DNA of 62,961 bases, counting the filler, from Conidiobolus incongruus B7586 (Eukaryota): NCBI GenBank assembly GCA_000697335.1. It is 18 parts of 18 records of this genome, joined end to end, with 100 filler letters (N's around TTAATTAATTAA, not from the genome) between each part and the next. Parts side by side here need not be neighbours in the genome. Positions count along the whole stretch, not along the records: positions 1 to 12,484 come from JNEM01003702.1; positions 12,585 to 14,356 come from JNEM01003703.1; positions 14,457 to 15,692 come from JNEM01003704.1; positions 15,793 to 17,780 come from JNEM01003706.1; positions 17,881 to 19,076 come from JNEM01003707.1; positions 19,177 to 20,244 come from JNEM01003709.1; positions 20,345 to 21,875 come from JNEM01003710.1; positions 21,976 to 23,075 come from JNEM01003711.1; 10 more parts are not named here. One strand, given 5' to 3'. Position numbers and translations under genes: made by a program. The notes beneath the pieces are model-generated. The model saw only the letters and a program-made list of their open reading frames with translations, was not told where the DNA came from and did no database searches. Numbering within the stretch: position 1 is the first letter of the stretch; each line of letters starts with the position of its first letter. This document shows, in pieces, positions 1-62,961 of this stretch.

Positions 1-765
1 CTTTATTTAAAAGGAATTATAAAGAAGGTAAATTTAGTTTAATCTAACATTTTGATTTATATTTAAATAAAAGATTATATATATAGATTTAAGATTCATC
101 AATTATAATTATTTATTATTACAGCTTAAGTTTCTAATAGTATTTTAGTAAATTTTGTTTAACAATAGCTATTCTAACTTTTTTTTAAGTTTGGGTTAAA
201 TTATAAGATATTTATTTTTTATTTTTATTTATTAATTTGAGTTTAAATTTTAATATAAATAAAATAATTATAAAACTAATATCAAAATATTTAGATGATT
301 CTTTAAATAAAATAAAAAGGTGTTTTTTAATATATTTTTTCACTTTATTAATAATTAAAAAAATAATAGTTAAAGTTAATCTTTTAAATTTTAGCAGGTT
401 TTAGATAGTTTTTCTATTAATTTTAAAGTAGTTTACCTAACAATAAATAGTTAATTTAGATAATACTTTATTATCAAAAGATATTTATAAATTCTAAATA
501 ATTTTATAAGGTTATTGTTAAGTTTTACTAACACCAAAATAAAAAACTTTTGATGATTACTATTTGGTTTAAGTATAATTAAATTAAACAATCAATTTTA
601 AAAAGTTAATTTTTTAATCAGAAAAAATATAATATATATATATATGTAATTTAAAAATATATAATCTCTTATTTATTTTCTATATATCTGTTCATTTAAC
701 ACTAATAATATGTTTGAAAAATCAGAAATTAAAAAATTTTCCATTACTTCAAATTCAAGGTAATA
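1..765 (-). mobile_element. Mariner (D,D34D) family copy, 5' part with one TIR, hypermutated; truncated by window edge
   Basis: Colinear with the copy at 5386-6668. Ends in the TIR-like ttccattacttcaaattcaaggtaaTA (739-765). The minus strand reads as stop-riddled N-terminal mariner transposase sequence. Confidence 0.85.
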
Positions 766-1661
766 ATTATAAAATATTAATTTAATTTTATAATTTATAT
801 CAGAATTAATTAATAAATATTAATATTTACTATTAATAATTTATATACTTACTAATTTCAGTATTTATATGTGATAATCATTCTATATATTCAATTTTAT
901 TTTTTCAAACCAGCATAGTATTTTTATTATAAAATTTCATTATTATCTTAAAAAATTATATAATTTTTAGTAAGAGGTCATTTATATATGTTATTAATTC
1001 AAATTCAAGAATGTGATAAAGTGAATAAATCAATAATTAATAATTGACCCAACAATCAATTATAATTATAATATTCAACGGTTCAATTATTTGAATAATA
1101 TATCATTTTAAAATTATAGTGTATATTATAATGAGCTAAATGAGCAAATTTTTGATTTTAACTTATGCAAACAATTTAATATTCTATTATATATAAAATT
1201 AAATTTACCTGATTGGATTGTACTTGCTTCCAATATTATCACTCCAATTCACATATTAATCCGCCTATCGAAGCGTTCTAATATTTTATTTAACATTAGC
1301 TGTTCGCTTCAGATATACTAACTAATTTTTTACAATATTAGTTCACCAGAAGACAATTATTTGGAAAACTTTCAATTTTGTAATTCATTACATTGGAGTG
1401 ATCTTCTCAAAAATGTGAATTGTTGGATAAAAAAAAATATTCATCTTCAATCATTAATTTATCAACAGATTATATCAGATTTGTTTAATTATTATCAATT
1501 ATTTTATTTTCATTAAACGTATTGGATATTTTTTTAGTAAAATATAAATATAAATATAAACATAAAATATATTTAGTTCAATCTTTATTATAGATAAAAG
1601 AATATGTTAGGTGAAAATCGTAAATATTAAATTATAAATTATCTATATGATAATTATATTT

Positions 1662-2879
1662 TTAGCATGATGGGGAAAGAGTTTGCTTCAAATCAATCCA
1701 TCCTTCCCTGACACCAAGTAAGAAATCCCAATCGGGACTGGCCTCAGTTCTGAAGTTCCAGAAGAACCAGCCTGATCCACTAGTCTCATATACTGCCATT
1801 TGTTGCCTAGCAAATGACTTCAAGAATTCACGTTTTTCAGCATCATATTCGCCAATGTTATTATGAACTTGGCATTTGCATGTGGGGCAAGCGGGGGTGC
1901 TATCGGGAAGTGTGCCTTCGTAGCGAGATCCCTTGTTAAAACCATTGAGCCATCTGGCACAGTCAGTATTGGCAAGAGAGAATTCCCCAACGACAGTTCG
2001 TACAGATTTGTTGATTTCCCCAAGGTCAGCCCTTCTAGTACAAGGCCTGGCTAAGTGTTGAGCTAAAGTTTGCTTCTGATCATCATTGCTAAACACCTGA
2101 TAAATATGTGTGTCTAAAATAATATTGGTCATTCCACTGCTTGCCAAAAAACTCCACTCAGACAATGGTCTGAAGGCATCATGCAAAACAATAGTAATCG
2201 TTGGATGCTTCTCACGGATAGCGGCATAGGCGTCGGTATAGAACTTCCTCAAACGATTCAAATCTAGGCCCCAAAAGGCTGGTTCATTGACCAATTCAAT
2301 AGCAGTAACAGTTCCATGGAATTCAGGAGTATTAAAATAACTAGCAAGACGAGCTAGGGCTTCAACCACTCTTGAGATGTTTTCTTCACTTGAAAACCAT
2401 GTAATATCTCCACGACGTCCGCTATTGTCAAAGCCATTCTGAGAGCCTGGTACAGCATGTAAATCCAAAGTCACTTGGATTCCGTGATTTTTAGCCCATC
2501 TGGCGGCTTTAACAAGATAAGGGAAGGATCCATTGACGAAAGGCTCATTCTCTCTATAGCTAATGGCCCAATAGCCAAAGGGAATACGGACATTGTTAAT
2601 TCCTGCGCTTGCCAATTCGGCAATGTGAGATTCAGTAACCCAGCTATCCCAATGAGCCTTTAACTTTGTATAGGCAGTCTCTTTGCCTAAAACTTCGCAA
2701 AATGTGTATTCATCAACTGGTTCAGGATTTTGGCCAAGATATGGATCGAATAAACTGGGAGTAATCCAGGGCTCAAGAACCAACCACCCACCAAGATTAA
2801 CACCCCTAATCTTTTGAGCTACGACAGGGCCCATAGTAAGCATAGAAGCCAGGGATAATAGTGGAGAGAATAGCTTCAT
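1662..2879 (-). CDS. EXG1: Secreted exo-1,3-beta-glucanase, glycoside hydrolase family 5 (Exg1-like), 405 aa, intronless
   Basis: Hydrophobic N-terminal signal peptide. Motifs RGVNLGGWLVLEPWITPSLF, RIPFGYW, DLHAVPGSQNGFDNSG, acid/base NEP, DTHIYQVF, nucleophile GEFS and GWFFWNFRTE. Confidence 0.95.
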   Translation of the reverse strand: MKLFSPLLSLASMLTMGPVVAQKIRGVNLGGWLVLEPWITPSLFDPYLGQNPEPVDEYTFCEVLGKETAYTKLKAHWDSWVTESHIAELASAGINNVRIPFGYWAISYRENEPFVNGSFPYLVKAARWAKNHGIQVTLDLHAVPGSQNGFDNSGRRGDITWFSSEENISRVVEALARLASYFNTPEFHGTVTAIELVNEPAFWGLDLNRLRKFYTDAYAAIREKHPTITIVLHDAFRPLSEWSFLASSGMTNIILDTHIYQVFSNDDQKQTLAQHLARPCTRRADLGEINKSVRTVVGEFSLANTDCARWLNGFNKGSRYEGTLPDSTPACPTCKCQVHNNIGEYDAEKREFLKSFARQQMAVYETSGSGWFFWNFRTEASPDWDFLLGVREGWIDLKQTLSPSC

Positions 2880-5385
2880 GTTGCTGATAGGAAATAGGAA
2901 TATTAAATAATCAAACCACTCAACGAATATGAGAGTGAGATTTATAATAATTAAAATAAACGATCTAGTTGATGAGATTATGCCTAGTTATATATGATTT
3001 TTTCCAGTGAAAATTTGGATGGAATTAATTGATTAATTAAGCAACTCATAATGAGTGAGTGAAGATCAAATCAACAATTATGACCCAATTTATTTAAACA
3101 AACTTAGCCTTATAATGCTTGATTCAATACCTAGACAAGTAGCCTATTCAAAATAGACCGAATATTCTGTCAATTAAAATTTTAGTGTGTGGAGTAGAGG
3201 ATTATCCCCACATTTCAACCTGATTAGAATAATTATATAAAGTATTTTCACTCTCCTTACAACCATGTTCAACATGTAAATTCTCCAATTTATGCATGCT
3301 TTACTTTTTAATGAAATAATAAACCAAATAGATTTTTACTGGTTTAAACAATCTGACAAGGATTAAAAGGTATACTATTTATAGGTGTACGTGTACGTCA
3401 TTTAAATCATTAGAGATTGTTCATATTTCCAGGAACAAGGACATCCTTGTGACTTAAAAAATGGTATATGAGTGTATATAAAATAACCTTGGATCAATAT
3501 ATAGGATGAAGAGTATGTCTTTTTAATGTAAATAAAATGAATAAATAAATTATCATGTATTATTGATGAATGAATTTGATATTAGATTTCCATCTCTGTA
3601 TTAAAATTTCTTCAATGTGACATATTGCTAAAATCATACCATGTTATAATGTAAATATAGTATATTTATATTATACAGCCTAATACTGATTAAATTTAAG
3701 TTGGGAAAATATCATATTATATTAAATGAGTGCTTGTCGTTGACATGCTTAAATAATTATAACTTCAGCACATTTGATTCCTTAATATAATTTAAAGAAA
3801 ATATCATTATCAATCGATAAACTTGATTAGATTATTCTACATAAATGATAAATTATACGAAATTAAGATAAAAATGGGACTCAAAACATGTCATATAATT
3901 TTGTATACCCTATTTTGGAATTCAATTCAAATCAAATTATGCTTTTTAATAAATTCAGTAATTGAAATATATTTGAAATAATTGAAATTATTTATATTCT
4001 CATTTTCACATAATTGATTTTTTAATTAATTAGCTTCATCAAGCATATATTACTTTTAAGTATTCTTATATTTATTATAATTATTACTGAATTATTTCAT
4101 AAGGATTATGAAATGATTAATATTTTACTTGTTATTTGATATTACTAAATTCGGAATTTATTTGAAAATAAATTAGTCAGAAATGTTCTTTTTGAAATTC
4201 CTTGATTGGAAAATAATGTCGTTAATTTCACAGTTACTATATGCCTAAGACTTGAAGATACCACGTTATTGCTCTAATATAGAATTGATACCATATATTC
4301 AATACTGTAGCTTGCTGATATAAAATATTGGATCAATTTTTCATGTCAAGGGATTTATTTACATATTTTAATGAAATGAGGAAACGATAATTTAATCTAA
4401 TGTAAAATCGTGGATCTTTGGCATGAGATTAAATTAGTTGTATCATAATCATTCCATCTAATTACCAAATCTAACAGTTGCCACAGTTATTGATCAAGAA
4501 TTCCAATCTATAATATGTAATTATACATTAATCGATTAAAAGCTATTTGTCTCCATTGCAAATATTATCTATCTTCAAATGAATATATCCATAGTATATT
4601 TGTATCCTTCATAGTTATAGAATAGCTTTAAAGTATATTCAATTAATCATTTAAAACTAAAAAGGTTAAATTCAAAATCTCCTAATTAACATTTAGTTTA
4701 ATCAAATATTATCCTTACAAATATCCTAATTTTTTAATTAAGGCCAAAAAAATTAATATTTCAAAATTTGTTAATATAATTTTCTGGTTTCAAAAGTTTT
4801 AGCAATGAATTCACATCAAATTTAAATTAGTATTATCAATTAATAATTTCTATCGATTGCTTTGAAGTAAGGTATATATTCAATGATATTTTAAACTATA
4901 TCATCGGAATGATGTAATTTGACTTCAATATATATCAAGGTTTATAAATAATATTTATTTGAATTTTTTTATTCACAAACTTTGTAAAAACGAGTTTGAT
5001 TGATAATAGTAACAGCAAGTAATTATATACAAATTTTGATGAAATAATCTATTGTTATTAGTATTCTTTAATAGTTATTAAAATCTACTCTTATCCCAAT
5101 TTAGTCTATCATATTGAAATATTTCAATTTCCTAGTTATTGTTTTAAATCTCTAATTTATTAAATATTTAAAAAAATTGAGAAAGATGAAAAATAAAAAA
5201 TTGCCAGCATATTTTGAAGCAATTTGAGAATTTAAGTTAGAACTATATGATGTTTTTGATAGATTGATAGAAATAAAAATTAATAAAACTGGAGTAACAA
5301 ATTATTATAACCTGGATGCAAAATCATTAAAGGAAATTAACAATGAGGTATATTATTATTACAACAATTATGGTATTAAATAAAC

Positions 5386-6668
5386 TATTACTTTGTAATT
5401 TAAATGATAGGGATTTTTTGTGATTGAAAAAAATAAACATATTAATATATAAAAAGTAAAAGTAAATATATAATATAAAATTAATAATTTCTTTTATTTT
5501 TAATTACTTTTTGTTATACTTTTAACAAAGTTTTAATATTTAAAAAATAATTCTTTTTATTAAAGATTGAAATTTAATATTTTATAAACTAATTAAATTT
5601 TATAAAGTTTTTTTATAAACTAGTTTTTTAGTTGTTTAAAACAATTATAATTATATAAGTTATAGTTTAAAAAATATATTAGATATAGTAGTTTTTTCTA
5701 GTTATTTTTAATTAGAAAGTTTCTTACAATTTTAAATTTATGTATTTTATAATTATTATGTTAAATAATAGGTTTTCTTAAATTATATTGAAAATATCAA
5801 TTAGAAATAATTTTATTTAAAAAAAATATAAAGTTTATTATTAATTAATTTTTTTTAAAAACTAAATAAAAATAACATATGCTATTATAATTTATTATAA
5901 CAATTAATATTCATTTATCAATAAAGTATTTATTTAAAAAAATTTATAAAGGGGGTTGATTTAATTTAATTTAACACTTTAATTAATGTTTTAACAAAAA
6001 ATTATATAAAAAAATCTAAGATTTATTAATTATAATAATTTATTATAAAAGTTTTGGTTTCTAGTTATACCTTAGTAAGTTTTATTTAACAATAACTATT
6101 CTAACTTTTTTTTAAGTTTTAGTTAAATTATAAAGTATTTATTTTATATTTTTATTATAATTAATTTTAATTTAAACTTTAATATATATAATATAATTAT
6201 GTAACAAATATTAAAGTATTTTAATAATTTTTTAACTAAAATAAAAAAGTATTTTTTAATATAATTTTTTACTTTATTAATAATTGAAAAAATAATAGTT
6301 AAAATTAATCTTTTAAATTTTAATAAATTTTAAGTAGTTTTTCTTTTAACTTTAAAGTAATTTACCTAATAATAAATTAGTAATTTAAATAATATTTTAT
6401 TACTAAAAGTTACTTGTAAATTTTAAATAATTTAAAAGGTTTGTGGTTAAGTTTTACTAATATTAAAATAAAAGACTTTTAATAGTTACTATTTAGTTTA
6501 AGCATAATTAAATTAAATAACCAATTTTAAAAAATTATAATATATATATATAATTCAAAACTATTCTTTTTCTTATTTGTTTTGTATATATTTTTTAATT
6601 GAAATTAATAATATATTTGAAAAATCAGAAATTAAAAAATTTCCCATTTCTTTAATTCTATAGTAATA
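5386..6668 (-). mobile_element. Full-length mariner (D,D34D) copy, ~1279 bp plus TA target duplication, hypermutated and non-coding
   Basis: Left end TA|ttactttgtaatttaaatgataggga and right end ttcccatttctttaattctatagtaa|TA form imperfect ~28-bp TIRs. The length is typical of mariners and the interior is colinear with the other copies. Confidence 0.9.
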
Positions 6669-7230
6669 TCATAATTTATATTTAATAATTTAGCATTTTT
6701 GAAGTTGATATCTATAATTAATAATAAATATGAATAGAGCTTAAGATTGTGATTTTTATATCTGATTAAAACTAGTTAATATTTTGTTAAACAATATAAT
6801 CAATAAATATAATTAAAATACTATATCACATTTCTATATCTGCAATAATAGTAATTTTTTTATACTTTTATTTTAAACTAAAATGATATTCACAATTCCA
6901 AATTAAATATATATTAATTCCTAATCTGGCAAAAAGATCAATTCTTAATTATATTAAAAAATCAAAATTTTAATATATCATGAATTAAAAAAGATATACT
7001 CAATTCATTTAATAATCATTGAATCAAAACTAATTTGAATTTTTTATCCATTAAATTTAAAGATTTAATTGAGTTTGCAAAAATAATATGAAATCTTAGT
7101 GTGTTAATTAGATGAAGAGGTATAATTTGATTGAATGACAAAGTAATGTAATTTTAGATATATGAGAATAGATTAAAATATAAATAAAAAATGAAAGTAA
7201 AATTGATTCATATTCAGTAAATTTTAGATA

Positions 7231-10200
7231 TTAAGTTAAGTAATCGTCATTATAGAAAAGCTCATTATATGATGTTTTTTCAAATCCAACTAAAACATTA
7301 GGATTCCTATTAATCATATCGTGTACTTTTAAAGCTGAGGAATTGGTAATTAATGCAGAAGGTATTTTGATAATTTCGTTGACTTTTTTCAAATAAGCAA
7401 CTGCTGGGAAGTGATATTTATCCACATAGCTATGAAATATCACTCCAATCGCTCCGGCTAGTTGTAAATGATAAACTTTCTCTACAAATGTACAGTTTCC
7501 TCTGGGCACAATGACAAATTTTGATTGTAATTTAGCTGAAACTGATTCGGGGATTTTGGAGCATCCATTTAAATCCTTGGGTAAGATTATTAAACTTTTC
7601 ATAGGAAATGATTTAGTAGCAGGAGGACCAAAGTTAGATAATGCAGCTGGAATAGAAGAGATACTTTCATCAGCATCTCCAACTAATGGCTTGACACTCA
7701 TTGCTGCCCACTCATTTTCACTATCAGGAGGTACAACAGTAGGTTTCCTTTGAAACTGATCAGCAGCCAATTTTAATAGTTTGAAATTTTCAACAATTGA
7801 TCCGGTATAGTTATCACTAGTTTCATTTGATATAGACTCTAATTCATCAGATTTGACTGGCTCAGAAGCCTTTGGTTTTTTCAAAAATTTATCTGCGTAA
7901 GATACTGAAGCAGGGATAACTGATTTTGTCCTAGAATTGGGATTGGCAGGAATATCATACGTCTTTTGAAGTGATAAATATTGAGCATAGTAAAAATCAT
8001 CTCGATTCGTGATAGTAGAATAGACGAGTGGGTCTTTTTTAAAGGCTGGACAGGTGTTAGGCCAGGACAGTAGCATGGGAGATTGCTTAATCGTTGATGG
8101 ATTTTTGAACCTAGAAGGAAGGAGTAGAATGTGTCCCTCTAAAGTTACAATATCAGAAATTTTGAAAGAATAATACATATAAAATGTTACCTGTATTAAA
8201 AACAGCAGAGCTATCTAGGCGATTAAAAATATTGTCTATAAAATACTATTAGATATTGTACAATAATCAAATCAAATATATACTTGTATCAAACAAAAGA
8301 TAGAGATATTTTAATGTTTCACTTAGGAAAAATGACTCCATGCGATCATCAATACTCATCTTGAGTACATTTCTGATTGAACCATAGCCACATGGTAATC
8401 TAGTATTGTTCTGAAGATCAAATAGCATCATCTCTCCAACTTGAAGATAAAAAGGGTCTCTTGTTGCCTATATAATAGTTATGTAAAGTTCATATTTTAA
8501 AAAGAATGATATAACGCTACTTGATATAAATAATAATTAGATTCAAATAATTCCGGGCGAAGTGGATAGTATAAAATAGAGGGTTGACCAGTTGAAAGAT
8601 CGTAGCGCTCGGGAATTGCACCATATTTTTGCCATATATTATAATAAATTAAATGTGTTTTAATGGCGCCTTCAAGATCACCAGCAAGAGCCTAATTATG
8701 ACTGAAATTAAAGCAATAATGACATTTAGGGTCTAGTGAAATTACCTGCATTCCTGGTAAAAACGCTGATAGAGAATCAATCCAAGCATTATTTAAAACA
8801 AGTTGTTTTGAGTTCACATTCAAATACAAATGTCCTGATTTATCTCTTATAAGATTATAAAGTGAAGAGTAAGATTGATAAAACATATCCATATATTGAT
8901 TGTCATCGAATAAAATAGCAGTTTTCAAGAGATATTCAAAGAATGAATCAAGACCAGCTCCAACTCCAGTCATTGAATTTAGCCACTAAATTATAAATTA
9001 ATTAATTTTACTTGTAACATAATATAAGTGATTTACTTTGCCCTTTCTAAGATCAATTGTACAGCCAAATAAGCCATTTTCAAATTTCATCGACCAAACT
9101 TTCATTAAAGCTTTTTTTGCAGCTTTCTAATAATTTCAAAAATTCAAATAAAATGAAAATTACGAAATACTCAATTTTTACCTCGTATTTAGGATCATTT
9201 GTCAATCTACTAAGCGTACCGAATTCAAGCATTAGCGTGCCTACCCCAGCTAAACAAGTTTCAGATGTCTCTCTTTTAACTAAGCCATGTTTGAGATTAA
9301 TCTAATTGAAAGTTAATAGTGTTAAGTATATTCATTGAAATTCGGGTAGTTACTCTTGCAAATGGAATCCCAGTTGGAGATTTGTAAAATGCTGGCAAAA
9401 GTCTATCTCCTAGATCTTTGGCCAAGTTAAGAAGCTCATCTTTATACCAAGGCAGGAAAAATCCCAGTTTTTGATCGGTAGCTAGTAGATGAGCAGAAAG
9501 CTAAAACCTCTTGAATAAATGAATTTGAAAATTATTAACAAATATTTAATTACCAATCCTCCTAGCATTCTAATTGTAACTTCAAATACTTGAACTTTAC
9601 TGTTGACATTAAAATTTACGTCTTTGATGACAAGCTTTACAGCATTTTCAAATCCTTTATAATCATCCATAATCTTTGATAAATACTAAGTTAAAATTTC
9701 TAAATAAATCATGTTTATGTTTAATTTACAGCTAACGTATCTAAAGAATCTACTAGAGTCAAAGCATAATTGCCTCGAACATCATTTACTCCAACATTTT
9801 CACTATTTAAAATAAAATATCAAAATTAAATTCACAATAATATAAATATTGAAATTACAGATTTTCTTTTAATCTCTTTAATGGTTTACACGTCATTGGA
9901 GCGACCTAATATTAGAATAAAACTTAAAAAAATATTGTGATTAAAAAAATTATCATTACTTCATCAGCTGGATAGCCGTGTTTAAGATAACTGTTATAGC
10001 TATGGTAAAACATTTCCTAAAATTATCGATTTATTAAATATATTACATATAAAATAATAATAATGATTATATCCAAATCAAGTTATACAATATGAATAAT
10101 ATATAAATTTAAAAAAAAATACCTTGACTTCATCCCTAAATTCTTGAATTAATTTCACAAAATTAAAATTATATTTACCATTATTTCATACCTTAATAAC

Positions 10201-10283
10201 AATCTTCTCTCTTCGCTCATTCCTTGAACTGATATGATCCAAGTGACTAGGGGTATAATGAATATTCCCCATGATATAATCAT
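7231..10283 (-). CDS. EDEM/Htm1(Mnl1)-like GH47 alpha-1,2-mannosidase with C-terminal PA domain; multi-exon (roughly a dozen short introns)
   Basis: Spliced by eye: ATG at 10283, signal peptide [21 protein letters not shown], then [33 protein letters not shown]|, [79 protein letters not shown] and FNTE|GHIL. The last exon holds the PA motif [27 protein letters not shown]. First exons: 10283-10192, 10135-10123, 10016-9960, 9905-9859, 9802-9730. Confidence 0.9.
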
Positions 10284-11175
10284 GATAGAATATTAAATAT
10301 TTATATTATTAATGTTATTTATTTTTTTTATTAATATTAAATTTTAAATAAAATAATACTTTAATTAAAAAGATTAACTAATATTTATAAAATATAGTGA
10401 GGTCAATATAAATATGGGTTTATTAAATATAGGGAATAAAGCTAAGTTTTCATGAGTTGTAATAATTTGATTAGATAAATTTTGAATTGATTTAGAAAAA
10501 ACAATGATCAAATTGAAACATAATTAACTTTTTCCTTGATTTATAAAAATAAAACACATATTTATAATTTGCAATATATATTAATATTGTAGCTATATAT
10601 ATAGGCTGGAATATTAAACTGAATAATATATATTATACACAATAATATTAAGGTATAACTAAAATTTTTATACTAGATGAAATAATTATAATTCGATTAT
10701 ATTGATATTATTATTTTAATCTTAGTATAATTAATCAATATTTTTTAATTCCTACTTATTGTTTCATTATAAGATATTAAATATCATATATAAACAAATC
10801 TTTATCCATAACTAATCAAGTAATGCTATATATATATATATATATATTATAGATAATTTAGATTTAACAGTTTTCTTAGTTTTGTAATCATTTCTTAGAA
10901 TTCCAACCTGATTATAATTCAGGCTAAAATTGAATTAAAAAGTTCTTGCAAATAGGTTTTATAATATCATAATTATTTAATAAATATAATGCATTTAAAA
11001 TTTCATTTATTATAATTTAGAAATATATATATTAATCAATCTACTCAATTCATTCTATTTAATCAAATATCAAAATAAATTCCAAAAATATATTATTACT
11101 AACAGTTGTTAAAATTAATGCCTTTATCCCATACATTGATTTATATGATTTTAATTTTATAAGCACATATTTAAA

Positions 11176-11440
11176 ATAAATTGAACCAACACCTTAGCAA
11201 GTCCTTAAACTGCTAACACCACTCCATGCCCCATAATACCATTTACAATCCCCTCCCACTCTTGAGTATACTGTTATTACTTTATCCCTAATAACTCCCA
11301 ATACAAACAAAACCCTTAACTCTGGAACCGTACCTTTGGGTGGATCCCACAAGTTACGGATCAATATACTCTGCAAAATATCGCTTTTATTCGTCCTTAG
11401 GTCTAATAAAAATCTTCTTCATTCATAAATTGAACCAACA
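11176..11440. repeat. 233-bp GC-elevated insert flanked by an exact 16-bp direct repeat (ATAAATTGAACCAACA); candidate short retroposed element or structured RNA
   Basis: The repeat occurs at 11176-11191 and 11425-11440. The interior is much more GC-rich than its flanks, contains several stems, and has AATAAA at 11405 followed by TTCTTCATTC. Confidence 0.55.
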
Positions 11441-11465
11441 AGTTGAAAAAAATTAATTCATTAAA

Positions 11466-12005
11466 ATGTCTAATAAAGAGCTTCAAATATTCAATAACGA
11501 AATGTTAAATCTATACCTTTATTGTAATGGCAAAAAATATCCATCACCATTCAAGAACTCATCAATGATTATTGATCAACTCAAGAGCATTGAAAAAAAA
11601 CTTTTTCCAAAAGGAGAGCAGATGGATTTTACTAAAGAGCTCAAGTCAAATAATTCATTCCTAATCTATGGAACAAACAAGCTCAATCAAGAAGCTAAAG
11701 ATAAAATAAATCCAATCATAGCGTATTTAATCTATCAATATAATCCATATGATAGGATATATCGATTAATCAAAGTTGGAGTTGATTCTAAGAATCAAGG
11801 AAAAGGATTAGGAACTATATTAATGAATACAATGATCCAATTAATTCAGCTCAAAAACCCTTCATTTCAAATTCAATTACATGTTGATCCTAATAGAGAA
11901 AATGCAATTAAATTATATAAGAAATTCAATTTTACAATAGAAGAAACTATAGATAATTATTATGGAAACAGTAGATCAGCTCATTTAATGAATTATATCC
12001 AATAA
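11466..12005 (+). CDS. GNAT-family (RimI-like) N-acetyltransferase, 179 aa, intronless
   Basis: Acetyl-CoA-binding motif A VGVDSKNQGKGLGTILM. C-terminal LHVDPNRENAIKLYKKFNF...DNYY...AHLM is typical of RimI/NAT-like GNATs. Confidence 0.88.
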   Translation: MSNKELQIFNNEMLNLYLYCNGKKYPSPFKNSSMIIDQLKSIEKKLFPKGEQMDFTKELKSNNSFLIYGTNKLNQEAKDKINPIIAYLIYQYNPYDRIYRLIKVGVDSKNQGKGLGTILMNTMIQLIQLKNPSFQIQLHVDPNRENAIKLYKKFNFTIEETIDNYYGNSRSAHLMNYIQ

Positions 12006-12484
12006 ATTATTTTTAATATATTTCAATTATTTATGAATTATATCCTATTCTGATATTTTGAATTTGAAATTGATAAATATCTGAAATAATATTTTAAATA
12101 ATTCAATATATTATGAAATAATTTTTTATTTTGATATAATTAATAGTATTAAATAAATTTTCATATTACAGCTATTAGGTTTTAAAGTATGATATATAAT
12201 TATTGAAACTAGAATTTACTCAATTAATATTTTTAATGAAAATTTTATTGTAATTTTGATAAAAATGATAATAATAACAAAGATATTAATTTAAGGTTTA
12301 ATTTTCAATATTAATAATATATCAAAATCACAATCTATATATATTTTTAATAATAACTATATAATTTATTCAAACAATATAATATTTTTCTGCTTTTGAA
12401 TTTATGATATAAATATAATAGGAAGATATTAATTCTTTAAGCTTAATATATAATAAAATTTTATTTTTATATTTATTATTAATT

Positions 12485-12583
12485 NNNNNNNNNNNNNNNN
12501 NNNNNNNNNNNNNNNNNNNNNNNNNNNNTTAATTAATTAANNNNNNNNNNNNNNNNNNNNNNNNNNNNNNNNNNNNNNNNNNN
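12485..12583. other. Artificial scaffold gap spacer N-TTAATTAATTAA-N (first of 17; others start at 14357, 15693, 17781, 19077, 20244, 21876, 23076, 29134, 30506, 32597, 34436, 38470, 53924, 57155, 58475, 61055)
   Basis: An identical palindromic 12-mer with stops in all six frames sits at the centre of each ~100-nt N run. Confidence 0.97.
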
Positions 12584-14356
12584 NGAATATTATAAATTAA
12601 AATAATTTAAATAGTATTATTAATATACCTTTAAAAATATAAAATATATTAAAAAATTGAAATTTTATAAGTTTAATATTATTATAAAACTCTAATATTT
12701 ATAGTTCTATAGGTTTTGGGATAGCTAGAATTTATATTAGAATTTATATTATTGGAAGTCATTTTTATAAAAGAATAAAATATAAATTTTAACTATTTTA
12801 ATACTTTTAGAATTATAAATGATAGAATTTTATAATATGGTGATTTTATTAAAAATAATAAGTATATTAAATTTAATTCAAGAATATTTTTTAAAATATA
12901 AGAATTTACTAAAAAATAAAAAAATATGAAATTATTCTTAACCTAGTTAAAATTAAGATTTGATACTATAAATATAAATAATCAAAATAATTTGATTATA
13001 TTTTCTCAAAACCTGTCATTTAAAATAATATGTTGGTTAATTACTATTAAAAAAACTTTATAAAAAAATAAAAAAAATTTAAATAAAGATATTTTAATAA
13101 AATCTTATAACATAAAATATAAGACAAATTATTCTATATAACTTAAGAGAAAAATATTATATTTAAAGATTATCTAAAATATTTTAAGTTAGTAAATAGT
13201 AAATTAAAAGATAAATATTAGAAAAATATACTATATATTAAATTTATTAAATTATTAAAACTTATATTGAAGAATATAACCTAAATTAAATATTTTGATA
13301 AGCAAAATTAAGAAAGATTTTGTAAAAAGATAGAAAGTTAAATAAAACATATTAGTTTAATTAATATTTTAAAGAAAGATATAATTTATTTTATAAAAGA
13401 GGATAAAAAAATTATTTACTAAATATAAAACTTATATGTAAAAGATAACACAAAAGTTATAAATAAAAAAAAATCAAAAAAATATTATATATTAAATAAT
13501 AAGCTATTATCAAATAATATAAATTCTGTTAAAATTATTTAAAAAATAATAATCAAATAAGATAATATTTTAAATTAATAAAAAAGAAAAAGATTAATAA
13601 ATATAAAAATTATCATTAATTTAAATAAAGTCTTAGAATTTTTATAATAAATAAATAAAAAAAGCTAAAGGTAAAAATTAAAGAGATTTATAAAAGCTAT
13701 TAATTATAGCTATCTTAAAAAATTAATCTATTAGAGGTTAAGGAAAAACTAATTTTTAAGTAAATATAATTATAAGAAAAGATATAATTATTAAATAACT
13801 AATAATAGTTATAAATTAAAAAAAATAAATATTAAAGAAAGTTAATAAAAAAACAAGATTATTTCTTAAAGATATAAAAATAAAAGTTAATTTAAAAAAA
13901 ACATAGGAAAATTACAAATTAAATAAAAATAAGATATAATAATATTTTTTACTAAAATAAGTGATTTAACAGAATATATTTTAATAAAAAATAACTTTAA
14001 AGTTTTAAACTTATAATTTAAATAAGATTTATAAGTAATGATACCTATAGAAAAAACTAATCAAATTTTTTAAATTAAATACTTAATCAAAAAATATATA
14101 AATAAAGCTATGCTATTATTATATAAAGTAGAAAATTAAACTTAAATAAAAAAATCTATATTATATTTCCCTACTTAAATTAATAAAATTTTTGTGATTA
14201 TAATGTTAGATTTAAAATATATAAAAATAAAAATAATTAAAAATATTTTAAAAAACTATAATTGAAAGAAGAATTCACAGTATTAATATATATTAATAAT
14301 GTAAAAAGAAAAGAAACCACATTTAAGAGAATTTTTAAAAAATTAAAAATTAAAAA
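12584..14356 (+). mobile_element. Probable Ty3/Gypsy pol remnant (RT, RNase H, start of integrase), extremely hypermutated
   Basis: Degenerate motifs in Gypsy order and roughly correct spacing: LNSII (~12607), IYSSI (~12700), RIFFKI for MPFG (~12881), NQNNLIIFS for YxDDLIIFS (~12980), YFKLVN for FLGLVN (~13180), YKAINY...RLRKN*FLSKYNY for TDHK...RL.RW..FLSEYN (13685-13775), IKKYINK near the zinc finger (~14090), FVIIMLDL (~14190). Read by eye. Confidence 0.55.
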
Positions 14357-14485
14357 NNNNNNNNNNNNNNNNNNNNNNNNNNNNNNNNNNNNNNNNNNNN
14401 TTAATTAATTAANNNNNNNNNNNNNNNNNNNNNNNNNNNNNNNNNNNNNNNNNNNNATTATTAATCAAAGTTTTTATATCCTTTA

Positions 14486-15830
14486 TATTATTTATTTGTA
14501 ATTTAAATTATAAAATTATTTGGTAGTTAAAAGAAATAAAAATTTTAATAAATAATATTAAAAAAAATAAATATATAATATAAAATTAATAATTACCTTT
14601 ATATTTAATAATTTTTTACGACACTTTTAGCAAAATTCTAACCAAAACTGATATTTGATATTTTATAAATTAATTAAATTTTATTATAGAAATTTTCTCT
14701 CTTATAAGCTGGTTTTTTAATTACCTAAAATAATTATAATTATATAGGTTATAATCTAAAGAATATATTAAATATAATAGTTTTTTCCAGTTATTTTTTG
14801 ATTAAAATACTTTTTAAAACTTTTATTTTATATATTTTATAATTATTATCCAAAATAATAGATTTTCTAAAATTATATTAAGAATATCAATTAGAAATAC
14901 TTTTATTTAAAAGAGTAATATAAAGTTTATTATTAATTTATTTTCTTTAGAAATTAAATAAAAATAGGAAATAATATGATAATTTATTCTAATAATTAAT
15001 ATTTACTTATCAATATAAAATATATTTAAAAAAATCTATAAAAATAGTTAATTTTCTTTAATCTAACATCTTGATTTATATTTTGATATAGGATTATATA
15101 AAAAAATTAAGATTTATCAATTATAATAATTTGTTATAAAATTCTTGGTTTCTAGTTATATCTAATTAAATTTTATCTAATAATAGCTATTTTGGTTTTT
15201 TTTGAGTTTTAAATTAAATTATAATATATCTTTTTTATAATTTTATTTATTAATTTAAATTTAAATTTTAATATATATGGAATATTTATATAACTAATAT
15301 TAAAGTATTTTAATTATTCTCTAACTAAAATAAAAGGATATTCTTTAATATATTTTTTTATCTTATTAATATTTATACAAAAACTATTGCAATTAGTTTT
15401 TTAGATTATTAATAAATATTAGATAATTTCTTTCCTAATCTTAAAATAATATATTTAGCAATATATTGTTAATTTAGATGATATATTTTTTTTCAAAGTA
15501 ATTTATAAATTTTGAATAATTTTAGAGAATTTATAGTTTAGTTTTATTAATATTAAAATAAAAAACTATTGATGATTTTTATTTAATTTCAGTATAATTT
15601 AAATAAATAACTAATTTAAAAAATTATTTTTTTAATCAAGAAAATATTATATAAATATATTTATATATAATTAAAACTAAATATTTTCTTATNNNNNNNN
15701 NNNNNNNNNNNNNNNNNNNNNNNNNNNNNNNNNNNNTTAATTAATTAANNNNNNNNNNNNNNNNNNNNNNNNNNNNNNNNNNNNNNNNNNNNATTTAAAA
15801 ATTTCCCATTATTTTAAATTTAAGATAATA
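14486..15830 (-). mobile_element. Mariner copy interrupted by an assembly gap, hypermutated
   Basis: Colinear with 5386-6668 up to 15692. A TIR (atttcccattattttaaatttaagataata) resumes after the gap at ~15801-15830. Confidence 0.8.
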
Positions 15831-17880
15831 AATAATATTATAAGATAAAGTCTATAATTTTAACCTCAATCTTTTTTAATAAGTTAAATAATAATTATAA
15901 TAATTATGATGTTTTAATTAAATATCTTATATCTAATATCAATTCATATTAAATAACATTATTATAATGAAAGAAAGCACTTGTTTTATATTTATTTATC
16001 CTCTTTCATTTAAATATAATAAGTATAAAAATTATAATTTAATTTAACTCTCATATATTTATATGTTTCAAAACTATATATATATATGATTGATCTATAT
16101 TATTATAAATATAATTAAATTTCTTAATACAAGTTTTTTTTATAAATTTTAATTATATCTTTCTTAATGAATGATTATCAAAAATATATAATTTAATAAT
16201 ACTCTTATATTCAGAATATAATAATAATATATCTAAATAAGCTAAATCACGAAACTTAGTTAATTTTTATATTTGGATTTTTATTATTAAAATATAATAT
16301 AATCAAAGAGGAATAGTTTTATAATAATATTGAGTTATTATCATTATTATTTACAATAACCTCTTTATAATTATTATACGGAATAATGAAAAATAACTGT
16401 TACAAGATAATTTTTATTAACTTTGGAAAATTAATTTCAATATAAAATCAATTTTTCAATTTAAAAGGAAGGTTTAATTAGTAAATAAAATTTTTCTCAG
16501 ATTGAAATTTAAAACTATATTTTAATAATTACACTATTATTTTTATTAATTCTTTAATGATGATAATCAATGTATATGACTAAAATAATATGACTTTATT
16601 TGAGTAAGTAAAAATTGAAATGATTTATTGTTTAAAAAAATAATATATTTGAATACTATGCATATTTTAATTAATTAGTTGCTCAGATGTTATAATTGAT
16701 GAGTTTATTCAAAAACATATCATAAATGTTTAATATTATTTTATTATAATTTCAATAATAATCTTATCTTTTTACTATCAAGTTTTTAATTCATATTTTG
16801 CTTATATTTATTTTTTTAAAATAATAAAATATAGCTATAAAATCAAGTGAATCGTAATTATTATTTATTTATTTATCTATTTAATATTATCTAAAGTATT
16901 AATAACGTGCTACCAAAAAACTCAATAACATGTATATTTTTATAAATTTTCAAAATTTTATATTTTGATAATACAAAACCAAAATTAAATTAATAACTTA
17001 CAAATTAAGTATAATTTCATGATAAATGTTTTTTAGTTATATAATAAATTTAATATGATTTAAATAGTTTTCAAAAAAAAATTTATTTGATAAAGTTTTT
17101 TCAATTGAATTTCAACTTAAATTATTATAATCATAGAATTTTGATCATAAAATTTAATATAAATATTAAATATTGAATAATTAATTAATTTATTCAGGAT
17201 ATTTTTAATATTTAAAATATTGATTGCAAAAGTTAAAATTGTTGATAAATTGATTTGAAAAATTATATATGATATTATATTTTGACCATTATATTAAAGC
17301 CTATAATTATAATTTGAAATTTTATTTATCAATCAAATAGCTTTATTATTCTGATATTTTTTGAAATAATTAAAATTCATATATAAAGATTGAAAATAAT
17401 TACTTAAAATAAGTTTTCATTAAAAATAGATATAATACCTTACTTTTAATATAATTTCCTTAAATAAAATAATAAAGTTTGGGATTAATAAATATTATTA
17501 AAGAATAATATATAATGTATATAAAAATTTATAATATTGATCAAAAATTTATATTGTTAGATTTTATATTAGGTCAATTATATTTAATTTGGAGAATTGC
17601 TAAAATAAAAAAATCAAAATAAAAAATATTTATGTTTAAGAATTTAACCTATTAAATTTAAATAGCTTATAATTTTATTTTTTAAATTTTATTCCTTTTT
17701 ATAATAATTTAATTAATTAAATATAAAATCTGATATATATTTTATTTAAAATCATTATATTTATTGAATAAACTATCCTANNNNNNNNNNNNNNNNNNNN
17801 NNNNNNNNNNNNNNNNNNNNNNNNTTAATTAATTAANNNNNNNNNNNNNNNNNNNNNNNNNNNNNNNNNNNNNNNNNNNN

Positions 17881-19070
17881 CAAATATATATATTTAATAT
17901 TTTTTTGATTAAAAGAATAATTTTTTAAAATTAATCATTTATTTAATTATATTTAATTTAAATAAGAATGATTAAATTTTTTTCTATTTTAGTATTAATA
18001 AAACTAAGCTATAAACTTTTTAGAATTATTTAAAATTTATAAATAGCTTTTGGTAATAAAATATTATCTAAATCAACAATTTATTATTTAATAAATTATT
18101 TTAAGATTAAGAAAAAAACTATCCAAAATTTGTTAAAATTTAAAAAATTAATATTATTTATTGCTTTTTTGATTATTAATAAAATGAAAAAATATATTAA
18201 AAAACACTTTTATTTTAGTTAATGAATTATCAAGAAAATTTAATATTAGTTACATAAATATTTTATATATATTAAAATTTAAATTAAAATTAATAAATAA
18301 AAATATAAAATAAATATATTATAATTTAACTGAATCTTAAAAAAAGTTAAAAAAACTATTACTAAATAAAATTTACTAAAGTATAATTAAAAACTAAAGT
18401 TTTTATATTAAATTACTATAATTAATCAATCTTAGATCTTTTTATATATTTTTTTATTAAAATATAAATTAAAAGGTTAGATTATATTAAATTAACCCCT
18501 TTTATAAATTATTTTAAATAAATATTTTATTAATAAATAAATGTTGATTATTATAATAAATTATAATAACAAATGGTATTCTTATTTAGTTACTAAAGAA
18601 AAATCAATTAATAATAAACTTTATATTGTTTTTTTAAATAAAACTATTTTTAGTTGGTATTTTCAATATAATTAAAAAAAAACCTATTATTTTACATAAT
18701 AATTATAAAATATATAAAGTTAAGATTATAAAAAATTTCCTAATTAAAAAATAACTGGAAAAAACTACCATATCTAGTATATTTTTTAAATTATAACTTA
18801 TGTCATTATAATTGTTTTAAGCAATTAAAAAATTATCTATTAAGAAAAAAATTTTTGCAAGAAAATTCAATTAATTTTTAAAATATCAAATTTTATTCTT
18901 TAATAAAAAAACAATTTTTTAAGTGTTAAAACTTTGCTAAAAATATAAAAAAATTAAAAATAAAAGAAACTATTAATTCTATATTATATATTTTTTTATT
19001 TTATATATATCAAAGTATTTAATTTTTTTCAATTATAAAAAATTCCTATTATTTCAAATACAAAGTAATA
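17881..19070 (+). mobile_element. Mariner copy with 3' TIR, hypermutated
   Basis: Reads KPIILHNNYKI...NNWKKLPYLVYFLNYNLCHYNCF around 18680-18820. Ends ttcctattatttcaaatacaaagtaaTA. Confidence 0.88.
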
Positions 19071-19176
19071 TATAATNNNNNNNNNNNNNNNNNNNNNNNN
19101 NNNNNNNNNNNNNNNNNNNNTTAATTAATTAANNNNNNNNNNNNNNNNNNNNNNNNNNNNNNNNNNNNNNNNNNNN

Positions 19177-20243
19177 ATATATTTTTAATAAAGATCTAAT
19201 ATTAAAAAACAATTCTTTTTATTAAAGACTAAAATTTGATGTTTTATAAATTAATTAAATTTTCCTATAGAAATAGTTATTTTTATATACTGATTTTTTA
19301 ATTTCTTGAACCAATTATAATTATATAAATTATAATCTAAAGAATACATTAGATATAATAGTTTTTTCCAGTTATTTTTAATTAGAAAGTTTTTTATAAC
19401 TTTGAATTTATATATTTTATAATTATGATATAAAATAATCAATCTTAAATTATATTGAGAATACTAATTTAAAATAGTTTTATTTAAAAAAATATATAAA
19501 GTTTATTATTAATTGATTTTCTTTTAAGAACTAAATAAAAATAACATATTCTATTATAATCTATTATAATAATTAATATTCATTTATTAATAAAATATTT
19601 ATTTAAAAGAATCTATAAAAAGGGTTGATTTAACTTAGTCTAATACTTTGATATATGTTTTAATAAAAGATCATACAAAAAAACTTATGATTTATTAATT
19701 ATAATAGTTTATTATAAAAGCTTTAGTTTCTAGCTATATCTTAGTAAATTTTTTTTAATAACAGCTATTTTAACTTTTTTTTAAGTTTTAATTAAATTAT
19801 AAAATACCTATTTTATATTTTTATTAATTAATTTTAATTTAAACTTTAATATATATATATATATAATACTTATGTAACTAATATTAAAATATCCTGATAA
19901 TTCTTTAGCTAAATTAAAATAGTATTTTTCAATATATTATTTTATTTTATTAATAATTAAAAGGGTAATAGTTAGAATTAGTCTTTTAGATTTTAATAGG
20001 TTTTAGATAGATTCTCTCTTAATCTTAAAATAATTTACTTAATAATAAATTGTTGATTTAGATAATATTTAATTATTAAAAGTTGTTTATAAATTTTAAA
20101 TGATTTTAGAGGGTTTATAGTTAAGTTTTATTAATACTAAAATTAAAAACATTTGATAAATATTATTTAGTTTAAGTATATTTAAATTATATAATTAATT
20201 TTAAAAAATTATTTTTTTTAATCAAAAAATTATTATTATTATT
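19177..20243 (-). mobile_element. Mariner copy (internal part), hypermutated; includes ORF 19251..19442
   Basis: The ORF-track peptide IILYHNYKIYKFKVIKNFLIKNNWKKLLYLMYSLDYNLYNY is the mutated LHDN...W..LPHPxYSPDxxPxD region. Confidence 0.88.
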
Positions 20244-20344
20244 ANNNNNNNNNNNNNNNNNNNNNNNNNNNNNNNNNNNNNNNNNNNNTTAATTAATTAA
20301 NNNNNNNNNNNNNNNNNNNNNNNNNNNNNNNNNNNNNNNNNNNN

Positions 20345-21875
20345 TTTTATATATTTAATATATATATTCTTTTATGAATATATAAATAGTAATTCTGTAA
20401 TTTTATTTTTATAAAATTTACTATATATTTTTAAAAAATATTTAATTATTAATAAGAAATTATTGATTTTTAACTTTATATCCATTATTATAATATTTGA
20501 ATGAAATATGTTTATTTCTATTTTTTTGTTAATTTTTATATTTTATCGTAAAATTATTTAATAATATTACTAATATATCACTATATATGAAAAAAATAAC
20601 TTTTAAATTATTTTTGATCTTTTAAAATCATATTTATATTTATCATTGATTATAGTTTCAATTCCAATATATGGTATGATATTATATGCTCTTATATCAA
20701 TTATTTATCATTTATTGGTTTTAAATAAGAAGTATATTAATTAGCTTATAAATGTTTTCAATATTTTATTTTTTAAACTATTATTTCATATTTTATTTAT
20801 AAATCAATTATTATTTAAATTTGATATTAGCAGATTATAAATATTCCAATTTATATATTATTTTGACTATTTTTTTCAATTATTATATTGGTTGTAATAA
20901 TATTGAAAAATATTATCAATATTAGATTAAAGTTTGTTGATAATATATTTTAATTTTATTTAACTAATTTATTAATTATATTATAAAATAATGTTGTTAA
21001 TAGATTTTTATAAATATTATGATTTTTTTAAATATTTAATTTTCATTTATAATATTAAACAAGATATGGTATATATCCTAATAATTTTTAAAATTATTAA
21101 ATTCAATTTAAATATCATTTTTTAATATAAAATATATTTATAGATAATTTATTTTAATAATTTAATTTTATTTTAAAATTATTAATATTTTATTTATTTT
21201 AAATTTATTAATATCAAATTTTTTGAGTTTTTTTATTTTATTATATTAATTAATATTTTTAAGTTAGATTATATGTTATATATGTCATTTTGCCTGTTAA
21301 ACCTATTTTTTGATTTATTTATCAAATATTAACCTATGTTTTAATTTGAATATTTTAAACTCACTTTGAGTTATATTCCTTGGTTATATTTTCATGTTTT
21401 TTCTATTATATATCTATATTAACGTAGCAAAACTAAGATTAATATTTTATGGACATAATTCAAATTTTTGAATATTATTTTTTTGATAATTATATAAAAA
21501 TATATAAGTATGGGGTTTTGCAATAATATGCGTTATTCTAATATTTAATTACTTTTTTATATAATTTATAATAAAAGGAATAAATAATTGAGCTATTGCA
21601 ATGGAATATATTTACATCAATTTATTTTTATATTTAGTAAATATAAATTAATTTTCCTATAATTTTATCTTAATTCCATTTTAAAATATTTTTTATTTAT
21701 ATTATTTTTATCTATATATTATAATAATTAATAAAATTATCTTATTTTTACTTTATTTAAAAAATTAATCTTAATAAGGTTTGTTATTTTATTAATATTA
21801 TTTTATATCCCTAAAAATAATATAAACTTTTTAAAAATATTTTAATATTTTAAAAAAAATTTATATTTTTGAATT
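20345..21875 (-). mobile_element. Possible second Ty3/Gypsy pol remnant, extremely degraded
   Basis: Minus-strand ghosts in Gypsy order: FLG-like (~21810), LQNPIL (~21515), KFELCP*NINLSFATLI for F.L.TDAS..GAVL (~21450), YNLT*KILINI for NY...EKELLAI (~21260), RAYNIIPYIGIETII for the H..H.G.E.T zinc finger (~20670), NIIIMDI (~20485). Strong strand skew. Read by eye. Confidence 0.4.
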
Positions 21876-21975
21876 NNNNNNNNNNNNNNNNNNNNNNNNN
21901 NNNNNNNNNNNNNNNNNNNTTAATTAATTAANNNNNNNNNNNNNNNNNNNNNNNNNNNNNNNNNNNNNNNNNNNN

Positions 21976-23075
21976 TTTTTCCAATTAAAAATAAATAAAT
22001 ATTTTAATATATAATATATAAAAATAAACATAAAATATAAATTTAATATTTTTTTTGTTATTGATAACTTTTTACTATAATTTTAATAAAGATCTAATAT
22101 TTAAAAAACAGTTCTTTTTATTAAAGACTAAAATTTGATATTTCACAAATCAATTAAATTTTTTTATAAAAATTTTCTTTTTTATAAGCTAGTTTTTTAA
22201 TAACTTAAAGCAATTATAATCACTTAGGTAATAATCTAAAAAATATACTAAATGTGGTAGTTTTTTCCAGTTAATTTTAATTAGAAAATTTTTTATAATT
22301 TTAGATTTATATATTTTATAATTATCATGCAAAATAATAGGTTTTCTCATATTATATTGAAAACACTAATTATAAATAATTTTATTTAAAAATGCAATAT
22401 AGAGTTTATTATTAATTGATTTTCATTTAAGAACTAAATAAAAGTAATATATATTATTATAGTCAATTATAATAATAAATATCTATTTATTAACAAAATA
22501 TTTACTTATTAACAAAATATTTATTTAAAAAAATTGATAGAAAAGGATGATTTAACTTAATCTAGTATCTTGATTTGTATTTTAGTAAAAGATTATATAT
22601 AAAGATTTAAGATTCATTAATCAAAATTATTTACTATAATAATTTAAGATTCTAGTAATATTTTAGTAAGTTTTGTTTAATAATAACTACTCTAGCTTTT
22701 TTTAAGCTTTAGTTAAATTATAAGATACTTATTTTATATTTTTATTGATTAGTTTAAATTTAAACTTTAATATATATAAAATACTTATAAAACTAATATT
22801 AAAATACATAGATAATTCTTTAGCTAAATAAATAAATTCTTTTCAATATATTTTTTTACTTTATTAATAATTAAAAGAGTGATAATTAAAGTTAATTTTT
22901 TAAATCTCAATAAGTTTTAAATAATTTTTTTTAGCTTTAAAGTAATTTACTTAATAATAAATAACTGATTTAGATAATATTTTATTACTAAAAGCTACTT
23001 ATAGATTTTAAATAATTTTAAAAGGTTTATAGTTAAGTTGTACTAATATTATAATAAAAGACTTTTGATGATTAT
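21976..23075 (-). mobile_element. Mariner copy, hypermutated, both ends lost in gaps
   Basis: The minus strand retains KPIILHDNYK (ttgcatgataat, ~22321-22332) and NWKKLPHLVY (~22250-22273). It is one of the copies that keeps the ancestral D and H codons. Confidence 0.9.
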
Positions 23076-23857
23076 NNNNNNNNNNNNNNNNNNNNNNNNN
23101 NNNNNNNNNNNNNNNNNNNTTAATTAATTAANNNNNNNNNNNNNNNNNNNNNNNNNNNNNNNNNNNNNNNNNNNNTATATATATATATATATATATATAT
23201 CAATATTTTTCTAGATTTTATAAATAAAAATAATTTTATGACTTTGTAAATGTTTTTTGATAATATAATTAACTATTATATAATTTATTTTTTGAATTTT
23301 TCAAATTTTTGAATTATATAATTTTAACATTAATTATTTTATCCATATTTTGTGATTTAATAATTGATTGAATAAATAAATTAAATTTTATAATTCATTA
23401 ATTATTTGAAAAAATCTAATAGTTTATATATAAAGATGAAATTTTTTAAAATATATTAATTTTTCAACTAATTTTTTTCAATTTCTAAATATATTTATAT
23501 ATGTCAATAAGAAATTTTATATGTATTAAATAAATAAAATAAAATTTTAGATCATAAATTTGGGTAATGAAAATTATACTTTTCGAAAAAAAATAGAACT
23601 GAATTTATATTATGAAGGATATAAAATAAATGTTAATAACTATAAATTTGTATTTTTTAAATATTAAATTAATTTTTATGCCAAAACCAATTGTTCAATA
23701 TTATTTTAATTCTAAAAAAAAAAGAGTGACAAAAATGATTAAAAAATCATCCCATAATCTTAAATTCTGAAAGATTCGATAATAAATTCAATCAATTACT
23801 AATCAAACCGATTTGAATCCATAAAAACTATCCCTAAAAACTATTAAAACAATATAA

Positions 23858-26213
23858 ATGATATTACTACAACATCTAACTCCAAAATTGAGAATATTTC
23901 AGAGTTTAAAATGGATTCAAATTAGATTGAAGCATGAACTGAGACCTTACCAAAAGGAATGTATTGACAGCTGTTTAAAACATTATTACGAATTGGGATT
24001 TAAAAGGTTGATGGTATCTTTACCAGTAGGTAATCAAATTCAAACAAAATAAGAATATTTTATTAACAATTGACTAGGTAGTGGTAAAACGGTAAATCTC
24101 CCAATTAAATCAAATTCCTAATAGCATTAATAATTATTTTCAAGGTTGTAATGACGCGTCTGATCTCTCAAATCCACAATCCTTCCCCTACACAATGTAA
24201 AATTTTGATATTAGCGCACCGAGAGGAATTACTTCAACAAATTCAAATTCAATTATCTCACACTAATCCTGATTGGGTAAATTTAGTATTTATTAAATAT
24301 AATGGAATATTTATCATTACATGATAGAAAATTGTTACCAAACGCGACGCTAAGGTGGGGGAAGATTATGACATATTGATTAACAGTGTCCAAAGTCTAG
24401 GACGTAATAACAGCCCCAAACTCCAAAGTTTAAATCCTAAAGAATTTAAATTGGTTATAATTGACGAAGTAAGTCTTTTAGCCAGTTTTTAATACATAAT
24501 ATTAATTAAATTTCAGGCCCATCACGCTAATGCCAGTACCTATACCAACATTTTGAAGCATTTCAATTTGCTAGACTCCGAAACTCTAAAATCCTCTAAC
24601 GTGCCACTTTTATGGGGATGTACAGCAACGGTAAAACGTCATGATTCCAAAGGCTTGCACCCAATCTTCGACAAAATTGTTTACCATTTAAATTGGTTAG
24701 ACATGGTCCAACAAGGATGGTAATTGACACCTAATCCCATTTCTATCCATATTAATTGTTAAGTAGGCTATGTCAACCCAAACCTCAAATCATTCCTACT
24801 AAGTTTCAACTAAAAAAAATAGGAAATTTAATGGGTGATTTTAATTTAAAACAATTGTCAGAATCAATTAATCATCCAGTGAGGAATGAGTTGATTGTGG
24901 ATTATTATCAGAAATTGGCTAGTAACTCATATTTTTCTATATATTTTAACTGATATTGATGATTTTCAGGTGATAGATTGTGTACTCTAGTATTCGCTTG
25001 TGATTTGAATCACGTTCACGATTTACAGCAGGCATTTTTGAATAGAGGAATAAAAGCTTTTACTATAAGTGGTAAAACTAATTCCAAGGTTAGGAAACAG
25101 CTAATAGATGATATGAGATTGGGTAAAATTAAAGTGATGATCAATTGTGGTAATTTATAAATTATAATTATTTTAATAATCTTTTAATGTTTGGAATTGT
25201 TTAGGAATTATGACAGAGGGAACAGGTAATTAAAAATCTAAATTAATATAATATTTTTATTGATTATATAGATGTTCCAATTATCGATTGTATCATTATG
25301 GCACGACCTACCCAAAGCACACCTCTATACATCCAAATGCTAGGAAGAGGACTCCGATGCCATCCGTCCAAACAAGACTGTCTCGTTTTAGATTTCGTCG
25401 ACAATTACAAAAACAAAACATTAGTGTGTACAGCTCCTAATCTCCTGGGATGGTCCGAATCCACATCTTCTGCTCAAAAATTCCAGGAACGTTTGCGAGA
25501 TTTTCAACGTACATTAAACACATCGCCCACAAATCAGCTCAATCTCAAACAATTTTACGAATTTATCAAATCAGAACTGATGCAGTGGGATGAAAATATT
25601 CAAAATCAGTTTAATATTAAATACTCGAGTTTATCCCAATTTGTGAAGGATAGTGACTTAGTATGGTTAAGCAACAACCATTATAATTATTATTTGAATT
25701 TAAGTCATTCAACTATAAAAATTGATTTAAGTGACGACGGTAACATAATTTAAACTCAATCATATCTCATATAATACTAATTTCATGTTAGGTTATTTCA
25801 TACCTTCAATGCAATTCCGAATCCCATCCCCATCATCCAATTTCAAAGTTTACACTAGTTACAACCCTTTACCAATCCGCACAAAACATTTAACATCTAC
25901 AATGCTTTTGACAGAACTCTATCTCCTCAAGCACTACCCCAAGAAGTACAGATACGCGTTGAAGTTAGCACCTTGGCGACGTCAGCCTATCACTCGGCAT
26001 CAGTTGACATTCGTCAGTAATTATTTAATGAAGAATAAGGAGTTAATTGGTGAGATATTACCATTGCCACAACTTGAAGACAAATTGTTGAAGGAGAGAA
26101 TTCAATTAGAATTGAAATTACAGTTTAATAAGGGCCAATTGAATGATTTTATATTTTTAATTAAATTGAATGGTTTAAAATTGTTATTAAACCAGCTTTG
26201 TCATCTTAAATAA
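23858..26213 (+). CDS. IRC3: Irc3-like DExH-box superfamily-2 helicase, probably mitochondrial; multi-exon
   Basis: Spliced by eye: LRPYQKECI, VSLPVG|SGKT|VVM, LILAHREELLQQ, SVQSLGR, LVIIDE|AHHA, LWGCTATVKRHD, TLVFA, NCG|IMTEGT|DVPIIDCIIMARPTQS..LYIQMLGRGLR..PSKQDCLVLDFVD, and C-terminal APWRRQPIT..QL. Basic, acid-poor N-terminus. About 9 GT-AG introns of ~45-60 nt. Confidence 0.88.
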
Positions 26214-28229
26214 ATTATAACTTTAGATATTTATGTCTATGATGGTTAAATAATATTAATGTGAAATTTAATCATTCAACTTGTTTAAAGTTATACTTTT
26301 TGAAAATGAATAATTTTCAATATATTTTTTTATCAAAAGAATTTAAAGGAAATTTTAATATATAATTCAATCTTTGTCTTTTCCAACTGATGATATAAAT
26401 TAATATGAATCAAATATTTGAAATTTTATATGCTTTGGTTATTTATAAAGTTTATAATATATTAATTTGATTTAATATATTTTAATCTAATTATTATTAA
26501 ATTTATTATTTTTTCCATTTCCTAATATTAAAAACTTATATTTGGTTGATGATAAATAATATATTTTTATCTATGAAAAAATATAATAAATTCACTTAAG
26601 TTTATAATTTTTTAATTTAAAAAATAAATTTATAAAAAAAATATATAAAATTAATTTTGATTTTAGAAAAACCTTATTAATTTTTTTTTCAAAATAAAAT
26701 AATAAATTATTAGAAATTAGAGATCAAAATTTATATCTTATATTATAATTGAAAATACCACAAAAAAAATTTATTATAATTATATTATTTTAAATAATAT
26801 TGAATATTAATATACTTGAGAATTTTTAAATAAATTAATTTACTATAATATTTGATATTTAATATTTTAAAACATTAATTCCCATTATATCATTAATATT
26901 AAAAATGGTTTTGATAATTCATAATATTAAGAATATATATTGGTTTTATTTTTGCTAAAAGATAGTGGATTTGGATTTATTAAGAAAAATGCCAATATGT
27001 TAATTGAATAAAACGAACTCTTAAAAAATTATCAATTTTTTTTCTATTAGGCTTAATTCGTTAATTAATAGATATTTTGGATTTTTTCCATTCTATAAAA
27101 CATAATGGTTAATAAGCTAAAACATTGATATTTATAAAATATCCATCTTTATATTTTTTAATAATGAATACCTAGTTTCCTTTTATAATTCTTTTTCATT
27201 ATTGAAAGAATAAAATATAGAAATATAAAAAAATTAGGAATTCATTAATTAAATTTATAAATTTTAAAAAATTTAGTCAATATTAGTGAAAAATTTCAAC
27301 TAATATTTTGGGTTAGTTATGATGTTTTTTTTTAAAAGAATTAAAATATTTAAATATATTTCATCCAATTCCTTAGATTTTAAAGTTATATTCATTGGTA
27401 TAAGTGGTCAATTTTTTATATTTTTCATAATATTGAATTTTCATCAAATAATAGATAATGTTAATAAATTGGCAATATTAAAATAATCCATGCTAATGAA
27501 CAAATATTTATATATTCTGATATATAGTTAATATAATTTTGAAGATATATAAGTTAAATAAATATATATCTTAAAAAATTAAAAAATTCAATAATTAATT
27601 TTTAATATAATTAAATAAAATATTGATCTTTTAAATAATAATTGTTAAATATTTTTGAATAAAATTAAAGACATATAAATTAATAAAACCTGATAAATAT
27701 TATTAAGTTCAAAATGAATTAATATAATAATAAAATATTCTGACTCTATTTTAAACGTCATTATATCCATCATATAAAAGACTCATAATCTAAATTATAT
27801 TATTTATTCTTATTGTATTATATTATTTTAAATAGTTGAAAATAATATAATTAAGAAATTTATATTAAAATATTGTTATAATCAAATAAAGTTAATATTA
27901 TAATATATACTAATAATTTTAATTAAATTTTAATTATTTTTATAACTTTAAATCTATTAAGTATTTTAAAAATAATCATTAAAAATATAATATTTTACAA
28001 ATATTCAGAATAATAAGATTTTATTTAAAATAGAATAAAATTATCAAGATAATGATTTATATCTGTAATATTAATAATATTTTTAATTTAATTAAATTAA
28101 TTAAGTGAAATATTTCTTTTATAAAGTTAATTTTATATATTGATATAGAAATGAATTAATGACAAAATTTTAATATTAAAATTATATAGAGATACTAATA
28201 TATAATTTACTAAGATTAATATATAATAA

Positions 28230-29133
28230 AAGGTTGATATTTTTTACTATCATTTATATCTTTTAGTTATATTTTTAAGTAAATTTTAATTTTCACTTAA
28301 TATTTCCTTTTATTAAAGACGAAAATTTAATATTTTATAAATTAACTTGATTTGTTTACAAAAACTTTTATCAGTATATTTATTAAATACCTCTAATTCT
28401 TATAATTATATTTGTCGTAATTTACTAAATATTATAGATATAATAGCTTTAATTTTTTATATATAAAATCTTTTATAAGTTTATCTTTTTATATTTTGTA
28501 ATTATTATATAAGATGACAAATATCCTTATTTTATAATAAAAATATAGATTAAAGTTTGTATGATTTCAAAATAATATAAAGCCTGTTATTAAAGTATTT
28601 ACCTTTGAAGGTAAAATAAAAAGTCATAAATTATTGTAATCTAAAATAATAGTTAATATTTACTCATATATTAAATTATTTGTATATTTGAATTAATAAA
28701 ATGGATTATTTTAACCTAGACTAATATTATATTTTGTTTTTTAATAATGAATTATATTGAAAAATTTCAAGTATATAAATTATCATAATTTATTTTGAAT
28801 ATTTTACTTTTAGTTATATTTTAATATATTTTGTTTTAATATAGATATTGTTATTTCTAATATCGATTAATTATTAAAGTATTAATATAATTAATACTTA
28901 GTTTTTTAAATAATTCTTGAAATGAATTCAAACGGTATCTTTCAAAGTATTTTTATATCAGTAAATAAAAGCTAAAAATATAAATTAATCAAGATTTAAT
29001 AAAAACTAACTATTATCCTTTTTAAATTTGAAATAACTAATTAATTATTAATTATTTTATAAAAAATTTCAATTTATTAGATATTTATAAATTTTATATA
29101 ATTTTAAAATTTATATAAATAAATGTTAATATT
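28230..29133 (-). mobile_element. Older, more divergent mariner-family relic
   Basis: Blocks such as tttattaaagacgaaaatttaatattttataaattaa (~28309) and tattttgtaattattatataa (~28492) align in order with the minus-strand copies. Boundaries are approximate. Confidence 0.6.
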
Positions 29134-29233
29134 NNNNNNNNNNNNNNNNNNNNNNNNNNNNNNNNNNNNNNNNNNNNTTAATTAATTAANNNNNNNNNNN
29201 NNNNNNNNNNNNNNNNNNNNNNNNNNNNNNNNN

Positions 29234-30505
29234 TTTAAAATAATGGGAAATTTTTTAATTTCTAATTTTTCAAATATATTATTAGTTTGAAATTAATAAT
29301 TATATACAAAATTAATAGGAAATTATATATTCTTAATATATATATATATATAATGTTTTTTTTGATTAAAAATTAATATTTTAAAATTAGTTGTTTAATT
29401 TAATTATTCTTAAACTAAATAATAATTATCAAAAGTTTTTGATTATAGTATTAATAAAACTTAACTACAAACTCTATAAAATTATTTAAAATTTACAAGC
29501 AACTTTTGATAATAAAATATTATCTAAATCAACAATTTATTGCTAGATAAATTATTTTAAAACTAAGAAAGAAACTATCTAAAACCTGCTAAAATCTAAA
29601 AAACTAACTTTAATTATCATTTTTTCAATTGTTAATAGAGTAAAAAAATATATTGAAAAGCACCTTTTTATTTCAGCTAAAGAATTATCTAAGTACTTTA
29701 ATATTAATGTTATAAGTATTTTATATATATTAAAGTTTAAACTCAAATTAATAAATAAAAATATAAAATAAATACCTTATAATTTAACTAAAGCTTAAAA
29801 AAAAACCAAAGTAGTTATTATTAAACAAAATTTATTAAAATATTAATAGAAGCTTAAACTTTTATAATAAATAATTATAATTGATAAATCTTAAATCTTT
29901 ATATATAATCCTTTACTAAAACACAAATCAAAATGTTAAATTAAGTTAAATTAACTCTTTTTACAAATCCCTCTATATAGATATTTTGTTAATAAACAAA
30001 TGTTAATTATTAAAATAGATGATAATAATATATATTACTCTTATTTAATTCATGAAGGAAAATCAATTAATAGTAAACTTTATATTGTTTTTTAAATAAA
30101 ATCATTTCTAATTAATATTTTCAATATAATTTAGAAAAAACCTATTATTTTGCATAATAATTATAAAATATATAAATTTAAAGTTATAAAAAACTTTCTA
30201 ATTAAAAATAACTAGAAAAAGCTACTATATCTAATATACTCTTTAGATTATAACTTATATGATTATAATTGCTTTAGGTAATTAAAAAACTAGCTTGTAA
30301 AAAAGAAAATTTCTATAAAAAAACTTAATTAGTTTATAAACAATTAAATTTTAGTCTTTAATAAAAAGAATTATTTTTTAAATATTAAATCTTTATTAAA
30401 AGTATAGTAAAAGTTATTAATAATAAAAAAACTATTAAATTTATATTATATATTTATTTTTATATATTATATATTAAAATATTTATTTATTTTTAATCAC
30501 AAAAA
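29234..30505 (+). mobile_element. Near full-length mariner (D,D34D) copy, hypermutated
   Basis: Starts inside the TIR (aaataatgggaaatt). Conceptual translation: LQATFDNKILSKSTIYC*INYFK (HTH region), K*IPYNLTKA*K (WVPHEL-type motif), IIDKS*IFIYNP (first D), KQMLI, EGKSINSKLY, PIILHNN, N*KKLLYLIYSLDYNLYDYNCF (YSPDL region). Confidence 0.93.
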
Positions 30506-30605
30506 NNNNNNNNNNNNNNNNNNNNNNNNNNNNNNNNNNNNNNNNNNNNTTAATTAATTAANNNNNNNNNNNNNNNNNNNNNNNNNNNNNNNNNNNNNNN
30601 NNNNN

Positions 30606-31910
30606 AATAAGAAATTATTTAATTTTTGATTTTTCAAATATATTATTAATTCCAAATAAAAAAATATATACAAAACAAATATGAAAATAAATAGTTTTGA
30701 ATTATGTATATATTTATATATAATAATTTTTTTGATTAAAAAATTAATTTTTTAAAATAGTTTGTTTAATTTAATTATATTTAAACTAAATAATAAGCAT
30801 CAAAAGTTTTTTATTTTAATACTAGCAAAACTTAACCATAATCCCTTTAAAATCATTTAAAATTTATAAGTAGCTTTTAATAATGAAGTATTATATATAT
30901 TAACAATTTATTACTAGATAAATTACTTTAAAGTTAATAAAGAAACTACTTAAAACCTGTGAAAATTTAGAAGATTAATTTCAAATATCATTTTACTAAT
31001 TGTTAATAAAATGAAAAATTATATTGAAAAGTATCTTTTTATTTCAGCTAAAGAATTATCAAAATATTTTATTATTAGTCACATAAGTATTTTATATATA
31101 TTAAAGTTTAAATTAAAATTAATTAATAAAAATATAAAATAGGTATCTTATAATTTAACTAAAGCTTAAAAAAAAGCTTAAATAACTATTATTAATAAAA
31201 ACTTACTAAAGTATAGCTAGAAACCAAAGCTTTTACAATAAATTATTATAATTGATGAATCTTAGATTCTTTTATATAATCCATTGTTAAAATATAAATC
31301 AAGGTGTTGGATTAAGCTAAATTAACCCTCTCCACAAATTTTTTTAAATAAATAGCTTATTGATAAGCAAATGTTAATTGTTATAATAGATTATAATAGC
31401 ATATACTATTTTTATTTAATTCTTAAAGAAAAATCAATATATAGTAAACTTTATGTATTTTTTTTAAATAAAAGTATTTTTAATTGGTATTCTTAATATA
31501 ATTTGAAATAACCTATTATTTTGCATAATAATTATAAAATTCATAAATCAAAAGTTATAAAAAAAACTTTCTAGTTAAAAAAAACTAGAAAAAACTACCA
31601 TATCTAGTATATTCTTTTGATTATAACCTTTGTGATTATAATTGTTTTGGGCAATTAAAAAACCAGCTTATAGGAAAGAAAATTTTTATATAAAAATTTA
31701 ATTAGTTTGTGAAATATCAAATTTCAGTCTTTAATAAAAAAAAACTGTTTTTTAAATATTAGATCTTTATTAAAAGTGTAGCAAAAAGCTATTAGAAATA
31801 AAAGAAATTATTAATTTTATATTATATATTTATTTTTACTTTATATATATTAAAATATTCATTTTTTTTCAATCACAAAAAGTTCCCAATATTTAAATTA
31901 TAAAGTAATA
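30606..31910 (+). mobile_element. Near full-length mariner copy with 3' TIR; among the best-preserved copies
   Basis: IIDES*ILLYNPLLKYKSRCWIKLN*PSPQI (~31248-31340) and LHNNYKIHKSKV...KLPYLVYSFDYNLCDYNCFGQLKNQLIGKK (~31521-31681) give 34 residues between the second and third catalytic positions once a 1-2 nt slip in an A-run (~31560) is corrected. Ends ttcccaatatttaaattataaagtaaTA. Confidence 0.93.
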
Positions 31911-31959
31911 ATTTTAAAAAGTTGATAAAAATAAGATATATAAAATTAATTTTTTTCAA

Positions 31960-32596
31960 TATATAAATATATAGTTTATAATAATCTAATAATTAAAATA
32001 TTTTTATTTAAAAAATTAAAATTCAATTTAATTATAACAAAATTTAATTTTAATTATCAAAAGTTTTTAATATAAATATTATTAAAATTCAAACATAAAC
32101 CCTTTAAAATTATTTAAGTTATAATAAATGTATAGATATAATATTTTATCTAAATTGATTATTTATCACTAATTTTATTATTTTTAAGCTAAAGAGGATA
32201 TTATTTAGATTTTACCTAAATCGAAAAAAATAATTCTTTTATTTTTTTTAAATAACTAATATAATATTTAAATATCATAAATATATCTTATTATATTAGT
32301 AAACTAATTATTTATGTTATATAATATTAATTATATAAGTATATTATAAATATCAAGGTTTAAACTTAAATTAATCAATGAAAATATAATATAAATATTA
32401 TATAATTCAATTAAAGCGTAGAAATACTTAAATAATCATATTTAAATAAAAATATTAAAATATAATCAAAAGTAGAGATTTTTATAATAGATTATTATGA
32501 TCGATAAATCTTAAAGCCTTTTATATTATATTTTGATTAAAAATAAAATAAAATACTAAGCTAAGATAAAACAGTTATATTTATAAATTCTAATAA
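31960..32596 (+). mobile_element. Older, divergent mariner 5' fragment
   Basis: Blocks aattatcaaaagtttt, aaaccctttaaaattattt, aaggtttaaacttaaattaat and atcgataaatcttaaa follow the family order. Confidence 0.65.
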
Positions 32597-32848
32597 NNNN
32601 NNNNNNNNNNNNNNNNNNNNNNNNNNNNNNNNNNNNNNNNTTAATTAATTAANNNNNNNNNNNNNNNNNNNNNNNNNNNNNNNNNNNNNNNNNNNNTGGT
32701 TAATTTAATAATATACCTATATTTATAAAAAATCTTTATAGAAAATTTTTATTAAAATGTTTGAAAACTTTAAAAATTATATTAAATAGTTATTAATAAT
32801 AAAAGAATATGTTAGTTTTATATTGTTTATTAATCTTTATAACTTATA

Positions 32849-34416
32849 TACATTAGCTTATAAAAATAAGCTATAAAATCAAAATTATTTATTTATTTAC
32901 TTATATTTTAAACAATTCTTAATTAAATGAATTTAAATTAAAATATATAATTTACCTATATTAGTTGATTATAATAACTATAATTGATTATATTTCATTA
33001 ACTATTGGTTAATATTTTAAAACCTAAAATTTAACTAAGGTGAGTTATAAATTTATAGGTTTATAAGTTAAAGGGATATAAATAACAAAACTTATATATA
33101 TCTTTTTTTGTTATATTATATGTATTATAATACTATTAAGTTAATATTTTAAAATTAATATTATAATACTTAAATCTCTCTCTAAAAAAGTCCACTTATA
33201 TATTAATTAATTTTATAATGAAAATAAATTAACTTATAAGATTATTAGAATTACTAATATTAGCTAATTTACTATAGCTAGGGTTATTAAGATTAATATT
33301 AAAAAAACACCTAAATTAAAACTTAAGTGTGTTAAAATTATAGAAAAATATAATAAAAAATATATTTATAGATTAGTTAATATAGGTAAATATAATACTA
33401 TTATAGAAATACAACAAGAATTATAAAAATATACAAAAATATTAGTTAGTATTAATATTATTATATATACTTTATATTAGAATAGATATTATTTACACCT
33501 TAAGAAAAAACACCCTTAACTGAAAGAATCTTACTATAAAGTTTAGTAAAAGTTTAAATACAATATTAAAGTTAAATTAAAATTAATTAAAAAAAGTTAT
33601 TTAATTTAATGAAACATAGATATATCTTAATAAATCTAATAAAAAAGCTAAATATTTCAAAAAAAAAAATAAAAAACTACTTTATAATTATTATGTTATT
33701 TTAACTTAAAAGTACAATAATATGTTAATTATAATTTAAGAATAAATGTTATCTTTAGATATAAAATAACTTTATAAAGTTTATAAGGGAATTAATATTA
33801 AGATATATTAAAATATTTTAAACAATAAATCAAAAAAAAATTATTAAGTAATATAGGTTAAATAAATCATACATTATTTTTGAACAAGATAATAACTTTT
33901 GTTATATTATAAATTCTACTATTAAATAGCTTAAAAATAACAAAATAACTATTATAAAATAACCTCCTTAATCCTTTAATTTTAATCTAATTAAATATCT
34001 TTAGGATTAACTAAAAAAATTAAATAAAGTTTTTTACTTAACAGAAAATATAAATTAATTTTAAGAGTATATTTAAAAAGCTTAAAATAATATTAATCTT
34101 ATTTAATATACAAAGTTAACTGACTTTATATCTTATAAATTTAAATAGGTTAAAAAAATAAAAGATAGATATACTAGATTTTAATTTTTTTATCAATATT
34201 AAAACTTACAAATTTATAACTCATCTTAAATATATTTTTAGTTTTAATATATTAATTAATAATAGATTAAATTTAACTTGGTATATTATGTTATAAATAA
34301 AATATATATATTAATCACATAGGTTAATATAAGCTTATTTAAATTAGAACTAATTAAGATATTAATAGAAATATATATATTTTTAATTTTATTACTTACT
34401 TTTATAGGTTAATATA
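32849..34416 (+). mobile_element. Full-length Tc1-family (DD34E) element with long IR/DR-type inverted repeats, hypermutated
   Basis: Ghost ORF ~33165-34184 with KVI*FNET for VIWSDET and EQDNNFCYIINSTIK*LKNNKITIIK*PP*SFNFNLIKYL*D for QQDN..CH....WPPQSPD.NPIEHLWD (34-residue spacing). Left aaggtgagttataaatttataggttt is the inverse of right aaacttacaaatttataactcatctt, and the outer ends also match. Confidence 0.88.
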
Positions 34417-36238
34417 TATTAATCTTATAATATAANNNNNNNNNNNNNNNNNNNNNNNNNNNNNNNNNNNNNNNNNNNNTTAATTAATTAANNNNNNNNN
34501 NNNNNNNNNNNNNNNNNNNNNNNNNNNNNNNNNNNATAAACTTATATTTAAAACGATAGAGAACCTTGATAATATTATATAATAATCAACATAACCACAA
34601 TATATTATTAATGATTCTATTTAATATTATATTAATTAATAAATATAAATCAATTAAAATATAATATTATTTAATCAATTTATAAATATATACTATAATA
34701 TTTATATATTCGAAATAAAATTTATTATTAATGATATATATTTAATTAAAATATTGGAATATCAGCTGAGTTATTAAAATTATATTATATCGAATATTCT
34801 TGTTTATTTTAAATTAAAATATTTTTTAAGGAATTTGGGTAAAAATTTATTCAATCAATAGTAATTAATTAAATTAAACTGACATTATAAATTAGGATAG
34901 TTATAATATATTTATATTAATTAAATAAAATGATCAGATATTATTTTTATCTTATCTAAATTAAAATATTATATATATTTAACTAATCAATTTAAAAAAT
35001 ACCAAAATATAACAACATATAAATATTTAAAGATATAATCTTAATTTTATTATTATTATATTAATTAAAGTCAATTATTATAAATTAAATATAATAGTTT
35101 TATTGAAATCTATTATTTATAATAAATTTTATATTTTTACAAATTTATTATATTATACATTGATCAGAATTTGGTATAATTAAATTTATTTGAATATTAT
35201 TCTGATATTCAAGATCATTGTTTATATAATCTATTTATGAAATATATAAAAAACCTAATATTTTTGAATATGATATTAAATATAGGTATTTAAAAAATAT
35301 TTTTTAATTAATTAGTCTTTGATATAAATTATTTTGAAATTAAATAAAGGGATTAAAGCTAGTTAATAAAAATCCTAAATAATTTCCTTTTATACCATAT
35401 ATATCAAGGGTGAATTATATTTATATAATAATATTGATTTAATTTATATATATAAGAATAACCTACTCCAATTATCTACACTGATTTTATATATATTATA
35501 TTGATATTGTATAATAATTTAATATTTCTATTATTGTGGCTTTGATATTATATAATATTTCTAGCATTAGTGAAATAATTACTCTGACCCTAAAAGGCTG
35601 AATTAAGGGTTAATATTTATTATTCACCTAGTTAATTCCAGAATTACCTGAGTTGTTATTAGCACTCAGAATTTAAAAAATATATAGTTTTTTCTTGATT
35701 AATGGCTTTATATAAAGTTAAAATAACTATATTAAAAAGTTATTTCTTTGAATGATTTATGATTACTCATATTATTTAAAGTAGAATTATTCAAATATTT
35801 GATTAATTAAAAAAGGCATATTGATATTTAAAATACTAAAAATTTGATTACATGGTTTTGTATTATCTTAATTTTAAGTCAATATCATATCTCTTTATGT
35901 TTGATTAAATTTAATACTATTTTAAAATTATTATAAATATTAAAAATAACTAAAATTACATAATTATAATATGTCAAGTTATCGACAACTTATAAAATAA
36001 TAAGTTATAAAAATATATTATATTTTAAATAAATAAGCCACTATAATAAATGAGCATAATATATAATGTACAACATATTGAACACATTGATTTAGTTAGG
36101 TATATTCAAGATAAACCAAAAATGGTTCGCTTATAAAACCCCTGAATATTTATGAATTTTTATTAGATTAAATTTCTTAATAATTCTTTAAATTAAAATT
36201 TTGAATTTAGAATTTCAAAACGATATAAATTAGAGAAT

Positions 36239-36880
36239 TTACATCAATATATTTCTTATCGCTATTTCTCTTGATTTTTAACTTTTATCCTTCTTTACCC
36301 TTGGTGGTTTTGTATCAAGTAAATTCACTATTGACAATGGCTTAACTTTTCCAAATCTGTCTTTTCTATCTCCTTTGTTGGTTTATTCCTAGTTGTTAAA
36401 TCTTTTTGACCATCCATCCTTTTGGTATTCCTTCAAATTTTCCTTGACTAATCACTTGTGTTGTGGAGCGCGCGGCTGGCTGAATTACACCCGGTTCTCT
36501 CCCATTAGCTTGCTTTTCGGGTATTATGTTGATAATGAAACATTTGCTAACTGAGTTAGAAGTTTCAAAGAATAACATTATCAAATAAAAGCAAGATCAG
36601 GGTAACTATACGCAGGGTCACTGTTTATTGGGCTTGACCACCCTTCACAAGTAGGTGTCAAGTGAGAATAACTTAAGGAATTATTATCCTCAAGGATATG
36701 ATGTGAGTCCTATATGTATACTCATACTTTTGGATTAGTCTTCTTTATTTTACCACTGTTTATATACTGCTTCTGTTCTGACATTTTGATATCTTTATTT
36801 ATAAATACTGTATTCATTGGGCTTAAATTTTGGTTCTTTTATTACTGATTGTATTCTTTAGCTAAATTTATCTGGTAGTG
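36239..36880 (-). pseudogene. Decayed coding-like segment of unknown identity
   Basis: GC-elevated island whose minus strand reads as interrupted protein-like text ending ...DRFGKVKPLSIVNLLDTKPPRVKKDKS*KSREIAIRNILM*. It has multiple stops and frameshifts and no recognisable domain. Confidence 0.35.
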
Positions 36881-39800
36881 TATTATTTTAATCTATTGCA
36901 TTATTTGTTTTGGTAATTATTTTTATAGATTTAGAATATGTTTTATTATGGCCTCTTAATAAACATTTTATTTACCTCTTTTATTAAAATTAAGTATTTT
37001 TTTATATTATTAATAAATAATTCTTATTTAAATTATTGTTCTTTTATATATATTTTTTATACTTTTTCTAAATCAATTTATATAAATTGTTTATTAGCTT
37101 CATTATATTATTAATATTATTCTATATTAGCAAGTAATCTTTTAAAACAATTATATAAATATATTAATTAATATTCGATAAAATTATTTTTTAATTTTCA
37201 TTTATTTAATTACATTGCTTGAAAATAAAGTTATAAAATATATTTCACCAACATAAGCTTTTAAAAAGTTATTACAATCTTTTTTTTAATTATAAAAGTT
37301 GTAATAGCTTGCTTTTGCAAGGTAAAAAAGGGGGAAAATATTCCTTAAGTCCTGATATGATAGCAGTAGCAATTGTGCGATTATATGCTTAAGTAGGATA
37401 AAAAAAGGATGATTCATATGAAGTAAAATGAATTGATTTATTAATATTAACTGATACAAGTCTTATTAAAGGAAAAAAGAAGAAATATGTATAAAGAAGA
37501 TAATTATTAGACAAAGAAAAATCAAAAAAGAGATAAGGTTGTATTAAGCAGAATATTCATAATATCATATTTGCTATGACAAATAAATTAGGCATGAGGT
37601 CGAGGGTATGGGGAAGGTGTATTGTTCAATCTCAGGACAATACGGAAATTATTAGATTATTAAAATTAGCTTTTATATTGACTATTTTTAATTACATTTA
37701 AAAACTTTTACTTTGTTCAAAAACGAAATTTTATATTAATATAAAATAAGTTTATTAAACACTGTTGTAAATATTATAAAAATTTGTAATTTTTATATAA
37801 GATTTGAAAAATTAATTTATTTAAATTTTAAATACTTAATATAAAATTAAATATAATATTAATAGTCTTAATCAAAGTTTAATAAAATATATTACTGATA
37901 ACCAAATTAAAATTTAATTTTAGAAATATTTATTATATAATAAATTTTCATTTAATATGTGTAATCAGTTAATTACAAATCTATTCAAATTTTATTTATT
38001 TTGAATTAAATAATAATCAGAATATATATCAATTACTAAAGAGAGTATATTAAATATTCTTATTTGTGATTTTTATAATATAATGGTTTTTGAATAAATA
38101 ATTATATCAGAATAAATAGGAGAAATTATATTTCTATATTTTTTAAATAAATATATATATAATTTCATTTGTAATAATTCTTTTATCAAAATATTTCTAT
38201 AATTAATAATTTAATTTAATCTTATATAAACTAAAAAGGAATTACCAAAATTATTTCAAAATAATCAAATTTAATTTTAATCTTTTTAAAACTATTTAAA
38301 ATATATAGTCTATTGATTAAGATAATAATTTTATCAAAAATTATTATTAATTACTAGCTTTTTTATTTTAATTATATAAATGATTTTGTAATAAATTTGA
38401 TAATATTTATATCATTTATTGTTTTTTAATAAGTTATAAAAAGTATTAAAATATATCCTTTTATTTTTANNNNNNNNNNNNNNNNNNNNNNNNNNNNNNN
38501 NNNNNNNNNNNNNTTAATTAATTAANNNNNNNNNNNNNNNNNNNNNNNNNNNNNNNNNNNNNNNNNNNNAATAATTAAATATAATTATTAAATTTTTGAA
38601 TTGACAATATATTTAAGATATCAATAATAAAAAAATTTACCATTTGTTTTTTTATTAAATAATAACTAAATATAAGCTAATAATAATATTTAAAATATAT
38701 TACAATTTAACCTTTAGATATGAAATTCAATTTACTATAAAATATATAATTTATTCTATTACTTTATAATATTATTTTGTAATCAAATGTGATTATAAAA
38801 AATGATTATATGAAAATATTTGATTATTGACCCTTTATCTTTGATAAATTAAAAAACTAATTTTCCAATTCTAAATAATTTTGATAAACATAATTTGTAA
38901 ATTATTGCTTGATTTTAAATATTGCATATTAATTTAATATTTGGTCATAGCAAATTTTAATATGTTTAAAAATTAAAAATTATAAATATTATAAAAAAAT
39001 TAAATTATTTATTTATTAATAATTATTATATTTCTAATATTTAATTTTTGTACTCAATTTCTTTGCTCGTTCAATTAATAATAAGAATATCAATTTAAGC
39101 AAAAACTAAAAATATAAATAAAATACTTATCCAAGTTTCAATATTGTTTCACAAACTTGTGCCATATATTTTACAAATTGGAACCTTTAATGAATATTCA
39201 TGATTAAAATGATAATATTTAATTAAATAATTAGAAAATGATGAATCAATTATAAATATACTATAATAGTAATTAATTAAAAAATTTATAAGATTATTTA
39301 TTTCTATTTCAGGATATAAAATGAACAAATTTCACTTATTTAATTGGGTGGCTACAAATTTGGCTAAGATCAGCTATGACGAAAAAACAAAGCAAATATT
39401 AGTATTTTGATTGGTATTGATTCTAAATTTATGGATATTACCTCTACTTATGGAAAATGATACTGAATCTAATATTTTAATCCAAAAATCTAGATATTGT
39501 TAATAATTATTCTAGCATTTTTGAATAATATCAATACTCAGTTATGATAGTTGATCATAAATCAACAAGTTTCAAAGTTGGCAAAAATAAATATAATATG
39601 AGAATGATTATATTATAGTAAATTTTTACATAATTTCAAATATATTTTAAATAAATATGAAATAGTAAATTTATTAATATTAATAAGAAATAAAAGATGA
39701 TATTCTTTAAAATAATATATATTTATTAAAAAATACTATGCATAAATAATCGAAATAACAATAATCAAAATTTGTGTTAAATTTAATTAATATTCAATTC

Positions 39801-42800
39801 AAGATCGGAATATATTGAAGTTTAAAAAAATAATTAAATAATCTGAGATAATTAAGTTGATCAATTGATTTTGCAAACTGGATATAGTTAGTAATAGAAA
39901 AGATGAAATGTGTTAATAGGTATCGAGGTTGAATTTTCTGAATGAGTATATATTCCAAGATATAGTGTAATTAAATTTGCTAAATATAGTTCAAGAATAA
40001 CTTATGAATATAGCCTATAATATTAAAATTATATTATCTAATAATTATTATAATTACAAATCTAAATTAAATAATTTTTAATTTTTTCTACTAAATAGTA
40101 TAGACTAATTTAATTGAAATTATGGCAATAATAGAAAATTAATATTTAAAATTAATTAAAAATATTTTCTTGTTAAAAAGGTGATTAATCAAAAGTAATA
40201 TTTTAATATTCATTTATATTTCAGAATTAATTGATTTTAATTATTTTATTATTATAAAGGTTATGGTATTAAATTAATTATAATATATTTTAATTTATTG
40301 GGTTAATCAAAATATATTCAAAAATTATATTTATTAATTAATTTTTTTAGTTTAATATTAGTTAAGATATAGAATAATGTTTATAATATATTTGAATAAA
40401 TATAGAAGTAAATATTTTAAATTATTATTTTTTTTAAAATAAATGAATATATTATATTACTTACTCAATAATATAAGTTATATTTCTTAATTATAAATTT
40501 GATCAATATAGCTTTATGTTAAAATAACTAACGTTAGTCTTTTAATATTATTCAAAAATTATTTATTAAATATAATAAAATTTGATTTTATCCAAAATTA
40601 GTGGTATAACCATAATTCAAATATATAGTTTATTTTTAAAAAACAGCTATAAAAATCTTTCTAATTTACTTTATAATAAAATGATATAAATTATTATTTC
40701 CAAAGATTCTGTTTTTGATAATATAAATCTATTTTAATATATAAAATTATTTATTAAGTTTTAATATATATATATATATATAGATATATATATGTAATTT
40801 TCTAACAAATAAATTGACAATGATATAAATATATTCTAATTAATGTAACTAAATCGATTGTAATTTAAATTACAATTTCAATTTGCTTATAAAATAATGA
40901 AAAGATATCATTATACAAATATATTAATAATGTCAGGAATATTTGATTTAATTATTTTAAGAGGATATAATATAATAAAAATCAATAAATTTTTCAATAT
41001 AATATAATCGATAAGTATGATAAGTTTCATGCAAACTGTTAATAAAATATTGAAAAATAACACTTAAAGCATGATTTATATAGAGTATTACAAAATAAAG
41101 ATTATAAATTTATAATGGTTTTTCAAAATTTTTGTAACAAAAATATTTTAAGTATTATTCAATTTAATTAGATTATATCTAAAGGAAATAAGTTTATATC
41201 AAATCCTTTAGTATAAAAATAATGAGTTAATATTTGTATATAATAATTACCATTGAATTTAATGAAATAATTAATTTCAATTAAATTATCAAATAATGAG
41301 AGTATAATTATTATTACCAATTGCATATAATAATGAATAAATTTTCCGAACATGATTATAGTCTATTATTTTTTTAAATTTCAGATTAGTGGTTAAAAAT
41401 TTTATTATTATTTGTATATATTTATAATCTTATAAATTTAAATTATCAACATTTGTTTTGTTTGTAAGCTTGAAATATTTAATTAATTTTGATTATCTTT
41501 TGATTTTAAAATTTATATTTATTTTTAGTTGTGATATTTAAGATGAAATACTTATTTTTACAATTAAACAATAAATATAATTTTCTTAATCATTTCTTAT
41601 TTTGATGAATTATTTGATTTTCAAATTGGTTCAGGTTAAAACAATATTTTGATAACAAAAAATATTTTTATATCTGCCATTTTAATATATATTTATTTTT
41701 ATTAAATCAAAATAAACTCTCTATTATATTATATCTCATTCAGAATATTAAATTGCATTCATTATATATCAAAATAAATGCCGTATATGTTCCCGTATAT
41801 CGAACTAATTAATATATAAATTTTAAATATGCGTTTAATATATTGATTATATATATATATATATCCTATGAATCAAGGATATTTATAGATATTTATAAAT
41901 TAAACCATTTAATATAATTTAATTAATAATTTTAAGTTATTTTGACTAATATATATACTGTTCACAGTTTGAAAAAGTTGGTATATATAGTTAAACACTA
42001 TAATTCAAAGAACTAGATACATATTTGAAAAACAAATCATTATGCTAGTTGTGAAAGAAGTTATATCACCACAAAAATTGCGACAATTATATAATTAAAA
42101 CCAAATATAATTCTTTGAATTTATTCTAACATAATGTGATTCTACAGATTACTAGTGAAAAATTAATAACAGGGAAGGGAGCCGCTTACTCATAGTTTGC
42201 TGATACTTTAACTTATGGTATTTTATTAGGTAATTAAGAGTTTATTGGCTTCACAAAAGACTAGAGGCGATGATGAGAATTATCTCTACAATGATTCATA
42301 TAGGGACCATTTATCGGCCGTAGGTAATGTAAAGAAGTATATTAGATCTTGAGAATAATGAGAGTTTGAGGTGGTGTGACGTGTATTCAGGGATTATATC
42401 TCTATAAGATGATTGATTGCGAGATAAAGTTGGTCGGGCGGGTTGTTATCTACGTAACCATAATATAATAGACCAACTCAGTTACCGATTGTGGATAAAA
42501 TTATAAAGTTATTAGACTGATAACTAAGGTCTATATTTATAATATAACAAGTAAAAACATTGAAATTTTCATTATATCATTCTCAAAATTAATAAATTTA
42601 TATAAATTGAAATAAATATAAAAAATAATCTTTGTAATTTGAATAAATTAAAATCATATTTCAAATAGTGCATATCGTTTTATCAACATTAATTTTCTCA
42701 TAGCTTCGTTTACTTGATTCGGATATAATTTGATATTATTAGACAATTGAAACAATATACAATATGAAAAAAATACAAACAATCATTTGTATTTGTAAGT

Positions 42801-44460
42801 TGAATATAAAAAATATTTGAAATGAAAAAATAACTTCATTCTCTGTATTTTTATTTGAACTTTTACTTAATAATTTTCAAAGTTAGTATTGTAGCTATTA
42901 TCCAAATTTTTAATTATTGATTAATAAAATTCATGCATAAATCCTAAATTTTGACACAAATTAAAATCGGTATCGGATGCTTTTTAGTAACGATTAGATC
43001 AGGTAATATTTGAATTAGATGGAATAATTTAATAAAAGAATTGTATTATAATTTATAATAATCCAATACAATATATTAGCTTTATTATTTATATTGCTTT
43101 GGTATAAAATTTAAGGTGTACAAATATTAATTTATGATATTTAAAAATGTAATACGATTCCTTAAAATAAATAGTATGTAATAATTGTCAATAAATTTAA
43201 TTTTATCCAAAAACTGATAGTAAAACTATGCAATCAACACAATATCATAATATTTTTAAAAAACCCGGTGGGTATATGCAAATTAATTTTAAATGGAAAA
43301 TATCGGAATCTAATTCAAACTTATTTGAATAACCTTAGCATGAATTTATACAAGTTGAAACTTTGATTCCAATATATTGGCAAAATTATTCATGCTATTG
43401 AGATGTGTTTCAACCAATTTATATATTTGGCGCTAGTTTGAATAAAAAAAATAAGTATTAATATCAAAATTATAATAATTGACAATTATTATGTATTTAA
43501 ATTAATATCATTTCAATAATTGATCTTTTAAAAAATTAGTTGGATCTAGAATTCAAATCAATGAAGAAATTTATAAATCGGTCTTACGCTTAATATGAAT
43601 AATGAAAATATAATCGCCTCGCATTTATTTTATAAAGAGTTTAAAAATAAAAATCCTAAATCCATTTCAATGGTTGATGCATAATATTAGAAATAATTTT
43701 GATAATCTAAGATTGATAATGTGTTCAATATGGCGATAATGTTGTCACACAATAAGATTAATAATTTTGAATATGTATCATTCTATGATAGTTGATATAA
43801 TCTATAATTTTTATTATATAAAAAATTTATTATTATAAGCGCCAGCTTATATTTGGTAATATTTTTTTAATAAATTTAAAATTTGATTAAATTTAAGAGT
43901 AATCATCATTAAAATACAACTATATTCAAAATTTAAACATTAAACTATAAAAAATATATCAACAATAAAAATTGCTATATCGTTATTAATTTTATTAATC
44001 ATATATTGGAAATACTAGCGGTAGAATAAATAAATTTTGATTATAATTGTGAACTCTCTCAGCCAATTACAAGAATATATTATCTATACTTTTAAGTGAG
44101 GCATTAATTGAAAATTTTGTGTTATAGAATTCTAATTGCACCATTATGAGGCGGGTAAATAATTGGACTGTAATTAGTTTAAGTTTCGTATTAATTTATG
44201 TAAAAAATTATTTATCAATATCGGAGATAGGAATTAATCAAGTAAAAATAAGTTGATATTAAAATTAATTTTTTGGAATAATATTATTATAATTTTAATT
44301 TTATAAATATTAAAAACTAAAATTATAACTTGATTGCTTTATTTGTGAAATATGTTGCATTGTTAGTAAATAGTATATATTGTTAATGTGAACACCAAAT
44401 ACTGTGTTAGAAATTAATGGTAATGGGTAAAATCTACTTTGTACAAATTGTTTGCAATCA

Positions 44461-46110
44461 ATGAATATTTCGAAGCCTATTGTCCTCAAGTCGTGTGATA
44501 ATTGCCGTAAACGAAAAGTACGGTGCGATAAACAGAAGCCTTTTTGCCAAAGATGTATTCATTCAGGAATTTGTTGTCAATATACACCAGTTAAAACAAA
44601 ATCCAAATCCAAATTAAAAATGTTTTACATTAAAAAAAGTCCCCAATCTGAGAGTTACAGCCTTCCAAGCCCATCGAGTAATAGTTCTGAACACAGTTCA
44701 GATTCTTGTGACCCTGAAGTGATTAAGGGAATTCACCCCAACCTACCTGCATTTAACTGGTTGGAGGTTTTCGATATTTTAAATAGTAAATTGGTTAAAA
44801 CAATTGATCAAAATACCCAGATGGTTCTGATAGGTAGCTATATGAAATTGATATCTCAGATAAATCCAATAGTTCATAATTCCTGTTTATTAATTTTGAT
44901 CGAAGAATTCCCTTGTGTATTGTATAGTATGATGGCTCTTGGTGCTATTTACATTTGCCGACAGCCAAATTCATATACAGTTCCATTGCGAATTACCATG
45001 AATCAAGTCATGGAAATCGCCGATAAAGCTATGGAACTTCTCCAACAAGAGAAAAGGAAAGATCATCCAGCACTTGGTGTGGCTTATTTTAACCTTTCCT
45101 TATTATACATTTTTGAGAATCAATTGGAATTAGGGTGGTTGAACATCGGACTCGGGTGCCAACTTGCTCAAAGAATCGGATTGAATCGAGTGATCGATTG
45201 CCCCCGCGAGTTTATTCCAAAAGACGATGTCGATGCTTTAGATAATGAAATAATGACAAGGTCTTGGTGGGGGATTTACATCCAAGACATCTCTCTGAGC
45301 TTAGTATACGATCGCTCCTACTATTTTCAAGATTATGAGCTATCAATATTAGCTCCGATTGAATTTCAAGAAAAATGTCCGGTGCATTTCCTAAACTTTC
45401 ACCAAGACAACAATAATGATAATTTAGGGAGATCAAAATCGAAAGTTTGCTACCATAGTAAAATAGAACTAAATGCATTGGAACTACCTTTGAATCGAAT
45501 AGCTATAGAACAATATTTAACAATCCTGCAATCAAAACTTAAATTATTCAATCAACGCATGAAAGATCCAAAATATTTTAGTAATGAAAATATTCACTGG
45601 CATGTTGAATATGAATTATTATTAATTAAATGCAACGAGTGGATTAATTATGTTATGAAACAGTTTCCAATCAACCACTACCTCGAGAGCACCTTTCCTC
45701 CTACTCATATTGAGCTTGATTCAATGATTTTAGCGATGACGATAAATATGATGATTAATGATATTATCATTTTAATAGAATATAATGACCTTCCATTCCC
45801 TAGCATTGTGGCTCAAAAATTCAGCTCCAAAGGATTTTATGCAGCAGTTAATAATTCCAGAATTTATCAATGGCTCATGCTATATAGTGATGTGACACTT
45901 GACCCCGCACGATATTTTACACTTTTAAATTGTATGTTAGTTTTTTACCATTGCACACTTCCACCGATGTCATTGAATTATGTTGAATTCGCTAAGCAAG
46001 AAATTATTCAATTAAATATCAACTTCTCAAATTGTAATGCATTTTGGCCTGAGATGAAATCATATTTTCAGCAAAAATTAGATTTAATCATGAATAAAAT
46101 TTTTCAGTAA
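44461..46110 (+). CDS. Zn(II)2Cys6 (GAL4-type) transcription factor with fungal-specific TF middle domain, 549 aa, intronless
   Basis: SCDNCRKRKVRCDKQKPFCQRCIHSGICCQY binuclear cluster. Middle homology region GLGCQLAQRIGLN...EIMTRSWWGIYIQD. The first ATG is 44461; the track start at 44452 is a TTG. Confidence 0.93.
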   Translation: MNISKPIVLKSCDNCRKRKVRCDKQKPFCQRCIHSGICCQYTPVKTKSKSKLKMFYIKKSPQSESYSLPSPSSNSSEHSSDSCDPEVIKGIHPNLPAFNWLEVFDILNSKLVKTIDQNTQMVLIGSYMKLISQINPIVHNSCLLILIEEFPCVLYSMMALGAIYICRQPNSYTVPLRITMNQVMEIADKAMELLQQEKRKDHPALGVAYFNLSLLYIFENQLELGWLNIGLGCQLAQRIGLNRVIDCPREFIPKDDVDALDNEIMTRSWWGIYIQDISLSLVYDRSYYFQDYELSILAPIEFQEKCPVHFLNFHQDNNNDNLGRSKSKVCYHSKIELNALELPLNRIAIEQYLTILQSKLKLFNQRMKDPKYFSNENIHWHVEYELLLIKCNEWINYVMKQFPINHYLESTFPPTHIELDSMILAMTINMMINDIIILIEYNDLPFPSIVAQKFSSKGFYAAVNNSRIYQWLMLYSDVTLDPARYFTLLNCMLVFYHCTLPPMSLNYVEFAKQEIIQLNINFSNCNAFWPEMKSYFQQKLDLIMNKIFQ

Positions 46111-49100
46111 TTTGTAAAAATACTAATATGTGCATTTATATTTATAATATTTAATTTAGTTAAACTTATACTATTTTCGAGTATAACCACAATTATAATA
46201 TAAAACAATTAAAAATTATTATATAATTTATTAGCTTTTTAAATACCTTAATGATTACTCTATATCAAAGCACATCATCCTGCACATGAAAATCATGTAT
46301 ATTACATTTTGAATTTTCACCAAACTAAAATTTATCCCTTATAAAATATAAAGTATATAGTCTTATTATACATTCTACTTAAACTCTGTATTTTAAAAAT
46401 CTACTCGAAATTATATTTATACCTAATCTATTATTATATATATCATTTCAATTTCAAATTTCTTATCCCATGCTCTATTCTGGTTAATTAAATTATTAAA
46501 TTAATTATCGATCATTCATCAAAGTAATTTGTCAATAAATTAAACTACATAACATTGATTAACCTATTAGAATGACAGATATTCTGCTGAATGGCTTAAG
46601 CGTAATATTTTCCAAAAATATGATTTGTAAGTTTTTGATAAAATTGTCAAATTTATGCATCAAATCCAGTCAAATACATAAAAATCAATTACTAATTTTT
46701 TTTGGAACAACTTTTATAAAATAAGATTATCAATACACTGGTAAGGTTCTTATATTTTAAATCATAATTAAAAAAGTTTTAGTCATCTATTTTCCTAATC
46801 ACAAGTAAAAAAATTATTTTAAATAATGCTTCAATCAATCTATTATTTATGATGAACAAATTTAACTGTTCACAAAGGAATAAACATTTAGTATTAAAAA
46901 AGATAAATATATATACTAATCAACACCTATTTTTAGCTAGGAAATAGAAATTTTTAATAAAAATATGATTTAAATAGCAAATTAATCGCTCTTTATACAT
47001 ATTATATTATATTATATTCTGAGTACTGATTACATCAATGGATTTCAAATCTTAATTATCAATTTTTTAAAATTCTGTTAATTTTTTATGTAAAAACTTT
47101 ATCAAACTATTGATATGAGAAAATAAAGGCAATAAATTATATTGAATGATATATTAATGAATAGACTTATACTCTATGGATCTTATAAAACATTACTAAA
47201 AATATCAAATAATTTATGTGAAGAAATTAATATGGAAAGTATACGAATAATAATCAATAGCTAGATTAAGTACAATAATGAACAAAATGTTAAATTTGAT
47301 ATTTAATGTGATATTAAATAAATATTAAAAAAATTAAATTATTAATTTTTAATCAAAATTGCATTTTTCTTTATTTAAATTAATTATATTCATATTATAA
47401 CTTTTTAAAATATTAACAAATAAAAGATATCAAATAACAGACAAATCAAAATCAAATAATTATAAAATACATTGAAACTTAATAATAATCAATTAGTACA
47501 TTTTAATAATAAACAATACCTCAATACTAAATTATTTGAGATAAATTCATATTAAAATCCAATTTCGTAGGCGGAATTATAATTAAGTTAGTTATTAAAA
47601 TTATTTTTCTGAATAATATGTTAATATTTTCAAATAATCTTTCTATAAAAGTTTCGAAATAATTAAATTTAGTTATTAAGCATTTTTTCGTTGTATATAA
47701 TTGAAATCTAATGTCATATATATATATATCAAGATATAGAAAATATAACCTCAAGCAAATGAATAAATGCTTGAACCATATATAAATGATAATTCATTTA
47801 GTAAAAAAGATTTTATTTACAATCTATTCTAAAAAAGAAAAAATAATTTCGTTGAAACATTGAACCAATTTGTGTAACAAGCAATAGTTTTTAATGTAGA
47901 TAGAATTAATTGGATATAATTCATATGGAATGTCTGATCCAAAAATTGACATATTTATATATTATAAATAAGAATAGCAAAAGGGCTGTTTGATTGTACT
48001 AAGCTATAGAAATATTGGTCTATTATTATAACCATAATACAACTCAAAGTATTTTGATTCTATTTGAGTAGAAAAAAGTAATAATATTTAAAATTAAATT
48101 ATATTGATAATTATGATTTAGGTGTTTATTTTTAACAATATAATGAAACAACAATAAATATTTAAGAGGACATTTTAATTTCCATAAACTTTACTATGAA
48201 AATTATATTCTACAATATTTAAAATTTCGAGGATTCAATTATTTATTATCGTAAACATATAAAATATAAATTGCTCTAAAGTATTCAATCATATATTTCA
48301 AATTAATCATAATGGTTTTATATTTATACAATGCATTATTAATTATAAAATATATTCGATAAAAAATTATTTCGCACACTTAATAAATCATTAGTATATT
48401 TTTTACATGGTTCAGTGAATTATTTTGTGTCATAAAAATAATAAAATAAAATAATTTGATTCATATATATACAAATTTTGAGATATTTTGAACAAATTAT
48501 GCTAATGTTATATTCAATCATATTACTAAGAATATACAATCAAGGTAATTTCTTAATTAGCATAAATTATTATTTTCAATAAATTTTTTGTGGTTTAATT
48601 AATTATAACTAAAGCCATTCATCAATTTTGGTAGTGATTGATTTCAACATCAATTCTTTGAATAATATATTGAACTCTTATGATTGTGTTTTGATTATTT
48701 TAATGATTTTATATGAAGCGTAATGCAAAATTTTCTTCAATAATTATTTGTTTGAATATTAATTTTTGATTATTTACAAAAAATTCTTTATTACAAGTAA
48801 ATTATATAAAATCTGATATGAATGTCCAAAATTTTGTAATATTTAGATGTATTTTAAAGAAAATGTGTAGACCTAAAATTCCTTAATCGGAAAGGATATT
48901 CCATAGCAGTCTTTACATTTCATAAGAAAAATATGGAGTCATTTTCATCAAACCTGGAATCTTCATTTCAGACTGATATTTATTTTGTGAGCTATGGGTA
49001 TTAATTAGCTTATTCATAATTTAAAGATTATATTATTTAATATTAAGTTTCATTAAATAATAGTGGATTTTTAATTGAGTAATGGTATCTGGTTGCTTGA

Positions 49101-49454
49101 ATTCAATAATAAGTATGGCGAATAAAATATATTTATGTTTCATATCTATGATTTAATGCAATATATGAGATCCTCCAAAAATTATAAATATATGATAATA
49201 TTTATTATTTTAATCGGAAAATTGTGAAATTAAAACATTTAGTCATTAAAGTATTTCAAATAATATAATATTTTTAGAGTTAATTATATTCAATTATAAA
49301 ATATTATTACTTTAAGAACCCTCGAATTTCCTTCAAATAGTGTGATGTTTTGCATTGCATTTTTCGGATGTTATTTATTCATCATTCCAACTACTAATAA
49401 TCTTTTGTTGACAAAAAATTTATTTTCAGTTATACCCGTAACTCCCAAATAATC

Positions 49455-51099
49455 AGCCCATTTAGGCCAGTAGTTCTTATGTCATGCAATATTGTCGTCA
49501 GCCTAAAGTACCATGTGATCGGGAGAAGCCATTCTGGAAGCAGTGCATCCATGCAGGAATATGCATTCAGTATACTCCAGTCAAAGTAAAATCTAAATCT
49601 AAATAAAAATACTTGAAATTAATAATGCCAAGTCCAGAATCAGGAAGTGATGAAGGGTGGAGTTCATCAAGTAGTAGTTGGGAGCCAAGCTCAGACTCAA
49701 GCGAACTGTTAACCATTAAAACAATTCATCCAAATTTACCAATATTCAAATGGAGCGAAGTAGTAAATGAATCAACACAAAAATTGATTAAAGCGATTGA
49801 TGAAACCCAACTGGTCCTCTTAGTAAGTTATATTCAACTTATACCTAAGATTTATGGTATACTTCACAGTTCATATTTAATGATGTTAATGATAGAATTT
49901 CCTTGTATACTTTATAGTATACTAGAACTTGAAGGCAATTATATTTCTGAAACACAAAACCCGGATAAATTGCCAATAAAGATAACCAATGACAATGTTA
50001 TGGAAATAGCAGACAAGGCCATGGAACTTCAACGCGAAACAAGAAAAGGTCACCCTGTACTTGGCGTTGCCTATTCCAATCTTACTTTTTTATATTTTGT
50101 TGAACAATAATTCGAGTTAGGATGGTGGAATGCACGATTAGGGTGTAAGCTTGTTCAAATAATCTGTTTAGAGAGAATTGTTGATAGTTCTAATGAATTA
50201 ATTCCAATCGATAACCCCAGTGCTCTAGATAACGAAAATAGAACCCAGTCTTGGTGGGAAATTTACTTACAATATATTTCATTTGGATTACTCTACGACC
50301 GCCCATGATATTTCCAAGATTATGATCTTCCATTCTTGACTCCAATATAATTTCAACTGAAATGCCCTGTTTATTACCTCCAATTCCATCAACCTTATCA
50401 TACTGTTTGGACCAAGTCAACCCAGAGAGTATGACATCACAGTACACTGGAATTACAAGCATTGAAACATCCACCAAACCAAGTGAATATTGAGAACTTT
50501 TTAATTGTCCTTCAACACAGACTTAAACTGTTCAACCAACCTATGAAGGACCCCAATTATCATAGCGTTAAAAATACTCAATGGCACCTGGAGTACCAAT
50601 CTCTATTAATTTAATGCAGATAATGGATCAATTATATAACAAAGCAATTTTTTCATAAATCACCCCCTTCAAAGTGCTATTCTTCCTATCAATATTCATT
50701 TGGATCAAGTGATTGTAGCTATGATAATTAATATGATGATAGATGATATAGTAATTTTGTTAGAATACAAAAATCTTCAATTGCCGTCCTTAATCTCGCA
50801 AATAATTTAGCCCAATAGTTTTTCAAGCAGCTATTTACAATTCCAAACTCTATCAATGGCTCATGTGTTATACCGATGTCACAATGTCTTCGTCAAAATA
50901 AATGCAATTTCGAGTTGTATCTTATTTTTTTTATCAATGCACATTACCTCCTTAGGCACCAAGTTTGATTGGAATTGCCAAAAATGAAATCATCAAACTA
51001 AATACAAAATTTTCAATATTTGTCACACATTGACCGAAAATAAAAGAATATTTTCAGCAAAAGATAGATATGATAATCAAAAAAATCAGTCTACGCTAA
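49455..51099 (+). pseudogene. Pseudogenised tandem paralogue of the 44461-46110 Zn2Cys6 factor
   Basis: Colinear throughout: PVVLMSCN/CRQPKVPCDREKPFWKQCIHAGICIQYTPVKVKSKSK*, IHPNLPIFKW, EFPCILYS, MEIADKAMEL, and end YFQQKIDMIIKKISLR*. Frameshift and Cys->Trp in the zinc cluster, stops at ~49604, 50108 and 51031, plus further frameshifts. Confidence 0.9.
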
Positions 51100-54000
51100 T
51101 TACTTGATTTTGGACTTTAATTATTTTTAATTTAAAATATTTGATATTAATATTATGAAAAGATATTTTATTTGATATTTTGATTTTTCCAAGATTTAAT
51201 TAATATCTATATTTGATGTGTTATTATGATAATAACATCTATTAAATACATTTTTAATATTGTATAATGATAATAAATATTGAGATAAATATCAAAGATT
51301 GTTAACTTTCATAATATACATACTTTGATATTTTGCTATATTACTCTTAATTTACCTAAAAAATATCAAATTGACAGAGTTATTTTAGTTAATTTAAATA
51401 CATTATTATATTAATTACAATAATAATTTAATAGCTTTACTCTTTATTTTAATTTTTCATCTTTAATTTCAAATTTCTGATTATAATAGCAGGAAGTATA
51501 AATTACTAGTTTTCGTTACTTATTTTGACTATGGATTAAATATATATATATTATTTAATATCCTGTTTGATGAAAATTTAAGGATTTTAAATATTATATG
51601 GATTTATAAGTGTTTAATAAATATCAAATATAAATATTTTATATATGGTATAATATATTTTATATAATAATAAAAAAATTAAATTATTAACTAATGAAAA
51701 CAAAACCAATATTATTTATGTAAAAATAATATAATGTAATAATTGATATTATCTTTATTTCTTTTTAAAATCAAATTATAATATATTTTCCAATATATTA
51801 TAATTTGTTTAAAAACAATAATTTTTATTATTTATATATTTCCTTTAATTTCAAAATTAATAATTCATTATTTTTAATAAAAAAATAATACTATTTAAAT
51901 AGATAGTGATATTTTGTTTTTTTATTTTTTCAAGGAATTTTATTTAATTATCTCTTACTCAAAATTCCTAATATATAATCATTGATGTCAAAAAACTATA
52001 TAATACTAATGTTAATATATTGAAAAAAAAATCCTTGTATTTATTTAATGAAAACAATATAGTTAAGTAAAAGAATAATATATTAGGTATTTTATTATGG
52101 ATTATAATATGAAAAAAATTAATTAAATTCAACAATCAAAACCTGAATATCAATGCTATTATCTATGATATTAAATTATGAATAGATTTATAATTTGAAC
52201 ACTCTCGATCTCATAAATATATCAAAATAACAGGATTATTCATAAATATGTACTTTTATTATTTTTTAATTCTCCCATATGAATTTTGGAAATTCATTTA
52301 TTTGTAAATATTGAATTATGCAAATGGATAATTTCATTGGTGAAGATAGATAAAAATATATCGTTTATATCATTCAATTCAAAGGGTAAATTAGATAAAA
52401 TTAAAACGAAAAATTTATTTTAATTCATGTTTTCTATATTATTCTTAATTGAATTTCAAGATAGTCAGCTTGCAACCTACTACTTTGATTAATAGTAATA
52501 AGGAAATATGGAAAAATTATTATATAAGTGTAAATCTTGAGTCAATTTTCAAGGTTAAACTTGATTATTCATGGAAACTGCTTCATTTTGCCGAATCTAA
52601 AAAAATTCATCCAAGCACATGAATATTTTAATTCCAATCATATTAGCTTAATTAATTTGAATATTCATATTAATTGAGCGTTATTATCTTAGATACATTA
52701 GGAAAGTTGAGTAAATATATAATATTTATTAAAAAACCAAAATATTTTTGTTTATTAAAGGAAATAATTTGAATTCGAATCAATAATTTAATATTACTAT
52801 TGAAACCAAGCATATTTCAAAGGAATTTTATGTTAAAAGCTATGTAAATATATCTAATGCATTGTGTAATAAGGTTTTTAGATTCAAAATGATTTGTATG
52901 TAGTTTGATTTATTTTTTAAATTAATCCATCATTATATTGAATTTCCCAATAAGTGTATTCTTAGATATTTTCATTTATTATACACAACTAACTAATATA
53001 TCATAAAGAAATAGAGTTTTTTAATTTATTAAAGAATAATTTGATCTTTCACTTTATAAATCTTTTCCTATCATACAATATTAAATCCAAATTAGTTCAA
53101 CTATTATTTTTAAAACTGATACTAATTAGAATTTTTATTTATATATATGTATATATATTTAATAGATATATGGACTTTTAATATATCTTTAAATGGTATT
53201 ATAACACTTGATCTGAAATTAATATATTAATATATATTAATTTTATATTATTTAATTTATATAAAGTTAAGTTTTATTTATATATTATGTAATTATAATA
53301 TGATTAACTTGATGGTAATTTGCCTGAGTTTTTTTACCACTCGATTTATTTCTTTAAAATAATATTATCCCAGAAAGCATATTATTTTATTCTAAAGGTT
53401 TTATTTTTTAAAAAGCTTATCTCACCTTTAAATACTATCTTTAGTTAATAATTGGATTATAAAAAAGTCATTGTCATAAAAATAAATATAAAAAGTCAAT
53501 AAACATATAATAAATTAATAAAAATAATAATAATAATATTTCATATTTTAATAGAATTATTAAAATAATATCATTATTTAATATTAAAAATTTTATTTTT
53601 ATATATAATAATTAGTATCAGGTAAATGTTCTTATTTTAGAAAAACTCTGTATAAAAATATTGATAATTTTTATGAATTATTATTAATAAAATTATATTT
53701 ATTTTCCAAATCATTTATATTAATTTAAAATCAAATTATTTTATATTATGGAATTGTTTTAATTAAAAAATATAATAATTTAATATCGAAAATATTTTTA
53801 AAATATAATATATATAACCAGATTATATAATACTTTGAATTAATTTATTTTGATATATATAATACTTAAGCTATTTTTAAAAATAATTTATCTATTTTTC
53901 AAATTTTTTTGAAATAAAAAAAANNNNNNNNNNNNNNNNNNNNNNNNNNNNNNNNNNNNNNNNNNNNTTAATTAATTAANNNNNNNNNNNNNNNNNNNNN

Positions 54001-57000
54001 NNNNNNNNNNNNNNNNNNNNNNNTATATTATTTTAATTATTTATTTTATATATTAAACTATTATAAAATGGTTATTTATTCTTAACCAACATAATTTATT
54101 AACTTTTAAATTTAACTATTTGAAAGAATAACTGAATTAACCTAATATCATATATTATAGAATTAATAATTCAATTATTAATTATATTATGATATGTACC
54201 TTAAATCTATATTATCAATATTCAAATTATTTTTTTTTGATTTCCTTATTTCAGTATTTTTATAAAATTTAATAACAAAATAAATCATATACTTTATTAT
54301 ATATATTTATACCATCACCATATTTGATTTCAACATTAATATATATTTTATTTATTATAACATATATTGAAAAAATTAATTCATCTTGATTTTTATTTTT
54401 TTGATATATAATATTCCAATTTTTAGATTTAAACTATATAATATTTGAATAAATAAATGAAATATCTCTATTTAATATTAAAACAAAGTCATAATCCAAA
54501 TTTAATAATCAAAAGATTATCATAAAATATTTGGATTATTTTATTGAATAATTGTACTAAGTAAAATATTTAAAATTCATTAATATTATTACTTTTGTTT
54601 TCAAATTTCAATTAAAATTTCATTCAATTGTTTATATTAATGAAACAAATAAAATTGAATTATTTTTTATCAAATCTAATTTTATAATTGATTGTTATTT
54701 TAATTTAATTATTTATCAAATTAAGATTTTGTACTTCCTATTATTACTCAAAACAAATAATATAATTTTTATTTTAATTTCAAAACAACTTGGATAATTC
54801 ATTAATAACCTAAATAACTATTTGAAAATCAAATAATTTAAATTTTTAATAGTAATAATATTTATTTCAATATAATTTTTCATATTGTTTTCTTATAATT
54901 GATTTTAATATAATATGATATTTTGTAAATTATATGACAATTTTAAATTTTGGAAATATATATTATTATGATAAATATATACTTTAAACTATGTTTAAAT
55001 AACATTTATAGTGTTATTTTATAATTATTTATTTCATTATCAAAATCAAATTATAAATTTAATAACAATTTTAATTATTTGTATCATAAATTATTTCATT
55101 ATTATTTTTCAGTTTTGATAATATTTTTGTGATTAAAACTTTATGCTCTATATAATTAGAGGAATATTAAAAACCATCAAATAAATCAAAAACTCGGTAT
55201 ATTAAGTTTTAAAATATAAGTGTCAATATTGATAAATAGGTGGAAAAAATATTCAAAATCATTTTAATACAATTATAGTTCTTGAATTGAAATAATGATT
55301 CAATTTGAATTACATATAAATAAATAATAATAGAATTTATGATATCAAATATATATATTTATTCTTTTCGAAGAAATTATAAATTGTTAAAACAATTTGA
55401 ACTAATTTGTAGAATTTATAAATATATATTTAATATTATTATTCAACTAAATTTGCAATAAATAATTAACCAAATTTGGAGTTTTAATGATCATTAATAT
55501 TGTAATATATTGACATTGATATTAAATTAATTAAATTTATATTTAAAGTAAACTTTACAGTATATTCAAAATCAGGTTTATTTAAAAATATTATGAAATA
55601 TAGTATTCATATTCAATGATTTATATTGATATTTTAATTACTTTATAAATTACAAAATTATTCATGATAAAATCTCTTTATATAGTGTATTTATATTTGA
55701 AATAGTATATTATTTGATCATAAAATCAACTTATATATTGATTATCTCATTATTTTTTTTCAATTTATTATATTTTATTGGAGTAGTTATTTGATATATT
55801 TTCATAATAAAACCAATACATCCAAAAATCAATATCTGATTTTATTTATAAATTATACCATATACTCATTATGTCTTGTGTTTTAAAAATATAAAGTTCA
55901 ACTTAATAATAACACTTATTAATAATTTTTTTTGATTTTATAATATTATAATTGAATATGGATAAATAGAAAATATATTGATTGGATATTTTAATTAATA
56001 TGGATCATTGAATATTAATAATAGTTATGCATATATATCATGCATAATATTTTAATAATTTGTATTTTTTAATTATATGATTCTTAATATTTTCTGATTT
56101 TTTGCTTAAACAATTTTATGAATAAATTACGAATCTAAATTAATAGATATTCTTCAATATAATAAATAAATAATTAATTATAGAATATTTAGAGAAAAAT
56201 GATTATTGGTAATATTATTGTATAAAAGTACAGTTATAGTTAATTTTTAATTTACAGATATATTGAAATAGGTATTCAAAAAATAAATATATATAATAAA
56301 AATTTTTTATAAATTTTATAAAAATATATATTGTATAAATTTAATAAAATACAAATTTTTAGATTTAATTATTGATAAATTATAAATTACAAGGTTAATT
56401 TAATAATTCTTTTTTAATAATCAAAATAATTATCGTAGTACATTCTTTTATAATTATATAAAATATTAAATACCAAATTTTGTCAATTAATTAAAGTTAT
56501 AAAAGATATTGATTTATTTTCATATGGTTTAATATATCTTTTTTAAATATATATATTAAATAAATGAATTCAAAAAAATAGTCAATATTATTATAATATT
56601 ATTATAATATTGATTATATCAATTATTTGAATTTAAAATACAGTTCATTAATTATATAACTATCAAAGTAAATATTAAATTTTCAACATAATATTTGTAA
56701 ATTGAATATTATACATAATATTTTATTCAATACATTATTTTAAGTCGATATAAAATGAAAATTTCTATAAGTGCAATTTGATCTTAATTTATTTTTTCTT
56801 TATATTTTAAATATTTAATTTCAAATAAAAATATTAATAATTAAATTAAGCAATATTTTATAAAGTTTGATTATATTATCAATTTATTTGTTAGCTATTT
56901 GAATTTTTTTTAAAATAATAAACGGACTATATTTATTTTATTATAATTTTAAGAATTAATATTATATTTTTACATTTTTAAAATTAAATATCTAAATAAT

Positions 57001-57254
57001 AATGGATGTGAATATCTTTTAAATAGTATTACAAATAAATTCTAACTTGTTTATTTTTAATTTATTTAAAATAATAAAATCAAATTCAAAAAATTAAAAT
57101 AATAAAATATTATACATTAATATGTGTTTTTTAATTGAGATATAATTCAATATTNNNNNNNNNNNNNNNNNNNNNNNNNNNNNNNNNNNNNNNNNNNNTT
57201 AATTAATTAANNNNNNNNNNNNNNNNNNNNNNNNNNNNNNNNNNNNNNNNNNNN

Positions 57255-57620
57255 TCAAATTTTAAAGTATATTTTTAAAATTTAAATTTAGTTTTGTTAA
57301 ATATAAAAAGCTAGTTAACATAATATCTTATTAAGTTAAAAAGGTTAAAAAATCAATATATAGATATAATAAAGATTAATATTTTTATCAATATCAAAAC
57401 GTATAAATATATCAATTATTTCCAAAATTTTTTTATTATTAATATATTAAATAATAATTCATTAAATTTAACTGTATTTATTAACTTATAAAAACCAATC
57501 ATTAAGTCAAAATAAAATATTTTTTTTACAAATAACTTAATTAATGATAAAAAACAATATACCAAATTAAAAATTAAATTTAGAGATATTTATTAATATA
57601 AAAAACTATTTCTAATTATA
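57255..57620 (+). mobile_element. Degenerate 3' end of the Tc1-family element
   Basis: Aligns by eye with ~62520-62850 (end of the ORF and start of the right inverted repeat). Boundaries are approximate. Confidence 0.55.
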
Positions 57621-57659
57621 TTTATTCATTAATTAATTAAGATATTAATAATAAAAATA

Positions 57660-58474
57660 TATTTAAGTAATAAATTTATTGGTTTTTGATGATAATAAGA
57701 AAATTAAAACTGAATATATTTACCATTGGCTTTTCTAACTTATTTATTTTATAAGGTATTGAATTAATTAATTATTTATACTAAAAAGGTTTAATTTTAT
57801 TATAAGCTTTTTGAATATATATTTAAAATTAATTTAATTTTTTTTTGTAAAAGAAGTTTTAATTTCTTTTTTAATTAATTTTAAAATAATTTAATTAAGT
57901 TAAAATTAAAAATTAAGAAAATTATTTTATAGTTATTATTTTGTTAATTTTAAGTTATTTAGAAATAAAAACAATAATATAACAAAAGATATTATTTTAT
58001 TAGAAAATAATATCAGATTTATTTAACCTATATTAATTAATAATTATTTTTAATTTAATATTTAAATTACTCTATTATTTTTTAATATTAGTTCCCTAAT
58101 TATTTCTAAAAAAATTCCTTATATCTAAAGATATGATATATTTATAAATAATAGTAAACTAATTATATTATTTTTGGGTTATAATAATATATTAGTAATA
58201 TGGTTGTTTTTTTATATTTTAAAATATTGAGCATTATTATTAAAATATTTAGATTCTATATTAAATTTATTAAAATATTTTCGGTTTTATCAGATTATAT
58301 AGCCTTATTTTAGATAATTTTAATTTAAATTTAATACCGACATTTAAATTATTATTTTAAAATGGGATTATTGTAATTAAATATATTTTTTATAAAAAAA
58401 ATTAGTAATATCTACTCTAATAGAAACTATATATAATAATATTAATATTCATTATTATTATTATATATTTTTAA
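57660..58474 (-). mobile_element. Degenerate Tc1-family copy in inverted orientation, tail-to-tail with the previous fragment
   Basis: The reverse complement gives ...LINSIPYK...RKANGKYIQF* and matches the family blocks taatataggttaaataaatctgatattatttt and tagggaactaatatt. Confidence 0.7.
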
Positions 58475-58574
58475 NNNNNNNNNNNNNNNNNNNNNNNNNN
58501 NNNNNNNNNNNNNNNNNNTTAATTAATTAANNNNNNNNNNNNNNNNNNNNNNNNNNNNNNNNNNNNNNNNNNNN

Positions 58575-59098
58575 AATTATTATAATAAATTATAATGGTA
58601 TATTCTATTTTTATTTAATTTTTGAAGGAAAATCAATTAATAATAAACTTTTTATTATTTATTTAAATAAAATTATATTAATTAATATTTTTAATATAAT
58701 TTGACAAAACTTATTATTTTATATAATAATGATAAAATATATAATTTAAAAGCTATAAAAAATTTACTAATTAAAAATAACTAAAAAAAATACTATATTT
58801 AGTATATTTTTTAGATTATAACTTATATAATTATAATTGCTTTGGTTAATTAAAAAACTAGCTTATAAAAAAAATTACCATTGGAAAATTTAATTAATTT
58901 GTAAAATATTAAATTTTAGTCCTTAATAAAAAAAATATTTTTTAAGTATTAAAAGTTTGCCAAAAATATAACAAAAAGTTATTAATAATAAAAGAGATTT
59001 TTAAATTTATATTATAGATTCATTTTTATATATTATATATTAAAATATTTATTTATTTTTAATCACAAAAAATTCCTATTATTTAAAATAAAGTAATA
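58575..59098 (+). mobile_element. Mariner 3' half with TIR, hypermutated
   Basis: EGKSINNKL...YFLDYNLYNYNCFG*LKN*L. Ends ttcctattatttaaaataaagtaaTA. Confidence 0.88.
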
Positions 59099-61154
59099 AT
59101 ATCAAATATTCTTTTATCTTAAAAATCATTATTAATTTGAAAAATTTTGAAAATTTGAAAATATAAAATCAATACTGTTTTAAAGTAATTATATTATAAA
59201 TATTTGATAATTGAGTAATAACTTAAATAATTATACTAACCAAAACAATATTATTGTTATAATCCATCAATCATTTATTTATTTCTAATCAAATAACAAT
59301 ATAATCAATTACAAAATACTTTCAGTTTTAAATTGATTATATCATAATCATAAACATTAATTCAAAATCAAATAAAACCGGAAAATTAATAGGGAATATT
59401 CATTACATAATACTTTAGAAAAATTATAATTAGTAAAAATTCTTAACTATTGTTCTGATTCTTTAATTTATCTATATCTTCAAGGATATTTGGTATATTA
59501 TTAAATTTAACAAAATTGGAAAAATGGAATAATTATTAAATTTTTTTATATTTAAATAATTAAGTATTAAAATATATAATATCTAAAATTATAATAATCA
59601 ATATATACTGTATAATTATATTTTCATTATATATTAAAATAAAATTATACTTAGCTTAAATTATATTTAATAAATTAAATTGAAATCAATAAATAATAAG
59701 ATTTATTTTCAAAATGACTAAGTCATTTTGAATATTTTAAATTTATATAAATATAAATATTATTAGATATTTATTTGTTTAACATGCATCTTTGATAAAA
59801 ATATATTTTTGATTTTGAATCGTGGATGGTATAAATTATTTCATTTCCTCTTTATAATTTTATGCGATTAATAATAAAAAAATCAAATTAATTAATACTG
59901 AATTAAAATGGCTTAATACAAATTATTTTTAATTCATATCTTTATTTCTAATTTAGAATATTTTTGAGTAACAATTTAAAAACGCAATGATTAAAATATT
60001 CGTACTAAGTCTATTCGAATGTTGTATACTTAATAATGATATTCATAAATTCAAAATGACATATATTATCAATCAGAGCTTATATTCTAATTAAATATCT
60101 ATTTAAAAAGTTAGAATCAAATTTGCATGATCAAGGATTTATGGTAAATAGTTTTCCGCAAAATATTATAATGATGTATTAGTAAAGCACAATATTATTA
60201 AATTTAATAATAATAGTAATTTGGTTTTAATTTATCAAAAAATATTATTCAACAAAAAATTAACAATTGTGATTGGTAGTATATAATTTTTTTGACCAAG
60301 ATATTTAGTTGAAATCAAATATTTTAATAATTCTAGTATTGTTATTTTCATTTTCTTTACCTTTTATAGTATCATATCATATCATATCATTATTATAAAT
60401 TTCACATAATTTCATAATACTAATAATAATTAAATAAAATTTATATTAATAAAAATGGAAATAATATCTTAATATCAAATTATTAATAATATTTTATCAT
60501 TTTTAGATTCCGACTAAATATAGTAGTCGAACTATCCAGTTTTTCACATATATAATATATTTATAAAATTATTAATCTATTTTTTATTTTTTTTATTTAA
60601 TTCGTTCAAATATTTGATTTTTTGATATTGATTTCAAAAATTATGTTTCAAAAATAAAGGGTTTTTTGAAAATTAGAATTAAATTCTAATAAGAATATTA
60701 CTCTCATTATTTTTGTAATTTAAGTTTATAAACAAAAAAAGTTTTTAACGAAATATAATACTTTAAGCATTTTAAATTTGAATATTATATTGGAAAACTA
60801 ATGATCTTAACATTGCAATATGTATCAAGTTTCTATATTATAATAAATTAAAAAATGATTAAATTTGTTATTTATTGTTGGTTTCAATTTTAATGATATT
60901 AATTTATAGATTATAAAATATTAATTCGATTTTCAATATGAAAAATGGCAAATTATTAATTTTGGAATTATTATATATATATTTATTAATATTAACATTT
61001 TGTTTAAAAAATAAGAATATCAAAATAACCTTTGGTTAATAGATTTATTATAATNNNNNNNNNNNNNNNNNNNNNNNNNNNNNNNNNNNNNNNNNNNNTT
61101 AATTAATTAANNNNNNNNNNNNNNNNNNNNNNNNNNNNNNNNNNNNNNNNNNNN

Positions 61155-61229
61155 TTTATTTTTATTTAATATATATCAAAATGTTAATATATTTTAAATT
61201 ACAAATAATTCCCATTATTTAAAATACCA
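61155..61229 (+). mobile_element. Mariner 3' terminal remnant
   Basis: TIR-like aattcccattatttaaaat preceded by a subterminal-like sequence, directly after a gap. Confidence 0.5.
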
Positions 61230-61306
61230 CAAAATAATAAAAGTTAATATTCTTATTAATAGTTTATTAAATATATCTAAATAAATTTTTTTAATATTAA
61301 ATAATA

Positions 61307-62884
61307 TATATTAACTTGCAAAAATAAGTTAGAAAATTAAATATATATATATATTTTAATTAATAACTAATATAATTTTATATATTAGATTACTTGAAAT
61401 TATAATATATAACTAAAATATATTATTTGATAATAAATGAATATATTTAGATATATTTAGTAAACTATTAGCAAAAATATTAACCTTTAAAATTTAACTA
61501 AAATAAGTCATAAATTTGCAAATTTTTGAGATAAAGGGATTTATTTAACAATATATAACCATATCTTTTTTCTTTCTTTGTTATTGTTTTATATAATATT
61601 TTACAAATTTATTAAACTTTTTTTATTAGTATTATTATGCTTAAATCCCTCTTTAAAAAAAATCTACTTATATATCAATCAATTTTATAAAAAAGATAAA
61701 TCAACTTATGATATTACTAGAATTATTAGTGTTAGCTAGTCTATTATAGCTAGGGTTATTAAGAATAACAATAAAAACACATTTAAACTTAGACTTAGGT
61801 ATATTAAAATCATAGATGAATATGATAAGAAGTATATTTATTAGTTAATTAATACAGGTAAATGTAATATTACTGTAGAAATATAGCAGGAACTATAAAA
61901 CTATGCAGGAATATTAGTTAGCATTAATACTATTATATGTACTTTATATTAGTATAGATACCACTTATATCTTAAGAAAAAACACCCTTTAACTAAAAAA
62001 ATCTTATTATATAATTAGGTGGGAGTTTAAATATTACTATTAATATTAATCTAAAACTAATTAAAATAAGGTTATTTAGTCTAATGAAACAAAAATATAT
62101 TTTAATAAATCTAATAAAAAAGCTAGATATTTTAAAAAAGATAGAAAATTATTTTGTGACTATTATATTAATTCTAACTAAAATTATAATAATAGGTTAA
62201 TTATTATTTAAGGATATATATTATCTTTAAGTATAAAGTATCTTTGTAAAATTAATAGGGGAATTAATACTGAGATATATTAAAATATTTTAAACAATAA
62301 ATCAAAAAAACTATTGAATAATATAAGTTAAATAAATCTGATATTATTTTCTAGCAAGATAATACCTTTTGCTATATTATAGCTTTTACTATTAAATAGC
62401 TTAAAAATAATAAAATAACAGTTATAAAGTGGTTTTCTCAATTTTTTAACTTTACCCAAACAAATATCTTTGGGATTAATTAAAAAAAGATATTAAAGCT
62501 TTCCCTTTAATAAAAATATAGATCAACTTTAGGAATATATTTAAAAAACATAGAATAAGATTAACCCTTTTTAATATAAAAAATTAATTAATTCTATACC
62601 CCACAAACTTAAAGAAGTTAGAAAAGCTAAAGATAGATACACTAGGTTTTAATTTTTTTTATCACCAAAAACTTACAAATTTATAACTCACTTTAGGTAA
62701 AATTTAAGTGTTTATATTTTAACCAATTAATAACTAAATATTATAATTTAATAATATATATTATTAATAAATATAATAGAATTTGATTATTTAATTTAGG
62801 ATTATGACATTAAATATTAATCAAGGTATTAATAAAAATATAAATGTTTTTAATTTTATGACTTATTTTTACAGGTTAGTATAT
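61307..62884 (+). mobile_element. Full-length Tc1-family (DD34E) element with IR/DR ends; best-preserved copy, still hypermutated
   Basis: ATG at 61637 (MLKSL...), then KVI*SNETKI (~62068-62097), III*GYI, LCKINRGINTEIY*NIL, IIF*QDNTFCY (~62343-62375), KWFSQ, and end RKAKDRYTRF* (~62652). Left tattaacttgcaaaaataagttagaaaatt is the inverse of right aattttatgacttatttttacaggttagtata. An inner repeat aaaataagtcataaatttgca lies at ~61500. Confidence 0.9.
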
Positions 62885-62961
62885 TTAAATTATATATTAT
62901 AATTTCAGTTAATTTAATATATATAACTATATTAGTTATTAATCAAAATATATATATATTT

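Follow-up and report, generated by a model that had tools for sequence, protein, structure and literature searches.

Transposon copies in a 62,961-nt stretch of the Conidiobolus incongruus B7586 assembly have lost most of their conserved C and G through C>T/G>A transitions that reach cytosines in every context. The damage is confined to the transposons and has sharp edges; genes, flanks and a pseudogene are spared. This whole stretch, hereafter the window, consists of 18 short contigs joined with 100-nt spacers, and contig ends therefore truncate most copies, leaving only 5386-6668 in view from end to end. A first-pass annotation of the window had described many copies as keeping their length and most of their frame; each copy carries 2-10 indels.

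The same annotation had placed the host outside the Dikarya, and the genes agree. The glucanase at 1662..2879 lies within a clade (support 100/99) whose members are Entomophthorales or unnamed entries only, and the Zn2Cys6 gene has a single homologue, in Conidiobolus coronatus (63%). Judged from these genes, the host is an Entomophthorales fungus, near C. coronatus but distinct from that species, and not a member of the Pezizomycotina, which the annotation had named as the source that would count against its reading. Ascomycete contamination was considered and ruled out: the contig at 1-12484 carries both hypermutated copies and the Entomophthorales glucanase. The features of the window are as follows.

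1..765, minus: mariner family A copy k1a, 5' half, truncated at the window start; 0 CpG; CA:CT 0.59
1662..2879, minus: GH5 exo-1,3-beta-glucanase gene (control, taxon marker), flanked on the same contig by two hypermutated mariner copies
5386..6668, minus: family A copy k1b, complete at ~1.28 kb and bounded by terminal inverted repeats; on a gene-bearing contig; signature ends at the element borders
12585..14356, strand unassigned: unclassified contig sharing the signature; 0 CpG; CA:CT 50:131; composite RIP index +0.43; unmatched by family A or Tc1 profiles
14482..15692, minus: family A copy k3, the most transversion-rich; sole CpG of family A
17881..19075, plus: family A copy k5
19177..20240, minus: family A copy k6
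21976..23075, minus: family A copy k8; its C-terminal frame leads the alignment that matches Mos1 transposase (E 3e-4 to 8e-4)
28132..29133, minus: remoter mariner relic, 62-65% to family A; CpA-depleted, yet with 4 CpG
29234..30505, plus: family A copy k10, the sole strand-asymmetric copy
30606..31910, plus: family A copy k11a, lowest mutation load (31% loss); reference for mapping run contigs
31921..32596, plus: remoter mariner relic, 66-71% to family A; CpA-depleted, yet with 3 CpG
32772..34435, plus: Tc1-like copy k12, long inverted ends decayed; class inferred from motifs by eye, the fragment having no Pfam match; 0 CpG; CA:CT 0.37
44461..46110, plus: intact Zn2Cys6 transcription-factor gene (Pfam Zn_clus, Fungal_trans; control, taxon marker), paralogue of the pseudogene
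49466..51086, plus: Zn2Cys6 pseudogene (control); 8 stops, 7 frameshifts; 33% GC; without hypermutation
57258..58474, minus: Tc1-like copy k16, the most diverged; 3 CpG
58575..59105, plus: family A copy k17, 3' part
61233..62961, plus: Tc1-like copy k18; weak HTH_38 match under the cut-off; 0 CpG vs 10.7 expected

Family A elements are about 1.3 kb long, with a Mos1-like transposase and terminal inverted repeats (inverted ends at 5386 and 6668), features by which the family is identified as a mariner (Tc1/mariner) transposon. A full HMMER search gave 101 homologues at E<=0.001, the best about 30% identical across the full length; a word-based search with the k8-led mariner alignment gave 0 homologues among 7994 candidates. 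Pfam returned no match in the eight translated N-terminal transposon fragments and only sub-cut-off matches in two of the five other transposon fragments. Within each Tc1-like copy, the inverted ends proved too decayed for an informative comparison, their differences being mostly A/T. The contig at 12585..14356, of which no second copy was found within the window, is probably another transposon relic. All affected tracts are transposon-like. The annotation's claim that every long repeat family is affected holds for transposon copies; it does not extend to the sole long non-transposon duplicate, the Zn2Cys6 gene and its pseudogene (64% identical), which shows no hypermutation but may predate the process.

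All eight examples quoted in the annotation were found at their positions. His-Asp codons are kept at 22324 (minus strand) and changed at 30150 and 31521; Trp is TGG at 18755 vs TAG at 30213; Leu-Pro-His variants occur at 22252 (minus strand), 18765, 31595 and 30222; and the Tc1 examples lie at 62077, 62349 and 33960. The assertion that conserved codons change almost solely by C>T/G>A was borne out by counts anchored on codon positions 1-2 of residues conserved in at least 60% of the 101 aligned homologues: in the nine mariner copies 280 of 301 changes were of this kind, although some ancestral assignments will be wrong because the homologues are only about 30% identical. Conserved C/G sites were kept 104 times, with 280 transitions and 13 transversions, and conserved A/T sites were kept 439 times, with 7 A<>T, 1 other and no T>C/A>G changes. 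Among raw pairwise differences over all aligned columns (5399 in 30195 aligned pairs), 66% are transitions and 24% A<>T. We preferred the anchored counts because sites lost in every copy, together with private T>C gains, bias any context estimate drawn only from the copies. Pairwise identity among copies is 76-86%, both strands are affected, and the C/G sites that are kept vary from copy to copy: the damage arose independently in each copy, as the annotation had held.

Confinement to repeats is seen against the Zn2Cys6 pseudogene, which has at least as many transversions as the mariner copies. Conserved C/G survived transition at 104/384 sites in the mariner copies and at 163/182 (90%) in the pseudogene (Fisher p=1e-47, with copies and sites not independent, and the control being a single pseudogene that had partly diverged before its death). 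Stop codons had arisen by C>T/G>A routes in 127/186 cases in transposons and 2/61 in the pseudogene. Single-copy neutral DNA thus differs from the repeats in both rate and spectrum of decay, where the annotation had foreseen that equal decay would undo its reading. Composition points the same way: observed/expected ratios in transposons are 0.63-0.73 for CpA and 1.17-1.32 for CpT, vs 1.09-1.13 and 0.84-0.87 in equally AT-rich non-repeat DNA, in which the CA:CT ratio is opposite to that of the repeats (p<1e-24 for family A and Tc1). The composite RIP (repeat-induced point mutation) index is >0 in 15/15 repeat-like tracts and <0 in 5/5 AT-rich non-repeat tracts of our choosing. Across the borders of k1b, CA:CT goes from 42:81 inside to 48:36 and 36:28 in the flanks.

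Cytosine context modulates the loss without restricting it. In the homologue-anchored counts CpA was kept at 18/136 (13%), CpC at 34/98 (35%) and CpT at 52/119 (44%; site-level p=0.0005), and C>T rates were 2.0, 1.06 and 0.83, respectively. The CpA bias claimed by the annotation is therefore modest, about twofold, and not exclusive, and it fades as the conservation cut-off tightens (p=0.02 at 0.75; p=0.19 at 0.85, the strictest, with 17 sites), so that calling it a RIP-type hallmark is an overstatement. CpG is lost at least as thoroughly. Nine Trp codons now read TAG 27, TGA 4, TAA 26 and TGG 8 times (p=3e-5; test rates 1.7 vs 0.6), and both Trp and Gln codons were destroyed outside CpG. Family A has 1 CpG vs 35 expected, and CpG is restricted to the 4 most diverged of 15 tracts (11 sites). 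At seven candidate pairs 0/53 CpG were intact vs 2.7 expected, which is weak evidence that CpG mutates faster than CpA, as is the 0/31 intact at four uncertain sites. The resulting order is CpG >= CpA > CpC ~ CpT, about 2:1. The effect of the 5' neighbour is weak (keep rates 0.28-0.45) and nearly flat once sites kept by one copy are set aside.

The load appears only partly clock-like. Across copies, private transversions range 7-fold and the C>T load about 3-fold. For the nine copies a strict clock is rejected (LRT 38-44, 8 df). Copy k1b has 8 private transversions in 1115 columns (0.7%) and 54% loss at sites kept by at least two copies; k3 has 58 in 1099 columns (5.3%) and 60% loss. Across the nine copies, C/G loss tracks total private transversions (Spearman 0.75, p=0.02), hence the partly clock-like reading, and correlates with private A<>T alone at 0.35 (p=0.36). 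An intercept-plus-slope fit, which may not have converged, gave no gain over the clock model, so that the case for front-loading of the damage comes from the free model and from the CpG of the old relics, which may have been spared rather than regained. The clock would also be broken by uneven methylation or a locus-specific mutation rate. Strand or tract clustering was not found in the nine copies (copy-by-strand p=0.20; autocorrelation ~0 beyond 2 nt); the one exception in strand balance is k10, with C loss of 40/124 and G loss of 55/106 (p=0.003; 1/9 copies).

The explanation we favor, to which we give about an even chance, is a repeat-confined excess of C-to-T changes from a cytosine-methyltransferase-linked mutator, predicted to be of DIM-2/DNMT1 type and not RID, that would act mainly on young, similar copies. 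Copies would be flagged as repeats via heterochromatin, small RNA or pairing; the enzyme would methylate or engage their cytosines, which would be deaminated and then fixed as T; and the process would weaken as copies decay. RID homologues are reported from Pezizomycotina only (PMC5751038) and DIM-2 is reported in early-diverging fungi (PMC7862722). Dim2 of Zymoseptoria tritici offers a precedent for a C>T mutator of repeats that depends on a methyltransferase and works in mitosis, in 5mC regions, without a sexual cycle, and it is the best precedent for the enzyme type we propose. It shares with our case a repeat-confined C>T excess and CpA preference but differs in that >98% of its C>T changes are at CA and CG is spared (PMC8016269), whereas in the copies described here no context escapes and hardly any CpG is left. 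More tentatively, and at clearly less than even odds, Zoopagomycota may own a RID-independent, homology-triggered mutator that wrecks young families at CpG and CpA, less at other cytosines, and then stops, in which case RIP-like defence would predate the Dikarya or have evolved twice.

If transposons were densely methylated in all contexts, spontaneous 5mC deamination at a slow, steady rate could suffice without a dedicated mutator; this passive decay fits the involvement of every cytosine context, the near absence of CpG, the lack of strand or tract clustering, the correlation with transversions, and a CG > CA > CT/CC order like the preference order of methyltransferases. A strict clock, however, is rejected, as k1b and k3 illustrate, and the oldest relics retain CpG; we consider passive decay rather unlikely. 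Decay dominated by CpG, another outcome that the annotation had set against itself, cannot by itself explain the loss: 56-87% of non-CpG cytosines are gone (CpC 65%, CpT 56%), and CpA/TpG, for which CpG-only decay predicts a gain, is depleted. CpG-directed transposon hypermutation was reportedly described in 'some lower fungi' by Clutterbuck in 2017. Pucciniomycotina transposons show CpG-directed hypermutation at TpCpG (PMC3318451), and our case resembles both in transposon CpG loss outside the Pezizomycotina, but here the lost cytosines are mostly non-CpG. Genome-wide AT-biased drift on old neutral DNA would account for the 13-15% GC of non-repeat non-coding DNA and for the A<>T share of raw differences, but C>T exceeds A<>T about 80-fold in transposons (83) vs about 2.6-fold in the pseudogene, a gap of ~30-fold that leads us to reject plain drift; the pseudogene's retained GC and conserved C/G, the opposite CA:CT ratio of AT-rich non-repeat DNA and the stop of the signature at element borders leave drift hardly credible and already largely refuted. 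An AID/APOBEC-like cytidine deaminase that attacks transposon DNA as it is transcribed or mobilized, with no part played by methylation, would explain near-pure C>T/G>A change at conserved positions and damage limited to mobile elements; with a bias chiefly of the 3' neighbour, strands equally affected and no tracts found, it is very improbable.

True RIP, in which a RID-like enzyme would recognize duplications through pairing during a sexual or fusion stage, as in Neurospora, is an unlikely candidate. Canonical RIP requires RID/Masc1, is set off by homology whatever the sequence, and acts premeiotically and episodically, with strand-biased tracts that repeated rounds blur; its identity limit is roughly 80%. 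The window shares with the RID-dependent RIP of Neurospora crassa and other Pezizomycotina (which has a DIM-2 branch) the repeat-confined C>T/G>A saturation on both strands, per-copy independence, preferred CpA, positive composite index and nonsense at Gln and Trp codons; sharp element edges, a copy identity close to the limit, a load decoupled from age and the asymmetry of k10 also suit it. Our case departs from canonical RIP in its Zoopagomycota host, a CpA bias of just twofold, CpC/CpT loss of 56-65%, near-total CpG loss and strand tracts not detected here, and the tandem gene duplicate is unaffected, though maybe older than the process. In Zoophthora radicans 24.2% of windows are index-positive and methyltransferases with a RID-like domain layout are described, but the RID-sister orthogroup shows 12-14% identity with RID, over 1200 aa, and has Entomophthoraceae as its only listed holders (PMC11105155). 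The restriction of RID to Pezizomycotina (PMC5751038) and a 1,239-genome survey reporting the signature in ascomycetes only (PMC12543289) also count against it.

The annotation's suggestion of an undescribed mutator is overstated, as RIP was already proposed for Z. radicans and other Entomophthoraceae from a dinucleotide index in 1-kb windows (PMC11105155). Its description of the mutator as homology-directed likewise goes beyond the evidence of the window. Our case is like that proposal in its order and in a positive composite RIP index in repeats, and unlike it in resting on homologue-anchored substitutions and a pseudogene control in a Conidiobolus-grade lineage. Because the Zoophthora evidence is index-only (PMC11105155) and the 2025 survey confines RIP to ascomycetes (PMC12543289), controlled substitution-level evidence that a Conidiobolus-grade fungus has a C>T mutator confined to repeats bears on whether RIP-like mutation exists outside the Dikarya. 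Table S1 of that survey includes just one Entomophthoromycetes genome, that of the repeat-poor C. coronatus, and its supplement 14 has no row labelled C. coronatus (PMC12543289); k-mer screens may miss such a process where non-repeat DNA is equally AT-rich. An active mutator with no need of RID would suggest that RIP had a DIM-2/DNMT1-type ancestor, an idea that could then be tested in this system. If the decay is passive, it would still imply dense non-CpG transposon methylation in a group that a 2026 review, in a passage that does not mention Zoopagomycota, treats broadly as early-diverging fungi with near-undetectable 5mC (PMC13297926).

Sequencing runs X1-X3 come from a single sample, possibly the assembly's own, and for that reason are not independent support. 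Copy k11a was matched by 12,139-15,627 contigs per run, where summed depth does not equal copy number; run X5 gave 0 matching contigs, which does not prove absence. In high-depth words common to the runs, ancestral C/G can still be read at positions (e.g. 31051, 31065) where most or all copies in the window have lost it, which suggests that lightly mutated copies persist.

The repeats of the window carry the signature of a mutational process that, we are confident, is real and confined to them. Its carriers are nine copies of one mariner family (family A, whose protein matches include Mos1 transposase and 101 library proteins), two remoter mariner relics, three Tc1-like copies, and one unclassified contig. 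Family A is large, judging by contig counts on one copy: at 80% likeness, 12,549, 15,627, and 12,139 contigs from three runs of one sample align to it, and none from run X5. Pairwise identity among the window copies is 76–86% (35 pairs), and a few common transversions define a subfamily (k1a, k8, k10, k17). Losses of C/G are not common to different copies, which bears out the suggestion of the first-pass annotation that each was mutated independently. The contig at 12585–14356 lacks CpG, is poor in CpA, and matches neither transposon family; it is probably another hypermutated element. Copy k8 contains a 19-nt tandem duplication at 22505–22545.

The window (62,961 bases) comprises 18 contigs of 1.1–15.4 kb each, with 17 spacers of 100 nt in 12485–61154, across which distances are not genomic. 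GC content is 10–16% in repeats, 13–15% in AT-rich non-repeat classes, and 36% in scored coding stretches. Plain AT drift might therefore seem a sufficient explanation, and very AT-rich DNA does also form here without the repeat signature, as three small contigs (15793–17780, 20345–21875, and 54024–57154) show a normal CA:CT ratio at 11–13% GC; neither gene nor repeat was found in them. However, observed/expected CpA is 0.72 in family A, 0.73 in the relics, and 0.63 in Tc1, whereas non-repeat DNA of similarly low GC (14.7% and 12.7%) reaches 1.13 and 1.09; CpG is 0.03 in family A and 0.14 in Tc1 versus ~0.6 in non-repeat DNA. The composite RIP index is above zero in 15/15 repeat-like tracts and below zero in 5/5 hand-picked AT-rich non-repeat tracts, and composition shifts abruptly at both ends of k1b, a full-length family A copy.

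Substitutions were counted at codon positions 1–2 of residues that 60% or more of the homologues conserve and that are C>T/G>A-reachable from the copies. Scored against transition, 104 of 384 conserved C/G positions in family A were kept (with 13 further transversions), while conserved A/T positions gave 439 kept, seven A<>T changes, and one other. The control is one pseudogene (49466–51086; eight stops and seven frameshifts over 540 clean codons), some of whose divergence dates from its functional life; at the 340 codons whose residue in its paralogue agrees with C. coronatus (base counts exclude Leu, Arg, and Ser), it kept 163 of 182 C/G positions against transition (with 22 further transversions) and shows 14 A<>T changes among 324 A/T positions. 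This comparison, which had been proposed in the first-pass annotation, sets a C>T : A<>T rate ratio of 83 in the transposon against 2.6 in the pseudogene; likewise, stops by C>T/G>A routes number 127/186 in transposons versus 2/61. The annotation's statement that changes are almost only C>T/G>A holds at conserved positions but not in raw pairwise differences, where transitions make up 66% in family A and 46–58% in Tc1-like copies, since transitions have reached saturation and alignments are poor in AT-rich stretches. Composition, substitutions, and the pseudogene show that the repeats were changed by more than AT drift, which we regard as the least probable of the accounts considered here.

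Cytosines are lost in the order CpG ≥ CpA > CpC ~ CpT, about 2:1. Homologue-anchored keep rates are 18/136 for CpA, 34/98 for CpC, 52/119 for CpT, and 0/31 for CpG (four sites, uncertain). Nine Trp codons were scored, five of them conserved among the aligned homologues and four assigned from the copies; at these we now find TAG 27, TGA 4, TAA 26, and TGG 8 times, so that the CpA-type G is kept in 12/65 cases versus 35/65 for the CpC-type; Gln codons keep C in 39/115. Depth-weighted ancestral C/G shares in run X3, which are not allele frequencies, lean in the same direction: they are 16–30% at several CpA sites and above 70% at most CpC/CpT sites, with exceptions in both directions. The CpA bias described earlier is present but modest, and its site-level p of 0.0005 weakens to 0.02 (conservation cut-off 0.75) and 0.19 (conservation cut-off 0.85); p-values overstate certainty, since neither copies nor sites are independent of one another.

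The share of private transversions runs from 0.7% in k1b and k10 to 5.3% in k3, and C/G loss, scored at sites kept by at least two copies, from 31% to 61%. A likelihood-ratio test rejects loads proportional to transversion age in favour of free loads (LRT 38.2 and 43.6, 8 df), and even so loss correlates with transversions (rho 0.75). All 11 CpGs of the repeat-like tracts lie in the four most diverged tracts, the remaining 11 tracts having none, which would follow if old copies escape the process; alternatively, they could be spared ancestral sites. High-depth words shared among runs keep ancestral letters that the window copies lost, suggesting that lightly mutated copies probably exist and that the defence would not be instant.

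The observed basis for any mechanism is a C>T excess confined to repeats, the context order, sharp edges, and independence per copy. We place about half of our confidence in a cytosine methyltransferase, predicted to be of DIM-2/DNMT1 type, that would mark repeats and drive deamination, mostly early, faster than a steady clock. This reading follows from the all-context, two-strand pattern and the precedent of Z. tritici Dim2 as a methyltransferase mutator of repeats (PMC8016269). It also draws on reports that RID is limited to Pezizomycotina (PMC5751038) and that early-diverging fungi possess DIM-2 (PMC7862722). Passive 5mC decay in all contexts is a weaker candidate, perhaps half as credible. 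The process operates in a RIP-like way; true RIP based on pairing is improbable, and a deaminase is very doubtful. Across the family A copies as a whole the two strands are hit without bias (p=0.20), k10 by itself being asymmetric (p=0.003), and a search for mutation tracts in them gave none. Among relatives, one study reports, with caveats, 24.2% of windows as index-positive in Z. radicans and low levels in three further Entomophthoraceae; its methyltransferase candidates are, per the authors, not readable as RID homologues (PMC11105155). One survey reports the RIP signature confined to ascomycetes, with one Entomophthoromycetes genome sampled (PMC12543289), and TpCpG hypermutation is described in Pucciniomycotina (PMC3318451). 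A literature search, with subscription papers (Clutterbuck 2017 and Bewick 2019 included) outside its reach, found no substitution-level study of Conidiobolus repeats.

The host is, judging by its proteins, a Conidiobolus-like Zoopagomycete distinct from C. coronatus. A glucanase (1662–2879, minus strand), whose best named matches are Entomophthora muscae (55%), Massospora (53%), and Neoconidiobolus (50%), falls in a 100/99 clade whose named members are all Entomophthorales, in a tree with 34 of 120 matches listed, picked to cover named taxa; all eight Dikarya rows fall outside, in agreement with the suspected non-Dikarya source. For the Zn2Cys6 transcription-factor gene at 44461–46110, 4519 candidates yielded a single homologue, which comes from Conidiobolus coronatus and is 63% identical; the gene lies in tandem with its dead paralogue (49466–51086), 5 kb apart. 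Since two hypermutated mariner copies bracket the glucanase on the same contig, the repeats are this organism's own. Other genes in the window are:

7231–10300, minus strand: gene of several exons encoding a PA domain (Pfam)
11457–12005, plus strand: GNAT acetyltransferase gene (Pfam Acetyltransf_1)
23858–26213, plus strand: intron-rich superfamily 2 helicase gene (weak Helicase_C match, one exon scanned)

The upstream exons of the first presumably resemble a glycoside hydrolase family 47 EDEM-type mannosidase, and we take the helicase to be Irc3-like by its motifs.
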